Positions 1-64,000 of a DNA stretch of 64,000 nt are shown piece by piece (position 1 is the first letter of the stretch; every line of letters starts with the position of its first letter). Position numbers and translations under genes: made by a program. Source of the stretch: an uncultured archaeon (GTDB taxonomy: Archaea; Nanobdellota; Nanobdellia; Pacearchaeales; GW2011-AR1); contig CABMGE010000010.1 of assembly GCA_902385625.1 (NCBI GenBank), positions 39,589 to 103,588 on the forward strand. The letters are read 5' to 3'. The notes beneath the pieces were generated by a model. The model was not told the DNA's origin. It did no database searches and saw nothing but the letters and a program-made list of their open reading frames with translations.

Positions 1-81
1 GTATAATCCAAGCAATATTACAAATATAGCAAATGCATACCTTGCAATTTCTCGTGATTTTATTTTAGGTTTGTTTTTCAT
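1..81 (-). CDS. 5' end of a membrane-protein gene running off the window (MKNKPKIKSREIARYAFAIFVILLGL...)
   Basis: ATG at 81, directly after the stop (83-85) of the upstream gene; hydrophobic N-terminus; partial and not in the ORF track. Confidence 0.3.
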   Translation of the reverse strand, partial: MKNKPKIKSREIARYAFAIFVILLGLY

Positions 82-82
82 T

Positions 83-511
83 TTAATCTTTTCTATCCAG
101 ATACAGGTTAGACATTGCTTTAACCAAAAGACCAAATATTATTGCAGCAACTAAAAACCAGTCTACATTACTGAAATCATTTCTTACAGCAGATGAAGCA
201 ACTTGATAAGATACTCCGCTAACTAAGACTGAAAGTATAGCCCATAAAGCGTTTCTTTCTGCAATTGCTTCATGTTTTTTATCCCTTTCATCCTTTGAAA
301 GTTTTGGCATAATTATTGCAGTATCAACTATTAATATAAGTGCAATTAAAATTGTTAAAACAATTTTTAGTTGAGATGTTATAGGAATAAATTGGATTAT
401 TGCGATTAAAACTAAAGCCACTGCCAGGTATAACCATCCTTGCCAGGTAGCAGGATATGCTCCCCATCCAAAGTATTTTCTTCTCTTGAACCATTGAGGT
501 TTTGCTATCAT
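83..511 (-). CDS. small integral membrane protein (about 4 TM segments), function unknown
   Basis: 142-aa ORF with W/G-rich N-terminus (FGWGAYPATWQGW) followed by hydrophobic helices. Confidence 0.6.
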   Translation of the reverse strand: MIAKPQWFKRRKYFGWGAYPATWQGWLYLAVALVLIAIIQFIPITSQLKIVLTILIALILIVDTAIIMPKLSKDERDKKHEAIAERNALWAILSVLVSGVSYQVASSAVRNDFSNVDWFLVAAIIFGLLVKAMSNLYLDRKD

Positions 512-628
512 TTTGTTTTTGTCTCCTTATGTTTAGCGTTTATGTAAAAATGCGTAAATTATAAAGCATTTTTCCAATACAGAAAATCTTCCTTATTTTC
601 TGTCTAGTAAAATATTTACATATTTTAG

Positions 629-755
629 ATGTAAAATATATATTACATCAAGTATTTAAATCTTTCGATAAATGTAAGAAATATATTACATATATTTCTT
701 AACCAGTAAAATATGAAAATTAAAAATATTTTCCTGTGTAAGAAATAGATTACAT
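629..755. promoter_or_regulatory. three 20-bp palindromes (A/G)TGTAA-N8-TTACAT in the upstream region of the 83..511 gene
   Basis: ATGTAAAATATATATTACAT 629-648; ATGTAAGAAATATATTACAT 672-691; GTGTAAGAAATAGATTACAT 736-755. Confidence 0.4.
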
Positions 756-783
756 CTAGTTATATTAAACAAACAGAATAAGA

Positions 784-1239
784 TTATTTATTAATATAAA
801 CTGCAAGAACCCTATTCTCATCAAGTGAGATATAATATGGGAGAAGTTTTTTATTTTGTCCTGAAGAATTCCTGTCTTTTGCAATTTCTGAAAGAAGAGG
901 ATCATGTATTTTTAACGAATCTTCCAAGATATTTATTATTCTTGTATTAAGTTTTCTAAAGAGAGTCTGATAGTCTGAATTAAATCTTGCATCTATTGAT
1001 TCTCTAGATCCCTTTGAAGTCAGATAAAAATCATTTATCTCTGCAATCTTATTTCCATTTACATTTGCAAATGCAATCGCCACGATATTATCTGGTTTAT
1101 ATTTGCTTCCCTTTACAACTTCTTCGAGTAAAGATTCCTCAGGACTTGGAACATAATCCCTAGTATTTTCAAAAATTCCGCGGAAGTCTGACAAATCAAA
1201 TCTGCTATGAGAATATATTGCTCTTTTTTCTTTTTCCAT
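784..1239 (-). CDS. hypothetical protein
   Basis: 151-aa ORF flanked by AT-rich intergenic DNA; no recognisable motif. Confidence 0.55.
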   Translation of the reverse strand: MEKEKRAIYSHSRFDLSDFRGIFENTRDYVPSPEESLLEEVVKGSKYKPDNIVAIAFANVNGNKIAEINDFYLTSKGSRESIDARFNSDYQTLFRKLNTRIINILEDSLKIHDPLLSEIAKDRNSSGQNKKLLPYYISLDENRVLAVYINK

Positions 1240-1402
1240 TAATAATAATTAATAGGGAAGTTTATAAATTTTTTATCAATAAAATATATATGTTTTATTA
1301 TTTTTATTTACCCTTTTAATAATTAGAGAGGATAAAGAAAAATAAGCTGTATTTATAAGATGAAAGTTGATATAATTTAGTTCTAATCTAAAAATTATTT
1401 TT

Positions 1403-2080
1403 TTATATTATCTCGATTATCTCGCCAATATCTGCCTTTAGAGAGTATAACATCGGAGGCCTATATGAAACATTTTTGTTGATTCCTTGTTCCTTTAATA
1501 TATTTAGAGATAAAAGTTTTTTTGCAAAATTTCTTTTATCAAATTCCTTACCAAAAACAATTTCATACATGCTTTGAATCTGACTTATTGTAAACTTCTC
1601 TGGAAGCATTGAGAATGCAACAGTAGTGTACTCAAATTTCCATCGGAGTCTCTTAAGTGCATATTCAGATATCTTTTTGTGGTCAAATGCAAGTTCTGGA
1701 AGTTTTTTTAATGAAAACCATTGTGCATCTGAACTGTCAGTTGAAGGAGATAACTTAATTTTTTCTGAATTAACAAGAGCCATATAAGAAACAGTAATTA
1801 CTCTTCCTCGAGGGTCTCTTTTTGGATCTCCAAATGTATATAGCTGTTCTAAATAAACATCTTTTACTCCTGTTTCTTCTGCAAGTTCTCTTTTTGCTGC
1901 TTCATGCAAAGATTCATCGAGTTTTACAAAACCGCCTGGAATTGCCCATTTTCCCTTAAAGGGTTCTACTCCTCTTTTTACTAAAAGTAATTTTAAATCA
2001 TTATCGTTGATTGTAAATATTACAATGTCAACTGTTACACTTGGTTTGGGATATTCATTAGCAGCCATTTTCAAGAGCAA
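1403..2080 (-). CDS. nrtR: NrtR-like protein: Nudix domain plus C-terminal winged-helix (ADP-ribose-responsive regulator family)
   Basis: Intact Nudix box GGFVKLDESLHEAAKRELAEETG; C-terminal FDHKKISEYALKRLRWKFEYTTVAFSMLPEKFTISQIQSMYEIVFGKEFDKRNFAKK matches the NrtR wHTH pattern. Confidence 0.75.
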   Translation of the reverse strand: MLLKMAANEYPKPSVTVDIVIFTINDNDLKLLLVKRGVEPFKGKWAIPGGFVKLDESLHEAAKRELAEETGVKDVYLEQLYTFGDPKRDPRGRVITVSYMALVNSEKIKLSPSTDSSDAQWFSLKKLPELAFDHKKISEYALKRLRWKFEYTTVAFSMLPEKFTISQIQSMYEIVFGKEFDKRNFAKKLLSLNILKEQGINKNVSYRPPMLYSLKADIGEIIEII

Positions 2081-2978
2081 TTATATTTATTTCCTGCCAG
2101 TATTCATAGCCTCGTTTATACTGTTTTTTAAGACCTTTGTCCCTTAAATAGTTTATCCATTTTTCATCGTTTAAGATATTGTTAACTTTTAATGGAACTT
2201 TCATTTTTGCGAGTAGTTTCATTTTCATTTTCGGTTTTTTACTCAAAACCATATCCCAGCAAAGACTAGAGACATTTGTTATTATTACTCCACCCGGACT
2301 CAAATATTTCCCGCCTTCATGAACAATATGATTGAGAAGTCCAATTCCTTCATAAGGATTATCATCAATACTTTTTGGCCTTGGAACATAAGGAGGATTA
2401 CATATTATCAAGTCGAATTTCTGGCCATTTAATTTTTTAATTCCATCACCTACATAAAAAAGAGCCCTTGAATCTTTTATATTATCCATTGCACATTTTA
2501 TTGCATAAGGATTTATGTCATTTATTAAAATAGACTTTATTTTTTTATTTTTTTTCAAAAGATATTTGCTCAAGTATCCAGAACCACATCCGATTTCAAC
2601 TACTTTTTTAAAATCATCTTTATTTTTTAAAAAATCTTTTAGAGCTTTTGCAAAAAGAATAGTATCAATTGAAGGACACCATACGTTAATGTGGGATGAA
2701 TCTGTGGAAACTCCTATATTATCATACTCAACTGTTCTTTTTGAGGAGGAATAAAGAGAAAATAAAGTATCTCGAAGAGTTGGATTTAATCTCGAAATTC
2801 GATAGTTGTCTGTCATTAAAACTGGATCCTTAAAACTGCAAACATATAATTTTTCATCAGAAGTATAAGTTATTATCCTTCTTCCGTTTTTTCTGTCTTT
2901 ACCCATCACGCTTGCAAGTTCAACGCCATTTGCAAATATATCTTGTTTTTTTAAATCACTAGAAACTTTAATTATCAT
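2058..2978 (-). CDS. SAM-dependent methyltransferase with NPPY motif (HemK/PrmC- or N6-adenine-MTase-like) and a ~110-aa N-terminal extension
   Basis: Motif I VVEIGCGSGYL; motif IV DLIICNPPYVP; overlaps the nrtR-like start by 23 nt. Confidence 0.65.
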   Translation of the reverse strand: MIIKVSSDLKKQDIFANGVELASVMGKDRKNGRRIITYTSDEKLYVCSFKDPVLMTDNYRISRLNPTLRDTLFSLYSSSKRTVEYDNIGVSTDSSHINVWCPSIDTILFAKALKDFLKNKDDFKKVVEIGCGSGYLSKYLLKKNKKIKSILINDINPYAIKCAMDNIKDSRALFYVGDGIKKLNGQKFDLIICNPPYVPRPKSIDDNPYEGIGLLNHIVHEGGKYLSPGGVIITNVSSLCWDMVLSKKPKMKMKLLAKMKVPLKVNNILNDEKWINYLRDKGLKKQYKRGYEYWQEINIIALENGC

Positions 2979-2983
2979 ACATA

Positions 2984-3010
2984 ATTGTAATTAATACACT
3001 ATATATAAAG
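2984..3010 (-). promoter_or_regulatory. TATA box with adjacent TGTA-N5-TACA palindrome upstream of the methyltransferase/nrtR operon
   Basis: ATTGTAATTAATACACTATATATAAAG; same layout as 20976-21000 and 32423-32447. Confidence 0.4.
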
Positions 3011-3023
3011 TTTTTTAAAAAGT

Positions 3024-4631
3024 CTATAAAATAACATCAGTTGATAAGAACTGAGAAGTAGTTCCCTTAAGAATTCCCCTTAATATTTCCTTATTTTGAG
3101 GAGATTCTTTTGCTGCAACAAGAGTTCTTATTGAGAACACTCTTAATGCGTCTGTAATTGATAATGTTCCTTCTGCTGAGTCTTTTCTTCCTGTAAACGG
3201 GAATGAATCAGGCCCTCTTTGACATTGACTATTTAGATTAACTCTACAAACTTGATTTACCAACGGATCTATTAATGCTCCAATCACTTCTGGATCTTTT
3301 CCAAAAATACTTGCCTGTTGACCTACTTCTGAATTATCCATATATTCAAGAGGTTCACTAATATTATCGAATGGAACAATTGGAACAACAGGACCAAACT
3401 GTTCTTCATGATAAACTTTCATTTTAGAATTAACTGGGTATAATACTGCTGGTGAAAAAAATGTGTGATCTATTACTCTTCCGGTTAAGTTTACTACTCC
3501 TGCTCCATTTATCTGAGCATCTTTTACCAAATCATCAAGATATTGTGTTTTTCCTGCTTCAGGTAAAGGAGTTATAGTTACTTTATCCTGCCAAGGCATT
3601 CCATGGCCCAGACCATCAACTTTTTCTGAAAACTTTTTTACAAATTCATCTGCTATTTCTCTCTCAACAAATAATACTTTGAGTGCAGTACATCTTTGAC
3701 CATTATAAGACAAACTTCCCTGAACACATTCATTTACAGCAGACTCAAGATCTGCATCTTTTAAAACAATTCCTGGATTTTTTGCACCAAGCCCAAGTAC
3801 ACATCTTAATCTATTTGGTTTTGGATGTTGTCTTTCTATAGCATTTGAAACACCACAAGAACCGATAAATGCAAGAACATCAATGTTTCCTGATTTCATC
3901 ATAGGACCAATTATTGTTTTACCATCACCATAGATAGTATTAAGAACTCCTGGGGGAAAACTTTCCTGATAAGCCTTAAGTAAAGGCTCATGCAAAAGAA
4001 CTCCATATTTAGAGGGTTTGAAAACAACAGTGTTTCCCATTATTAATGCAGGAATTAATGTCGTGTAAGTTTCATTTAAAGGATAATTATAAGGACCCAT
4101 ACAAAGAACTTTTCCAAGTGGTGCTCTTCTTATTTGTGCCATAATTCCACCTTCTCTTTGAAATCTTGAAGACTGTTCATCTAAACCTTTTAAAGCTTTG
4201 ATTGTATCTTTGACATATTCAACAGTTCTATCAAACTCTTTTGCAGAGTCAGGATAGGTTTTTCCAATTTCCCACATCAAAAGATTAACAACATCTGATC
4301 TTACTGCAGTCATTCTTTCCAAGAATCCTTCAACATGTTTTATTCTTCCTTCAACAGGCATTGTTGGCCAAACTCCTTTTCCATTATCATAAGCCTTTAC
4401 AGCTGCATCAAGTGCTTGCATTGATTCTTCAGGAGTTAACATTGGATAACTTCCAAGAACTTTTTGTTCGATCTTATCTCCGTCTCTAATACAAATAGGA
4501 GATAGAACTTCTTGTCTTGCTCCAGACCATTCCCTTAGTTCTCCGCCAATTAAATATTTAGTCTGATTAACCGGACTTACCTTATATTTGTCAGGTATTT
4601 CTTGTTCTGTTGGGAAAAAAACGTTTGTCAT
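3024..4631 (-). CDS. aldehyde dehydrogenase family protein (possibly GapN-like non-phosphorylating enzyme)
   Basis: 535 aa; ALDH signatures VVFKPSKYG, catalytic GQRCTALK, EEQFGPVVPI. Confidence 0.85.
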   Translation of the reverse strand: MTNVFFPTEQEIPDKYKVSPVNQTKYLIGGELREWSGARQEVLSPICIRDGDKIEQKVLGSYPMLTPEESMQALDAAVKAYDNGKGVWPTMPVEGRIKHVEGFLERMTAVRSDVVNLLMWEIGKTYPDSAKEFDRTVEYVKDTIKALKGLDEQSSRFQREGGIMAQIRRAPLGKVLCMGPYNYPLNETYTTLIPALIMGNTVVFKPSKYGVLLHEPLLKAYQESFPPGVLNTIYGDGKTIIGPMMKSGNIDVLAFIGSCGVSNAIERQHPKPNRLRCVLGLGAKNPGIVLKDADLESAVNECVQGSLSYNGQRCTALKVLFVEREIADEFVKKFSEKVDGLGHGMPWQDKVTITPLPEAGKTQYLDDLVKDAQINGAGVVNLTGRVIDHTFFSPAVLYPVNSKMKVYHEEQFGPVVPIVPFDNISEPLEYMDNSEVGQQASIFGKDPEVIGALIDPLVNQVCRVNLNSQCQRGPDSFPFTGRKDSAEGTLSITDALRVFSIRTLVAAKESPQNKEILRGILKGTTSQFLSTDVIL

Positions 4632-4693
4632 TATTTTTTATCGAGTTTTAATCAATTTATAAATCTTTTGCTTTTGTTGTTACTTTATAGTTA

Positions 4694-5440
4694 TTATTTT
4701 AATGGATTCTCTAAAACTAACCATCTTGAAGGATTTTCAACATATTCTTCTAAACATATATTTGATTCAGAATTAGAATATCTTATCCTTATTTCATTCA
4801 ATACATCAAAAGCATGCTTATCTGGAGAAGGTATATTATTTGATCTAAAAAAATAACTTTCATATTGTGAAATTATAATAAGACATGGATTTGTCCTTTC
4901 AATTAATTGATTCCATTCATCTGAAACCTCTTGTTTAACTGCTTGAAGTTGAGAAGGATCTGATTCTATTCTTCTCCATAATTCCCTAGTTTTGTCAGGA
5001 GAAACAGAATCATAGTGATCATCAAAGAATTCATCAAAACCTATCTTGTCTAGATATTTTCCTGCAATCATATCATCTAAAGGATGATTTGCAATTATCG
5101 CATGAACCTTTTCTGGAAGAATTGGAATAGCTTTTTTAAGAGTAGCTTTAATTGGCCTTATACATGCAGGCAATATTTGGCTGTATTGTTCCTGAATAGT
5201 TGCCAAAGATTTTGTATTTGGTTCAACAACATATAATTTCCCATTAAATCCATAGGATTTTAGCCCATTACCTATTTTATTAACACTTCCTGGTGCAATT
5301 TCAACAAGAGTTCCTTTTTTCTCCAGATTATATTGTGAAAATATTTTATACCAGATATTTCCTACATAAGATTTCCAATTATTATTTCCAGGAATATATC
5401 CTAAACCTACACTCTCACATGTATCTGCTATATTAGACAT
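4694..5440 (-). CDS. hypothetical protein, possibly a class I methyltransferase fold
   Basis: 248 aa; LVEIAPGS ... YVVEP ... IIANHPLDD resemble SAM-MTase motifs I/II/IV, weakly. Confidence 0.5.
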   Translation of the reverse strand: MSNIADTCESVGLGYIPGNNNWKSYVGNIWYKIFSQYNLEKKGTLVEIAPGSVNKIGNGLKSYGFNGKLYVVEPNTKSLATIQEQYSQILPACIRPIKATLKKAIPILPEKVHAIIANHPLDDMIAGKYLDKIGFDEFFDDHYDSVSPDKTRELWRRIESDPSQLQAVKQEVSDEWNQLIERTNPCLIIISQYESYFFRSNNIPSPDKHAFDVLNEIRIRYSNSESNICLEEYVENPSRWLVLENPLK

Positions 5441-5590
5441 TTTTTATAATTATTAATTTCAGAACTCTTCTACTCAACAAAAATAAGATTATTCAATGGT
5501 TTTTAAATGTTCTTAAAACAGGTTTTCATCAGGCTCCATCTAAAAATTTATAAAGGCTTTTTAGCAACCCCTTAGCGGACAATATATACA

Positions 5591-7339
5591 ATGGCAGAAG
5601 AAAATAACACCCAGAAAAAAACTCAAAATCATCCGATCGCAAGTCTCGAAGCTAATTTGACATTGGCTGCAGCATATTGCAAGCAATGTGAAATAAGAGC
5701 AAAAGATCCATCTATTGATTTACAATCAAAAACAATGGAATATGCTGGAAAAGTAATTGAAGATGCAAGAAATTATGATCTTAATACTCCTGCAACTGAT
5801 TCTTTGAACCAGGTATACAGGCTTATAAGACCATTTATATCAGATTTAATTTCTGAACTGGATGAGTACAAAGATAAAAAAGAAATTGGAAATTTACTTA
5901 AAAGATTTGTAAAATATTCTAAAGAAAAAAGAGAAATAAGTCTTCCTGAAGAAATATCTCCTGTAATGGAAGCAATAGTTACTGCAAGTTCTTATAATGC
6001 TGAGGAATTAAAAGAAATAATTGGAAAGGGGCTTGAGGATCTTGTTCTTGGACTTAAAGGATATGACAAAAAAGAATTAGTCAGAACACTTAGAAATAAA
6101 AGTAAAAAACTAAGAAATGGAGATAAAGAACAAGAGGAAATAATTGATCGCATGAAAAATTTTACTGTATATTGCAGTAATCAGGCAGGCTATTGTGATC
6201 AATGCAAAGAAAATAGAAATAATCTTGCTGAATCAGAAGAATTATTAAAGGCACTAAAAGAAAATGCAGATAAGTTAAGCAAAGACACAAAATATGCTTT
6301 AAGCTGGTTTTTGGATCTTGCTGCAAGTATTGGAGACAACTTAACTGATGAAGAATTTGAAGGTTTAAAATCACAAGCTCTTGAAGGAATTAAATCTAGA
6401 ACTAAAAATAATAATCCTCGGACTTCTTATGCTCCTGTTATTAATCCATTTACACTTACAAGAGAAGAAGAACCTTCCAGGACTAATGAAGACCATGCTT
6501 CTATTTTTTCAGATAAAAACAGTCCTGAAAAAAGAGAAGCAGATAACATGGAGGGTTTTCTTGAATTGTGTTTAGGAGAAGCTGAAAATAAAAAAGAGCC
6601 TCTTAAATCCAATGATCAACCCCTAGCTCTGGATGATGATTTTCTTCTTACACCATTTGATGAAGCTAAAGATCATGATGATAATTCTGGGCAAGTTATA
6701 GCTCTAGATACATCTGATTCAGATCTTAGCCTCGGAGGATCAGATATTAATTTAACTGATAATTATATTGATCCCATAGAAGATGATGTACTTCTAGCAC
6801 CTCTTGAAGGTGAAGACCATGGATCGATTGTTCTTGATACTGGAGACTCGGACTTAAGTCTTGGAGATTCAGATATTAATCTAGGCGGAGACTCAGTGAT
6901 TAGTTTAGATGGTGGTTCTGATATTGCTATTGGAGGAAATTCTGGCATAAGTCTTGTTGATCCTAGTGATTCTGGACTTAATTTAGGGGTGCCTGAGGAT
7001 GATTGGCTTTTGACTCCGCTTGAAGATAAAGATGATGAAGATGTCCTAGGGGTTATTTCTTTAGATCCAAGTGATTCATGGATTGATATTGGAGGGGACT
7101 CTGGTATTAATCTTGTTGATCCAAGTGATTCTGGACTTAGTCTTGGAGATTCAGATATTAATTTAGTTGATAATTCAAAAACTTCAGTAGAGGATGATTT
7201 TCTTCTAACTCCATTAAATCTTGAAGATCATGAAAATAATTCTGATGGATCAATTGTTCTTGATACAGAAGAGAAAAGAGATAAGGACAACAATCGGAAT
7301 GATTCTTTATTTGGAAATTTGTTTAGAAAACTCTTTTAA
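5591..7339 (+). CDS. helical N-domain protein with a long acidic C-terminal repeat region
   Basis: 582 aa; five copies of [DE]D[DV][FWV]LL[TA]P[LF] interleaved with DxSDSxLSLGxSDINL-type units; paired Cys motifs CKQC and CDQC in the N-terminal half. Confidence 0.7.
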   Translation: MAEENNTQKKTQNHPIASLEANLTLAAAYCKQCEIRAKDPSIDLQSKTMEYAGKVIEDARNYDLNTPATDSLNQVYRLIRPFISDLISELDEYKDKKEIGNLLKRFVKYSKEKREISLPEEISPVMEAIVTASSYNAEELKEIIGKGLEDLVLGLKGYDKKELVRTLRNKSKKLRNGDKEQEEIIDRMKNFTVYCSNQAGYCDQCKENRNNLAESEELLKALKENADKLSKDTKYALSWFLDLAASIGDNLTDEEFEGLKSQALEGIKSRTKNNNPRTSYAPVINPFTLTREEEPSRTNEDHASIFSDKNSPEKREADNMEGFLELCLGEAENKKEPLKSNDQPLALDDDFLLTPFDEAKDHDDNSGQVIALDTSDSDLSLGGSDINLTDNYIDPIEDDVLLAPLEGEDHGSIVLDTGDSDLSLGDSDINLGGDSVISLDGGSDIAIGGNSGISLVDPSDSGLNLGVPEDDWLLTPLEDKDDEDVLGVISLDPSDSWIDIGGDSGINLVDPSDSGLSLGDSDINLVDNSKTSVEDDFLLTPLNLEDHENNSDGSIVLDTEEKRDKDNNRNDSLFGNLFRKLF

Positions 7340-7340
7340 A

Positions 7341-8123
7341 TTATTTCTTTGTTAAAACATGCAGAGGTTTATTAGAAATTCTTACTTCAAGATTATCTCC
7401 ATTATTAAAACCATAAGCTTTATTTGAGTCTATTGCAACAATTCCGCCACCATATTTTTTACCTTCAAAAAATATTGATTCTCCTGGAAGTATTTCCCCA
7501 CTTAAAAGAGTTGGTTGATATAAATTTCCAAAATAAGGTTCTCTTACTAAAAATGCAAGTTTTCCTTTTTCATGATTAAATGGCTTTCCTCCTGCAGATC
7601 TATACCAGGCACTGCTTCCTCCTGCAGTTGCAACTAAAACTCCAGAACTTCTTTGTTCTTCTTCATTTCCCCTGTATTTAAGAACATAACGTGATGTTGC
7701 AAATTGCACTTCAGTACCTATATAGATTTCATTAATTGCTCTTTCTTTTATTACATGACCATTTTTTATTGCAACTGCTCTTTCTTTGTCAAGAACATTA
7801 TAATTCCCAAGTAAGATTTCGCTTAAAGAATCAATTTCATCATCTTTTAGGCTTGTTAGTGCTCCTTCACTATATTCAGGTTCTGAATTAATTCCAAGCA
7901 AAGGAACATCTTCAATATAATGTGCTGTTCTAATAACTGTTCCATCTCCTCCTGCAGTTATTACTAAGTCTCTATCTGCAAAATGCTTGAATTCCAGATC
8001 CCTGACATTGATTAATTTATTTTTTATTCCTACTTTACTAATTAATCCTTTTATGCTTTCTACAGCAGAAATATGCTGCTCTGTAAGTTTTTCGCTATAA
8101 ACCAATAGTATATTTTTAAACAT
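7341..8123 (-). CDS. nadK: NAD kinase
   Basis: GGDGT motif (ITAGGDGTVIR), NE motif, ATAGGSSAWYRSAGG. Confidence 0.85.
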   Translation of the reverse strand: MFKNILLVYSEKLTEQHISAVESIKGLISKVGIKNKLINVRDLEFKHFADRDLVITAGGDGTVIRTAHYIEDVPLLGINSEPEYSEGALTSLKDDEIDSLSEILLGNYNVLDKERAVAIKNGHVIKERAINEIYIGTEVQFATSRYVLKYRGNEEEQRSSGVLVATAGGSSAWYRSAGGKPFNHEKGKLAFLVREPYFGNLYQPTLLSGEILPGESIFFEGKKYGGGIVAIDSNKAYGFNNGDNLEVRISNKPLHVLTKK

Positions 8124-8124
8124 T

Positions 8125-9768
8125 TTAACTTCCTATATTTAATTTTTGCACCAAAGTAAGATTTAAATATTTATTGTTTTCCTTTGGAAAATCTTCCCTG
8201 AAATGACAGGCCCTGCTTTCTTCTCTTAACAAGGCACTTTCAATTATTACATGGGCAACTTCAACTATATTTCTTACCTCTAAAAAATCCTTTGTTACTT
8301 TGTAACTCCAATAATATTCTTTTATACTTTTTTCAAGAGACTTAATTATATCAAGTGCAGCAACTAATCTTTCTTTACTTCTTGACATTCCACAAAGGGC
8401 GTTCATTGTTCTTCTGACTACTTCCCAATAATATCCAACAGTTATTTTATCTCTGGATTCTTTCGCACTTCCTGTTCTCCAAAGAGGAATTTTTATTGAT
8501 TCTGGACTTTTTGTTTGTGATAAGAAATGCTTTGCTGCAAGCTCTGCAAATAAAATACATTCAGGACCTGAATTACTTGCAAGCCGAGTTGCGCCATGCA
8601 GCCCTGTGTAAGATGTTTCTCCAAGAACATAGCATCCGTTTATTTCAGTTTCACTATTTTTTCCAACTAAAACTCCTCCATTAGAGTAGTGTTCTGCATA
8701 AACAACAGGAACAGGCTCTTTTGTTATATCATATCCGTGCTTTTTACAAAATTCATAAGAGTTTTTAAAATCATTTTTTAATCTTTCTTTATCTATTTTT
8801 GTGCAGTCAAGCCAAACATGTGAAAGTCCATTTTTTCTCATCTCAATATCCTCTGCCCTTGAGACTACATCTCTTGTTGCTTTTGATCCCATTGGATCAT
8901 ATTTTAAAACAAAGTCCTCACTTGAGTTCATTGAAAGTTTGAGAATTGCTCCTGCTCCTCTTAATGCTTCTGTTAGTAAAAATCTTCTTTCAGTTTCATT
9001 TGTTGCAGAGGGATCATAAAAAACAGTAGGATGAAACTGAATAAATTCCATATTTGCAAGTGGGAGTCCTCTTCTATAACACATTGCAAAGCCATCTCCT
9101 GTTGCAACATCAGGATTTGAAGTATAAAGGAATGTTTTTCCAAGACCTCCTGTTGCAACAAAGGTTGCTTCACACTCCACAGTTTTTACATAATCATTTG
9201 TTATATCATAAACATAAAATCCAAAGCAGATATCATTTCCTGATTTTTTTTCTTGTAATTTATCTTTTGTTATAAGATCAATTACCATATGATTTTCATA
9301 TATAGTTATATTTGGATGATTAATAATTAGGTTTCTCAAAGTTTCCATAATTGTCTTTCCTGTTGTGTCTTTTATATGAAAAATCCTATTTTTCGAGTGC
9401 CCTCCTTCCCTATGAAGATCAAATTCTCCATCCTGCAAATCAAATTTTATTCCTCTTTTAATTAACCATTCAATTACATCTGAATAAAAATGTTCTGCAC
9501 AGTATTTTACAATTTTCTCATCATTAAGACCTTTTCCAGCTGCCAAGGTCTCTTTTACATGAAGATCAAAAGAATCATTTGTGAAGTTTGGAATTTTAAC
9601 TGCTGTAAGTCCTCCTGCAAGAAGATAACTACTGCAGTCTTCAGTTAATTTATTTTTTATAAAGAGTGCAACCTTTTTCCCTGCATCTGCAAGTTCAAGC
9701 GCAACTGCTGCTCCTGCAAGCCCTGCTCCGATTACTCCGCAATCTGCTTTTATTAAATCATTTGGCAT
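8125..9768 (-). CDS. nadB: L-aspartate oxidase (FAD flavoprotein)
   Basis: GVIGAGLAGAA dinucleotide fold, HREGGHS, LTEALRGAGAIL, RLASNS. Track ORF reaches 9789; the ATG at 9768 sits just after the nadR stop. Confidence 0.85.
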   Translation of the reverse strand: MPNDLIKADCGVIGAGLAGAAVALELADAGKKVALFIKNKLTEDCSSYLLAGGLTAVKIPNFTNDSFDLHVKETLAAGKGLNDEKIVKYCAEHFYSDVIEWLIKRGIKFDLQDGEFDLHREGGHSKNRIFHIKDTTGKTIMETLRNLIINHPNITIYENHMVIDLITKDKLQEKKSGNDICFGFYVYDITNDYVKTVECEATFVATGGLGKTFLYTSNPDVATGDGFAMCYRRGLPLANMEFIQFHPTVFYDPSATNETERRFLLTEALRGAGAILKLSMNSSEDFVLKYDPMGSKATRDVVSRAEDIEMRKNGLSHVWLDCTKIDKERLKNDFKNSYEFCKKHGYDITKEPVPVVYAEHYSNGGVLVGKNSETEINGCYVLGETSYTGLHGATRLASNSGPECILFAELAAKHFLSQTKSPESIKIPLWRTGSAKESRDKITVGYYWEVVRRTMNALCGMSRSKERLVAALDIIKSLEKSIKEYYWSYKVTKDFLEVRNIVEVAHVIIESALLREESRACHFREDFPKENNKYLNLTLVQKLNIGS

Positions 9769-9769
9769 C

Positions 9770-10801
9770 TTATTCCTTGGTCTTTTCAAAAAGCTTGTTT
9801 ACCAAAGATCTTGCGCTATCAAATCTTTCTTTATAATTTCCAGAAATTGTTACAAAATCAATTCCTCTATCTTTATACATTTGTTTTAGAATTTCATTGT
9901 TTTTCATTCTTACTTCTTTTTCACCTTTATTTCTAAGTCCATCAGGAACCCATTTTACATCAGGTTCAAGATATATAACAAGATCATATTTTTGTTTTTT
10001 AGCTATTTCATCGATCAAATTTGATCTTTCACCATTAAAATACATATCAAGATAATACTGAGTTATTACTGCTTCGCTATCTACAAACAAAACCTTATTA
10101 CTAGTTTCTGCTTTTTTATCTTGTAAAAGAAAATGCTCCATTGCAATCTTATCAAACATTTCTACTGTCAATTGATTCTTATATTTATCACAATAATCTC
10201 TTCCTACTTCTTGTACAAACTCAGTATTATAGAATTTTGCAAGTTTTTTTGTAAGAGTTGATTTTCCGCAACTTTCTGTTCCAACAATTGCAACTCTCTT
10301 TGTAAAATATGATCTTACAGTGTTTGGCAGTTTATCCCAGTTATCATAAAGATTTATTCTTAAATCGGTTGCAGATGTAGTGACTGTTTTTCTTTTATCG
10401 TCGATTACAATATGTTTTGAATTTGGATAATATTTCTTAAAAATTTCATCATAAGAGTGTTCTGAACTAAAAACAAAATCAATCGGTTTTCCAATAGCTT
10501 TTTTAATCATTTCTGCACCTTTTTCCCAGTTATAATCTTTATCCCACTGATCATCTTCAATATGAATTATTTTTACATTTTCAAGATTATTTAGAGATTC
10601 TCCAATCCAAGAGAGCCTTACATCTGCCGGAATATATTTTATCCCATCTCTTTCGCATAATTCGCGATCCCGATTTTTTGATGAAGATACAATCACATAT
10701 AGTTCATCCACCTGATTTGATGCATCCATTATTGTATAAATATGGCCTTGATGAAATGGTAGATATTTCCCACCAATAAATCCTACTGTTTTATTTTCCA
10801 T
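9770..10801 (-). CDS. nadR: NadR-type bifunctional NMN adenylyltransferase / ribosylnicotinamide kinase (no N-terminal HTH)
   Basis: GGKYLPFHQGH nucleotidyltransferase motif; P-loop GTESCGKST. Track ORF reaches 10849; ATG at 10801 preferred. Confidence 0.85.
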   Translation of the reverse strand: MENKTVGFIGGKYLPFHQGHIYTIMDASNQVDELYVIVSSSKNRDRELCERDGIKYIPADVRLSWIGESLNNLENVKIIHIEDDQWDKDYNWEKGAEMIKKAIGKPIDFVFSSEHSYDEIFKKYYPNSKHIVIDDKRKTVTTSATDLRINLYDNWDKLPNTVRSYFTKRVAIVGTESCGKSTLTKKLAKFYNTEFVQEVGRDYCDKYKNQLTVEMFDKIAMEHFLLQDKKAETSNKVLFVDSEAVITQYYLDMYFNGERSNLIDEIAKKQKYDLVIYLEPDVKWVPDGLRNKGEKEVRMKNNEILKQMYKDRGIDFVTISGNYKERFDSARSLVNKLFEKTKE

Positions 10802-11519
10802 TTTGTTCTTTTTCAAGCTTCCTCCAGTTATAATATCCATAAAGAGCATTTACTAAAAATGCTGTCCACATAACAAGCATGCTGACTTGGTTACCATCTC
10901 TTAAAAAGATGTAAACCCACATTACAATAGACCAAACATCAACCATTATCCAGTAAAACCATTGGTCTGAATATCTTTTTGTTAGAAAAACTGTAGCAAT
11001 AATTGAAAAAATAGTTGTCGTTGAATCAATAAATGGAAGTGTTCCATGTATTGCTTTTAAAAGAAGGCCAAAAAAGTATAAGGCAATTAGAGATACTATA
11101 AACCAAAATATTTTATCTCTCCATTTTAAACTTTTTACAAGTACTCTTTCTGAAACATTTATTTTTTTATAATTTTTTTTCCAATAATAGATTCCTGGAA
11201 AGGTCATTGGAAGGAAAAATAACATGTTTAGACCAACATCACCATAATAAGCACTTTGCCATGCTACATAAGAGTAAGCAAGAATATTTATTATTCCCCA
11301 ATAAAAACTGCTGATTTTTCCCTTGGCAGTTAATACTACGCAAAGCATTCCTGTAATTGAAGCTGTAAGGCCTATCCAAGTATCATGCCACGCGAAAAAC
11401 AAGCAGATATTGATTATTGTGAATGAAACTAACCAGATTTTCTCAAATGTTGTCCAATCATTAAAATAATTTTTAATACGGGTAGATCTTTTCAATTTTT
11501 GTTCTGAATTTGTTTTCAT
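10791..11519 (-). CDS. pnuC: nicotinamide riboside transporter PnuC
   Basis: 242-aa polytopic membrane protein; TGMLCVVLTAKGKISSFYWGIINILAY typical of PnuC; adjacent to nadR. Confidence 0.85.
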   Translation of the reverse strand: MKTNSEQKLKRSTRIKNYFNDWTTFEKIWLVSFTIINICLFFAWHDTWIGLTASITGMLCVVLTAKGKISSFYWGIINILAYSYVAWQSAYYGDVGLNMLFFLPMTFPGIYYWKKNYKKINVSERVLVKSLKWRDKIFWFIVSLIALYFFGLLLKAIHGTLPFIDSTTTIFSIIATVFLTKRYSDQWFYWIMVDVWSIVMWVYIFLRDGNQVSMLVMWTAFLVNALYGYYNWRKLEKEQNGK

Positions 11520-12358
11520 ATTTTGAATTTTGTTTTTAATTTTTTATCTAGATTAATTAGATAATCTCTTCCAAAATTATTGTTTTCAAGACCCTTTATT
11601 AATGTTTCTGGAAGATCATTTTTTATTTCTTTTGAGCATGAAGCCGCACCCATTGCTATTGCTGCAACTGTATCTACATCTCCTCCAAAATTAACACAAG
11701 TTTCAAGAACTTTTGAAAGAGAGTCTTCTTTTTGAATCGCAGTTATTCCAGCCATAACTGCCATGAATCCTTTTGCACCAACTTCCCCTTTCCAAGGCAA
11801 ATTCCAGTTACCTGGAACATAGTTAGAAATGAATTTACCTAAATTTTTCTTTTCTCCAAGATCATAAATAAAATAGTGTGACATTAATGCTGCTGCAACT
11901 GCGGCATCCATTCCACCCGAGGTATTATGAGTAATTGATCCTTGAAATTTAACATAATCTATTAATTGACCTATATCTGGCAAAAACCCTAGTGGAGGAG
12001 CACGCATTGCACCTCCATTTTTATCACTATTAGGCTTTATTTTTTCTAAAAATTCCTTTCCTGATTTTATTTCCTTTAAAAATAAATAAAAAGCTCCTGC
12101 ATAACCTTCTCTTTCATCTCTTTTAAAAACTTCAACAAATTTATTTGCAATGTTTAATTGAGTCCATTCTTTATTCTCGAGTAATAATTCTGCAATTCCT
12201 ATACTCATCTGAGTATCATCAGTATATCTACCATTACCAATATCATATTTTTGATGTTTACGATAGGAACTTAAATCATTAAATTTTTCAATTATTTCTC
12301 TTGGAACATATTCAAATCCTGCACCGTATGCATCGCCTATAGCAATTTCCAGTAACAT
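11516..12358 (-). CDS. ADP-ribosylglycohydrolase (ARH/DraG family)
   Basis: N-terminal IGDAYGAGFEY, GRYTDDTQMS, C-terminal GGDVDTVAAIAMG. Confidence 0.8.
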   Translation of the reverse strand: MLLEIAIGDAYGAGFEYVPREIIEKFNDLSSYRKHQKYDIGNGRYTDDTQMSIGIAELLLENKEWTQLNIANKFVEVFKRDEREGYAGAFYLFLKEIKSGKEFLEKIKPNSDKNGGAMRAPPLGFLPDIGQLIDYVKFQGSITHNTSGGMDAAVAAALMSHYFIYDLGEKKNLGKFISNYVPGNWNLPWKGEVGAKGFMAVMAGITAIQKEDSLSKVLETCVNFGGDVDTVAAIAMGAASCSKEIKNDLPETLIKGLENNNFGRDYLINLDKKLKTKFKI

Positions 12359-12359
12359 T

Positions 12360-13151
12360 TTAGCTCCTTACAAAATCTATAATTTTATTTTTAAGGTCCA
12401 AATCAACATCGCAACTTACAAATCTATTTTTAGAAACTTGTTTGAATTTTACATAAGGCTCCTCAAGTCCTGCACTAACGGTTAGAACATCATACATTGC
12501 ACATTTGGTTTTTGGAGGATGATCTATCCAGGAGTCTGTATTTGTATAATCTAGCCATCTTACTGCACTTTCATATAAAAAATTGCCAAGAGGACTTACA
12601 TTTAACTTGGCGAGCTCATCTTTTGTAAATGATATCTTATCTGAGTCTTCTTTTGTCACCTGATAAATATTCCAAGGCTCCTCTTGAACTCTTTTCCAGG
12701 ATTCTATATCGGATTTAAAATTGTGAGAGTCAATACAACCACCCATAACATAAAGGTCTTTTACATTTTTAATAGTCGGATTTATCTCTAACTGTAATGC
12801 AATATTTGTCAAAGGACCGATACAAATTAGTTTAGTATTTTTTGTATAAGTTGGATAAGGACTGTTCTTAAAGGATTCTTTTAATTCTTCCTCGGTTAAT
12901 GCAAGTTTTTCAAATCCAGTCCAGTATTTTTTAATAGAAGATTTAGGTCCTGCAACTCCTGCAGTTATTGGAATATCTACTCCTAAAAGTCTTTCGAGTT
13001 TTCGTGTAATCCTTGCTCTAATTTCTGTATCTCCATGGGTTAAAGTTATTCCAACTAGATTTGAATTTGGATTTTTAATTGCATATGTTAATGCAAACAA
13101 ATCATCAACATCTGTTCCTGCATCTGAGTCTATTATTATTCTTTGTTTCAT
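12360..13151 (-). CDS. nucleoside hydrolase (IU-NH family)
   Basis: IIIDSDAGTDVDDLFAL aspartate cluster. Confidence 0.8.
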   Translation of the reverse strand: MKQRIIIDSDAGTDVDDLFALTYAIKNPNSNLVGITLTHGDTEIRARITRKLERLLGVDIPITAGVAGPKSSIKKYWTGFEKLALTEEELKESFKNSPYPTYTKNTKLICIGPLTNIALQLEINPTIKNVKDLYVMGGCIDSHNFKSDIESWKRVQEEPWNIYQVTKEDSDKISFTKDELAKLNVSPLGNFLYESAVRWLDYTNTDSWIDHPPKTKCAMYDVLTVSAGLEEPYVKFKQVSKNRFVSCDVDLDLKNKIIDFVRS

Positions 13152-13152
13152 T

Positions 13153-13752
13153 TTAGACTCCTGCTCCCAGTATTCTCATTTTTTCTTCTTCTGCGCTTTT
13201 GTAAAATTTAGAATTCTTATATTCCAGAGTCTGTTTTCCAAATTCCCTTTTAAATCTCTCAATAATTTTTTTCTCTTGCAGATAATTTGCTACTGAAGCT
13301 GGAACCATAGGTTTCCAATTTCTATCTTTTGCAATTTCTATTCTTACTTTTGAAGAGTTTAATTCAGACTCTTTAAACTCCGGGACTATTTCAAAAGGAT
13401 GTAAAATTTTGTAAGTGTCTTTTAAAATTTCAGTTACGTAGGCATTTCCAGTAATAAAATAATCTAAATTTCCAAAATGACTAATAACTGCAGATTTCCA
13501 TTTTTTATCGTTTCCAAAATCAATAAGCTCAATGAAAGAATAATTTGCAAATTTTGAAGACAAAAAAGTTTCAATCATCTCTATTGACTCTTTTGCGCTA
13601 AAAGGATTTCTTAGATCATATTTATTTGAACTCCCAATTCCAATAATAACAGAATCTGAATTTCTGCAAACAGATTCGAGTAAAGCAGAGTTTCCATTAT
13701 GAAGAGGCTTAAATCTTCCAATTAAACCAACTCTTCCAAACTTAGTATCCAT
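13153..13752 (-). CDS. archaeal-type nicotinamide-nucleotide adenylyltransferase-like protein
   Basis: GLIGRFKPLHNGN (HxGH-like), GIGSSNKYDLRNPFSAKESIEMIE. Track ORF reaches 13794; ATG at 13752 follows the upstream stop at 13757. Confidence 0.65.
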   Translation of the reverse strand: MDTKFGRVGLIGRFKPLHNGNSALLESVCRNSDSVIIGIGSSNKYDLRNPFSAKESIEMIETFLSSKFANYSFIELIDFGNDKKWKSAVISHFGNLDYFITGNAYVTEILKDTYKILHPFEIVPEFKESELNSSKVRIEIAKDRNWKPMVPASVANYLQEKKIIERFKREFGKQTLEYKNSKFYKSAEEEKMRILGAGV

Positions 13753-13756
13753 TTTA

Positions 13757-14347
13757 TTATCCAACAACCCTCTTATAATTTTGGCTCTGTTCATATTTTA
13801 AAACAAGCTCTTTAGAATGCTCAGATAAATTTTGGAATTCTCTTTCTTTTAGGTAAATACAAAGAATAACTGGATGGCTTTTAAATGCCCAAACAGCGTC
13901 AGAATTCTTCTTTTCAGGTTCATAAAAAGGTTTATCCAAAAGATTTGCTATGTCTTCAATTGTAAGCACTCTTGCATTTTTTGCATCTTCATCTGGATGA
14001 GGCATTAACTTTCCAACTCCAACTCCTGTAAAAGTTATGCTTGAAACAAATGCCCTTGGATCTTGCTCAGGATAAGATAAGACACATAATGGTTTGTAAA
14101 ACGGCTTATCTACAATAAAATCAAGACCTGTCTCTTCAAGTCCTTCTTTTATTGAATTTTTATGAAAGTGCATTTTCTCTGCCATTCCTCCTGGAATTGC
14201 AAGTCCAAAAGGAGGAAATTTTCTTTCAATAAGCACTAATCCTCCATTATATCTTACAAGTAGATCTGTTGCACAGTAAGGGCCTTCATACTTATCTTTT
14301 AGATATTCTTTAAATGTGGGATATATTTTTTTATCTGGATTTGGCAT
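13757..14347 (-). CDS. Nudix hydrolase (ADP-ribose pyrophosphatase candidate)
   Basis: Partial Nudix box PGGMAEKMHFHKNSIKEGLEETGL. Confidence 0.7.
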   Translation of the reverse strand: MPNPDKKIYPTFKEYLKDKYEGPYCATDLLVRYNGGLVLIERKFPPFGLAIPGGMAEKMHFHKNSIKEGLEETGLDFIVDKPFYKPLCVLSYPEQDPRAFVSSITFTGVGVGKLMPHPDEDAKNARVLTIEDIANLLDKPFYEPEKKNSDAVWAFKSHPVILCIYLKEREFQNLSEHSKELVLKYEQSQNYKRVVG

Positions 14348-14348
14348 T

Positions 14349-16349
14349 TTATTCTCCTGGATTATATTTTGTCATCTTCTGCAAAATCTCCTGTTTTAAT
14401 TCAAGTTGTTTTTCTGTTGGCTCATAAGGCAATATGCTTTCTCTTAAATCATATCCAAATGCAGTTTTACTTGTGATAATTATTGGGGCAGACTGGACTC
14501 TTTTCCATACACTGTTTTGAAATTTCATACTGAATTCTTCTATGTCTTTTACAAATTCTTTTGGATTATCAACTCCCCATCTTTTCATTAGCTCGTATGA
14601 AAGTCCTTTTGGATTTTTTACAAGTCCATCAAAATATTTATCCAGATGTTTATCAAGTGTTCCTTTAAGATACATTTCCATTAAATCAGCTGCACTTGCC
14701 TTTTTGTAATCAGTCATTGCCTCAGTTATAGCACAGTGATATCCAAATTTCATTGGATCAAACTGTTTTTCCTTAAGTTCAGCAGTAGGCATTATCTGAT
14801 CCTTTTTAAAATTCCAAAGTCTGTCTGGAAAAAGAATTTCAGGTATAACTTCATCATGGAATATTTCTTGGTTCACATACTTTGACATTTCCATTATTTC
14901 TGTTTTTGTAAGATCTGCAATAGGACAGATTGCTCCTCTCATATCTCCATCAAGAGTTCCATATCCGAGTATTACTTCAAGTTTGTTTGCATTGCAAGTA
15001 TAAATTCCATTACACATTGCAGCAATATTTGAAAGAACAGGGATAGATCTGATTTTCGCTTGTAAATTTTCCTTATTTAAAACCGATAATTTTTTTCCCA
15101 AACCTTCTTCTAGTAATTTTGCATTAACATCAACAAGTTCTTGTATTGGAATTACATGATACTGTATTCCAAGTTTTTGTGCTGTAAATTCTGCAGAATC
15201 TTTTGTTTTTTGACTGTTATATTCTGTTGGCATATTTATTGCTATAACATTTTCCTTTCCTCTTGCAATTACCAAAAGAGCAGTAACAAGTGAACTATCT
15301 ACTCCTCCTGAAAGGCCAGTTACAGCTTTTTCTCCATAAAGACTTTCGAGTCCTCTGATTATTGCATGGTATTTTTGAACTATCTTGGGTTTTTCTTTTC
15401 TTATTTTTGGTTTTCCAAGATTTTCTGTATCAACAAACATTAGTTGAGGCCTGTAAGCTTCTTTTGCAAAATCCACAGGCATTCCATCTTTATTATAAAC
15501 TGTTGTTCCTCCATCAAATGTAACAATGTTTTTTCCATTATTCTGAACTCCTGTACAATTTACATAAAAAAACGGAACAAAAGAATTATTACATTCCTGT
15601 TTTAAAAACTGAACTCTTCTATCTCTTGCACCATTCTTTCCATAAGTCCAGGGTGATGCAGAGAGATTAACAATAAATTCTGCTCCATTATTGATTAGAA
15701 TCTTTGTTGGATTTAGTGAGTTTAGGTTTCTTCTATAGTCTTCACACCATAAGTCCTCGCATAATTCAAATCCTACTGGAACTTTCTTTTTAGTCCCATC
15801 TTTTTGTGTTGTCTCAATTAAAAATGGTTGAAGCAGTTCTTCTAGTGAACAATTAAATTCCTGAGCAATATCAACTGTTGAAAAAAAGTATCTTTCATCA
15901 TCAAATATCCTATAGTTGGGAAGGTTTGTCTTTGCTTGTATTCCTGCTGGCAAGAATTTTGTTTCTTTTAATCTTTCTGCAGGCTTACCATTTTGAAATA
16001 CATAAACTGCATTATATTTTCTTGTTCTTCCGTCTTCATTTGGATGGATTGATTTTAATCCTGTTCTTTTATTTATTTCTTCAGTTGGATCAACATAGAC
16101 ATTTCCATAAGCAATTGCAATTCCATTACTTGCTTTTCTTAATATTTCATTTTTCGCAATTAAATCCTGGCAAGATTCTTCATTTGTCCATTTGTCTCCA
16201 AGAAGATATCCTCCAACGCAAAGTTCTGTAAATGAAATTAAGTCTGCTCCTTGTCTTTTTGCTTCTTCGATCATAGGTATCATCATTTTTTCCAGATTTT
16301 TTTTAGGCATTCCTGGAACAACTTCAATTTGAGCAAGTGCTATTTTCAT
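14349..16349 (-). CDS. nadE: glutamine-dependent NAD+ synthetase (CN-hydrolase + PP-loop synthetase)
   Basis: 666 aa; N-terminal nitrilase-like domain (FTELC, FELCEDLW); GLSGGVDSS PP-loop. Confidence 0.85.
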   Translation of the reverse strand: MKIALAQIEVVPGMPKKNLEKMMIPMIEEAKRQGADLISFTELCVGGYLLGDKWTNEESCQDLIAKNEILRKASNGIAIAYGNVYVDPTEEINKRTGLKSIHPNEDGRTRKYNAVYVFQNGKPAERLKETKFLPAGIQAKTNLPNYRIFDDERYFFSTVDIAQEFNCSLEELLQPFLIETTQKDGTKKKVPVGFELCEDLWCEDYRRNLNSLNPTKILINNGAEFIVNLSASPWTYGKNGARDRRVQFLKQECNNSFVPFFYVNCTGVQNNGKNIVTFDGGTTVYNKDGMPVDFAKEAYRPQLMFVDTENLGKPKIRKEKPKIVQKYHAIIRGLESLYGEKAVTGLSGGVDSSLVTALLVIARGKENVIAINMPTEYNSQKTKDSAEFTAQKLGIQYHVIPIQELVDVNAKLLEEGLGKKLSVLNKENLQAKIRSIPVLSNIAAMCNGIYTCNANKLEVILGYGTLDGDMRGAICPIADLTKTEIMEMSKYVNQEIFHDEVIPEILFPDRLWNFKKDQIMPTAELKEKQFDPMKFGYHCAITEAMTDYKKASAADLMEMYLKGTLDKHLDKYFDGLVKNPKGLSYELMKRWGVDNPKEFVKDIEEFSMKFQNSVWKRVQSAPIIITSKTAFGYDLRESILPYEPTEKQLELKQEILQKMTKYNPGE

Positions 16350-16353
16350 GGTT

Positions 16354-16620
16354 TTACCTGTCCTCCTCTAGCTTTTCCAGAGGTATTCCTTTTAGATTTG
16401 GAAGCAACTCTTTTATTCGAGTAGTTAGGTCATTTCTTTTTATATAATCTGCAATTTTTTTATCCATAAAGTCCTTGTAATTCCAATCATTTACCATTGC
16501 AGCCCGGACAAAAGTTCCACTCACATACATTGGTTTTCTTGTTCTTACATTTTTTCCATCAATATTTACCTTTTCTACATAAAGCATTTCACTTTTTGGA
16601 AAGACTTCTTCTGGTTGCAA
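16354..16620 (-). CDS. hypothetical protein inside the NAD operon
   Basis: 88-aa ORF, 4 nt after it the nadE start; no motif. Confidence 0.5.
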   Translation of the reverse strand: MQPEEVFPKSEMLYVEKVNIDGKNVRTRKPMYVSGTFVRAAMVNDWNYKDFMDKKIADYIKRNDLTTRIKELLPNLKGIPLEKLEEDR

Positions 16621-16644
16621 TATTTCATATCTAATTGTATCTCT

Positions 16645-17097
16645 TTATTTCACTCCACCTTCAAACTGATTTTTTCTGTAAATATTTAAGTCATATTGGT
16701 TATTGCTTATGACCTCTGTAAATGGATGATTTATTTTCCAAAGATGATTAAACCATGCATTATCATCTCCAAAATCAGGAAGTGGTTTAATCTCGTAGTT
16801 TTTACAATGTCCTTTTAGAGCAAGTTCGATCATATCCTGTCTTTCTTCTATTTTAAAAGGATTTTTTTCATTGAACTTATTTGAGCTTCCAAGATTAACT
16901 TTAACAAAAACACTTTTCTTGCAAAGTTCTCTAAGCATATTTGTGTGATTTATATGAGGAGGATTTGCCCTCATTATTGTTACAACTTCTCCAAATATTT
17001 TATCATCTGGAAGAATTCTTTGATAATCATCAACAGCTTCTCCTGCATGAGCATATTTGTATTGCAAAAATTCTGGAATATCTAATTTATAAGTCAT
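16645..17097 (-). CDS. short NMNAT-like nucleotidyltransferase paralog
   Basis: IMRANPPHINHTN and LGSSNKFNEKNPFKIEERQDMIE parallel the 13153..13752 protein. Confidence 0.5.
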   Translation of the reverse strand: MTYKLDIPEFLQYKYAHAGEAVDDYQRILPDDKIFGEVVTIMRANPPHINHTNMLRELCKKSVFVKVNLGSSNKFNEKNPFKIEERQDMIELALKGHCKNYEIKPLPDFGDDNAWFNHLWKINHPFTEVISNNQYDLNIYRKNQFEGGVK

Positions 17098-17669
17098 AAT
17101 ATTCCCTCCAATATATCTTTAGTTTTTACTAGCTTTGCACCTGCTGAAACCATTTCATCTAAGGCAGTTGAATTTTGTACTGAACCTTTAACTCCATCAG
17201 TTACAACATAACATTGCACTTTCATTTTTTGTAGTCCTATAACCGCTGCTTTTACACTTTTCTCTGTTTCAACTCCATAAACAACTGCGCTTTCTGGTTT
17301 TGCAATTTCCAAGAAAGCTTTTGTATTGGGATTTGTAAAAACATCATAACTTTGTTTTTCAAAATAGATTCCATTAGGTAGCCAGTATTCTGCATAAACT
17401 TGATCGAGTTCATCAATTGCACGATTCATTCTTTCGAGTTTTAAATTACCCAGTAAAACTGGATGATTTGACAAAACGGTTTCAGGTATTTTTGAGTTTT
17501 CTTTTAGTTGAGACTTATCAATGCTTCCTAACACAGGAACTCTATTCTTTTTTGCGTAATCTGTAAGCAACTTCAAATTAGGTTTGATTAGTTCTGAATC
17601 AGGAACATAAAGAGCTCCATCTTTATTCATGAAACATTCTTGAGTATCTGTATCATAAAAAACCCTCAT
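17094..17669 (-). CDS. isochorismatase/nicotinamidase-fold protein lacking the catalytic cysteine
   Basis: Paralog of the next gene (FEKQSYDVFTNPN shared). The ATDYCD site is replaced by VETEKS. Confidence 0.6.
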   Translation of the reverse strand: MRVFYDTDTQECFMNKDGALYVPDSELIKPNLKLLTDYAKKNRVPVLGSIDKSQLKENSKIPETVLSNHPVLLGNLKLERMNRAIDELDQVYAEYWLPNGIYFEKQSYDVFTNPNTKAFLEIAKPESAVVYGVETEKSVKAAVIGLQKMKVQCYVVTDGVKGSVQNSTALDEMVSAGAKLVKTKDILEGIL

Positions 17670-26105: not shown

Positions 26106-26844
26106 TTTTTTCAATTGCAGATTGTATTTTAGATATTGATGATTCATATATTAAAGATTTTAATGCGATTAGAGAAGCTTCATAATAATTATTATTTGCA
26201 AGTGCGCTGTAAACTCTTGTGCAAGTAGCATTATCATCGATACAACCAAGTATTGAATCACTAAATACTAATGCTCCAAGATCAGATCTTGACTTGACCC
26301 CTAAAAGATAGGGTTTTGATTTATCATTTAGTTGACTTGCAACCATTTCACCTATTGCCTCGTAAAAAGGATCAAGTTTTCTTAGATTTGGAGAACTTAA
26401 ATCAACTGGTCTCTCTAAATCATATCTTTTCCTTATTTCAGACTCTTGTTTTTTAGTCAGTGCTTTTTTTCCTGACTTTACAAGAGCTTCTTTTGCAAAA
26501 AGACCTGTTTCAAACACAACTGTTTCAAGATTTAGATAAGAAGATCCTTTTTCTCCTTTATCTTCTCCCTTTTCCCTTTCTGATTCTCTTAATTTTTTTG
26601 ATATTGTCTCAAGATTATCGCATACAGTGTAACCTGGTTCTACAACTTTTGTGAAGTATTCAAGAAACATTAAAGACTTAAAATATTCAATGGGCTTTAC
26701 TCTTGTCCGGTCTATAACCTCGGTTGATACAAGTTTTTGAAAAAAAGTATTTTCATGCATACTGAATACTACCTTATATTCCAAATCATGCAAAGGTGAT
26801 AAATTTTTTACGATTGTTCCAATATGTTCATTTTCGTTTACCAT
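26095..26844 (-). CDS. hypothetical protein (orphan 3 of the MoxR-vWA operon)
   Basis: 249-aa ORF, overlaps its neighbours by 7 and 11 nt; central K/E-rich segment; no motif. Confidence 0.6.
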   Translation of the reverse strand: MVNENEHIGTIVKNLSPLHDLEYKVVFSMHENTFFQKLVSTEVIDRTRVKPIEYFKSLMFLEYFTKVVEPGYTVCDNLETISKKLRESEREKGEDKGEKGSSYLNLETVVFETGLFAKEALVKSGKKALTKKQESEIRKRYDLERPVDLSSPNLRKLDPFYEAIGEMVASQLNDKSKPYLLGVKSRSDLGALVFSDSILGCIDDNATCTRVYSALANNNYYEASLIALKSLIYESSISKIQSAIEKNAK

Positions 26845-27698
26845 TTTATACTCCTTGCAGCCTCTACTTTTATATTTTTTTCAATTAATTTTTGATAAGT
26901 TTTTTCAAGAGTATTAGTAGTTTCCCTATACCTTGGTATCCAGTAGAGATCATCAAGGAATAATTCTGCACTTCTTTCGCTATGATAAATTTTATTTCTA
27001 ACCATTGGAAGGGCTTTTCTGTGAACCTTGTCTTTATTTGCAGTGATCATATCTGAAATATCTTTTGGAGAGGCATTTCCACTTAATTTTTGAATTTTTT
27101 TATAAAAATCAGGATCAAAACTTCCCTCGAATATTGAGATATATTCAGGAATTGTCAAAAGATCATATACTTTTTTGTCTAAAACAAGTATTCTTTCAGA
27201 GCCTTGCATTTCAGAATTAAAAATAGAGCCATCATCAAGTTTTGTCACAAGTCCTTTTCCAACAATTGATTGAGCATTGGGCTTTATCATTTTTTCATAT
27301 ACTTTGTTAATTCTTTCAATCAGTTCTTGTCCTAGCTGATTACTTGCTCTTACTTTTGCTCCAGTAGAACCAAGATCAGTTATTCCGTTTACAACACGCT
27401 CAATAAAATCCTGCTTCACCTTAGTTATTTTATCTAAATTTTCTGAAAAATATCTGTCTTCTTGTATTTTTGGAGACTCTATTTCATCAAGTCCAAAAAC
27501 TCTTGTGTAAACTTTTATTCTTTTGTCCTGAACTGGATTTTTTGAAGCAACAAAAATATGCCCATTGTAGATTATTTGAAGGCAATCTCTTGAAAACACA
27601 GGTGGCTCTGGAATATTTAGAGATGAATCTATTTCTGCATCTATTATTTTTATATCATCTTCAAAAAACATATTGCCTCCGCGAATTACTTTTGCCAT
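26838..27698 (-). CDS. hypothetical protein (orphan 2 of the MoxR-vWA operon)
   Basis: 286-aa ORF, 1-nt stop/start overlap at 27698; no motif. Confidence 0.6.
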   Translation of the reverse strand: MAKVIRGGNMFFEDDIKIIDAEIDSSLNIPEPPVFSRDCLQIIYNGHIFVASKNPVQDKRIKVYTRVFGLDEIESPKIQEDRYFSENLDKITKVKQDFIERVVNGITDLGSTGAKVRASNQLGQELIERINKVYEKMIKPNAQSIVGKGLVTKLDDGSIFNSEMQGSERILVLDKKVYDLLTIPEYISIFEGSFDPDFYKKIQKLSGNASPKDISDMITANKDKVHRKALPMVRNKIYHSERSAELFLDDLYWIPRYRETTNTLEKTYQKLIEKNIKVEAARSIKW

Positions 27699-28249
27699 TA
27701 TTCTTTTATCTCCAAAGATTTAATTGACTCTGAATCCAAAAGACCCATGTGAGCAAGTAGCCCGACTACCATTACTCTTTCTGCTATTTGTCTGTAATTT
27801 CTGCCTTCGGGAATATCGGCGGCTTTTGGATGATTTAATCCCACACTTAATAAATTAAAAGATAATTTTGGAACAGTTTTATAAATTCTTATTTGAGAAT
27901 CTTTTTCATAGGAAGAGAGAAACTCTTTTCCAAGTTCCTCAGACAACTTATCATAAGAAGCTATTGCAATATTGAGTTCTGTTTTTTCATCAGTTACACA
28001 ATTTCCAGACCAGTCAAATAAAACAGAGTCAGTTGAAGGGTAAAAAACCGCAGTTCCTGTTGCCCAAAAACTACAATCTCCTCCTTCAGGTGTTAAAGGT
28101 TTAATTCCTTCATAAAGTATTGGTTCAATATACTTAGGTCTTTTTATTCCGTGATAGATTAATTTTTTATTATTAGACTCATCTATAATTCTTTTTACTA
28201 ATGAATCCATTTTAATTCCAAGTATTTCAGATATTTTTTCTTCAATCAT
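27698..28249 (-). CDS. hypothetical protein (orphan 1); weak resemblance to an H-Y-E ADP-ribosyltransferase core
   Basis: ATGA overlap with the QueC-like gene at 28246-28249. LIYHGIKRPKYIEPILYEGIKP...CSFWATG recalls hhHG(S/T)x6IhxxGh...YFA. The CDS call is solid; the fold call is tentative. Confidence 0.55.
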   Translation of the reverse strand: MIEEKISEILGIKMDSLVKRIIDESNNKKLIYHGIKRPKYIEPILYEGIKPLTPEGGDCSFWATGTAVFYPSTDSVLFDWSGNCVTDEKTELNIAIASYDKLSEELGKEFLSSYEKDSQIRIYKTVPKLSFNLLSVGLNHPKAADIPEGRNYRQIAERVMVVGLLAHMGLLDSESIKSLEIKE

Positions 28250-29112
28250 ATTGTTATCTCCCTTGTTTTGTATTCCAGAGGATCTTCCATATTCAGCTCC
28301 CTGAAGGCTTTTAATCTTTTCTGACATGCAAAACATGTTCCATCTGCAACAAGATCTGAACTAAAACAAGTTCTTGTTTTTTCAACTGGAATAAAATTTT
28401 GCATTGCATATTCAATTATATCTCGTTTAAAAATAGGATGATAGTCTTTACCTAAGCTATTTTCAGAAATTATATTAGGATCTGTAAATGGAGAGGTTAT
28501 TTGCCAGTCCCAATCTCCAAGTTGCACACATGTGCTTAAAGTTTGAGTTCTTAAACTTAAAAGCCCTTGTTCTGGTTCTATAAAATCATCTCCTGTGCTT
28601 GCTGAAAAAATTGTTTTAATGTTTAAATTATATCTTCCATTTAAAGAAACAGCATACATTACAGCAAGATTTTGCATTGTTGAATTTCTTAGAGGCAAAC
28701 CTTGTGTGAGTGAAAGTTCTTTTGGAAAATATTGTTTAAATTCCTTTGGAGGTACTTTATACTCTAGTTTAAATCCATCCCCAATATTACTTGGAAATCT
28801 TTTTTTATAAAAATCAATAAAAAAATCAAATGAATTTTCTTCATGTTTTTCTGCCCTTGCTCCTCTTTTGATAAAAAGCGGGTAAACTTTCGCACTATTA
28901 TTTTCAATTAAACTATTAATCATTACAATAGAGTCAAGTCCTCCTGAACAAAGTGCTACAACACTTTCCTTATTTGGAATTCTTGTAACATACTTTCTAT
29001 TCATTTGAAGAATTGCTTCAATTAACACAACATTTTCACTATAAAGGTTTTGAGCTTGCTTTACTCTTTCTCTTATTTGTTCTATTGTTTCTGGCATTTT
29101 TATTTTTTTCAC
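28246..29112 (-). CDS. QueC-like PP-loop ATPase
   Basis: VVALCSGGLDS, PLRNSTMQNL, SPFTD, C-terminal TCFSS...DGTCFACQKRLKAFRE Cys cluster, DPLEY. Confidence 0.75.
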   Translation of the reverse strand: MKKIKMPETIEQIRERVKQAQNLYSENVVLIEAILQMNRKYVTRIPNKESVVALCSGGLDSIVMINSLIENNSAKVYPLFIKRGARAEKHEENSFDFFIDFYKKRFPSNIGDGFKLEYKVPPKEFKQYFPKELSLTQGLPLRNSTMQNLAVMYAVSLNGRYNLNIKTIFSASTGDDFIEPEQGLLSLRTQTLSTCVQLGDWDWQITSPFTDPNIISENSLGKDYHPIFKRDIIEYAMQNFIPVEKTRTCFSSDLVADGTCFACQKRLKAFRELNMEDPLEYKTREITI

Positions 29113-29123
29113 CCTGTTTCATT

Positions 29124-30143
29124 TTAATTGTAATTTTCAGATATTGCTTTAAACAGTCCAATTGCTGCTTTTGCAGATTCTTTTCCTCTTGCAACATCAT
29201 CTCCAATCATAAATCGATTATATCCCATTAGTATTCCGCAATAGACATCAAATAATTCTGCACACCTTGGAATCTCATCAATATTTGAGAGAGACTCAAG
29301 CATTCTTGAAGCCATTACTGCTCTTGGATTTGATTTAATTATTTTTTTACACGCAGCAATCACATGATCTGGCTGGTCAACTTCAGTGTATAGATCCCCT
29401 CTTGCAGCCATTAGATCAATTCGATTTTTATATTTAGGATATACAGTATCAATAAATTCAAGTCCTTTTTTTGATTCTATTTTTGCAATTATTCTTGCTT
29501 TTGGATCAATAGATAAAAGATCAGTTATATCACTCTCTTTTTCAACAAAAGAAAGCATGAAATTATTCATTCCAAGACTTTTTCCAGCCTCAATATATTC
29601 TTTATCTTTATTTGTAAGGTATCCTTGAATTACTAAAGATGGATCAGTAATATTTACAGACATTCCAGGCCTTATTCCAATTTGACCTTGCAATGGGAGT
29701 GGAATACCTATTTTTCTTTCAACTGAACCTTCTACAACCAAGACATTATCATTTAATAGGTCTATAATTTGTCCCCTGTAATGAGCATTATCAGTGTAAA
29801 CCTCTGCAGGTTTTGTCACACTTATTTTGTGGCTCAAGGTAATATAATGAAGTTCTTTATCTCTTAGAAATTTTACATTGTAATCATCAACTCGAAGTTG
29901 CCTTGCCTTTAAATCAATCCAAACAGGTTTTAAATCTGCTTCAGATCTTACATGAGTAAGAATTTCCAAGGGAGTTTCTTTTAATCTTTGAGTTGTATTT
30001 AGCCTGACTGATTCCACAATATAACTATCTGCAAGACTTTTAAATTTTGCAAGAGGCGGCACTGTTAATACCATTCTTATTCTTCTCTTAGTCATGTTTT
30101 TGAAGGGGTTTATCATTTTATAAATTTTTCTACATGTTACCAC
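29124..30143 (-). CDS. pyruvate-kinase-like protein, A (TIM barrel) + B domains only, no C domain
   Basis: IIAKIESKKGLEFID, LMAARGDLYTEV, VMASRMLESL align with the PK motifs KIEN.EG, ARGDLG.E, ATQMLESM. Start may be ATG 30116. Confidence 0.7.
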   Translation of the reverse strand: MVTCRKIYKMINPFKNMTKRRIRMVLTVPPLAKFKSLADSYIVESVRLNTTQRLKETPLEILTHVRSEADLKPVWIDLKARQLRVDDYNVKFLRDKELHYITLSHKISVTKPAEVYTDNAHYRGQIIDLLNDNVLVVEGSVERKIGIPLPLQGQIGIRPGMSVNITDPSLVIQGYLTNKDKEYIEAGKSLGMNNFMLSFVEKESDITDLLSIDPKARIIAKIESKKGLEFIDTVYPKYKNRIDLMAARGDLYTEVDQPDHVIAACKKIIKSNPRAVMASRMLESLSNIDEIPRCAELFDVYCGILMGYNRFMIGDDVARGKESAKAAIGLFKAISENYN

Positions 30144-30167
30144 TCGAAAAGTGTATCAGAATTTAGC

Positions 30168-30186
30168 AAAAGACCTTAGGTCTTTT
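30168..30186 (-). terminator. perfect hairpin between the vWA paralog and the eight-gene operon
   Basis: AAAAGACCT-T-AGGTCTTTT (9-bp arms), 20 nt downstream of the stop at 30206. Confidence 0.45.
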
Positions 30187-30205
30187 TATCAAAACTTGAA
30201 AAAAA

Positions 30206-31201
30206 TTAATCAGTATCTATTTTCTTGCTAGATTTTCTTTTTGTAGGTTTTGAAGATAAAAGCGGGTGAAGAGTTCTGAGTACATCGTCAACTTGTCCAG
30301 GAGTTTGCCTTCTTCTAAGCATTTCTTCTGCTTCTTTGAAGTTATCTGCTGCATAACCAAAAATCCCGATCATGCAATCAACAGCACGATCAAAGTTGTC
30401 TCCCATTCTTAAAACTCTTTCAGGACCAAAAACATCTTCCCATTGTTTTTGAACTTTCGCATAATCATCTGAGTCATAGCTTAATTCAGGCCTTAGAACG
30501 AAAACATCAAATTTTTTCTTTAGTTTTTTCATTTCAGTTACAGTATCCAGGTCAGAAGTTAGATTAAGCCCCATATAGTTATTAACTTCTGAAGCTAAAA
30601 TTTTTGGATAGAATCCTTCATCTCCAAGTATGATTAAAGGGACTTTTGTTCCCTTAGGGACATTTGGAGTTTTGCTGTGATTTGCTAAATAATATATACC
30701 TAAGTCATAACTTTCTTTTACATTTCCTCCGCCCATACCTTCGGGAAAAATTCCTGCAACTCCTTTTACAAGATCAGTTCCATGGCAATAATCAAGTACC
30801 TGGAATGGAAATCTTTCTGGTCCGCGAGGATTTCTAGAGTCTCCAATTGCAATAATTGCCAAATCAAGCTTATCTTCTAGAGTGTTTCCTTTTTCAAGTT
30901 CCTTTAATTTCTTTCCTTGAATTGCTGCATTTGATTCTGCATAAAAAGTAGATATTTTTGTAAAAAACATTTCTGGAATTTTTTTCATTGATCCTGTTTG
31001 ATCGATTAAAATTGCTCCTGCATACTCACTATTTGTAGAAATATCTTTTCCATTTACTCCGGGCAAGCCAGTTCTTACTGGTGTAACATATTCTCTTTTA
31101 TCATCTACAGCATAATCCCTGGCTGTTTTTCTTGTAACGCTAGGTGCTGGACTAAAACTATAATCCCTTGAACTGCTGTAGTCTGAACTTGATCCTCCCA
31201 T
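30206..31201 (-). CDS. stand-alone vWA-like protein, paralog 2, with S/Y-rich N-terminus
   Basis: MGGSSSDYSSSRDYSFSP...; MIDAS-like LIDQTGSM; about 50-60% identical by eye to 31374..32345, including the C-terminal AEEMLRRRQTPGQVD. Confidence 0.7.
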   Translation of the reverse strand: MGGSSSDYSSSRDYSFSPAPSVTRKTARDYAVDDKREYVTPVRTGLPGVNGKDISTNSEYAGAILIDQTGSMKKIPEMFFTKISTFYAESNAAIQGKKLKELEKGNTLEDKLDLAIIAIGDSRNPRGPERFPFQVLDYCHGTDLVKGVAGIFPEGMGGGNVKESYDLGIYYLANHSKTPNVPKGTKVPLIILGDEGFYPKILASEVNNYMGLNLTSDLDTVTEMKKLKKKFDVFVLRPELSYDSDDYAKVQKQWEDVFGPERVLRMGDNFDRAVDCMIGIFGYAADNFKEAEEMLRRRQTPGQVDDVLRTLHPLLSSKPTKRKSSKKIDTD

Positions 31202-31373
31202 GTTGTTTTTTGTTCTAAAGGTTATTTAAAGATTTAGATAAACCAATGTATTTTATACTTTTTATATAAAATAGCAATAGATATTTGTTTTTGAACTAAT
31301 TCACTTAATACAAAAACAATTTTTATCTTATATCTTTTTATTTTTTAGTTTTTTATTTTTCCTCCAAGGTTAT

Positions 31374-32345
31374 TTAATTTTTTTTAATTGTTCTCTTTCT
31401 TGCTGGCTTTGAAGATGTAAGTGGATGCAATGATTTCAAAACTTCATCAACTTGTCCAGGAGTTTGTCTTCTTCTAAGCATTTCCTCTGCTTGTTTGAAA
31501 TTATTTGCTGCATATCCTGCAATTCCTATAAAACAATCTACAAGTCTTGATGGATCGTTCATCTTCAAAACTTTTTGCGAGTTTCCACCTAGTAATTTTT
31601 GCCAGTGTTCATGTGCTTCTTTGTATACTACATTATCTGGTTCTGCACCTGGCTCGGGTCTTAATACATAACTATCAAACTTATTCAAAACTCTCTTCAT
31701 TACAGTATCTGATGAAAGTGAACTTGGTATTTTATCTCCAAATAATTTTTTAACATGGTCTTTGTGAATTGTAGAATAAAAGTCCTCATCGCAGGCATAA
31801 ACTAAAAGAGGTTTTTTCTTTGAATTTATCTTGCAATGATTATCAAGATAGTAAGCTACAAGTTCATAACTCTCTTCTCCAAATGGTCCGCCCCCTCCTT
31901 CTGGATGAATTGATTTAACTCCTTTAACAAGCTCTGATCCCTTTGAGAAATCAATGATTTGCAATGGGTAATTATCATAGTTCATATCTCCTACTGCAAT
32001 AATTGCCATTTCAAGTTTATCTTCTAATTTTTTTCCTGATTCCAAATCTTTTAGTCTTAATCCTTGTATTGCAGCATTAGATTCTGAATACAATGTTGGA
32101 ATTTTGTTAAAAATTAATTTTGGCCAGTCTTTCATAGATCCAGTAACATCAACAACAAAGATAGCTGCATAATCACTATCTGTAGAAATATTTTTTCCAT
32201 GCACTGTTGTTATGCCTCTTGTTGGAGCAGCATATTCTCTTTTATCCTCTTTTGCATAATCCCTTGCTGTTCTTTTTGTAACGCTAGGTGTAGGACTAAA
32301 GCTATAGTCTCTTGAACTTCCGTAATCTGAACTAAATCCTCCCAT
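31374..32345 (-). CDS. stand-alone vWA-like protein, paralog 1, with S/Y-rich N-terminus
   Basis: MGGFSSDYGSSRDYSFSP...; VVDVTGSM; HPEGGGGPFGEE; CDEDF. Confidence 0.7.
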   Translation of the reverse strand: MGGFSSDYGSSRDYSFSPTPSVTKRTARDYAKEDKREYAAPTRGITTVHGKNISTDSDYAAIFVVDVTGSMKDWPKLIFNKIPTLYSESNAAIQGLRLKDLESGKKLEDKLEMAIIAVGDMNYDNYPLQIIDFSKGSELVKGVKSIHPEGGGGPFGEESYELVAYYLDNHCKINSKKKPLLVYACDEDFYSTIHKDHVKKLFGDKIPSSLSSDTVMKRVLNKFDSYVLRPEPGAEPDNVVYKEAHEHWQKLLGGNSQKVLKMNDPSRLVDCFIGIAGYAANNFKQAEEMLRRRQTPGQVDEVLKSLHPLTSSKPARKRTIKKN

Positions 32346-32397
32346 GTTGTTTTTGTGAAAAAGGTTTTTCCTTTTTTATTATCCTCGGTTGTATTTT

Positions 32398-32486
32398 GTT
32401 AGTGTTTATTTTACTATAACTTATTGTAGTATTTACACTATATAAATATTATTGTTGTGAATAATATATGTATTAATTACACTAAG
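32398..32486 (-). promoter_or_regulatory. promoter/operator module homologous to 20951..21037
   Basis: GTTAGTGT ... ACACTAAG ends; TGTA-N5-TACA at 32425-37 and 32469-81; ATATAAAT at 32440-47. Confidence 0.5.
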
Positions 32487-32528
32487 GTTTAAATATTTAG
32501 AATTCTTATTTTTGAATATAATATTTTT

Positions 32529-33341
32529 CTATTTTTCAACTTTATCAGTTCGTTTATACTTAAGTCCTGATTTTTCAATTATCTGAATTATGTTTTGTCT
32601 GCTCTCAGAGTTTCCACATCCTTTCCAGTCAATCAAGATCTCTTTTATCTGCTCATTTGTTTTCTTTTCTGCTTCGAGCAGCATATTATCATTTAACGGA
32701 AGAGAGTATTCTGGAATTATATGAGATATTGCATAACTTGAGTTTAACTGGATCTTATTGAAATTTGGAGCATAGTGAGGACCACCTATTCCAATTGCAG
32801 GAACCCAATTATTACTTGCGGGATTAAAATTTTGTAATGAGAGTATTGTTTTTGCAATTATTTTTGCAGCTTCTTTATCTTGCCACTCTCCTTCTGAACT
32901 TCCAAGCTCAATAAAGCAACAAGGAATTTCTGTTAATGGACCGTGATGAGTAACCTCTAAGGTTATTTGATATTCCTGGTTTAATTTATCTTTGTCTTTT
33001 TCATAATTTTTATTTAATTCACAAAACAAGTATTTCATGACAAATGCAGAAGTCTTACAAACTTTTCCCATCTGCCCTCCAAGATCTGCACTTCTCCAGT
33101 TTCCTGGTGCATGCAAAGATAAAGAAGGATTGCCTTTAACAGACCTGTGAGTTGAAGCAAAAACTAAAAAATCAATATTTCTAAGTTCAGGATATTTTTT
33201 AACACTAATATCCTCTGAAAAAATTGTTTCTTTTGAAAGTTCAATTATAGGAATCTGTGGAGTAAAACTTATTTCCTTGAGTCTCTCAACAATATTTGTT
33301 CCTGCTGAGTTCAGTTTTGAATAAGCTATTGCAAATCTCAT
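32529..33341 (-). CDS. dtdA: archaeal D-aminoacyl-tRNA deacylase (DTD2)
   Basis: 270 aa; MRFAIAYSKLNSAGTNI..., ASTHRS...SLSLHAPGNW, VTHHGP. Confidence 0.7.
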   Translation of the reverse strand: MRFAIAYSKLNSAGTNIVERLKEISFTPQIPIIELSKETIFSEDISVKKYPELRNIDFLVFASTHRSVKGNPSLSLHAPGNWRSADLGGQMGKVCKTSAFVMKYLFCELNKNYEKDKDKLNQEYQITLEVTHHGPLTEIPCCFIELGSSEGEWQDKEAAKIIAKTILSLQNFNPASNNWVPAIGIGGPHYAPNFNKIQLNSSYAISHIIPEYSLPLNDNMLLEAEKKTNEQIKEILIDWKGCGNSESRQNIIQIIEKSGLKYKRTDKVEK

Positions 33342-33483
33342 AAAATAGAATAAAATTAAGCAGTTAAATAAATTGCTATTTTATTTAATTAACATTTCTG
33401 CATCAATAATCTTCTAGTTTGTTGTGGAACCGGGTCAAGCTATTTTTCGAAAAATTTATAAAAGATAGAATATAATAAATATT

Positions 33484-33702
33484 ATGAAAAAAAAGATGTG
33501 GACGATTATTGTTATAATTGTTATTTTAATTATTCTAGTTATTGTAGGGCTTTTTCTTTTGAATAATCGAGGATTGTCATCGGGAGGAACTGGTTTGGAT
33601 TTTTCATCTGGAACAAAAGTTTTGGATAATATTGGCGAAGCAACTGATAAAAATTCTTTTGATAATGTTAAATTAAATCCATTTAATAATAATAGCGGAT
33701 GA
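33484..33702 (+). CDS. small signal-anchored protein
   Basis: 72 aa with one strong N-terminal TM helix; same strand as the following secreted protein. Confidence 0.45.
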   Translation: MKKKMWTIIVIIVILIILVIVGLFLLNNRGLSSGGTGLDFSSGTKVLDNIGEATDKNSFDNVKLNPFNNNSG

Positions 33703-33757
33703 AAAAAATATTTCACATTTTTAGTATTTTAAAATTCAAAAAAGAGAAATTATTAAA

Positions 33758-35032
33758 ATGAAAAAAATAATAATTATATTTGCTTTTGCATTATTCGTTT
33801 TATTGATTAATAATGTTTATGCAGCTTTGTCTGATGTTAAATATCCTGTAACTCTACTTGGAAACTGCAATTCTCAAATAGAATGTGAAAGGTATTGCGA
33901 TGATTCATCTAATATGGAAGCATGTCTCAATTTTGCAGAAACAAATGGGATCATGACATCACAGGAACTTAATGAAGCAAGAAAAGTAGTGCCTTTAATT
34001 AAGCAGGGACAAGGTCCTGGAGGATGTAAAAATAAAAATGAATGTAAAAATTATTGTGATAATGATGCAAATTTAAATGAATGTATTGAATTTGCAAAAA
34101 AAGCAGGACTTATTTCAGGAGAGGAATATGAAATGGTAAAAAAAACAGGAGGAATTGGTCCTGGAGGATGTAAAGGAAAAGAAGAGTGTGATAAATTCTG
34201 TGAAGATGAAGCTAATTTTAATGTATGTGTTGACTTTGCGGTTAAAAATGGACTTATCGATCCAAAAGAGGCTGAGATGGCAAAGAAAACTGGTGGAAAA
34301 GGACCTGGAGGATGTAAAGGAAAAGAAGAGTGTGATAAATTCTGTGAAGATGAAGCTAATTTTAATATTTGTTTAGAATTTGGAAAGGAACATGGACTTA
34401 TGAATGATGAAGAATATGAAATGGCAAAAAAGTCTGGCGGAAGTAAAGGGCCGGGAGGATGTAAAGGAAAAGAAGAGTGTGATTCATTTTGTAAAAATAA
34501 AGAAAATAAAAAAATTTGTGATGATTTTGCATCTGAACACGGTATAGAGGATTATAAAAATCAACAAACTGGACCGGGTGGACTTGGAGGATGTAAGGGT
34601 GAAGAAGAGTGCAAGGCTTTTTGTAATGATCCGGCTAATACACAAATATGTATGGAGGATGCGGTTCGCCAAGGTAAAATGCCACAAGAAGAATATGATA
34701 GATTTTTACAAGATAGAGACAGGGCTATGCAACCAAAAGAAGGAAGTTCTGAACCGGGGGCTATGGAATGTGAAAGTCAATGTGAAAACAGGCCCGGACA
34801 AAGAATAACTGGAACAAATTGGGTCAATGGTAAATGTGAATGTTATTATGAAAATATTGAAGAACCACAACAAGGAGACCGAGATCAGACACAGCCAGAA
34901 GGAGAAGTGGGAGATGGCTCTGAATCAGGATCAAATGAAGGTGCTCTGATTAGTGGAAATGTAGTTTCAGAAAAAAATTCTGGAAATAATTTGTTAATTA
35001 AAATTATTAAATGGGCTTGGGATTTGAAATAA
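33758..35032 (+). CDS. secreted Cys-rich tandem-repeat protein
   Basis: Signal peptide; about six ~48-aa units GPGGCKGKEECxxFCxDxANxxxCxxFAxxxGL...EMAKKTGG. Confidence 0.75.
   Translation: MKKIIIIFAFALFVLLINNVYAALSDVKYPVTLLGNCNSQIECERYCDDSSNMEACLNFAETNGIMTSQELNEARKVVPLIKQGQGPGGCKNKNECKNYCDNDANLNECIEFAKKAGLISGEEYEMVKKTGGIGPGGCKGKEECDKFCEDEANFNVCVDFAVKNGLIDPKEAEMAKKTGGKGPGGCKGKEECDKFCEDEANFNICLEFGKEHGLMNDEEYEMAKKSGGSKGPGGCKGKEECDSFCKNKENKKICDDFASEHGIEDYKNQQTGPGGLGGCKGEEECKAFCNDPANTQICMEDAVRQGKMPQEEYDRFLQDRDRAMQPKEGSSEPGAMECESQCENRPGQRITGTNWVNGKCECYYENIEEPQQGDRDQTQPEGEVGDGSESGSNEGALISGNVVSEKNSGNNLLIKIIKWAWDLK
34160..34366 (+). repeat. in-frame tandem DNA repeat (period 144 bp) inside the Cys-rich protein gene
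   Basis: 63-bp block CCTGGAGGATGTAAAGGAAAAGAAGAGTGTGATAAATTCTGTGAAGATGAAGCTAATTTTAAT is identical at 34160-34222 and 34304-34366. Confidence 0.85.
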
Positions 35033-35039
35033 AATAGAT

Positions 35040-35474
35040 TTATTCAAGCCTTTCAAATTTTCGAAGTTCTAGAACAATAATTGTAATAAGGGTTGTAAAA
35101 ACTGCAACAATATAAAGGCCTATCCCTGCTGCAATACCTATTGCTGCAACAGCCCAAACAGCTGCTGCATTTGTAAGACCCATTACTTTTTTTTCTGATG
35201 CAATTATTGTACCTGCTCCAATAAAACCAATTCCAGTCATTATAGATGCTGCAAGTCTTATTGGGTCTGCTGGAAAAAGAATAACTCCAATTGAAGTTAT
35301 AAGAGCTGTTCCAACACAAACTAGTGCATGAGTTCTAAGTCCTGCTGCACCATGATTGTTAGTTTTTGTCTTTACTTTCTGTCTTTCAATTCCGATTAAT
35401 AATCCTAAAAGTAGGGAAAGAAGGATTCTTATGATTATTGTAAACTGGTTTTCTAAAGTTATTATATTTTGCAT
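35040..35474 (-). CDS. MgtC/SapB family membrane protein
   Basis: LLSLLLGLLIGIERQ signature, four TM helices. Confidence 0.75.
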   Translation of the reverse strand: MQNIITLENQFTIIIRILLSLLLGLLIGIERQKVKTKTNNHGAAGLRTHALVCVGTALITSIGVILFPADPIRLAASIMTGIGFIGAGTIIASEKKVMGLTNAAAVWAVAAIGIAAGIGLYIVAVFTTLITIIVLELRKFERLE

Positions 35475-35558
35475 GTTGTTTTAAGATATCAGAACTCTTA
35501 TTCCCTTGGGGCAAATATATACTGCAAAATATGCTTTAAAAATCTAATGGTTAAACAT

Positions 35559-35630
35559 ATTGCTCAGATTTGATTTACAGATCTTCGCAAGATAAGATAC
35601 CTGACAACTTGAAAGTGAATTTCAAATCAT
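35559..35630. other. conserved intergenic element, copy 1 (candidate sRNA or regulatory element)
   Basis: Shares ATTGCTCAGATT..ATCTTCGCAA.ATAAGATACCT..TTGAAAGT.AATTTCAAAT with 37021-37086; contains a TTGAAA/TTTCAA hairpin. Confidence 0.35.
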
Positions 35631-35723
35631 CAACAAATGTATATCAAGATTATATAACCCTCGAATATAAGCCATTATTCAGTACTAATACACTCTTATA
35701 AACCAAAAAAATCTCTTGCTTAT

Positions 35724-35981
35724 ATGAATAACTCTAAAAAAACAGACTTGGAGCAAATTGCAGGAGAATTTTTGGTAAAAGCAGCACTTTCTAAACAATT
35801 TAGCTTTTCAGAGTCTGTTGAATCATTAAAAGACAATAATTCTGAGTTAAGAGACTACTTAATTTCCAGGAAATATGTTGAAAAGACTACTGATTTACAT
35901 AGTCCTTACAAGATAACTAAGTTAGGAAGAGGATGTGGTGCAGAATACTCGCGAAAACAAAGAGAATCAAAAAGTGATTAG
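35724..35981 (+). CDS. hypothetical protein
   Basis: 85-aa ORF; no motif. Confidence 0.4.
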   Translation: MNNSKKTDLEQIAGEFLVKAALSKQFSFSESVESLKDNNSELRDYLISRKYVEKTTDLHSPYKITKLGRGCGAEYSRKQRESKSD

Positions 35982-36088
35982 TTTAACTACCAATAGGTAA
36001 ATAAAAAAATTATATTTAAGGAAATATTAATATTTTTAAAATAAACTTACCCTATAATATCAACCTAAATTAATGTAAGGAGGTTAAA

Positions 36089-36430
36089 ATGAATTTAAAA
36101 GAATTAGTAATGGGAGCAACTGTCGCAGCAACATCAAGCCTTAGTATGGCATACTCAGCTGATGCTCATCAAGTAGTTTATGTTCCTGTACAAGTACCAG
36201 CTCAAGTTATTGTAGAAAAGCATGACTGGTATCCTGGAAAAGCAGCTGTAAAATCAGTAGAAGGTGTTGCAAAAGGTGTTCACGAAGTTCGTAAAGGCCA
36301 TTTGTACAGAGCCCTTGACAGAGTTGAATCAAGAGAACATCCTAAGGTAAGGTATGTTCCATATCCTGCAACTATAATGCCTCAGCAGCAAATTATGCCT
36401 GCTCCTGCACCAAATCCAGCTTACAGATAA
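36089..36430 (+). CDS. small secreted protein
   Basis: Strong SD (AAGGAGGTTAAAATG); signal-peptide-like N-terminus ending SMAYSADA. Confidence 0.55.
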   Translation: MNLKELVMGATVAATSSLSMAYSADAHQVVYVPVQVPAQVIVEKHDWYPGKAAVKSVEGVAKGVHEVRKGHLYRALDRVESREHPKVRYVPYPATIMPQQQIMPAPAPNPAYR

Positions 36431-36450
36431 ATTTTTTTATTTTTTATTTA

Positions 36451-36972
36451 TTATCTTTTTACTTCTTTTCCACCGACAATAAATGTGGAAGGTTTACCAT
36501 TAAGTTCTCCGTAATCTATAACATGATCAACACCCTCTAAAATCTCAGGAGGAGTGTCTGAGATTTTTGTTATAAATGGTTCTCCTGCAAGATTAACTGA
36601 AGTTGTTATAAATGGAATATTTGCTTCCTGGATTATTTTTGTAAACTCATGATCTGGAATTCTTACTCCAATCATTTCATTTCCTGATACATGTGATAAA
36701 AATTTCGGATCTTTCTTTTTTAATAATAGAGTATATGGTCCTGGAAGGTATTTATCAATTTCGCAGTCAATTATTAAATGTTCTTTTATCCAACCAATAG
36801 ATGGAGCAATTAGTGAAAGAGGTCTTGCAGCATCTCTTTCTTTTATCTCCTTTATTTTTTCAACTGCAGCTTTATTTTCTGCATTGCAACCTATTCCATA
36901 AATTGTATCAGTAGGATAAATGAATATTTTTCCTTTTTGCATTGATCTTATTAGTTTTTCTTTGTCTTCCAT
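36451..36972 (-). CDS. tsaC: threonylcarbamoyl-AMP synthase, short YrdC/TsaC type
   Basis: IFIYPTDTIYGIGCNA, ARPLSLI, VRIP, TSVNLAGEP. The track ORF N-terminus (to 37065) covers a repeated intergenic element, so ATG 36972 is preferred. Confidence 0.75.
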   Translation of the reverse strand: MEDKEKLIRSMQKGKIFIYPTDTIYGIGCNAENKAAVEKIKEIKERDAARPLSLIAPSIGWIKEHLIIDCEIDKYLPGPYTLLLKKKDPKFLSHVSGNEMIGVRIPDHEFTKIIQEANIPFITTSVNLAGEPFITKISDTPPEILEGVDHVIDYGELNGKPSTFIVGGKEVKR

Positions 36973-37020
36973 AAACAATCTAAGAAAATGAGGGCTTAAA
37001 AGAATTTGGATTGTTAAAAA

Positions 37021-37086
37021 ATTGCTCAGATTATCAAATCTTCGCAAAATAAGATACCTAACCATTTGAAAGTAAATTTCAAATAG
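37021..37086. other. conserved intergenic element, copy 2
   Basis: See 35559-35630. The 19-nt GATTGTTAAAAAATTGCTC is also repeated at 37010-28 and 37113-31. Confidence 0.35.
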
Positions 37087-37138
37087 TTACTTATCAGCTT
37101 AATAAAAAACATGATTGTTAAAAAATTGCTCGAATTTA

Positions 37139-37870
37139 TTATATTTCTTCGCTATGATAAGATTTGACAGTTTTTTCTGCATTTTTGAAGGTTTCCTCAT
37201 AAATATGCGCATCTGCAATCATTCCATCTAAAAATCCTGTTTTAACTTTTTTATTTAGTATCTTGGTTAACTCTTCTGCAATATGACTTGAAAGTTTGGC
37301 AATTGAGATAAAATTTCCATGAGATTTTTGGTAGGCATCAATTGATCTTGCATAAAAGTTAGTGTTTAAGATATATCCTTCTTTATCTTCCACGAGTCTA
37401 AACTGAATAGAAACAATACAGGGAAGATAATCATTAATGTACTGATCGTCAAATATTTTTGCATAATCTTCATAAGTTGGAAATACTATAATTGCTTTTT
37501 TGCTCTCAGGTATTTTTGATAATCTTTTTATTACGAACTCTATCATTCTCCCTTCGACTATTCTTTGATGATAGCTTTTTGCACCTTTTTGGAAGCTTTT
37601 TACAACATCAATATCTTCGATTATATCTTTACTCATAGTAAAATCTATCATAGCATTAAGTTTTTCTTGATCTGCATATTTATTTATTATTTTATCGTTT
37701 GTTTCCTGTGACTCTGATTTTATTCTAACATTAACTAGTGCTTTTCTTTTTCTTTTCTCATCATAACTTATTTCACCATTCTTAAGTATGGCTTCAACTA
37801 AAGAAATCCAGATTTCCCCAAGACTATTTCCATAAATGTTATAGCCTATATTTTCAATATTTTTTATCAT
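37139..37870 (-). CDS. thymidylate synthase (ThyA)-like protein
   Basis: DYLPCIVSIQFRL ... FYARSIDAYQKSHGNF parallels LPPCH..QFYV ... YQRS.D...G.PFN. Confidence 0.6.
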   Translation of the reverse strand: MIKNIENIGYNIYGNSLGEIWISLVEAILKNGEISYDEKRKRKALVNVRIKSESQETNDKIINKYADQEKLNAMIDFTMSKDIIEDIDVVKSFQKGAKSYHQRIVEGRMIEFVIKRLSKIPESKKAIIVFPTYEDYAKIFDDQYINDYLPCIVSIQFRLVEDKEGYILNTNFYARSIDAYQKSHGNFISIAKLSSHIAEELTKILNKKVKTGFLDGMIADAHIYEETFKNAEKTVKSYHSEEI

Positions 37871-37943
37871 AGTCCTGACAAAAATAAAACGGTTTAAATA
37901 ATTTTCTTAAGTCGATTTTTAAGATTAGGTTTAAATATTACTT

Positions 37944-38201
37944 ATGATTCAAGAGTTTATGCTTAACTATTTATTTTATCTAATAATACTGGTGCTTGGA
38001 GTTCTAGCAGGAGTTATACTTGAAAAACTATGCAAGGATGAAGTTCAGGCATGGAAAAAGAGATTAACAATACTAAGTATATTTTCTTTAGCTGGATCAT
38101 TTATAGTTTTTTTTATCAATTTTGAATATAAACTCCCAATAATAATAACTTTTATGTTTATTATTGTAACAAGTACAACAATAATTTGGAAAATTCGATA
38201 A
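37944..38201 (+). CDS. small membrane protein
   Basis: 85 aa, three hydrophobic segments. Confidence 0.45.
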   Translation: MIQEFMLNYLFYLIILVLGVLAGVILEKLCKDEVQAWKKRLTILSIFSLAGSFIVFFINFEYKLPIIITFMFIIVTSTTIIWKIR

Positions 38202-38226
38202 AAATTCTATGGATCAGTTTAAGAAT

Positions 38227-38646
38227 TTACTTTAGGATATAATCCAGACCCTGTGGCAAATCACCATAGGTTTCTTTATCTACAAATGTTGTTGCTCCTG
38301 CTTCTAATGCTTCTTCTCTTGACATGCAATAAAGATGAGTCAGACAAATAACAGGAACTTGGGAAGTTTTTCTCATTGGCGAGAGAAAATCTTCTATTCC
38401 TGATCTATCTTTTTTATTTAAGGGATTTGAATTAGGGTCTAAAACAACTAAGTCTATTCTTTCCTTCTCAAGTAACTTAAGACCTTCTTCTGGGAAGTTT
38501 TTATAATAGAAGTTTAGTTTAGGAGTTTTTCCATTTCTCCTGGATAAGTATTTTATTATCTCAATCCTAGTTACTTCTCCGTCTCCAAAATAGTCATCAA
38601 TTATTAATATATTTAATTCTGAAGGAGAATTGTTAGTTTGAGTCAT
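38227..38646 (-). CDS. stand-alone CheY-like receiver domain protein
   Basis: ILIIDD acidic pocket, DLVVLDPN, VICLTH, FVDKE. Confidence 0.55.
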   Translation of the reverse strand: MTQTNNSPSELNILIIDDYFGDGEVTRIEIIKYLSRRNGKTPKLNFYYKNFPEEGLKLLEKERIDLVVLDPNSNPLNKKDRSGIEDFLSPMRKTSQVPVICLTHLYCMSREEALEAGATTFVDKETYGDLPQGLDYILK

Positions 38647-38649
38647 TTT

Positions 38650-39195
38650 TTATTCTAATAAAACTGCTGCTGCAATTACAGTGGTCCAAAGACCATCTTT
38701 ATGCCCTTCGCAAGACTGACAAACGCTTGTTGTTTTGAAAATCTGGCCACTTGCCTTGTAAACTTGTTCTCGTTCTTCCCAAGCAGTATCTGAATTAAAC
38801 TCAATTCCAAGAGTTGTTGCAAGCATCGAAGCTGCTAAATCTTCTGCATAATCTCCTGCTTTTTTTGCAGTAACTCCATATGCATGATGCTCTGATAAAT
38901 AACCATAATGCTTATCATTTTCTTTTGGAACTGCAACACCAATTGCGCTTGCAATTAGTCTATTAGGCTCATTTGTTTCCATTCTTGCCATTACACAAAA
39001 GGCTATTTGTCCTGGGCAAAGTGATTTTAACCCATCATCTTTTTGAATAATTTTGCAATTAGGTGGAAGAATACTAGAAACATAAACTAAATTACACTTT
39101 TCAATTCCTGCATCACGAAGTGCTGCTTCAAAAGAAGCGAGTTTGTCTTTATGAACTCCTACTCCCTTAGTGAAAAATAACTTAGTTGGAACCAT
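38650..39195 (-). CDS. pdaD: pyruvoyl-dependent arginine decarboxylase
   Basis: [13 protein letters not shown]...VYVSSILPP (Ser-Ser self-cleavage site). Confidence 0.85.
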
Positions 39196-39308
39196 TTCTC
39201 AAAATTTATAATTTTTTTAAATATATCAGCGTTTTTAAAGTTTTTTATTTGGTAATTTTTATAGACGAAAGTTAAATTCAAAAATTTAACAAAAAATGCA
39301 GAATAATC

Positions 39309-39740
39309 TTAAAATCCATACACTAGTTTTATACAAGCGTCTTCATCAGGAATAAGAGGAAGTAAAAGAGCGTCTTTCGGACTCGCCCAAATAAAATCTT
39401 TATGCTCTATTGGATTTAAGGTAACCTTTTCTTTTTTATCTAGACTTGCCCTAAACATGTGATAGATAAAATCAAATTCAGGATAACGAACAAAAACCAT
39501 TCCAAAATAGTCTGCATTATTATCATGAATAAATATTCCTGTTTCTTCCCTGACTTCTCTTATCATTGCAACTAAAGGACTTTCGCCATTATCCAACTTT
39601 CCTGCAGGAACTCCCCAGTGATTTCCATAGGGTTTTTTATCCTGCCTTAAAATATAAAGCGCATCCTCTTCATGCTCTAAAAAGCAACTTGCTACTTCAA
39701 ATTTACTTTTAAAATTAATTGGCTCTGTTAAATGTATCAT
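39309..39740 (-). CDS. Nudix hydrolase
   Basis: Nudix box PAGKLDNGESPLVAMIREVREETGI. Confidence 0.75.
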   Translation of the reverse strand: MIHLTEPINFKSKFEVASCFLEHEEDALYILRQDKKPYGNHWGVPAGKLDNGESPLVAMIREVREETGIFIHDNNADYFGMVFVRYPEFDFIYHMFRASLDKKEKVTLNPIEHKDFIWASPKDALLLPLIPDEDACIKLVYGF

Positions 39741-39826
39741 TTAGTATTAGAAATTGTACTCCTTAAAAGCATAATTGTAGAAAAGTATATAGTTAGTTTT
39801 ATTAACGCTTTTATTCTATTTCTTTT

Positions 39827-40549
39827 ATGTTATATCTAATTGGTCTTGGCCTTAATGAAAAGGGGATAACCCTTGAAGGAAAAGAAGCTATTAAAAAATG
39901 CGATAAGATTTACCTGGAAGGATATACTGTTGATTTTCCGTATTCTATTCCCAAACTAGAGGGATTTATTGACAAAAAAATTGTAAAACTTGGAAGAGGA
40001 GATGTTGAAAGTAATAAACTTGTAAATGAAAGCAAAAAGCACAATGTTGCTCTTTTGGTCTATGGATGTCCATTATTTGCTACAACTCATATTAGTTTAC
40101 TTATGGACATGGAAAAAGCAGAGATTAAGACTAAAATAATATACTCAGCGAGTGTATTTGATGCAGTTGCTGAAAGTGGTTTGCAATTGTATAAATTTGG
40201 AAAAATATCCTCTATGCCAAGATGGCAGAAAAATTTTGAACCTGATTCATTTTTGGAATTTGTTTCCCAAAATAAAAGCATTGGAGCACACTCGCTTATA
40301 CTTATTGATATTGGTCTTGATTTTGACAGTGCACTTGATCAATTAGAAAAAGCATTGGAAAGTAGGAATATTAAAATTAACAAATTATTTGTTTGCTCGA
40401 GTATTGGAACTTCAAAATCCAAAATGATTTATGGAAAAATTGAAGATCTCAGAATTAAAGGGGGGAAAATAGATTTGCCCTATTGTTTTATTATTCCTGG
40501 AGAAATGCATTTTTTGGAAAAAGATGCTATTGAGAAATTTAGTATATAA
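39827..40549 (+). CDS. dphB: diphthine synthase
   Basis: MLYLIGLGLNEKGITLEG..., tetrapyrrole-methylase fold, archaeal/eukaryotic marker. Confidence 0.85.
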   Translation: MLYLIGLGLNEKGITLEGKEAIKKCDKIYLEGYTVDFPYSIPKLEGFIDKKIVKLGRGDVESNKLVNESKKHNVALLVYGCPLFATTHISLLMDMEKAEIKTKIIYSASVFDAVAESGLQLYKFGKISSMPRWQKNFEPDSFLEFVSQNKSIGAHSLILIDIGLDFDSALDQLEKALESRNIKINKLFVCSSIGTSKSKMIYGKIEDLRIKGGKIDLPYCFIIPGEMHFLEKDAIEKFSI

Positions 40550-40628
40550 ATTCCTCAAATGTTCGCTTCTTACGAAGCTTCATATATCAAAAGATTCAAT
40601 ATTTAAAGTTTCTAAACGGACTAAAAAA

Positions 40629-41060
40629 TTATGCAGGAATACTATATGCTTTTCCATTGATATAATCAATAGTAATCTGATTAATTTCTTCTTTTGAAAT
40701 TAATTTTTTGGCTTTTGGAAAAACATTTTTCTCTTCTTCATGAATATGATGCTCAACCATATCCATTAATACCTTTAGTTTTGGCTTAAACTCTTCCTCA
40801 TCCATTTGCATATTCATTATTTCATTTAAAATCATCTTTGCATGCCTATGTTCTTCATAAGATTCTAAAATCAAATCCCTTAGTTCTTCATGATCCTCTA
40901 AAACAGGGTAAATACATTCTTCTTCACCGTTAAGATGCGTCATTAAATCAGTCTTTATTATATCAAAATCTTCTTCTGAATTTTTTTTAAGAACATTTTT
41001 GAAGGCTTTTTTGACTGTATCATGCTCATCTTTTAAAATTGTGAATATGTTGTCTTTCAT
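40629..41060 (-). CDS. hemerythrin-like (HHE) domain protein
   Basis: Spaced H/E ligand pattern: DEHD, HLNGEEE, EEHRH, HHIHEEE. Confidence 0.7.
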   Translation of the reverse strand: MKDNIFTILKDEHDTVKKAFKNVLKKNSEEDFDIIKTDLMTHLNGEEECIYPVLEDHEELRDLILESYEEHRHAKMILNEIMNMQMDEEEFKPKLKVLMDMVEHHIHEEEKNVFPKAKKLISKEEINQITIDYINGKAYSIPA

Positions 41061-41201
41061 TTTATTATTAAATATCTGAAATATTAAAATTGGCGTAGCT
41101 ATAAAAAAACAACCTGATGAAGTTTATTTAGAAATCCTTAAAAACCATGTATTATTCTAATCTAAACCCGAAAAGGAAGAAGAGTTCTGATAAACTAAGA
41201 A

Positions 41202-41480
41202 ATGGTAAAAGCAAAAGATATTATAACCCATGGAATTCCAGCGGCAGTTGGAGCTGCAGGTATTTTTGCAATGGAATATTATGGAATTTCAAAATACTGG
41301 CAAGATGTTGCTCTTGCAAAAGCAGAAGTAACAGGGCAAATGGTAGGATCTTTCCAGGCAAATTTAGAGGTTGGGATGTCTTATGTTGGCCGCGGAGCAT
41401 CTGATGCTTTAGTTGGATTTGCAATTCCGGCATGGTTAACATTCTCAGGTCTAGAGAAGATTCTTGGAAGAAAATATTAA
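41202..41480 (+). CDS. small membrane protein
   Basis: 92 aa with hydrophobic segments; preferred over overlapping ORFs 41147..41404 and 41221..41442. Confidence 0.45.
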   Translation: MVKAKDIITHGIPAAVGAAGIFAMEYYGISKYWQDVALAKAEVTGQMVGSFQANLEVGMSYVGRGASDALVGFAIPAWLTFSGLEKILGRKY

Positions 41481-41641
41481 TCCTTCAAGATTTTATCAGG
41501 TGTATTTTTTTTACATCAAAACTATTTATAGATAAAACTACTAGTTATAATATCTTTTTTTGATATAATTTAATTTAGAGGTTGATCGATTTTTAATTGT
41601 TAAAAATATCAAAAAAATAATTAAATTTTTAGGAGGTTAAA

Positions 41642-41869
41642 ATGAAAAATAAATTATTTGGTTTGCTTTCAGTAATGTTAATTTTGAGTTTACTCACATT
41701 AACTTTGATTTCAGCTCAATGTGCTGATGCTTGCGGAGTTCCAATAGCTGCAGTTCCATGTGCAGTGCCTGTTCCAGTCGCTACTCCTGTTTCAGTTCCG
41801 GTAGCAGTACCCACACCAGTATCAGTTCCAGTGGCTGTTGCTACGCCCTGTGCTAGTCCTTGCCCATAG
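41642..41869 (+). CDS. small secreted P/V/A-rich protein with terminal Cys pairs
   Basis: Strong SD (TAGGAGGTTAAAATG); signal peptide; VPVPVATPVSVPVAVPTPVSVPVAVATP. Confidence 0.55.
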   Translation: MKNKLFGLLSVMLILSLLTLTLISAQCADACGVPIAAVPCAVPVPVATPVSVPVAVPTPVSVPVAVATPCASPCP

Positions 41870-42047
41870 GCAAGTTTAGACTGTAGCAAATTATCTTTAC
41901 TTATTTAATGGAAATATTTATTTCAAATTAATTTTTACAACTTAAGAAACTTTAAAATTTCCATTAAATATTTAAAAGTCGGTTTCACAAAAAAATAATA
42001 TTTCTTATTTAGCAAAATTTTATAACATCTTGGTTCTTTAATTTAAG

Positions 42048-42704
42048 ATGAAAAATATTAAAGAGAGTGAATTTAATTTAACTTCCGAAGAATTGAAATT
42101 ATTTAGAAGCCTCAATACTCCTGCAAAAATTCAGGACTTTATTAATAAAATTCCAATTAATTTTGAGGAGGATGGGAAAGATACATGCTATTCTCCAAGA
42201 AGAGTTTTAAAAGAGAATAAATGTCATTGTATTGAAGGAGCTATACTCGCTGCATTAATACTGCGAACCAATGGTTATCCACCTTTGCTTGTTGATTTAA
42301 CTGCTTCTTCAAAGGATTTTGATCATGTTATTGCAGTATTTCAGAAAGATGGTAAATGGGGGGCGATCGCCAAAACAAATCACTATTCCCTTAGATATAG
42401 AGAACCTGTTTATGAATCTATTAGAGAACTTGTAATGAGTTATTTTCATGAATATTTTAACATTGATGGGAAAAAAACATTAAGAAGTTATTCAAGTCCA
42501 GTTGATCTTAGTATATTTGATCATGAAAACTGGATGACAACACAAAAAGAAGTTTGGGAAATCCCAAATTACTTAGTTGAAGTAGAACATTTCCCAATTC
42601 TTACAAAAAGCCAGATTGCAAATCTTCGTGATGCAGATGAGATAGAGATTAAAGCAGGAGACTTAGTTGAATTTAAATCTGATAAAATGAAAAAAAATTT
42701 GTAA
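42048..42704 (+). CDS. hypothetical protein, possible transglutaminase/papain-fold Cys-His-Asp enzyme
   Basis: KCHCIEGAILAA ... FDHVIAVFQKDGKWGAI. Confidence 0.5.
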   Translation: MKNIKESEFNLTSEELKLFRSLNTPAKIQDFINKIPINFEEDGKDTCYSPRRVLKENKCHCIEGAILAALILRTNGYPPLLVDLTASSKDFDHVIAVFQKDGKWGAIAKTNHYSLRYREPVYESIRELVMSYFHEYFNIDGKKTLRSYSSPVDLSIFDHENWMTTQKEVWEIPNYLVEVEHFPILTKSQIANLRDADEIEIKAGDLVEFKSDKMKKNL

Positions 42705-42715
42705 GAATCTTTTAG

Positions 42716-43162
42716 TTACCAAGGATTGCTAAACCCATTTGTCTGGAATTCTATTAGTTGTTTTTTTAATAGAAACATATAATCTATTACTCTGTTAAAT
42801 CCTTTAATGTGAGAAAGATTTTCAATTGAATTTTCCAATAAATCTTGTTCGAGGATTCGGGGTTTATTATTTCGATAATAATATTTTTTTCCCTCTGTAT
42901 CAAAAATTGATACATCTTCATGAATCGCAATAATATCATCTAAATCCCTCATTATTAAATGAAAACCCAAATACCCGAATTCTTGATTATGTTTTACAAA
43001 CAGTGAATAAGTTCTTTTGCTTTTTTTATTCATAATTGCAGTTAAATCTTGATAATCAAATAATTTTAGTCTTCCAAAACTAGAAATATCATATATATGA
43101 TAAAAGGGATTTTTGACAGAATTAGATCCAGAGATAAGAGCACAAGCTAAAATTTTTATCAT
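42716..43162 (-). CDS. hypothetical protein
   Basis: 148-aa ORF; no motif. Confidence 0.5.
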   Translation of the reverse strand: MIKILACALISGSNSVKNPFYHIYDISSFGRLKLFDYQDLTAIMNKKSKRTYSLFVKHNQEFGYLGFHLIMRDLDDIIAIHEDVSIFDTEGKKYYYRNNKPRILEQDLLENSIENLSHIKGFNRVIDYMFLLKKQLIEFQTNGFSNPW

Positions 43163-43276
43163 ATTCTTGTGCTTTTAAATTATATTCAGCCATTTTTATA
43201 ACAAAAATATTTATTATATAAACCTATTTACTGATGATTTGAATACATTTTTATAGACTGTCTTCTTTATTAGTTT

Positions 43277-43990
43277 ATGAAAAAGAGCTGGTATAAAAAA
43301 AAAGAGATGCTTGAAAAACATAATAGGAGTAGTGCTTTGTTTAAGGATTTTATTCTAGGTGGACAAGATGGGCTTGTAAATGTTCTTGGCATAATTCTTG
43401 GACTCTCTGTAGGAACAGGAAACCCTAAAATTGTTATTCTTGCAGGACTTGCTGCAACTTTTACAGAAGCTGTTTCAATGGGAGCAGTCTCATATACTTC
43501 TACAAAAGCGGAATCTGACTTTTATAAAAGCCAGGAAAAGCAAGAAGAATTTGAAATTGGAACATGTCCAGACATAGAGAGAAAAGAAATCTATGATATT
43601 TATTATAAAAAAGGCTTTCGCGGAAAACTTTTGAATGATGTTGTAAAGAACATTACTTCAAATAAGAAAAAATGGAAAGACACAATGATGAAAGAAGAAC
43701 TTGGACTTAATCGTGGATCAAATAATCCTTTTAAAAATGCAATTGTTGTATTTTTAGCTGCAATAATAGGCTCGTTTATACCATTGTTACCTTTCTTTTT
43801 CTTTCAAATAAGTAATGCAATTATCTTTTCTCTTATAATTTCTGCAGTTGCTTTATTTATAACAGGAGCAGTAGAAGCCAAACTTACAATTGGTAATTGG
43901 ATTAAAAAAGGAATACAATTAACAGTTATTGGAATGGTTGCTGCATTAATTGGATTTATAGTTGGAAAACTAACTGGATATAATGGGTAA
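43277..43990 (+). CDS. VIT1/CCC1-family iron/manganese transporter
   Basis: GGQDGLVNVLGIILG, central cytosolic E-rich segment, C-terminal TM helices. Confidence 0.8.
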   Translation: MKKSWYKKKEMLEKHNRSSALFKDFILGGQDGLVNVLGIILGLSVGTGNPKIVILAGLAATFTEAVSMGAVSYTSTKAESDFYKSQEKQEEFEIGTCPDIERKEIYDIYYKKGFRGKLLNDVVKNITSNKKKWKDTMMKEELGLNRGSNNPFKNAIVVFLAAIIGSFIPLLPFFFFQISNAIIFSLIISAVALFITGAVEAKLTIGNWIKKGIQLTVIGMVAALIGFIVGKLTGYNG

Positions 43991-44034
43991 AATTTTATAT
44001 AAATTATTATAAAGCTTTTTCTTATTTTTTTATT

Positions 44035-44646
44035 ATGAAAAATGGGGCAGAATCGATTGAAGAGATAAAAAAGACAGTATTCTCAAGAAATCCTTCATCA
44101 ATTAAATATAAAAGTGAATTTTATGAGTTATTTAACAATGGATTTTTTGGAAATAAAGCAGATACTGCTATTTCTTATGAAGAAGTTATAAAAAAGGGTT
44201 GGAAAGGAACTGTTTCAATAAGATCCAGGGGAAATGGCACTGCAAGAGCCCTTGTTTATAATTTTCCTATTGAAAATATTCCAGATGAAATTGAAAAGAG
44301 AAGAAAACTTGGGTTTGATGTTACTAAACTTTCTTTTAGCCTTACACCTCCTGATGATAAACTTAGGATTCAGGGAGAAATAATGAGAACTGAACAAGGA
44401 ATATTTGTTCTTTATTCTACTGTTAAAAAGCCTATGAACCTTTCACTTCGAGATGAAGAAAAAATCGCGACTGGAATTTGCGCACAAAAACTTCTTGAAG
44501 AAAACTTATTTCCTGTAAGCCTTGATGATATTTATGAAATTTTAGAACTATTTCCAAATGATGTAATTGAATTTAGCTCCTATGATGTTTGTGTTGGCAA
44601 TTTACCGCACAGAAATACAATAATATGGGAAGTTCGAGGATACTAA
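44035..44646 (+). CDS. hypothetical protein
   Basis: 203-aa ORF; no motif. Confidence 0.55.
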   Translation: MKNGAESIEEIKKTVFSRNPSSIKYKSEFYELFNNGFFGNKADTAISYEEVIKKGWKGTVSIRSRGNGTARALVYNFPIENIPDEIEKRRKLGFDVTKLSFSLTPPDDKLRIQGEIMRTEQGIFVLYSTVKKPMNLSLRDEEKIATGICAQKLLEENLFPVSLDDIYEILELFPNDVIEFSSYDVCVGNLPHRNTIIWEVRGY

Positions 44647-44653
44647 AGAGAAC

Positions 44654-44679
44654 AAGTTAATCTCGCTTCGCGAGATGAC
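44654..44679. repeat. 26-nt GC-rich palindromic element directly after a stop codon (copy 1)
   Basis: AAGTTAATCTCGCTTCGCGAGATGAC, identical to 59339-59364; 7-bp stem ATCTCGC/GCGAGAT. Confidence 0.7.
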
Positions 44680-44847
44680 CCTAGAGTGCTAAAGGACAGT
44701 TAGATATTTTATTCAGAAGTAAATTCCTCATAAAATTAATTGTTTTAAATTTTAATTTACTTAAAATAAAAACAACAATCTTTCAGCGCAGATATTTTCT
44801 ACCAAGTATATAATAAGATTTAATAATACAATTTTAAAATAGTTATT

Positions 44848-45012
44848 ATGGCAAATTGTGATTTTTGTGGAAAGGAAATTTCTATTGGAGTTAATACTAA
44901 AAAAGATCCTTTATTGAAATCAGGAACATATTGTGAAGAATGCAGTAAAAAAGATTTGAATGATCTTTTTGAAGAAATATTAAATGAAGAAGAATCAGAT
45001 GAAGACATCTAA
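44848..45012 (+). CDS. 54-aa zinc-ribbon protein (below the ORF-track cutoff)
   Basis: MANCDFCGKEISIG...GTYCEECSKKDLNDLFEEILNEEESDEDI; CxxC...CxxC plus acidic tail. Confidence 0.45.
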   Translation: MANCDFCGKEISIGVNTKKDPLLKSGTYCEECSKKDLNDLFEEILNEEESDEDI

Positions 45013-45066
45013 AGAGTCATTAATATTTTTAAAAAGGTTTAATAAGCCATTTCCACTTAATTTATT

Positions 45067-45339
45067 ATGGTAAAAAGCGAAAGAAAAGAGGCCTGGATGA
45101 GGATTCTTGTTGCAATAATCAGCGGAATTATTTTAAAATTCTGGGGAATTGTTGTCTTGATTGTAGGAGTTCTTAACTGGCTCATTGCAGTATTTTCAGG
45201 AAAGAGGGATAAAAGTCTGGCTGAATTTTGCGAACCATGGAATACTGAAATGTATAAGTATACTAGATATTTATCAGGAGTCTCGAATAAAAGACCTTTT
45301 CCGTTCAGTGATGTTGAAAGAATGAGCAAGTTTGGATAG
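45067..45339 (+). CDS. small membrane protein (DUF4389-like)
   Basis: WMRILVAIISGIILKFWGIVVLIVGVLNWLIAVFSGKR; preferred over the antisense ORF 45057..45329. Confidence 0.5.
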   Translation: MVKSERKEAWMRILVAIISGIILKFWGIVVLIVGVLNWLIAVFSGKRDKSLAEFCEPWNTEMYKYTRYLSGVSNKRPFPFSDVERMSKFG

Positions 45340-45409
45340 ATAATTTTATTACTTAAATTAGATAAATTTTTTTCTAAAATTTTATAAAGTAATTGTTATT
45401 TGAATATTT

Positions 45410-46024
45410 ATGATAACACTTGTAAAATGTTTAGTATATCCAAAAACAGATTTGGGAAAGCAAGGTGAAAAACCAAGATATTTGACAATTAGTGATTTTT
45501 TTCCAGATCCGATACTAAAAGATGAATTTCGCATAAATTCTAAATCTGAAGAAGTTCTAAATCAAACACTTCCTAATTATTTTTTGGAAGGTTATTTGGG
45601 AATTGAACCTTGGATTGTAAACATATCAAAAGATAGAGGTTATCTTGATATTTCTGAAATAGATGGAAAAAAAGCTGATGGAACTATTGCAGATTTACTT
45701 AGTCGAGAAAGTTTTTCAGTTGCAAAAAGAAATTATAGGTTAACAGATGAACAAAAAAATGGCTTAGTTGAGAGTATTATGGGTGGACTTGCATCTGACA
45801 ATATTTTTGGAATTTTTGTTTCAAGAAATGATACAAGACTATCATCAAGAGTTTATTCAGATGTTTTAAAAGCCCTTGGAAGAAATGTTTCCTCTGAACA
45901 AATTGAACAAATGTTCTTGGCCCAATATCAAGGTCTTGAAGCTTATGAGAGAGCTGAATTTCAAAGACAAGCTGAGGACTGGAGTAGTCTCGCAAACCAA
46001 GTAGTTGGCGCAGAAGTATTGTAA
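45410..46024 (+). CDS. hypothetical protein
   Basis: 204-aa ORF; no motif. Confidence 0.55.
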   Translation: MITLVKCLVYPKTDLGKQGEKPRYLTISDFFPDPILKDEFRINSKSEEVLNQTLPNYFLEGYLGIEPWIVNISKDRGYLDISEIDGKKADGTIADLLSRESFSVAKRNYRLTDEQKNGLVESIMGGLASDNIFGIFVSRNDTRLSSRVYSDVLKALGRNVSSEQIEQMFLAQYQGLEAYERAEFQRQAEDWSSLANQVVGAEVL

Positions 46025-46065
46025 TTTAGGATAAGTTTTATAATACTAATTTTCTAATAGATATT

Positions 46066-46917
46066 ATGAAAGCAAAAGAACTTTATGCAAGACTTGAAAA
46101 GGATTTTATAAGACCTGAATTAAGCGATGATTGGGCTGAATATATGAATGAAGTAAAAGATTTTCTAAGTGATAATTTCAAGAAAAGATCAATGGGACTT
46201 GTTTGTGATAATTCTGAACAAATAAATAAAGTTTATACTGCAGTATTTCCAACAAAAGAGGTAATGAAGTATGTTTTAAATCAGAAAGCTGAAAATGCTA
46301 TGCTTTTTGTTCATCATCCTTCTATCTGGGATATTACTAATACTCCTGAAGTTTTTCAACAGATGGACAAGGGATTATTAAAAAAATTCAAAGCAAGAAG
46401 AATTTCAGTTTATAATTTACATGTTCCATTAGATAATTATGGCGAATATTCCACTAGCCTGACACTCGCAAAAGGTTTAGGAATAAATCCAACAAAACCA
46501 TTTGGCCAATATTTTGGGGCATTGTGCGGCATATTTGGAAAAACAAAATTAAAAACAACTAGGGAATTATCAAATAATTTTAAAAAATTAGTAGGACATA
46601 AAGTTAGTTTGTATCAATATGGAAGTCCTGAGATTAAAAGAGGAGTAATTGCAGTTGTCGCTGGAGGAGGGAATGATGTTGAGATGCTACAAGAAGTTGC
46701 AAAAGAAGGAATAAATACATTTGTTACAGGAATAACTGCTTTGAGCCCTCATTCACAAAAAGCACATGAATTTGCGAAAAAGAATAAGATAAATATTCTT
46801 GGTGGAACTCATTATTCTACTGAAAGATTTGCATGTATTTCTATGTGCAATTATTTTAGAAAACTAGGACTCGAGAGTCAATTTATAGAAGGAAAACCAG
46901 GTCTCGAAGACTTATAA
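46066..46917 (+). CDS. NIF3-family dinuclear metal-centre protein
   Basis: MLFVHHPSIWD, NLHVPLD, GGTHYSTE. Confidence 0.8.
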   Translation: MKAKELYARLEKDFIRPELSDDWAEYMNEVKDFLSDNFKKRSMGLVCDNSEQINKVYTAVFPTKEVMKYVLNQKAENAMLFVHHPSIWDITNTPEVFQQMDKGLLKKFKARRISVYNLHVPLDNYGEYSTSLTLAKGLGINPTKPFGQYFGALCGIFGKTKLKTTRELSNNFKKLVGHKVSLYQYGSPEIKRGVIAVVAGGGNDVEMLQEVAKEGINTFVTGITALSPHSQKAHEFAKKNKINILGGTHYSTERFACISMCNYFRKLGLESQFIEGKPGLEDL

Positions 46918-47202
46918 TTGAAAAAGTGCTAGAAATTTAATAATTTAGAAAATAATATTTTTTAAACCTAAAAATATAAAAACCCTATATTCCTTAAATT
47001 TTTATGGCTAAGAATAATATGATTATATCAAGTATTTCTTTACTAGTCTTAGCTCTGCTAGTCATCCTATAAGCAAGCTATAATATTTTGGCTTGCAGGA
47101 GTTCTTTATGATACAATTAACTACTGCTCATGCTTTGAAAGAGAATTTTTCTTTTGCAAGATTAAATTTAAATAGTATTGAAAGGAGGGATTTTTAATTA
47201 AT

Positions 47203-47490
47203 ATGGTAATACTAGACAAAGAAAGAATTGAAGAAGCTGTTAGAAGAGAATTACAACTTATAGATATTTGTCCCCAATATGAGAATTGCATTACAGGAAA
47301 AGCCATGTCTGAAGAAAGATGCAGTATTAATTGCCGTATATATGGATGCAGCGTATCAGGCGAACATTCAGTTCTACAGAGAGTTTATTCTGAATTAAAT
47401 GTTAATGGAGATATGAGACAAAGAAGACAGGTAATTCAAGTGATTAGAGATGAGGTAACTGATGGAAAATATCAATTTAGAAAACATTAG
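47203..47490 (+). CDS. hypothetical Cys-rich small protein
   Basis: SD AAAGGAGGG upstream; 95 aa with five Cys. Confidence 0.4.
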   Translation: MVILDKERIEEAVRRELQLIDICPQYENCITGKAMSEERCSINCRIYGCSVSGEHSVLQRVYSELNVNGDMRQRRQVIQVIRDEVTDGKYQFRKH

Positions 47491-47724
47491 CAATATTTAA
47501 AAATCCATTCATACTCTTAAAAACAATGAAAGCTAGCAAGATAAATACAACTGAAAGATTAAGCATAATTTCTATTACAAGAAAATTTTTGAATGGTAGT
47601 ATGAATTTTCTAGTCCAGAAAAAAATAAAGAGTTTACCAATTTTTTTCTGTATAGCTAGCATTATTATAATTATTATTTAGGCAAGCCAAAAAAATTCTT
47701 TGGGCTTGCAGAATTTACCTAAAG

Positions 47725-49293
47725 ATGGAACTATATGACTGCACACTTCGGGAAGGAGAACAGGCAAAAGGAGCCAGTCTTAGTCTGGACGATAGAATAA
47801 AAATGTGTAAACTCCTTGATGAGTTTGGAGTCGATTATATTGAACTTGGTTGGCCTTATGTTTCAAAAGAGATATTTAATTCATTTAGCGAAGCCATACC
47901 TCTTGTTAAAAGAGCAAAAATAGTTGCATTTGGATCCACATCTATTGAAACTTACCCTGAAGTTGACAAAAATCTTGGTTCAATAATCAGATGTGGTGCA
48001 AAATATGCCTGCATATTTGGAAAGACAGATGTAACTCATGTTGAAAAACAATTGGGACTTTCTAATAAAGAAAATTTAGAAAAGATAAGTAACAGTGTTA
48101 GTTTCTTAAGAAAAAACAACGTTTCAGTTTTTTATGATGCAGAACATTTTTTTGATGGATTTAAAAAAAATCCTGAATATGCAATTGAGACTCTTTTCAG
48201 TGCAAAAAGAGCAGGCGCAGAAAGATTAATTCTTTGTGATACTAATGGTGGAAAACTTCCAAATGAAGTTGAAGAAATTGTAAAATATACAAAAAATGAG
48301 CTGGAGAAAGATGGACTTGAAGTACAACTTGGAGTTCACTTGCATGATGACTGCGGACTTGCGCTTGCAAATACACTTGTAGCATTACCCTATATAAAAC
48401 AAGTTCAGGGAACAATAAATGGTCTTGGAGAAAGAGTTGGAAATCTTAATCTAACAACATTTGTTGCGAATTATTTAGATAAAATGAATGGAAAACTAAA
48501 TGTCGATATGAAAAGATTAAAAGAATTTAATGAAGAATCATTCAGGCTTTGCGGAGTGGTAGTTTCTGAAAGAAGACCATATGTTGGAGAAACAGCTTTT
48601 TGCCATAGGGGCGGAGTACATGTAAATGCCATGATGAAAGGAGCAAGTTATGAACATACAGAACCTGAAAAATTTGGAGGTAAAAGAATTATAATTCTCA
48701 ATAGCCTTGGAGGAATAAGTTCAGTAGTTGGAGTGGCAAGTCAGTTTGGAATAGAGTTAAACAGAGAAATTCCTGAATTTTATGAAAAAGTGCAGAAACT
48801 AATGGAAGAACTAAGAACTTATGAAAGGTCTGGCTATGACCTGGGTACACTTCCTGCAGAACAATTTCTAATTTTAAATAAGTATTTTGGAAATCAGAGA
48901 AATTTATTTGAGATAAAGGCATGGAACTCTGAAAGCAAAAGAAGAGTTGATGGAGATGAAAGTGCAAGTTTTTATGCACTTTGCGATGTAACTGGAAAAC
49001 TTGTTGACTCGGAAGTTGAAGTCAAAGGAGGCCCTGTTGAAGCAGGTTTTAATGTATTAAAGAAAGTATTATCTCCATATTATCCCAGTGTTTCAGACCT
49101 TCATTTATCTGATTTTAGAGTAACAATTGCAAGAGAAAGAGAAGAAGAAAGTACAGTTAGAAATGAAATATGGTTTAGAAATGGAAAAGATTTTTCAACA
49201 GTGGGAGTAGACAGAAACATAATCGGAAGTGCTGTTGAGGCACTTGCAAAGGGATTTAGATATCACTTGAGTTATGAAGGTAAAAATGAATAG
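47725..49293 (+). CDS. cimA: citramalate synthase / 2-isopropylmalate synthase family (long CimA type)
   Basis: LYDCTLREGEQ, IELGWP, HLHDDCGLALAN, C-terminal regulatory domain. Confidence 0.8.
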   Translation: MELYDCTLREGEQAKGASLSLDDRIKMCKLLDEFGVDYIELGWPYVSKEIFNSFSEAIPLVKRAKIVAFGSTSIETYPEVDKNLGSIIRCGAKYACIFGKTDVTHVEKQLGLSNKENLEKISNSVSFLRKNNVSVFYDAEHFFDGFKKNPEYAIETLFSAKRAGAERLILCDTNGGKLPNEVEEIVKYTKNELEKDGLEVQLGVHLHDDCGLALANTLVALPYIKQVQGTINGLGERVGNLNLTTFVANYLDKMNGKLNVDMKRLKEFNEESFRLCGVVVSERRPYVGETAFCHRGGVHVNAMMKGASYEHTEPEKFGGKRIIILNSLGGISSVVGVASQFGIELNREIPEFYEKVQKLMEELRTYERSGYDLGTLPAEQFLILNKYFGNQRNLFEIKAWNSESKRRVDGDESASFYALCDVTGKLVDSEVEVKGGPVEAGFNVLKKVLSPYYPSVSDLHLSDFRVTIAREREEESTVRNEIWFRNGKDFSTVGVDRNIIGSAVEALAKGFRYHLSYEGKNE

Positions 49294-49356
49294 AATAACT
49301 AAGTTAGTAACTTTTAAAAACGCAAATTCATACTTAAACTTAAGGAAACGAGGAAA

Positions 49357-52221
49357 ATGTTAGATTTTAATACAGCAGAAAAAGAAATACTTGAATTTTG
49401 GGATAAAAATAAAATTTACGAAAAAGTAAAAAAGAAGAATAGCAAAGGCAAGAAGTTTTATTTTTTGCAGGGCCCACCTTATACTTCTGGAAGACTTCAT
49501 ATTGGTCATGCTTGGAATAATACGCTAAAGGATTTAGTCTTAAGATATAAAAGAATGCAGGGATTTAATGTTTGGGACAGAGCAGGCTATGATATGCATG
49601 GACTTCCAACTGAAAATGCAGTTCAGAAAAAACTTGGTATAAAAGATAAACTTGAGATTGAAAAATATGGTGTTGAAAAATTTGTAAAAGAGTGTAAAAA
49701 GTTTTCATCTGAAAATGCAAAAATTATGGATAAGGATCTTGAGAGACTTGGTGTTTGGATGGACTTTGAAAATGCATATTGGCCGATAAAAAATGAATTT
49801 ATTGAAGGAGAATGGTGGCTTATTAAAAAAGCATTTGAACAAAAGAGACTTTACAAAGGCAAGAAAATAATGCAATGGTGCGGAGAATGTGAAACCTCTC
49901 TTGCAAAACACGAGCTTGAATATGAGACTGTAAAAGAAAATTCAATATTTCTCAAATTCCAGGTAAAAAACAAGAAGAATGAATACATCGTCATATGGAC
50001 AACAACACCCTGGACAATTCCATTTAATCTAGCAGTCATGGTAAACCCTAGTTTGGATTATGTAAAAGCAGAGGTTGAAACCAAATCTGGAAAAGAGATA
50101 TGGATTGTTGCAAAAGCACTTGTTAATGTTTTTGTATCAGGCTTACTTGATTTAAAATTCAGGATAATTGAAGAATTCAAAGGAGATAAACTTGAAGGAC
50201 TTGAATATGAACATCCTTTTTATGGTAAATTAAAGAATAAATATGATGAATTAAAAAAACAATGGAAAAAAGTCCATACAATAATTTTATCAGAAGAATA
50301 TGTTGACACAAGTGCAGGATCAGGCCTTGTTCATTGTGCACCTGGATGCGGTCCTGAAGATTATGAAGTTGGAAAAAAGTATGGAATTGGAGCTTTTAAT
50401 GATATTGATGAAAAGGGAACATTTTCAGAAAGTTATGGAGAATTTAATGGACTTCGCGCAAAAGTCGATGACAAAAAGTTTATTGAGGCTCTAGACAAAT
50501 CAAGGGCATTAATAATTCAAACACCTGTTGAACATGAATATGCTCACTGCTGGAGATGCCATAAGCCAGTTGTTTTTCGTGCAACAGAACAATGGTTTAT
50601 GAAAATTGAAGATTTAATTCCAAAAATTCTTGATTTTAACAAAAAAGTCAAATGGCAGCCAGACTTTGCAACCAAAAACTATGATCTATGGATTGAAAAT
50701 CTAAAAGACAATGGAATTACAAGACAAAGATATTGGGGATGTCCTGCTCCAATATGGATATGTGAATGTGGTGAGACTGAAGTAATTGGAAGTGCTGAAG
50801 AACTCAAAAAAAGAGCTGGAAAAATACCTGAAGACCTGCATAAACCCTGGATTGATGCTGTGACATTTAAATGTAAAAAATGCAAGAAAGAGATGAAAAG
50901 AGTGCCTGATGTAATTGATGTATGGATTGATTCAGGAACAACTTCCTGGAATTGCTTATATTATCCAGCAAACAAAAAAAATATTGATTATTGGCCTGCA
51001 GATTTTATACTTGAGGCAACAGAACAGATAAGGCTCTGGTTTTCAATGCTTCAAATGTGCAGTGCAATTGCATTTGGAAAATCATGCTATAAAAGTGTAT
51101 ATTGTCATGGAATGATTCTGGATTATCAGGGAGTTAAAATGTCAAAATCCCTTGGAAATATAATTTCCCCTTATGAAGTTGTTGACAAATACGGAGCAGA
51201 CATTTTAAGATATTACATGTGTGAAACTCCTGCAGGAGAAAATATTAATTTTAACTGGGAGACTGTTAAAATTAAGCAGGGAAACCTAAATATTTTGTAT
51301 AACATTGCAAATTTTTTAAAGGAGCTTAATTCTCAGACTAAAGAAGATAAAAAAATTGATGTTGAAGAGAAATATATTCTTTCAAGAAAAAATCAGACAA
51401 TTAAAAGAGTTAACGAACTTATGGGAGAATACAAGATAGATGAGATCATACAGGAAATAGAAAATTTATTCTTGGATTTATCAAGAGTTTATATAAAGTC
51501 TACAAGGGAAAAAGTTAATTCTGATAAAGCTGGAAAAGTTTTATTTGCAGTTAAAGATGTTTATTTAGATGTCTTGAAAATGTTTTCAATTATCTGTCCT
51601 TTTGTTACTGAAAAAATCTGGCAAGACTTAGTTGAAAAAAATATTGTGAAAGAGGAGAGCGTTCACCTATGCTCATGGCCAAAAGAGGATAAAAAACTTA
51701 TTAATGAAAAACTGGAAAAAGAATTTAAAACAGCTTTGGAGATTATTGAAAAAGGACTATATGCAAGAGACAAGGCACAGATTGGACTTAAATGGCCTCT
51801 TGCAAATGCCAAAATAAAGTGCTTGAATAAAATAAGCAAGGAATTAATTGAACTTGTTAAAAGCCAACTTAATATAAAGAACATTGAGTTAGACGCAAGT
51901 GAGAAAAATAAGGAAACTATTGTTGAACTGGACACTAAAATGACTCCTGAACTAGAGTCAGAGGGCTATGCAAGAGAAATTTCAAGAAAAGTCCAGGCTG
52001 CAAGGAAAAATGCAGGGTTTGTTAAAACTGATTTTATTAAACTTGCAATTATTATTGATGAAAGTATTGTAAAATTAATCGGATCTCAAAAGGAGTTCAT
52101 AAAAGAAAGAGTTAATGCCAAAGAAATTTTACTGGATAAGATAAAAGAAAGTGATTATAAGAATAAAGCAGAGGATAAGATAAAAGGGAAAGAAATAAAG
52201 ATACTTTTTAATAAAATATGA
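49357..52221 (+). CDS. ileS: isoleucyl-tRNA synthetase
   Basis: PPYTSGRLHIGH, CWRCHKPVVFRATEQWF, KMSKSLGN; 954 aa. Confidence 0.85.
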   Translation: MLDFNTAEKEILEFWDKNKIYEKVKKKNSKGKKFYFLQGPPYTSGRLHIGHAWNNTLKDLVLRYKRMQGFNVWDRAGYDMHGLPTENAVQKKLGIKDKLEIEKYGVEKFVKECKKFSSENAKIMDKDLERLGVWMDFENAYWPIKNEFIEGEWWLIKKAFEQKRLYKGKKIMQWCGECETSLAKHELEYETVKENSIFLKFQVKNKKNEYIVIWTTTPWTIPFNLAVMVNPSLDYVKAEVETKSGKEIWIVAKALVNVFVSGLLDLKFRIIEEFKGDKLEGLEYEHPFYGKLKNKYDELKKQWKKVHTIILSEEYVDTSAGSGLVHCAPGCGPEDYEVGKKYGIGAFNDIDEKGTFSESYGEFNGLRAKVDDKKFIEALDKSRALIIQTPVEHEYAHCWRCHKPVVFRATEQWFMKIEDLIPKILDFNKKVKWQPDFATKNYDLWIENLKDNGITRQRYWGCPAPIWICECGETEVIGSAEELKKRAGKIPEDLHKPWIDAVTFKCKKCKKEMKRVPDVIDVWIDSGTTSWNCLYYPANKKNIDYWPADFILEATEQIRLWFSMLQMCSAIAFGKSCYKSVYCHGMILDYQGVKMSKSLGNIISPYEVVDKYGADILRYYMCETPAGENINFNWETVKIKQGNLNILYNIANFLKELNSQTKEDKKIDVEEKYILSRKNQTIKRVNELMGEYKIDEIIQEIENLFLDLSRVYIKSTREKVNSDKAGKVLFAVKDVYLDVLKMFSIICPFVTEKIWQDLVEKNIVKEESVHLCSWPKEDKKLINEKLEKEFKTALEIIEKGLYARDKAQIGLKWPLANAKIKCLNKISKELIELVKSQLNIKNIELDASEKNKETIVELDTKMTPELESEGYAREISRKVQAARKNAGFVKTDFIKLAIIIDESIVKLIGSQKEFIKERVNAKEILLDKIKESDYKNKAEDKIKGKEIKILFNKI

Positions 52222-52408
52222 TTCGAAAAAACCTCTGGAAAAAGAACTTGCAGGTAGTAAAAAATCTTTTATCTAAACAAAGATATTATGTTATAGTCAT
52301 AACAATTCAGTTAGTTCTTATTGCTATGTTTAAATGACAAAAAGATTTAAATAGTCCGGTTAAATTATTATAATAACAAAGAGGATTAAACCTTCGAAAC
52401 AGGAAAAG

Positions 52409-53212
52409 ATGATAGTCAAAGAGGAATTTTTAAATAGGCTGAGAAAAATATTCGATCTTAATTTATATGAGGTAAGAGTATGGACTGCGTTACTTTCTCG
52501 AGGAGTAAGTACTGCTGGAGAACTCTCAAATATCTCTGACGTTCCTAGATCTAGAACTTATGATATTCTTGAAACCCTTGAAAAAAAAGGATTTATTGTT
52601 ATGAAACTTGGAAAACCAATCAAGTTTGTTGCATTAAAACCTGAAGAAGTTATTGAAAGAGTAAAGAAAAACATGATAGTTAGCGCACAAGAAAAGAGCA
52701 AGAGGCTTGAAAAATTAAAAGGCGAAGAAATACTTACTGAACTTAACAGCTTATTCACACAAGGAGTAAAGTTTGTTGAGCCATCTGACCTTTCTGGAAG
52801 TGTTAAAGGAAGACAAAATGTTTACAATCACCTAGATATGATGATAAGAGATGCTGAAAAAACAATAACAATTGTAACAACAGCTCAAGGCTTAAACCGA
52901 AAACTTGAAGCACTTGAACCAAGTCTTGAAAAAGCAAAAAAGAGAGGAGTTAAAATAAGAATAGCTGCTGAAATTAATGATTCTAATAAACATATTGCAA
53001 AAGAACTTTCAAAATACGCTGAAATTAGAAATATGCCAAAGATTCGTGCAAGACTTGCAATAGTAGATGGTGAGCAAGTTCTGTTTATGGTTCTAGATGA
53101 TGATAAGGTTCATCCTAATTATGATGTTGCTATATGGCTAAGCACTGATTTCTTTGCTTCTGCAATGGAACAATTATTTGATGCGGCGTGGAAAGGATTT
53201 AAAGCAATTTAA
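52409..53212 (+). CDS. TrmB-family transcriptional regulator
   Basis: N-terminal wHTH LYEVRVWTALLSRGVSTAGELSNISDVPRSRTYDILETLEKKGFI. Confidence 0.8.
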   Translation: MIVKEEFLNRLRKIFDLNLYEVRVWTALLSRGVSTAGELSNISDVPRSRTYDILETLEKKGFIVMKLGKPIKFVALKPEEVIERVKKNMIVSAQEKSKRLEKLKGEEILTELNSLFTQGVKFVEPSDLSGSVKGRQNVYNHLDMMIRDAEKTITIVTTAQGLNRKLEALEPSLEKAKKRGVKIRIAAEINDSNKHIAKELSKYAEIRNMPKIRARLAIVDGEQVLFMVLDDDKVHPNYDVAIWLSTDFFASAMEQLFDAAWKGFKAI

Positions 53213-53246
53213 TCCTAAATAAAATAATTCTTGCTTTAAATTTAGA

Positions 53247-53522
53247 ATGTTTGACCCTATTAAAAATTCTGTCTGTGAATCATGTAAAAATAATTTAGAT
53301 AAGAAAATTCTAAAAGAATTATATGATATGAACTCGCGAGAGTTTGCTTTTTATTTAATTTCTGGTGGAAATCATCAGGCAGAAATACAATATCATCTTT
53401 CAAGAGATCTGCCCCAAGATTATATAAACCGGGTTTTAGAAATAGTTACAGAAGAACTTTGGTTTAACCAGAAAAAACTTGGTGAAATAAGATCAGGACC
53501 TCTAAAAAAGTTTTATCCTTAA
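53247..53522 (+). CDS. hypothetical protein
   Basis: 91-aa ORF. Confidence 0.45.
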   Translation: MFDPIKNSVCESCKNNLDKKILKELYDMNSREFAFYLISGGNHQAEIQYHLSRDLPQDYINRVLEIVTEELWFNQKKLGEIRSGPLKKFYP

Positions 53523-53579
53523 AAAATTTTTAATAAAATATTGATTAGCTTTATATAGTAAATTCTATTTTTACCTCTT

Positions 53580-54116
53580 ATGTTTCAAAAATATACTCAA
53601 ACAACTTATGAGACTTGTTTAGCATGTTCGTTACTACAAGCAGTAGATCAAATTACTCCAATTAAAATCAATAAAGAAATTGAACTTGAAGTAATCAATC
53701 ATTCTATGAAATTTAGTAAAGAAGATTTTGTTGTAGGTCATTTAGATTATATTTCCGAAAAATTCAAAATAAATATTCTAAGAGTTGTTGATAACAAGCC
53801 TTTTTATGAATATATTAAAAAAATTAAAACAAATTCCAAGATAAATACAATTACTCATAAAATAGACCTTGGACTAATTGATTCTTATTTAAAAAATACT
53901 CAACCAATAGTCTATATTGATGCATATAGTTTATTTAAAATTTCACATGCTCCGCATTTTATTACAGTTCTTAAAAAAACAGATGAAAAATATGAAATCT
54001 TTGATCCTTGGTATGGTAAAACTATGATAATTGAATCTAAAGTATTATCTGATGCTGTGTCCTCTTTAAGAAATCATTTATTGTTTTGCCCTCAACTGAT
54101 AACCCTTTCCAAATAA
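53580..54116 (+). CDS. hypothetical protein, possible C39-like/papain-fold peptidase
   Basis: N-terminal TYETCLACSL and later SHAPHFITVL ... IFDPWYG (Cys/His/Asp order). Confidence 0.45.
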   Translation: MFQKYTQTTYETCLACSLLQAVDQITPIKINKEIELEVINHSMKFSKEDFVVGHLDYISEKFKINILRVVDNKPFYEYIKKIKTNSKINTITHKIDLGLIDSYLKNTQPIVYIDAYSLFKISHAPHFITVLKKTDEKYEIFDPWYGKTMIIESKVLSDAVSSLRNHLLFCPQLITLSK

Positions 54117-54204
54117 GGCTTTTAAAGAAATTTTATTATTAACTATATCTTTTATTATAATCATCTTTAAAAGATAAACAAGTCCAATATTTCTAGGTGA
54201 AAAA

Positions 54205-55947
54205 ATGGAACTGAAAAAAGAGCTGATCAAATTTATAAAAGAGAACCATCTTAGCCCATTTAATTTATATAAAACTCCTGTTAAAAGCGAAGAAGAAAGT
54301 ATATACAAAACAAGAGATGGAAAATCAGTGCATAATAGGGTTCTTTCCAATATATCAAATTATTTTTGTTTTTCAGATAGTTCAAATCTATTCAATTGTT
54401 TTGAATTTACAAAAGACATCAATAAGATAAAGGAAAGACAGGAATTTTTTAGAACAGTTCCAAAAGACCTGGATAACAATTTTTTAAAAAACCTAAAAAA
54501 ACCAAAACAAACCTGGAAACCAAAATATAGTGTTGTTGCAGTAACAGATGATGAAGATACATTTTCTAAACTGAAAAACCTTGATGTCCCTGTAAAATTT
54601 CTTTTAAATGAACAGGATGTTTTAGATCTTGAAAATTATGAGATTGTACAGGCAGTTGATGTAGAACAATTTAGTTCACTAATTGAACAACTTCCCCAGT
54701 CAGTATTTTTAGACTCAATTGATGATGTTTATCTAGAGAGATACCTTGAAATATTATCTAGCTGGAAGGACAATTTAGAGATATTAAAAAATATAAATGA
54801 CAATGAAATTTTACAGATAGTTTTAGAACTAAAACCAATTTTAGGACTTACTCAACCTCAATTAAACCAAAAAATATCCAGAAATGAAATAGAACAAAAA
54901 CTAGGGGAGATAAATGAAGAAATATCCTTGAAACTCAAGAACATGAATGTTTCAGGAGATATACTTTTTGAAATGCTTTCAAAAAATAAACTTCCAATTG
55001 AGATTGAAAAAATAATTGATGACTCTGTTAAAAAAACAAATGTACCTGAACACTTATTTGATCTTGCAATTCCTGTCAAAATTGATGAGAATGAATTTGA
55101 AAATTTTATACGCCTTCAGGACGCAAATGAAAATACTGATTTTGCAGAGAAGATAAAGAAAAACGCATCTCTACTCAAAAAAATTCCTGAAAAGTTAGAA
55201 AGACTATGCGAACTCATGATTATTTATGATTTTAGTTCAGGAATATCAAGATTTATGCTAAATCAGGAAAATGGAAGCTGGCCAATTTTTTCACAGGAAT
55301 TTACAATGGAGAATTCAAAAAATGTTTTTCTAGAAAGTCCTCAAGCAATCTCGTTTAGCTTAAGTTTGGATGAAAAATGTTCAATACTAACGGGCGCAAA
55401 TTCAGGAGGAAAAACAACTTTAATAGAACATATAATCCAGATAATCAGTTTATTTAATCTAGGTCTTCCTACTAGCGGCAATGTAAAGATTCCAATATTT
55501 TCAGAGGTTTATTATTTTGCAAAAAATAAAGGAAGTGCAAATAAGGGTGCTTTTGAAACTCTTTTGACACAAATGTCAAAAATAGAACCTGGAACAGGTA
55601 CAATAATTCTTGCTGATGAAATAGAAGCTGTAACAGAACCTGGTGTTGCAGGAAAAATAATTTCAGCAACATCTAGTTATTTTATTGAAAAAAATTGTTT
55701 TTTAGTTATTGCTACTCACTTAGGCTATGAAATAAAAGATATTCTTCCACAAAAAGCAAGAATTGATGGAATCGAAGCTAAAGGACTTAATGAAAACAAT
55801 GAATTAATTGTAGATCATAACCCTGTTCTTGGCAGACTTGCAAATTCCACACCTGAACTAATTGTTGAAAAACTTGCAAATTCAGAAAAACAGGATTATT
55901 TCAAGTACCTTAATAGATATTTAAAAGAAAACACAACAAGGCAATAA
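54205..55947 (+). CDS. MutS-family (domain V) ATPase, archaeal MutS2-like
   Basis: LTGANSGGKTT Walker A, IILADEIEAVTEP Walker B, ATHL. Confidence 0.65.
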   Translation: MELKKELIKFIKENHLSPFNLYKTPVKSEEESIYKTRDGKSVHNRVLSNISNYFCFSDSSNLFNCFEFTKDINKIKERQEFFRTVPKDLDNNFLKNLKKPKQTWKPKYSVVAVTDDEDTFSKLKNLDVPVKFLLNEQDVLDLENYEIVQAVDVEQFSSLIEQLPQSVFLDSIDDVYLERYLEILSSWKDNLEILKNINDNEILQIVLELKPILGLTQPQLNQKISRNEIEQKLGEINEEISLKLKNMNVSGDILFEMLSKNKLPIEIEKIIDDSVKKTNVPEHLFDLAIPVKIDENEFENFIRLQDANENTDFAEKIKKNASLLKKIPEKLERLCELMIIYDFSSGISRFMLNQENGSWPIFSQEFTMENSKNVFLESPQAISFSLSLDEKCSILTGANSGGKTTLIEHIIQIISLFNLGLPTSGNVKIPIFSEVYYFAKNKGSANKGAFETLLTQMSKIEPGTGTIILADEIEAVTEPGVAGKIISATSSYFIEKNCFLVIATHLGYEIKDILPQKARIDGIEAKGLNENNELIVDHNPVLGRLANSTPELIVEKLANSEKQDYFKYLNRYLKENTTRQ

Positions 55948-56101
55948 ATGTAGTTACTAAATTATTTATAGGCTAAAATAAGGTGATTATTTAGGCACTA
56001 CATTGGATTTTAGGTGAATTTTTGATAAAGATATTTAAAGAAAAATGCATTTTTATAGCAGAGTATTTAAAGAGTGATTTTTTACAAATCAGGTGATTTT
56101 T

Positions 56102-56866
56102 ATGAAACAAAGAAATGCCACAATTGCCCTTGCACCAATCAAATATTTTGATATTTCTAAAAAGGACAACCTTAAGAAAATTAAAAAATACATTAAAGCA
56201 GCTGCAAAAAGAGGAGCAGATATTATTTGTTTTCCTGAATCCTGCCTACATAAGACAGAGGCACTTAGTATTAATCATGAAATTATCCAGGAAATAAGGG
56301 ATGAATGCAAGAAAAATTCAATATGGTGCATTATTACAGAAGATCTTATCTTAAGAAAAAAACCCTATAATATGGCAATTTTGATAAATAGAAAAGGGGA
56401 AATAAAAGGCAAGTATAAAAAAATTCATCTTTATGATGATGATGTAAAAGCAGGAAAAAAAGTAAAGGTATTTAGAACAGATTTTGGAAAAATAGGAATT
56501 GTTATTTGTTGGGATCTTGCATATCCTGAATTATTTAAAAAAATGAAAGAAAAAAAAGCAGAGATTATTTTTTGCCCTTCTCAGTGGTGTTATGAACATA
56601 AAGCACATCATAAAAAACACAAAGAAATTGAAATAGAACTGCTTAAATGTCTTGCAACTGCAAGAGCATTTGAAAACATAAATTTTGTTGCGCTTTGCAA
56701 CCCTTTGAGAGAAAGAGAAGACCAGGTATCTTATTCTGCTATTGTTTCTCCCCATAGAGTACTTAAGGAAACAGTAGGGGAAGAAAAGTTAATTATTGCA
56801 AAGATTAATTTAAATGAAATAAAAAAACTTGAAAAACTCTATCCTGGAAAGAAATCTAATCACTGA
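56102..56866 (+). CDS. carbon-nitrogen hydrolase (nitrilase superfamily)
   Basis: Glu-Lys-Cys triad context: ICFPE, KKIHLYD, VICWDLAYPE. ATG 56102 is preceded by AGGTGAT; the track used GTG 56093. Confidence 0.8.
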   Translation: MKQRNATIALAPIKYFDISKKDNLKKIKKYIKAAAKRGADIICFPESCLHKTEALSINHEIIQEIRDECKKNSIWCIITEDLILRKKPYNMAILINRKGEIKGKYKKIHLYDDDVKAGKKVKVFRTDFGKIGIVICWDLAYPELFKKMKEKKAEIIFCPSQWCYEHKAHHKKHKEIEIELLKCLATARAFENINFVALCNPLREREDQVSYSAIVSPHRVLKETVGEEKLIIAKINLNEIKKLEKLYPGKKSNH

Positions 56867-57708
56867 ACTTCTTTTAATAATAAATCCAAAACTTTCCCAA
56901 TTAGCATTTCTCTTTCTTCTTCGAAAAAATCAAAGGCAGGTGTTGAATTAACTTCAAGCACATACCACTTGTTGTTCTTTTTTAATAGATCAATACCGCA
57001 AACCTTTATATGAACTGTATCTAAAATTTTATTAACCATTTTTTCAAGTTTTTTTCCTACTCTGAATCTCTTTATTTTTTTTGCATAGACTCCTGTGGAT
57101 TTCCAACCATTACTGGTTTTGAGTGCAGTCTGCACAATTTTTTTATCGATAGTGGTTATTCTATAACATGGAGAACGAATAAGTTCCTGGGCAATTATTG
57201 GAGCTCTTTCACTTCCCTTTTTCCAAAACTTTTCAATTATTTTTTCAGCATGTTCGGGACTTTCGGCCTTATCAACAAATTCTCCCTGTGTTCCAAAAAT
57301 TCGCTTTAAAATTACAGGCCAGTGACCAAATTCCCTTAATTCCTGTTTTGCAGCGTTTAGATCCTCTGGTAGAAGAATTGTCTTTGGAGTTGGAATTTTA
57401 TTTTTCTCGCATTCTAAATAAAACATCCACTTATCTTCATTATAATAAGAGGCTCTTGAGGAATCAACGACTTTTTTTCCAAGTTCCTCCAAAGTTTTTA
57501 CAAATTCTGGTGCATAATCCTCTGCAGAGTTATTAAAAATTATCTTGCATTTTTTTGCTTTTTTTTCAATTTCCTTTTCATTAAATTTTTTGCATAAATT
57601 AAACATGACAAGGTCTATGTTTCGTTTTTCAGCTTCTCTTAGAAATATTTCTTCATCCTTTCCAGGCTTTCTATCACAAAAAATATAGCCCATTACCACT
57701 CTTTTCAT
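56860..57708 (-). CDS. RimK-like ATP-grasp ligase
   Basis: WPVILKRIFGTQGEFV, ITTID, YVLEVNSTPAF. Confidence 0.75.
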   Translation of the reverse strand: MKRVVMGYIFCDRKPGKDEEIFLREAEKRNIDLVMFNLCKKFNEKEIEKKAKKCKIIFNNSAEDYAPEFVKTLEELGKKVVDSSRASYYNEDKWMFYLECEKNKIPTPKTILLPEDLNAAKQELREFGHWPVILKRIFGTQGEFVDKAESPEHAEKIIEKFWKKGSERAPIIAQELIRSPCYRITTIDKKIVQTALKTSNGWKSTGVYAKKIKRFRVGKKLEKMVNKILDTVHIKVCGIDLLKKNNKWYVLEVNSTPAFDFFEEEREMLIGKVLDLLLKEVQ

Positions 57709-57824
57709 TTTAAAAAAAAGATTTCTTTGTATTTAAACGTTTGTCAAAAAAAATATTTTATAGATAAATAATATAATAGCTAAATAACAATAATTTTTAT
57801 AAAGTAAAATAAATGACTTGATTA

Positions 57825-59333
57825 ATGAGAAAGAAATTTTATAAGGAAGCAATAGAGATTGCATTAAAAGAAAAAATTGCGCTTACATTCGATGATGTAA
57901 GACTCCAAAGCGATTATTCGGAGGTTAAATTATCTGAAGTCAATGTTGAATCAAAATTCTCAAGAAATATTAATTTAAAAATTCCAATTATCAGTTCTGC
58001 AATGGATACTGTTACAGAGTATAAACTTGCAATAAGGCTTGCTGAACTTGGAGGAGTAGGCATAATACATAAGAGCTTAACCTCAGAAGAACAAGCAAAA
58101 CATGTTTCAAGAGGCAAACATCACCTCAATGCATATATTGAAAAACCAATTTGTATTTTCTCTGATGAATCTGTTGAGGAAGTTTTGAATAGAAAAAATA
58201 AAAAAGGTTATAGTTTTAATAGTTTTCCAGTTTTAAACCGCGAGGGCAAACTTGTTGGAATAGTCACTGGAAATGATTTTGAATTTTGTGATGACCATTC
58301 GATAAAAATAAACAAAATAATGACGACAAGTCCCCTTCATTTTGTTGGCAAGATTAATATTGAAAAAGCTTATCAAAAAATGAGGCAGACTAAGAAAAAA
58401 GCATTACCTGTGACAGATAAAAAAGGAAAGGTTATTGGAATGTATGTATTTTCAGATGTTAAACGAGTACTCAATGGAAATAAAAATGATTATAATGTTG
58501 ACTCCAAGGGAAGACTAATTATTGGTGCTGCAATAGGAGTTTATGATGATGCTTTTTCAAGACTTGAAAAACTTGTAAGAGAAAACGTAGATGTTGTTGT
58601 TATTGACACTGCGCATGGAGACTCAAAACCAGTTTATGAGACTCTTAAAAAAGTAAAAAATCAATATCCTGAGCTCGATGTTGTAGTTGGAAATGTCTCA
58701 ATTGGAGAGTCTGCAAAAAGACTTGCCAATGCAGGAGCAGATGGAATAAAAGTAGGCCAAGGACCTGGATCAATCTGTACAACTAGAATAGTTGCAGGAA
58801 TTGGCAGACCTCAACTTACTGCTGTTTATGATTGTGCAAAAGCAATATATGGAAGCGGAATTCCAATTTGTGCAGATGGAGGACTAAGATATTCAGGAGA
58901 TATGGTAATTGCAATTGCTGCTGGAGCTGACTCTCTTATGATGGGAAAAATGCTTGCTGGAACAGATGAATCTCCAGGTGAATTAATTTATTTAAAAGGA
59001 AGAACCTGGAAAGGATATCGTGGAATGGGATCACTTGGAGCCATGCAAAAGAGTGCAGGTGCAAGACAAAGATATTTTCAGGAAAATGTAGAAAATAATA
59101 AACTTGTTCCTGAAGGCATTGAAGGAAGGATTAATTATAAAGGCCCTCTTGAAAAAGTTATTTATCAGTATATTGGAGGCCTTAAGGCTGGAATGGGTTA
59201 TGTTGGAGCAAAAAATATTCGCGAACTTAGAGAAAAGGGAGAATTTGACAGGATAACTGCTGCAGGAGTTAGAGAGTCTCATCCTCACGACGTTGAAATA
59301 ACTGAAGAAGCTCCGAATTATTCTGTTGACTAA
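57825..59333 (+). CDS. guaB: IMP dehydrogenase with CBS pair
   Basis: [42 protein letters not shown]. Confidence 0.9.
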
Positions 59334-59338
59334 TAGAT

Positions 59339-59364
59339 AAGTTAATCTCGCTTCGCGAGATGAC
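59339..59364. repeat. 26-nt GC-rich palindromic element directly after a stop codon (copy 2)
   Basis: Identical to 44654-44679; starts 6 nt after the guaB stop. Confidence 0.7.
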
Positions 59365-59470
59365 TTTAGATTCATTTTGTAATTTTATAATATTTTTAAA
59401 GTAGTAATAAAAATTTTGAAGTCTAAAAAAGACAACAATTGTTTTTTAAGTTTGGAATACATCTTAGATA

Positions 59471-59947
59471 ATGTCTGTATTATATCCTAAAGATCCTGAA
59501 AATCCAGAGGAGTCAATAATATCAACAGATTTTAGCATTTTATACAGTTCTGAAATTATCTTAAAAGCAAGAAAAACAAAGATGCATGATTCATTTAGAA
59601 ATACATTAAGAGCATATGGTGCAAAGACTATAATGGATTTTATAACAAAAGAAACACTGGAAAGTTTAGTTGATCAAGATACTATAAGATTAAAGTCTAA
59701 TCTTAATCCTTATACTTTTGTTGAGGACAGTTTGCTACTTGCAAGAATAAAGATCCTTCCACTTAATTGTTCAATTTCAATTTGTCCAATAAGTGCAGAT
59801 TATTTATTGCAAGATGTAAAAGAAATAGAAGAAGGAAAATTACCCAGGTATCTTAGATATATCTCTGAAAGTGTAACCAAAGTAAGCCAGGAATGTTGTC
59901 TTAGGGCACTCTTTGATAAATGGGCAAAGATACTGGAAGTTTTTTAG
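59471..59947 (+). CDS. hypothetical protein
   Basis: 158-aa ORF. Confidence 0.5.
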   Translation: MSVLYPKDPENPEESIISTDFSILYSSEIILKARKTKMHDSFRNTLRAYGAKTIMDFITKETLESLVDQDTIRLKSNLNPYTFVEDSLLLARIKILPLNCSISICPISADYLLQDVKEIEEGKLPRYLRYISESVTKVSQECCLRALFDKWAKILEVF

Positions 59948-59983
59948 AGGGGATAAAACTACATGCAAATAAAATATAATTAA

Positions 59984-60571
59984 TTATTTTAATATAGTTA
60001 TATGAATTGAGTTGTCTATAGAATCCTGATTTAGATCATAGCAATTGTAAATTCTTGTACGTGATGTTGGGTATTGTTGATTATAATTATCTTTTTCAAA
60101 TATTATCAATTCATCATAACTACCATACTGAGTTTTCAACTGAGAATAATTGAGATATGAAAAAGATCCAGATGGACGCAAATAAACATTTATTTTTTTA
60201 ATGTTTTTTGAAGAAATTTCTATACTTCTATCTTGTTGGTAATCATAAACATATTTATCACTATATGGCAAATCTCCTTCACTATATTCTATGGTTCCGG
60301 CATCAACCATTGCCTTACCACCACTAGTATCCCTTAAACATGCACCTAATTGAGTAAGGTCGTAACGTTTAGGAAGAAAATATTTATTTTCTATACCCAC
60401 TTCTCCCAGTTTAATAGTATCCTTAACTTTTTTATTTTCCAAGAGATCATTTAAAGAAAGTTGCTTGACGAAATCCTGCTTTATAGATAATTGACCCAAG
60501 TTAGAAACCAGAGCAAGAGATATTATGATTATTAAAGGCAATATTATTCCAAAAATTATTTTATATTTCAT
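59984..60571 (-). CDS. signal-anchored/secreted hypothetical protein
   Basis: N-terminal TM/signal IIFGIILPLIIIISLALV; 4-nt overlap with the upstream gene. Confidence 0.5.
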   Translation of the reverse strand: MKYKIIFGIILPLIIIISLALVSNLGQLSIKQDFVKQLSLNDLLENKKVKDTIKLGEVGIENKYFLPKRYDLTQLGACLRDTSGGKAMVDAGTIEYSEGDLPYSDKYVYDYQQDRSIEISSKNIKKINVYLRPSGSFSYLNYSQLKTQYGSYDELIIFEKDNYNQQYPTSRTRIYNCYDLNQDSIDNSIHITILK

Positions 60572-60870
60572 CTTTTTTTAGAAGGAATAGATCCCAAAAT
60601 GCTGGTTTTCATATTTTGAAACTTATGGCTAAACCAAACCCCTGCCCCAATGAATAATATTGAAGATAATGCAAGTAATAATAAAATTGAGTTTTTTCCC
60701 AAATCAAATGCATCAATTATAAATCCTACTGTGAATATATACAGAGCTATTGAAGCAAGATACATTACAGGATAAAATCTTCTTTTTATTGAAAATAATA
60801 TTATTGCAACTACAAGCCCTATAAAAAATACTCCCCATCCTAGCGAACTTAACCAATATGAATATGCCAT
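60568..60870 (-). CDS. small membrane protein (three TM)
   Basis: 100-aa hydrophobic ORF, translationally coupled on both sides. Confidence 0.5.
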   Translation of the reverse strand: MAYSYWLSSLGWGVFFIGLVVAIILFSIKRRFYPVMYLASIALYIFTVGFIIDAFDLGKNSILLLLALSSILFIGAGVWFSHKFQNMKTSILGSIPSKKR

Positions 60871-61046
60871 TATAAGTCTTTCTCCCAGAATACTTCTCCC
60901 AAGACAAAAAATACTATAACTCCTAAGATAAGTATTATTGTTTTAATTTCATCAGGAAGACTAAATAAATAATTATATGAAAAATAAGCAATTGTAGCAA
61001 AAAGGAAAATAATACCTATAATATAAAATAAGTATTGTAATTTCAT
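60870..61046 (-). CDS. 58-aa two-TM membrane protein (below the ORF-track cutoff)
   Basis: MKLQYLFYIIGIIFLFATIAYFSYNYLFSLPDEIKTIILILGVIVFFVLGEVFWEKDL; its TAA overlaps the next ATG (TAATG at 60868-60872). Confidence 0.45.
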   Translation of the reverse strand: MKLQYLFYIIGIIFLFATIAYFSYNYLFSLPDEIKTIILILGVIVFFVLGEVFWEKDL

Positions 61047-61127
61047 ATTCTAAAATACAACTAATACTATTTAAACTTTTTGAAATTACTTCCAAAGATT
61101 TATTAATAAACTTATTTTTAATTCATT

Positions 61128-61835
61128 ATGGTTTCATTGAAAGAGTTTGTTGCCACTGCAAAAGAGAGGGGTTTGTCAAAAAGTGAAATAATTTCGGGGC
61201 TTAAAGAAAAGGGTTATTCAGATAAAGATATTCAAGAGGCTTTTGGTTATTCACAGGAAAAATCCAAAATAAAATACTCGGATGAAGTAAAAAATTTTGA
61301 AAAAATAAAAATGCTTTTTTTTGAGCCGAATGGATTTTTTAAAAAAGTAAGGGAAAAAACAATAATTAACTCACTTGTCACTTATGTAATTATCAGCCTA
61401 ATTGTGGCTGCGATTAGTTTTGGTTTTAGGTCTATTCTTGGGGGAATTGTTGGAGGAATTTTTTCCTCTTATTTAATTGGCGGACAAGGAGTTATATTAA
61501 GTTTAATTCTCCCAATACTAGGAATAGTTTCTACTTTTATCTATGCAGGCGCAGCCCATATTGTCATTATTATTTTAAAAGGAGAGGGTAATTTTATTGA
61601 TAGTTATAATGCAGTAACCTATTCATTTGTTGCAGGAATTATTCTTTCAATAATTCCTATTGTTGGTTTTCTTGGATATATTTATTCAGTAGTATTAATG
61701 GTATTTGGATTATCTGAATACCACAAAATTTCAAAGGGAAAGGCAGTTGCTGCTGCAATAACTCCTATAATATTTGTTATTGTGTTACTAATAATTTTAA
61801 TTTTTTATTTTCTTGTACGAATTAGACTTTTTTAA
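61128..61835 (+). CDS. Yip1-domain membrane protein with a small soluble N-domain
   Basis: 235 aa; N-terminal helical segment, then five TM helices. Confidence 0.55.
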   Translation: MVSLKEFVATAKERGLSKSEIISGLKEKGYSDKDIQEAFGYSQEKSKIKYSDEVKNFEKIKMLFFEPNGFFKKVREKTIINSLVTYVIISLIVAAISFGFRSILGGIVGGIFSSYLIGGQGVILSLILPILGIVSTFIYAGAAHIVIIILKGEGNFIDSYNAVTYSFVAGIILSIIPIVGFLGYIYSVVLMVFGLSEYHKISKGKAVAAAITPIIFVIVLLIILIFYFLVRIRLF

Positions 61836-61851
61836 AAATTAAATAAAAAAT

Positions 61852-61872
61852 CCCTTGTGCAAGGTATTTTTT
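61852..61872 (+). terminator. hairpin plus T-run after the 61128..61835 gene
   Basis: CCTTG-TG-CAAGG followed by TATTTTTT. Confidence 0.5.
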
Positions 61873-61944
61873 AAGCCTCCAATTGGGATAGACTCATAAG
61901 AACAATCGTAGCAAGCTTTAAGGTACTCGACTCAATTAGAGCAA

Positions 61945-63258
61945 TCAGATTATCTCACCGATCATGTGATGGACTCCGATTTGACTAATTTTAACATTAA
62001 TATTTTTACCTAAACAAGATTTGTCATTTGATTTTACAAGAACAATATTATAGTTGTCATCCCTTGCTTCATAAGTATTAGGGATTTTAGTTTTATTATT
62101 TACAAACACTTTAATTTCCCTATCTTTAAACTTCTCTTTGTTATCCAAGGCAGTCTTTCTATGCAGCTCCATTAAGGCAGTTGCGCGTTTATTAATTAAT
62201 TCTTTTTTTAAGGGAGTTAATTTCCCTGATTCAGTTTGTTTATGGGAAGAAAATTTTGAAAGATTAAAAACATCAGGCCTTTCTTCTTTTATAAGTTCAA
62301 TATTTTTTTTATGATCTTCCTCAGTTTCTGTAGGATAACCTGTAATAATATCAGTTGCAATAGTAATATCTGGAATTTCAATTTTAAATTTTTTTATTAT
62401 TTCTTTTACTGCTTCAATTTTGTATGGACGATTCATATCTTTTAGGACTTTATCTGATCCTGATTGGATTGGAATATGCAGAAATTTATACATCTTTTTA
62501 TTTTTGTAAATATCAATCATCTCATTTAAAATCGGATAAAGATTATTTGGATTTATCATTCCTAAACGAAGTCTAAAGTTATATTTAAGGGATAAAATTT
62601 TATTTAAGAGTTCTGGAAGTTTGGATTTGTTTTCGCGATCTAAATAATAACTTGCATTATCCTGACTTGTTATCCAGATTTCTTTTGCTCCATTTTGAAG
62701 ATCTGATTCAATTGATTTTATTATTTTGTCTTCAGGATAAGAAAATAAAGGACCCTTTGCAAGCTTTGTTTTGCAATAAGAACATGATCCCAAACATCCC
62801 TCACTTATTTGAATAATGGATATTAATTTATTATTGGAAATCTTGGGAGAACATATTTTCTCTTCATGGGTTTTGGACAAATAAAATTCACTTTTCTTTT
62901 TATCCAACTTACTCTCTTTATAATCTCTTATTAATTTAACAATATCTTTTGTATGTGAAAGTCCTAAAAGAAGGCATCTTGAATTTATTTTGACCAAGGA
63001 TTGTTTATCTGTCTCAGGCATACACCCTGCAATTACAATTAGTTTATCTGGAAACTCCCTTGATAAATCCTGAATTCTTCTTTTTATTTTTGATTCTGTT
63101 TTTCCCTTAACAATACAGGTATTAATTATGAGAATTTCTGCAATTTTTTCATTATTTGTCAGCTCATATCCTGCTTGCTTTAACAGTCCTGCAATTATTT
63201 CAGAGTTATTTTGATTTGCAGAACATCCGTAGGTTTCAATAAAAACAAATTTTTCCAT
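61945..63258 (-). CDS. mtaB: radical-SAM methylthiotransferase, archaeal MiaB/MtaB (CDKAL1-like) type
   Basis: IETYGCSANQ (UPF0004 domain), EGCLGSCSYC radical-SAM cluster, C-terminal TRAM-like domain. Confidence 0.8.
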   Translation of the reverse strand: MEKFVFIETYGCSANQNNSEIIAGLLKQAGYELTNNEKIAEILIINTCIVKGKTESKIKRRIQDLSREFPDKLIVIAGCMPETDKQSLVKINSRCLLLGLSHTKDIVKLIRDYKESKLDKKKSEFYLSKTHEEKICSPKISNNKLISIIQISEGCLGSCSYCKTKLAKGPLFSYPEDKIIKSIESDLQNGAKEIWITSQDNASYYLDRENKSKLPELLNKILSLKYNFRLRLGMINPNNLYPILNEMIDIYKNKKMYKFLHIPIQSGSDKVLKDMNRPYKIEAVKEIIKKFKIEIPDITIATDIITGYPTETEEDHKKNIELIKEERPDVFNLSKFSSHKQTESGKLTPLKKELINKRATALMELHRKTALDNKEKFKDREIKVFVNNKTKIPNTYEARDDNYNIVLVKSNDKSCLGKNINVKISQIGVHHMIGEII

Positions 63259-63299
63259 AATGGAAAAATGAAAAAAGGGTTTAAAAAATCTCTTAATCT

Positions 63300-64000
63300 T
63301 TACATCTCTTCCATTGTTTCAATTCCGAGAAGATTCAAAGCATTTTGAAGAGTTGTTCTAAATGAGTCTACGAGTCTTAATCTAAGGGCTTCCTGCATTT
63401 TATCTTTATCACTTAGAACAGGACAATTGTGATAAAACTCATTGAAAGACTGGCAAAGTTCATGACTGTAATTTGCAATTAAAGCAGGATTCATTTTATC
63501 TCCTGCCTGAATTACTATTTCTGGAAAATCAGAAATCTTTTTTATTAAAGCTACTTCAAAATTATCTAAATTTTCCAATTTAACTTTTCCCTTGTTAAAG
63601 TTCTTATTTTTTGCCTTTTTTATTATTGAACTTGCTCTTGCATAAGAATATTGTAAATAAGGACCTGTGTTTCCTTCAAAAGATAATGCGCTCTCCCAAC
63701 TAAACTGAACATCTTTTATAGGTTCATTTTTCAAAATAATATATTTTACTGCACCAACTCCAACTTTAGTAGGATTTCCTTTAGTCTTTCTCTTTTTTAT
63801 CTCTTCTTTTGCTTTCTCAACTGTCTTGTTTAGAACATCTTCCAAAAGAATTATATTTCCGGTTCTTGAAGCAATTATTTCATTTCCGAATTTTACAGTA
63901 CCAAAACCAAGGTGATTCATCTTACTTGTAAAATCATATCCAAGTGTTTTGAGGATAGTAAAAAGCGCTGAAAAATGGCCTGATTGCCTGAAGTCAGTAA
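63300..64000 (-). CDS. argS: arginyl-tRNA synthetase, C-terminal part (gene continues past the window edge)
   Basis: DALR anticodon-binding domain, terminal ...GIETMEEM. The frame stays open upstream of M at 63920 (…HFSALFTILKTLGYDFTSKMNHLGFG). Confidence 0.8.
   Translation of the reverse strand, partial: TDFRQSGHFSALFTILKTLGYDFTSKMNHLGFGTVKFGNEIIASRTGNIILLEDVLNKTVEKAKEEIKKRKTKGNPTKVGVGAVKYIILKNEPIKDVQFSWESALSFEGNTGPYLQYSYARASSIIKKAKNKNFNKGKVKLENLDNFEVALIKKISDFPEIVIQAGDKMNPALIANYSHELCQSFNEFYHNCPVLSDKDKMQEALRLRLVDSFRTTLQNALNLLGIETMEEM

Follow-up and report, generated by a model that had tools for sequence, protein, structure and literature searches.

MoxR-vWA pairs are classical maturation chaperones, for example CoxD/E, NorQ/D and CbbQ/O. 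The published site of the regulator NrtR is a 21-bp palindrome with the core GT-N7-AC, and pentose regulators belong to the NrtR family too (PMC2330246). Among the QueC-family enzymes, Cap9 targets an MGGS N-terminus, which it modifies at Gly2 (bioRxiv 10.1101/2025.04.06.647259), and in the QatC system an MGTS motif is required by QatB (PMC13279940). Here, we analysed a 64-kb stretch of archaeal DNA (the window) in which NrtR-like, MoxR-like, vWA and QueC-like genes lie close together. One NrtR-family repressor probably switches on NAD recycling and an undescribed, protein-modification-like gene cluster together. If this is true, a system of obscure function, possibly antiviral, is tied to cellular NAD status in a tiny symbiotic DPANN archaeon of Nanoarchaeota type; we read the window as cellular DNA of such an archaeon.

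The initial annotation placed an NrtR-like gene, an NAD salvage and ADP-ribose recycling operon, two vWA paralogs and an eight-gene MoxR-vWA operon contiguously on one strand, and proposed that a single ADP-ribose-sensing regulon couples the module to NAD resynthesis. Its observations were partly confirmed and its interpretation is partly supported. All of the named genes are present on the minus strand (Table 1), but the cluster is not strictly contiguous, because a plus-strand gene for a 582-aa protein (5591-7339) interrupts it; genes for an MTase and an ALDH, a 248-aa ORF and a small-ORF array are also part of this stretch. The array consists of three paralogs of about 95-105 aa ending in GGWN or GEWN and two partner ORFs of about 60-90 aa, which had no match in family searches. 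One NMNAT gene carries its in-frame TAA at 16645-16647.

Table 1. Features of the NrtR, NAD and vWA gene cluster, in window positions
Feature	Position	Strand	Evidence or detail
NrtR-family regulator, Nudix domain with intact Nudix box and C-terminal winged helix	1403..2068	-	Pfam NUDIX 8.8e-23, NrtR_WHD 4.8e-20
MTS-type methyltransferase (MTase), NPPY motif; overlaps nrtR, conserved upstream partner	2058..2978	-	Pfam MTS 5.1e-16
MTase-nrtR promoter, predicted autoregulatory	2984..3009	-	TATA tttatata 3009-3002, then directly operator AGTGTAttaatTACAAT 3000-2984
NAD genes: PncB, PncA x2, TAA-interrupted NMNAT, NadE, Nudix, NMNAT, IUNH, ARH, PnuC, NadR-like, NadB, NADK	7341..19640	-	Pfam
Small-ORF array heading the NAD transcription unit	19642..20895	-	
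NAD operon promoter	20954..21034	-	Distal operator 21034-21018, TATA tttataaa 20999-20992, proximal 20992-20976, third 20970-20954
PfkB-family sugar/nucleoside kinase, last module gene	21087..22040	-	Pfam PfkB 5.8e-41
735-aa protein, N-terminal HExxH (HEQLH), C-terminal vWA-like MIDAS (DSSGSM ... TDG)	22024..24216	-	Motifs only
636-aa MoxR-like AAA+ ATPase (GETGVGKT, DEINRGD, AQNP)	24237..26147	-	AAA_5 E=0.005, under cutoff
Conserved 249-aa core protein	26095..26844	-	Orthologs in L001, L002, L004, L010, L011, L012, L027; no Pfam match
Conserved 286-aa core protein	26838..27698	-	Orthologs in L001, L002, L004, L010, L011, L012, L027; no Pfam match
ART/Tpt1-like 183-aa accessory protein	27698..28249	-	Predicted fold
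QueC-like PP-loop ATPase, SGGLDS, C-terminal Cys cluster	28246..29112	-	Pfam QueC 2.7e-9, partial
Pyruvate-kinase barrel-like (PK-like) protein	29124..30143	-	Pfam PK 6.3e-17; PDB pyruvate kinases down to 1.5e-11
MGG-vWA paralog 1, starts MGGSSSDYSSSRDY...	30206..31201	-	Alignment A1
Paralog 1 promoter	31247..31270	-	TATA tttatata 31270-31263, degenerate operator AGTA-N5-TACA 31259-31247
MGG-vWA paralog 2, starts MGGFSSDYGSSRDY..., DxTGS MIDAS	31374..32345	-	AF2 vWA fold
Paralog 2 promoter	32423..32483	-	Distal operator 32483-32467, TATA tttatata 32446-32439, proximal operator 32439-32423

Relatives of the regulator form more than 120 clusters that share 73-90% identity with it, and several carry the label of Nanoarchaeota MAGs. 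Its pairing with the MTase recurs in L051 and L052, while L001 shows the MTase C-terminus. By analogy with bacterial NrtR, its effector may be ADP-ribose. The best PDB match was AraR (5bs6, 1.6e-46), followed by Shewanella NrtR (3gz5, 7e-40), and AraR responds to arabinose, not to ADP-ribose; the NCBIfam model NF050029 'ADPR responsive repressor' gave 6.5e-55 and 186 bits, under its cutoff of 400 bits. Together with the pentose regulators of the family, these matches speak for a regulon of the same membership whose ligand would be NAD+, NaAD, phospho-ADP-ribose or a pentose, and which reports precursor supply rather than NAD consumption. We consider this unlikely, as the Nudix box GX5EX7REXXEEXG, read directly, is complete and the regulated genes, among them ARH and a Nudix hydrolase, belong to NAD and ADP-ribose rather than pentose metabolism.

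The palindrome TGTA-N5-TACA occurs 10 times in the 64 kb against 0.94 expected, and none of 100 shuffles contained 10 or more copies. Six of the 10 fall in three promoters, those of MTase-nrtR (2986), the NAD operon (20956, 20978 and 21020) and vWA paralog 2 (32425 and 32469), and the proximal copy adjoins the TATA box in each of them. Masked intergenic DNA held three sites against 0.058 expected, a count that leaves out the NAD operon promoter because a spurious ORF masked it. The MTase ATG at 2978 is so close to its promoter that the mRNA is probably leaderless. Pooling 25 promoter sites from nine lineages (the window and relatives) yielded the consensus ttAgTGTA-N5-TACAcTaa with GT...AC invariant, and the window operator is identical to the published NrtR site in its core GT-N7-AC and is likewise a 21-bp palindrome. 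The reported TGTA-N5-TACA/TATA architecture was thus found on these three promoters, in a form that fits an NrtR-type operator; the paralog 1 site is degenerate, with one mismatch and the GT-N7-AC core retained. It did not extend to the eight-gene operon, whose upstream gap (30144-30205) contains no operator. As a T9 tract and a hairpin also stand between paralog 1 and this operon, perhaps only the vWA gene or genes are NrtR-controlled in the window.

Orthologous vWA genes are preceded by a TATA-plus-operator promoter in three other lineages. L002/L003 and L027 repeat the distal-operator/TATA/proximal-operator layout of the paralog 2 promoter, and L034 has a TATA box with proximal and downstream operators. 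In L027, the promoter heads eleven tightly packed genes including the vWA module. TATA-plus-operator promoters also precede the NAD operons of L001, L004, L013 and L052, the last with the three-operator layout of the window, and in the MTase-nrtR operon of L051 the operator directly follows the TATA box as in the window. The gene blocks, suggested to co-occur across relatives, do so in L001 and L004, where NAD genes flank the module, and partly in two further loci: the distant class B locus L013 embeds vWA and PK-like genes between NMNAT, ARH and IUNH (class B loci comprise a kinase, vWA and PK-like or PurA-like), and in L051 a PK-like gene precedes IUNH in the NAD cluster beside an incompletely fetched ORF that is probably vWA-like. 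The archaeal loci L010 and L011 do not follow this pattern, having the module but neither this operator nor any NAD gene in the 10 kb upstream, and the bacterial L012 has no operator in the 860 bp available upstream. Operator-based coupling to NAD genes is predicted for vWA paralog 2 and the L027 module, but not for the eight-gene operon of the window, and it is absent in L010 and L011.

These comparisons also bear on whether the two gene sets are coupled at all. The vWA promoter could be a duplicated NAD promoter or be bound by another regulator, with adjacency reflecting lineage-specific synteny by descent: the NAD operon and paralog 2 promoters of the window are alike even outside the operators, vWA-upstream operators were found only in the nearer relatives L002, L027 and L034, and different palindromes occur elsewhere, such as TGTA-N8-TACA in L010. 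This we regard as highly improbable, since operators and spacing are preserved while the surrounding intergenic DNA has diverged and proteins are down to 52-66% identity, L002 keeps its operator although NAD genes are absent nearby, and the linkage of vWA and PK-like genes to NAD genes recurs in L013. A predicted NrtR regulon in the window is well supported, and we infer that NrtR is the factor binding the operator.

Within the module, the names MoxR (636-aa protein) and vWA (735-aa protein) are tentative, coming from a weak match or from motifs: the motifs are invariant in alignments A5 and A6, respectively; PDB profile searches gave no match to either, and Pfam gave none to the 735-aa protein. 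For the vWA paralogs, the named fold was substantiated by AF2 and Foldseek. NCBIfam ribokinase, ribose-1-phosphate kinase and nucleoside kinase relatives matched the PfkB protein, all under their cutoffs. The QueC-like protein weakly matched QueC (4e-10) and QatC (0.0024) in PADLOC, and its sole PDB sequence match was Cap9 (9nto), a weak one (E=0.027); PADLOC gave no other match on the window and has no model covering the module. No 7-deazaguanine synthesis genes were seen within the 64 kb. The PK-like gene is the most constant MG-vWA neighbor and is vWA-adjacent in many longer loci (for example L001, L002, L004, L006, L010-L016, L027, L029, L032, L033, L036 and L044-L046).

The 183-aa protein, initially flagged as a possible ART-like orphan, was upheld as a predicted ART/Tpt1-like fold with moderate support (TM about 0.33). 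Its AF2 model (pLDDT 72, pTM 0.74) matched Tpt1 (8tg3/8tg4/1wfx) in Foldseek with a probability of 0.98-0.99 and pertussis toxin S1 with one of 0.44; in BFVD, a phage protein annotated as a putative RNA 2'-phosphotransferase scored 0.96 and a PARP catalytic domain 0.60. The motifs YHGIK, PLTPEGG, SFWxTG, ELN and RxxRQ are conserved. The gene is limited to the window, L001 and L004, and one homolog is fused to NDK.

Such partners raise the question of a purely metabolic role. The vWA/PK-like and QueC-like/MoxR-like genes could be accessory to NAD or nucleotide scavenging in a host-dependent archaeon, maturing or regulating a salvage enzyme or making a nucleotide-derived cofactor, rather than forming an immune or signalling circuit; NrtR would co-regulate them because they share a pathway with the NAD genes. 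The interleaving in L013 and L051 agrees with this, as do the partner enzymes, every one of a nucleotide or sugar-phosphate type (PK-like, PfkB, ThyA-like, Ham1-like and the NDK fusion; PurA-like, PRK and NMNAT-CoaE in class B), housekeeping genes at the flanks with no mobile-element genes seen, the lack of a PADLOC match and the chaperone role of MoxR-vWA pairs. We nevertheless find it doubtful, if possible. The vWA family is patchy, with only 97 hits in a word-indexed search of 5.8 billion proteins against more than 120 NrtR clusters at at least 73% identity in the same search; the module stands apart from NAD genes in L002, L010 and L011, and likewise in distant bacteria, in CPR and on IMG/VR contigs; accessory genes differ between close relatives; and the conserved MGG tail and the QueC-like enzyme together suggest protein modification.

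This MGG/QueC-like link, overlooked by the initial annotation, offers the strongest hint at how the module works. Both vWA paralogs begin with MGGS or MGGF followed by a disordered tail; the AF2 model of paralog 2 (pLDDT 83) has a vWA fold, related in Foldseek to integrin beta-I, SpaC and TFIIH p44, with residues 1-45 disordered. In alignment A1, M1, D66, T68, G69 and S70 do not vary, and conservation of G2 is 90% or higher. Every class A locus vWA gene with a readable start begins with MGG, and 94 of the best 147 family representatives begin with MG; about a third of the family has MSE, MAE or MSG instead. Counting against N-terminal modification, L012 retains an MGG-vWA without a QueC-like gene in the locus, and class B loci have conserved vWA N-termini without QueC.

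With slightly more confidence than doubt, we propose the following scheme, in which the biochemistry of the module and any defence role are our inference. NrtR would bind the palindromes ttAGTGTA-N5-TACACTaa, which immediately follow TATA boxes and have another copy some 44 bp upstream, and would repress three targets: the MTase-nrtR operon to which it belongs, the 13.5-kb operon for NAD salvage and ADP-ribose recycling, and the paralog 2 gene. NAD consumption, for which the ART/Tpt1-like protein is a plausible candidate, would raise ADP-ribose and release the repressor as in bacterial NrtR, so that NAD resynthesis and the vWA gene are induced jointly; for L027, a close relative with tightly packed genes, induction would extend to the entire vWA/PK-like/QueC-like/MoxR-like module. 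Remodelling or processing of the complex may fall to the MoxR-like ATPase and the HExxH-vWA protein, and a nucleotide-like ligand may be supplied or processed by the PK-like and PfkB proteins and the ThyA-like and Ham1-like enzymes of relatives. The QueC-like enzyme would most likely adenylate a carboxylate and ligate it to the free N-terminal Gly of MGG-vWA after Met removal, a reaction that Cap9 carries out on CD-NTases and that is presumed for QatC acting on QatB. The acceptor motif of these QueC-family enzymes corresponds to the MGGS/MGGF start of the vWA paralogs, which are encoded next to the operon carrying the QueC-like gene.

The genes of the cluster and its surroundings are collected in the table below. 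The initial annotation had described the nrtR-like gene, the NAD salvage genes, the vWA paralogs and the eight-gene operon as contiguous on one strand with a shared promoter motif. The named genes and the motif were found, whereas strict one-strand contiguity was not, because the plus-strand gene of a 582-aa protein breaks the series and the description holds approximately only. This protein is highly acidic with repeated DSDLSLGDSDINL-like units, and its gene, flanked by the NAD operon and the 248-aa ORF, is missing from the syntenic locus L051. The G+C content was ~31% across the 64-kb window. The remaining genes are archaeal housekeeping genes, including those for aminoacyl-tRNA synthetases, IMPDH, TrmB, and DTD2, which indicates that the cluster lies on a cellular chromosome and not in a virus. 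A viral origin was rejected also because viral contigs carry only distant vWA genes of the kinase-linked type (class B); the QueC-like protein had no match in a scan of viral contigs. An Rfam scan of the window returned no family, and an exact look-up of the window's vWA protein returned no record.

Features of the cluster, its surroundings and selected related loci (positions refer to the window unless a locus is named)
Feature	Position	Strand	Content
142-aa membrane-protein gene	83-511		
Three one-mismatch operator-like sites	630-749, in intergenic 512-783		TGTA-N5-TATA/TAGA, spaced 43 and 64 bp
NrtR-like gene	1403-2068	-	
MTS-type methyltransferase gene	2058-2978	-	NPPY motif; overlaps nrtR
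MTS-type methyltransferase gene beside nrtR	L051, 9091-10014; L052, 9056-9976		
Aldehyde dehydrogenase gene and 248-aa ORF	within the nrtR-to-vWA span	-	
582-aa protein gene, inside the cluster	5591-7339	+	
NAD block, 12 kb	7341-19640	-	PncB, PncA x2, split NMNAT, NadE, Nudix, NMNAT, IUNH, ARH, PnuC, NadR-like, NadB, NADK
Split NMNAT-like gene	16354-17097	-	one in-frame TAA
Small paralogous ORF array	19642-20895	-	
Eight ORFs	21087-30143	-	PfkB, 735-aa HExxH/DSSGS, 636-aa AAA+, 249 aa, 286 aa, 183 aa, QueC-like, PK-barrel-like
Two paralogous ~325-aa (vWA) genes	30206-31201, 31374-32345	-	
5' leaders of the vWA paralogs and the NAD operon	32346-32420, 20896-20950, 31202-31240	-	
424-aa protein gene	33758-35032	+	
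ThyA-like gene	37139-37870	-	
Exact TGTA-N5-TACA site	38165-38177		
Sirtuin-like ORF	L032, 7193-7684	-	

Several features of the layout were recorded in their own right. The split NMNAT-like gene is interrupted at …QFEGGVK*RDTIRYE…, and L001 and L004 each have a single-gene ortholog of ~233 aa. The split reflects a pseudogene, translational read-through or an error in sequencing. The small-ORF array forms the head of the NAD operon predicted to be NrtR-controlled, and is composed of three ~95-105-aa paralogs with C-termini GGWN/GEWN, alternating with two ~60-90-aa ORFs that have in common the motif Y..NF.G..I.(V/I)SL. The array gave no family match and had no counterpart in the related loci. 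Outside the cluster, the 424-aa protein looks secreted, contains at least six Cys-rich repeats (GPGGCKGKEECDKFCEDEANFNVC...) and matched no Pfam family.

[quoted passage not shown] As judged by the Pfam, NCBIfam and PDB comparisons, the regulator belongs firmly to the NrtR family. Its effector cannot be read from the sequence: the Nudix box is intact, the score against the NCBIfam model for ADPR-responsive equivalogs was below the cutoff, and the closest relative of known structure is AraR, which responds to arabinose. The regulated genes, among them those for the ADP-ribosylglycohydrolase (ARH) and the Nudix hydrolase, speak for a signal from NAD/ADP-ribose. Homologs with 73-90% identity to the regulator were found in MAGs, several of them labelled Nanoarchaeota; the regulator is highly conserved in many genomes with this label, where it is annotated as a Nudix hydrolase only. 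In the Nanoarchaeota-type loci, the MTS-type methyltransferase gene always lies directly upstream of nrtR and overlaps it. A 226-aa gene 3' of the methyltransferase gene in L001 was rejected as an NrtR (E=0.41).

We then counted the palindrome TGTA-N5-TACA. There were 10 copies in the window against 0.94 expected, six of which were in three promoters: one at the methyltransferase-nrtR pair, three at the small-ORF/NAD operon, and two at vWA paralog 2. At vWA paralog 1, the upstream copy has one mismatch. In masked intergenic DNA, 3 copies were observed against 0.058 expected, with the NAD promoter masked by accident and thus uncounted. The proximal operator was always located directly 3' of a TTTATA(T/A)A box, with the second copy ~44 bp upstream, a geometry that would be expected of an archaeal repressor blocking TBP/TFB or polymerase recruitment. 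When promoter sites were pooled across the window and eight related lineages (25 in total), the consensus was ttAgTGTAntnanTACAcTaa, with GT and AC invariant (G6/T7). As most NrtR motifs are 21-bp palindromes with a GT-N7-AC core (Rodionov et al., PMC2330246), and a palindrome of this kind lies upstream of the target genes here, the operator fits the expectation for the NrtR family. The shared motif that the initial annotation had placed at all four blocks was thus present at the methyltransferase-nrtR pair, the NAD operon and paralog 2, degenerate at paralog 1, and absent from the eight-gene operon, which has no operator of its own and is preceded by a T9 tract and a hairpin. In the window, regulon membership of the module can be assigned with confidence to the vWA gene(s) only.

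Other operator-like sites were set aside. Two (15552 and 48279) fall within coding regions and were taken as chance, and the exact site near the ThyA-like gene was not counted, as it lies ~290 bp upstream of the gene and has no TATA context. This ThyA-like gene shares 26-29% identity with its distant paralogs, the module ThyA-like genes in L001, L010, L011, L027, and L032, and its 78%-identical ortholog adjoins the L002 module. The three one-mismatch sites at the start of the window are located upstream of the 142-aa membrane-protein gene and may mark an additional weak target or an operator of a related type. A short hairpin, with (C)ACAAAAAYAAC after it and immediately ahead of the start codon, is common to the 5' leaders of the vWA paralogs and the NAD operon; in L027, the leader is ~200 nt.

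Related loci were searched with a narrower vWA alignment, as the broad one had no conserved stretch, and the relatives came from Nanoarchaeota, Pacearchaeota and Woesearchaeota MAGs. The promoter composed of distal operator, TATA box and proximal operator is found upstream of the vWA ortholog in L002/L003 (an NCBI MAG with no NAD gene near this promoter) and in L027, the closest relative, where eleven tightly packed genes from vWA to PfkB follow the operator-bearing promoter. The vWA promoter of L034 has a TATA box with one proximal and one downstream operator. NAD genes were co-localized and preceded by operators in the window, L001, L004, L013, L051, and L052; the operator lies upstream of the NAD operons in L001, L004, L013, and L052, and upstream of the methyltransferase-nrtR pair in L051. 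In L001 and L004, the NAD salvage genes are directly upstream of vWA-vWA-PK-like-...-QueC-like-...-AAA+. The Woesearchaeota locus L013 has vWA and PK-like genes placed between NMNAT, ARH and IUNH, and L051 (a 1.36-Mb contig) has a PK-like gene followed by IUNH-PnuC-NadR-ARH-NadB. The module was also present in L010 and L011, but with no NAD genes within 10 kb upstream and no such operator, and the 860 bp available 5' of the bacterial locus L012 showed no operator. As operator and synteny recur in several loci but not in L010 and L011, we consider the coupling of NAD genes and vWA module, predicted from these comparisons, to be real and recurrent, yet lineage-specific. Phylogenetic footprinting and synteny support in part the proposal of one ADP-ribose-sensing regulon, and a self-buffered NAD/ADP-ribose defence circuit is a reasonable putative model.

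The NAD-consuming activity of such a circuit had been sought in an "ART-like orphan" of the eight-gene operon, whose real length is 183 aa. Its ART/Tpt1-like fold was predicted from structure, with no match at the sequence level: PDB sequence/profile and Pfam searches returned nothing significant. The AF2 model (pLDDT 72) was built from 3 sequences, and Foldseek returned Tpt1 at probability 0.98-0.99, but with E ~4e-3 and a low TM of ~0.33, followed by pertussis toxin S1. Tpt1 is an NAD-dependent RNA 2'-phosphotransferase. The BFVD viral library gave two consistent matches, one to a phage protein that carries the annotation putative 2'-phosphotransferase and one to a PARP catalytic domain. The motifs YHG, SFWxTG, ELN, and RxxRQ are conserved, and one homolog is fused to a nucleoside diphosphate kinase. 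The gene is accessory: it occurs in the window and in L001 and L004, each with NAD genes adjacent, and is absent from L002, L010, L011, and L027. That it tracks adjacent NAD genes is suggestive, in a sample too small to test, with 3 loci having NAD genes, operator and ART-like gene together against 3 without.

The most useful new lead is the pairing of the small vWA proteins with the QueC-like enzyme. The paralogs have a vWA fold (AF2 pLDDT 83; Foldseek matches to integrin beta-I, SpaC, and TFIIH p44), and the DxTGS MIDAS motif is invariant in the family alignment; PDB sequence/profile searches with the family returned nothing significant. Their N-termini are MGGSSS and MGGFSS on a disordered tail (pLDDT <60, residues 1-45). 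In the alignment, M1 never varies and G2 is conserved at 90% or more, and in QueC/MoxR-type loci every vWA gene with a readable start begins with MGG. The QueC-like protein, a PP-loop ATPase by its SGGLDS motif, has a C-terminal Cys cluster and matched PF06508 (2.7e-9, C-terminal part) and the PADLOC QueC model (4e-10); its sole PDB sequence match was Cap9 (9nto), which was weak (E=0.027). Cap9 ligates 7-carboxy-7-deazaguanine to Gly2 of CD-NTases starting with MGGS (bioRxiv 10.1101/2025.04.06.647259), and QatB requires an MGTS N-terminus to work with QatC (PMC13279940). On the basis of these precedents, the disordered MGG tail and the neighboring QueC-like gene, we propose that the vWA proteins are putative N-terminal substrates of the QueC-like enzyme. 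The pairing makes a directly testable prediction and, if true, would carry the recently discovered N-terminal nucleobase conjugation chemistry from bacterial CBASS/Qat systems to archaea and to a new class of substrates. Against such modification stand the L012 locus, which has no QueC-like gene, the absence of deazaguanine synthesis genes from the window, and the wider vWA family (2224 clusters at 50% identity), which lies mostly beside a Ser/Thr kinase and a PK-like or PurA-like enzyme and not beside QueC; MG starts were found in 94 of the best 147 members, the others being MSE, MAE or MSG.

Among the other module proteins, the PK-barrel-like protein is the most constant neighbor of the vWA gene, and its sequence marks it as a true, if divergent, relative of pyruvate kinases. 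For the "MoxR" and large "vWA" proteins, the assignments are based on conserved motifs and a single AAA_5 match below threshold: the 636-aa protein (AAA_5 E=0.005, below cutoff) has invariant Walker A, DEINR, and QNP motifs, and the 735-aa protein has DSSGSM ... TDG motifs only, with no Pfam match; PDB sequence/profile searches returned nothing significant for either. The 249-aa and 286-aa core proteins had no detectable family, Pfam at E up to 5 returned nothing for the unknown proteins, and PADLOC yielded for ten module proteins a weak QueC/QatC and a Nudix candidate model only. In L032, an ORF whose N-terminal sequence looks sirtuin-like by eye is located ~3 kb 3' of a minimal vWA-ThyA-like-QueC-like-PK-like module and may be another NAD-consuming enzyme near the vWA family.

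A much wider neighborhood (class B: L006-L009, L013-L017, L020-L021, L025, L033, L040, L044-L050) combines a Ser/Thr kinase, often fused to DnaJ, with an MG/MSE-vWA protein and a PK-like or adenylosuccinate-synthetase-like enzyme, at times beside PRK, NMNAT-CoaE, Nudix or ARH. It was seen in bacteria, CPR, archaea and large IMG/VR contigs. PADLOC returned generic kinase models only for its partners, and no description was found in the literature searched; the one paper returned, on a phage genome, was unrelated.

A speculative reading, which we regard as unlikely, is that the module represents a third, archaeal class of QueC-family nucleobase/acyl-protein conjugation system, gated by ADP-ribose via NrtR, with the MG/MSE-vWA proteins as a signaling family. 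On this reading, Gly2 of the MGG-vWA proteins would receive a carboxylate ligand through the QueC-like enzyme; candidates are a 7-deazaguanine or, because the NAD context is constant, a pyridine carboxylate, for example a nucleotide derived from nicotinate. NAD depletion, for example by virus attack or by the system's own ART/Tpt1-like enzyme, would arm the module and start NAD resynthesis together, and the proteins of the wider MG/MSE-vWA family, along with PurA-like, PK-like and kinase partners, would form a general "N-terminally nucleotidylated vWA" signaling family.

Compared with known systems, the module resembles three kinds and has the defining components of none; nothing on the combination of QueC, MoxR and vWA was found in the literature searched. 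As with Cap9 of type IV CBASS and QatC/QatB of QatABCD, a QueC-like PP-loop enzyme lies beside an M-G-G/T-S protein with a long disordered tail. Unlike type IV CBASS, there is no CD-NTase, Cap10 (TGT) or Cap11, and unlike QatABCD, no KAP NTPase (QatA), QatB or TatD (QatD); Pfam, NCBIfam and PADLOC found none of these partner domains in the operon proteins, with QatC at just 0.0024 and 0.0012. Here a vWA protein is the putative substrate and is accompanied by MoxR-like, HExxH-vWA, PK-like and PfkB proteins, 7-deazaguanine genes were not seen in the window, and the archaeal host adds a predicted NrtR-type transcriptional control.

The MoxR-vWA ternary conflict systems (Kaur et al. 2020, PMC7159879) combine a MoxR-type AAA+ and a vWA protein, for which the module has candidates recognized by motifs only; further conserved proteins, a peptidase-like domain and a patchy distribution are common to both. 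Unlike in those systems, no VMAP, iSTAND, FtsH or beta-propeller component was recognized, no STAND, FtsH or propeller domains being found in the operon proteins. The hosts are unicellular reduced-genome archaea and not multicellular bacteria, and small MGG-vWA proteins and nucleotide enzymes are additional. The ARG-centric systems (Iyer et al. 2022, PMC9503650, section 3.8), which have a Nudix-HTH or WYL regulator and vWA chaperones, share the neighborhood of ADP-ribosylglycohydrolase, Nudix-HTH repressor and vWA protein, and their proposed logic of repression released by ADP-ribose matches. They are bacterial, usually have rhodanese-phosphatase partners, and are defined by having no linked ART; here the ARH lies within a full NAD salvage operon, an ART/Tpt1-like gene (by predicted fold) is nearby, and phosphatase partners were not seen.

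The NAD part reads as a predicted NrtR regulon of the standard kind, moved onto archaeal promoters. Neither an archaeal NrtR regulon nor DPANN NAD salvage was found in the literature searched, and this would be the first NrtR regulon reconstructed in archaea, with a bacterial-type one-component repressor wired onto archaeal TATA promoters. It offers a concrete model for how NAD depletion could be sensed at the level of transcription, and a conserved, unannotated module (MGG-vWA, PK-like, QueC-like, two unknown proteins, MoxR-like, HExxH-vWA, PfkB) is tied to NAD metabolism physically and by shared operators. The predicted regulon shares with the bacterial regulons (PMC2330246; Shewanella NrtR 3GZ5) the Nudix and winged-helix repressor, the 21-bp palindromic operator with its GT-N7-AC core, autoregulation (predicted here), and the targets pncA/pncB, nadE, nadR-pnuC, and NMNAT genes, and with the Streptomyces nrtR-draG locus an ADP-ribosylglycohydrolase within the regulon. 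It differs from them in its archaeal host and archaeal-type promoters, in the operator fused to the TATA box, in the conserved methyltransferase-nrtR pair, and in the inclusion of an MGG-vWA gene and, in relatives, of the QueC-like/MoxR-like module too.

Follow-up and report, generated by a model that had tools for sequence, protein, structure and literature searches.

The window analysed here, a contiguous stretch of 64,000 nucleotides with a GC content of ~31%, carries two modules of about 88 bp which resemble each other and are both located upstream of minus-strand genes. The module at 32398-32486 precedes the gene of a vWA-like protein (31374..32345), and the module at 20951-21037 precedes a 61-aa ORF (20710..20895) that opens an array of NAD genes. 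The question raised by this arrangement is whether the likeness reflects co-regulation of the vWA-like unit and the NAD operon through a common control region, as proposed in the first-pass annotation, or the copying of a MITE-like promoter cassette. To our knowledge, almost no transcription factors of DPANN archaea are known from experiments. The co-regulation that had been proposed is supported by the comparative sequence evidence compiled below, which leads to a concrete predicted regulon for a DPANN archaeon, in which the regulator can be named, seven operators are distributed over three promoters and a likely effector is indicated.

Similarity of the two modules

In a formal global alignment of 32398-32486 with 20951-21037, identical nucleotides were obtained at 66 of 86 aligned positions, in agreement with the alignment previously made by hand. 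The module score of 36 compares with a mean of -7.5 (sd 4.7) after shuffling of one partner, which gives z = 9.2, and in a search of the window with the module the best unrelated place scored 21 versus 37. The single 2-nt indel described earlier was recovered in part: the formal alignment contains the 2-nt gap, but also two compensating 1-nt gaps. Under either gap placement the spacing of the operators A and B described below is 44 bp in the island module versus 42 bp in the NAD module.

The sequence elements listed in the first-pass annotation were all found in place, namely GTTAGTGT at 32398-32405 and ACACTAAG at 32479-32486, the TGTA-N5-TACA sites at 32425-37 and 32469-81, the degenerate TGTT-N5-TACT at 32403-15 and the TATA position with ATATAAAT at 32440-47. 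The matching TGTA-N5-TACA sites of the NAD copy lie at 20956, 20978 and 21020, and the leaders, which had been called similar, both finish with CACAAAAA..CAA(C)ATG. The whole window contains 10 TGTA-N5-TACA sites versus 0.94 expected, a number reached in 0 of 100 shuffles.

Gene content of the two units

The label 'NAD operon' was confirmed by the genes located downstream of 20951-21037. The array comprises the 61-aa ORF, three paralogs of ~100 aa, pncB, two isochorismatase/pncA-like genes, an NMNAT-like gene and nadE, followed by a Nudix gene, a second NMNAT-like gene, genes for a nucleoside hydrolase and an ADP-ribosylglycohydrolase, and pnuC, and finally by a nadR-like gene (NMNAT + AAA_28), a nadB-like gene and the gene for NAD kinase. 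The four small proteins heading the operon gave no Pfam hit. The vWA-like protein is encoded by the first gene of a co-directional island of 11 kb (Table 1), and we infer from the short or overlapping gene junctions that the island genes form one transcription unit. Since the island ends 50 bp short of the NAD module, the two regulated units are adjacent. Profile searches of the island with PADLOC and NCBIfam yielded only weak QueC/QatC matches in addition to a generic likeness to PfkB and pyruvate kinase. The window also encodes a D-aminoacyl-tRNA deacylase of the family PF04414, and a tRNA scan of the window gave no hits. Among sequencing runs, one DNA run contained 5% of the sampled words of the window sequence, and no RNA run matched.

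Table 1. Positions of genes, predicted operators and putative TATA boxes in the window
Feature	Positions	Strand	Sequence	PWM score	Remarks
nrtR	1403..2068	-			221 aa; ATG at 2068; overlaps the methyltransferase gene
Methyltransferase gene	2058..2978	-			Overlaps nrtR
Single operator, methyltransferase-nrtR promoter	2982..3002	-	ATAGTGTATTAATTACAATTA	21.0	Between TATA tract (3000-3009) and ATG 2978; same layout in L059/L060
NAD gene array	7341..20895	-			13.5 kb, co-directional, downstream of the NAD module
ADP-ribosylglycohydrolase gene	11516..12358	-			Part of the NAD array
61-aa ORF	20710..20895	-			First gene of the NAD array
Operator C, NAD promoter	20952..20972	-	TATGTGTAATAAGTACACTAA	21.5	Over predicted start at ~20969
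Operator B, NAD promoter	20974..20994	-	AAAGTGTAGAATATACAATAT	19.3	
Putative TATA box, NAD promoter	20992..20999	-	TTTATAAA		Read from the sequence; presumed function
Operator A, NAD promoter	21016..21036	-	TTAGTGTAAAATATACATATA	19.6	Orthologous site in L061, L074, L077, L123, L125 and L127
Rest of the co-directional island	21087..31201	-			
PfkB kinase	21087..22040	-			
735-aa protein	22024..24231	-			
AAA_5-like protein	24237..26147	-			636 aa
Three island proteins without domain hit		-			212, 286 and 249 aa
QueC-like protein	28246..29112	-			
Pyruvate-kinase-barrel-like protein	29124..30143	-			
vWA-like paralog	30206..31201	-			
vWA-fold protein (supported by model)	31374..32345	-			323 aa; first gene of the island
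Operator C, island promoter	32399..32419	-	TTATAGTAAAATAAACACTAA	16.4	Degenerate; over predicted start at ~32416; GT-N7-AC and one strong half-site; near-identical degenerate site in L007
Operator B, island promoter	32421..32441	-	ATAGTGTAAATACTACAATAA	21.6	Best of the window; between TATA box and predicted start; identical 21-mer in L001/L002
Putative TATA box, island promoter	32439..32446	-	TTTATATA		Abuts operator B; presumed function
Operator A, island promoter	32465..32485	-	TTAGTGTAATTAATACATATA	19.6	Distal, upstream of TATA box; holds TGTA-N5-TACA; kept in L001, L004 and L007

Predicted operators and promoter architecture

Each module contains three imperfect palindromes of 21 bp, designated A, B and C in the direction of transcription, the centres of which are located at 32475, 32431 and 32409 in the island module and at 21026, 20984 and 20962 in the NAD module. 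The B-C spacing is 22 bp in both modules, and the distances of 42-44 and 22 bp correspond to about four and two helical turns, respectively. A seventh site lies in the promoter of the methyltransferase-nrtR operon, the sequence of which (TTTATATATAGTGTATTAATTACAATTATG) has the order TATA-then-operator, as at site B of both modules.

A symmetrised PWM of the seven window sites has the consensus TTAGTGTA-N5-TACACTAA. Single sites are composed of one strong half (TTAGTGTA) and one weaker half, and GT-N7-AC is kept in all seven, the degenerate site C at 32399-32419 included. Because the strong halves of operators A and C face outwards, the module appears to be bordered by a terminal inverted repeat; the repeat noted in the first-pass annotation is present, but it consists of these outward-facing TTAGTGTA half-sites and is not a transposon feature. 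In a PWM scan of the window, the seven training sites, at just three promoters, ranked top along with one outlier in coding DNA, shuffled windows reaching scores of 12-18. The match at 48275-48295 (17.1) in a leuA-like gene and the weak matches at 2008-2028 and 38161-38181 were not taken as operators.

TATA boxes and transcription starts were assigned by consensus only, the starts being derived from the usual archaeal TATA-to-start distance. This distance puts the start at the upstream edge of operator C. Operator B is predicted to cover approximately -25 to -5 and operator C -3 to +18, and both leaders would be ~70 nt long. The layout of TTTATA(W)A followed by an operator is common to all modules compared. 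A sigma-70 promoter scan of the NAD module, which is a bacterial-type scan applied to DNA of an archaeal host, performed no better than with shuffles.

The regulator NrtR and its operon

A candidate regulator is encoded in the same window, at a distance of 18-30 kb from the two modules. In Pfam the ORF 1403..2068 matched both the NUDIX domain (PF00293, 8.8e-23) and the NrtR winged helix (PF21906, 4.8e-20), its full-length PDB matches were BtAraR (1.6e-46) and Shewanella NrtR (7e-40), and the Nudix box G-x5-E-x7-REUxEExGU is intact in its translation. NrtR operators are 21-bp palindromes with the core GT-N7-AC which overlap promoters and are bound by the repressor; in tandem sites each is occupied by one dimer, and ADP-ribose frees the protein from DNA (PMC2330246). 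A dimer of an NrtR-family protein spans ~25 bp of DNA (PMC4666351).

The methyltransferase-nrtR transcript is probably leaderless, because the operator at 2982-3002 is flanked by the TATA tract on one side and the start codon at 2978 on the other. L003 and L059-L061 retain the MTS-nrtR gene pair, and the MTS-nrtR promoter of L059/L060 contains the same single site before a leaderless ATG. Among DPANN relatives NrtR is highly conserved (>120 clusters, 72-90% identity). By source name, the closest homologs of NrtR and of the vWA-like protein belong to Nanoarchaeota, Nanoarchaeia, Pacearchaeota and Aenigmatarchaeota. Together with the PF04414 deacylase and the TATA and leaderless features, these names identify the window as DNA of a DPANN archaeon.

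Conservation at orthologous archaeal promoters

The island occurs in the same gene order in loci L001-L012. Two sites were found upstream of it in L001/L002 as well as in L004/L005, and three sites with a spacing of 42 + 22 bp in L007. None was detected upstream of the island in L003, L006 and L008-L012; in L003 and L006 the island directly follows the NAD cluster and sites are present only before that cluster, in a layout of two sites 52-53 bp apart. Since upstream sites are lacking in these loci, NrtR control of the island would be lineage-specific and not universal, and this predicted control is a feature of one low-GC lineage rather than of all carriers. At the NAD promoter, the same three-site module (42 + 22 bp) precedes the NAD operon of L061, and the A-B spacing of 42 bp is kept in L074-L127.

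When six modules were compared, two from the window and four from other genomes, pairwise identities ranged from 66% to 83%, with 72% for the window pair, 83% for the island module and its ortholog in L007 and 77% for the island module and that of L001. The likeness behind the proposed module duplication is real, but it does not speak for a recent copy, as the window pair lies within the range seen between other genomes and operons. The spacers contain the signature CACAACAAT in island-type modules and (C)TACCATAAT in NAD-type modules, and these operon-specific spacers indicate that the two types had separated before these genomes split.

Whether the resemblance of the modules goes back to an old duplication of a whole promoter or to independent assembly is a matter of their origin only, and common descent is compatible with the NrtR mechanism. 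An old duplication would account for the shared order of sites, the orientation of the strong halves, the 42-44/22 spacing, the placement of the TATA box and the leader of ~70 nt, and the non-operator spacer also aligns partly; on the other hand, identity is concentrated in the operators and the TATA box, the uniform range of identities, whatever the genome or operon, is what constraint alone predicts, and L003 and L006 use the deviating two-site layout. A duplication in the distant past is accordingly considered a serious candidate for the origin of the likeness, although its chances are put somewhat below even.

Association with nrtR in bacteria and occurrence in phages

Homologs of the vWA-like protein were found in Helarchaeota, Clostridia, Bacteroidota, Ignavibacteriales, Patescibacteria, Chloroflexi and many Actinobacteria. 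Their neighbours are pyruvate-kinase-barrel-like (PK-barrel-like), adenylosuccinate-synthetase-like (AdSS-like) and kinase-like genes in Clostridia, Bacteroidota, Ignavibacteriales and one Patescibacteria locus. In Actinobacteria, Chloroflexi and Saccharibacteria the neighbour is an AdSS-like gene, which is frequently accompanied by a kinase-like gene. NrtR-type operators upstream of the vWA-like genes, often with an adjacent nrtR, are present in Actinobacteria, Chloroflexi, Saccharibacteria and Bacteroidota; an nrtR neighbour was seen at 24 loci of Actinobacteria and at one locus each of Saccharibacteria and Muribaculaceae.

With the PWM derived from the window, the vWA-like operons of Caldilineaceae, Roseiflexaceae, Saccharibacteria and Muribaculaceae were found to have pairs of strong sites in their promoters. 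In Caldilineaceae these sites overlap TTGACA and the -10 element, and in Saccharibacteria sites are also located in the nadE-nrtR divergon. Due to the GC content of 51-63% of the Caldilineaceae, Roseiflexaceae and Saccharibacteria genomes, AT-rich palindromes are very unlikely to occur there by chance. In the actinobacterial loci (~70% GC), one TTTTAGTC-N5-GACTAAAA palindrome with at most 3 mismatches was found just upstream of the (kinase)-vWA-like-AdSS-like-nrtR operon in 24 of 24 cases, the next best place having at least 5 mismatches; in L035 the palindrome is located 20 bp before the ATG. Moreover, the trio of kinase-like, vWA-like and AdSS-like genes is present in ~140 jumbo Bixzunavirus mycobacteriophages and in Rhodococcus megaplasmids, and nothing on this trio was found in the literature.

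These associations bear on the idea that the palindromes are bound by another factor, for example by the 61-aa first product of the NAD operon, and that the presence of NrtR is coincidental. This idea is favoured by the four small proteins without Pfam hit at the head of the NAD operon. However, the motif carries the signature of the NrtR family, a 21-bp palindrome with GT-N7-AC, and it travels with nrtR across Saccharibacteria, Muribaculaceae and DPANN archaea with otherwise differing genes, the promoter of nrtR itself included, while most of these nrtR-linked loci lack the small proteins. Binding by a factor other than NrtR is thus judged improbable.

Mobile element and leader RNA

A mobile MITE-like cassette that contains a promoter, is bounded by terminal inverted repeats and was copied to two places would agree with the module ends TTAGTGT ... 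ACACTAA and with the finding that the NAD copy as single-stranded RNA would pair end to end (z = -4.85). In the 64-kb window, only two copies are present, both at promoters, with nothing else above background and none of the many copies at random positions that would be expected for a plain MITE. Neither copy is bordered by a target-site duplication, the flanks being AAACC/CAAAA and TAATC/GGTAA, and the half-sites that make up the apparent inverted repeats occur inside the module as well. Moreover, modules with their operon-specific spacers are found at orthologous promoters elsewhere, and the within-genome pair is no closer than the between-genome pairs.

A scan of metagenome contigs for the exact A-site pattern points in the same direction. 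Among the 80 loci listed, 5 had a second site at +42 and an intervening TATA box, and all 5 of these full modules directly precede genes of NAD salvage, which encode NAPRTase, isochorismatase, NadE, or PnuC together with a NadR-like protein; nrtR is also encoded on two of the five contigs. The other 75 loci are isolated matches without related genes. The position of the modules at orthologous promoters and the similar identity in every pairing argue for a conserved promoter design and against both a MITE and a recent copy, and on the basis of the 64-kb window and the contigs compared the MITE alternative was rejected as very improbable.

A structured leader RNA or riboswitch common to both units is hardly credible. 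In its favour, the predicted folds of the two regions are more stable than those of shuffled sequences (z = -2.7 and -4.9), and a small hairpin precedes CACAAAAA..ATG in either leader. However, there was no Rfam match at the gathering threshold anywhere in the window, and the predicted pairing relies mainly on operator A, whose position ahead of the TATA box would leave it outside the transcript. The leader hairpins have different sequences and lack counterparts in L007 and L061, and the TGTA/TACA arms are just 4 bp long.

Proposed regulation

It is likely that both modules are archaeal promoters with three NrtR operators each, and that derepression affects the NAD array and the island jointly with the nrtR operon. 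Co-regulation of the vWA-like island with the NAD salvage genes is well supported by sequence comparison, as the motif arrays, the presence of nrtR in the window, the conservation at orthologous promoters and the cross-phylum link to nrtR all point to it. In the NrtR model, the binding itself, its repressing and not activating effect, the nature of the effector and the placement of TATA boxes and starts are predictions.

According to this model, each 21-bp operator would bind one NrtR dimer, and NrtR on sites B and C would block the recruitment of TBP/TFB or the entry of RNA polymerase. Site A, which is four helical turns ahead of B and faces the same side of the helix, would probably stabilise the complex by cooperative binding; being upstream of the basal promoter, it could equally act positively. 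Accumulated ADP-ribose or a related NAD metabolite, bound at the Nudix domain, would cause NrtR to leave the DNA, and its release would result in joint derepression of the NAD salvage array, the vWA-like/QueC-like/AAA island and the nrtR operon. The effector of the window NrtR is not certain, because BtAraR responds to arabinose and not to ADP-ribose.

The vWA-like and QueC-like proteins of the island

The 'vWA' label given to the product of 31374..32345 holds at the level of fold: a vWA sequence profile was not matched in Pfam, NCBIfam, PADLOC or PDB sequences, but the AlphaFold2 model (pLDDT 86.5) had integrin beta-I, vWF A1/A3, CMG2 and BatB as top Foldseek matches, with E-values of 1e-6 to 1e-4 and modest TM-scores of 0.35-0.6. 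A vWA fold is thus supported by the model. The residues D66, T68, G69 and S70 of a MIDAS-like D-x-T-G-S motif are invariant in 35 sequences. The family begins with a near-invariant MGG, or MG followed by an aromatic or small residue, in archaea, bacteria and phages alike, and this motif is followed by a disordered Ser/Tyr/Asp-rich tail of ~45 residues (residues 1-40 have low pLDDT). The QueC-like island protein contains an SGGxDS loop and matched weakly the PADLOC QueC model (4e-10) and the QatC models (~1e-3); its comparison with PDB sequences gave no hit.

The constant parts of the module across archaea and bacteria are the vWA-fold protein with its N-terminal Met-Gly and disordered tail and, often, the PK-barrel-like protein, combined with a QueC-like protein in archaea or with AdSS-like and kinase-like proteins in bacteria. 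Cap9 and QatC, two enzymes of the QueC family, target the glycine at the N-terminus of a partner with a disordered tail (PMC13279940). By analogy, a tentative and rather doubtful proposal is that the island might be the archaeal form of a widespread module held by NrtR and switched on by an ADP-ribose/NAD-depletion signal, in which the N-terminal glycine of the vWA-like protein would be modified with a nucleobase or nucleotide by the QueC-like or AdSS-like enzyme, as a new NAD-linked conflict or stress system.

Significance

The regulator family itself is already known; what is new is an NrtR predicted to work in archaea and the placement of an island of unknown function under its predicted control. 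A bacterial-type NrtR repressor would act there on TATA-box promoters with a conserved three-operator layout, and the 11-kb island is now tied to the sensing of NAD or ADP-ribose. Across the range from DPANN archaea to Actinobacteria, the vWA-like core gene is associated with nrtR and with NrtR operators, and phages have it as well. Derepression by ADP-ribose or NAD stress provides a condition under which the function of the island can be sought.

Comparison with known systems

The archaeal repressors MDR1, Phr, LrpA and TrmB occupy sites at the TATA box or immediately downstream of it. As in the promoters described here, an operator between TATA box and start, or over the start, implies a block of pre-initiation complex formation or polymerase recruitment; these repressors differ from NrtR in that they belong to other protein families and respond to other ligands. 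No description of an archaeal NrtR regulon was found in the literature, and a study of Nudix proteins of S. acidocaldarius detected no Nudix-winged-helix fusion of this type in that organism.

The closest described counterparts are the bacterial NrtR operators, such as the tandem at Shewanella oneidensis prs-nadV and the sites at Synechocystis nadA/nadE/nadM (Rodionov et al. 2008, PMC2330246), which share with the window sites the 21-bp palindrome, GT-N7-AC, the overlap with the promoter and the possibility of several sites per promoter. The bacterial regulons likewise comprise targets of the pncA/pncB/nadE/nadM/pnuC type, often nrtR itself, and are controlled by a Nudix + winged-helix regulator (PMC2330246). 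Unlike in bacteria, the sites described here belong to a DPANN archaeon whose promoters have TATA boxes and whose nrtR operon is predicted to be leaderless, the three-site layout is fixed (A 42-44 bp upstream of B, C 22 bp downstream), and the predicted regulon also takes in the 11-kb island. BtAraR, an NrtR-family arabinose repressor of Bacteroides thetaiotaomicron (PMC4666351), is the closest solved homolog of the window NrtR; its dimer covers ~25 bp, with one or two dimers per promoter. Its effector is L-arabinose and its regulon serves sugar catabolism, whereas the window NrtR has an intact Nudix box and a predicted NAD regulon.

In Actinobacteria, control by NrtR was predicted for the uncharacterised genes nrtX and nrtY (PMC2330246), and no other paper using these names in this sense was found. 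The actinobacterial vWA-like and AdSS-like genes, which are located beside nrtR with an upstream operator in the same phylum, may be the nrtX-nrtY of the 2008 paper, although the gene orientation differs in the cases listed there.

With Cap9 of type IV CBASS and QatC of QatABCD (PMC13279940; bioRxiv 10.1101/2025.04.06.647259), the island shares a QueC-like gene in one predicted operon with a partner that has an N-terminal Met-Gly and a long disordered N-terminus, the candidate partners in the island being the vWA-like proteins with MGG; this likeness is one of gene context. Unlike these systems, the island is devoid of CD-NTase, QatA, QatB and QatD.

The NAD array of the window contains an ADP-ribosylglycohydrolase gene. 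Conflict systems centred on ARG use a Nudix-HTH or WYL repressor together with vWA chaperones. Unlike these, the island is without ARG, rhodanese-phosphatase and REase genes and has a core of vWA-like, PK-barrel-like and QueC-like genes in archaea, or AdSS-like and kinase-like genes in bacteria and phages. What both would have in common is a Nudix-HTH repressor, predicted to sense ADP-ribose, whose target operons may encode a vWA protein (Iyer et al. 2022, PMC9503650 section 3.8).

Leaders and upstream regions of the island and the NAD array

In both 5′ leaders, that of the island headed by the vWA-like gene and that of the NAD array, a small hairpin precedes CACAAAAA and the start codon, and a Shine-Dalgarno sequence is absent from both. 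The two hairpins differ from each other in sequence, and no counterpart is kept in the related loci L007 or L061. NrtR sites are absent before the island in the 43%-GC relatives L003 and L006, where another conserved element, AGTATATAC..AACGTTT..GTACATAAAGTATATATA, is located upstream, along with a short ORF (49-73 aa). In most relatives (L001, L003, L006-L009) the island's PK-like gene is separated from its QueC-like gene by Ham1p-like (ITPase) and thymidylate-synthase-like genes; both of the latter are missing from the window island and from L004. Two further matches to the matrix of predicted NrtR-type operators, one within nrtR about 50 bp from its start (score 10.4) and one within a leuA/homocitrate-synthase-like gene (score 17.1), were not counted as operators; both scores lie within the shuffle range.

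Small and repeat-rich proteins and a palindromic element

At the head of the NAD array stands a 61-aa ORF, together with three tandem paralogs of ~100 aa each (direct repeats D2 and D7, DNA identity 70-73%); by eye, they look like small proteins of the HicA/YcfA-like kind. The 582-aa ORF, standing between the NAD array and the aldehyde dehydrogenase gene plus MTS-nrtR operon, contains many internal direct repeats (families D9, D11, D12, D15 and D16), and the 424-aa protein is made up of four to five tandem repeats of 144-147 nt that code for the Cys-rich unit GPGGCKGKEECDKFCEDEANFNxC. No Pfam match was obtained for any of these proteins. The element AAGTTAATCTCGCTTCGCGAGATGAC, which includes the perfect GC-rich palindrome TCTCGCTTCGCGAGA, has two matches in the window versus 0 expected. 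Because both copies are located directly 3′ of plus-strand genes, it may form a terminator-like hairpin or one used for processing.

Features and their coordinates
Feature	Locus	Position	Remark
Leader hairpin, island	window	about 32357-32375	
Leader hairpin, NAD array	window	about 20922-20947	
Upstream element	L003	9690-9760	
Upstream element	L006	9680-9735	
Matrix matches	window	2008-2028; 48275-48295	
61-aa ORF and paralogs	window	19642-20895	
582-aa ORF	window	5591-7339	opposite strand; repeats 6632-7267
424-aa protein	window	33758-35032	N-terminus signal-peptide-like; repeats 33985-34651
AAGTTAATCTCGCTTCGCGAGATGAC	window	44654-44722; 59339-59407	
vWA-like, Met-Gly(-Gly) and tail	window	31374-32345; 30206-31201	
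vWA-like, same	L035	9791-10738	
vWA-like, same	L050	9815-10774	
vWA-like, same	L182	3767-4789	
Trio, phage example	L182	150212-153931	Mycobacterium phage Sebata, NC_041993.1

The vWA-like family

Next to nrtR on the chromosomes of Nocardia, Mycobacterium and Gordonia lies a gene trio: Ser/Thr-kinase-like, vWA-like and PurA-like. The same trio was found in ~140 Bixzunavirus mycobacteriophages and is also carried by Rhodococcus megaplasmids. Across the vWA-like family, members from archaea, bacteria and phage keep Met-Gly(-Gly) at the N-terminus, along with a disordered tail of ~45 residues, and the archaeal genes share their island with a QueC-like gene. This combination is reminiscent of the N-terminal-glycine substrates of the QueC-family protein-modifying enzymes Cap9 (type IV CBASS) and QatC (QatABCD).
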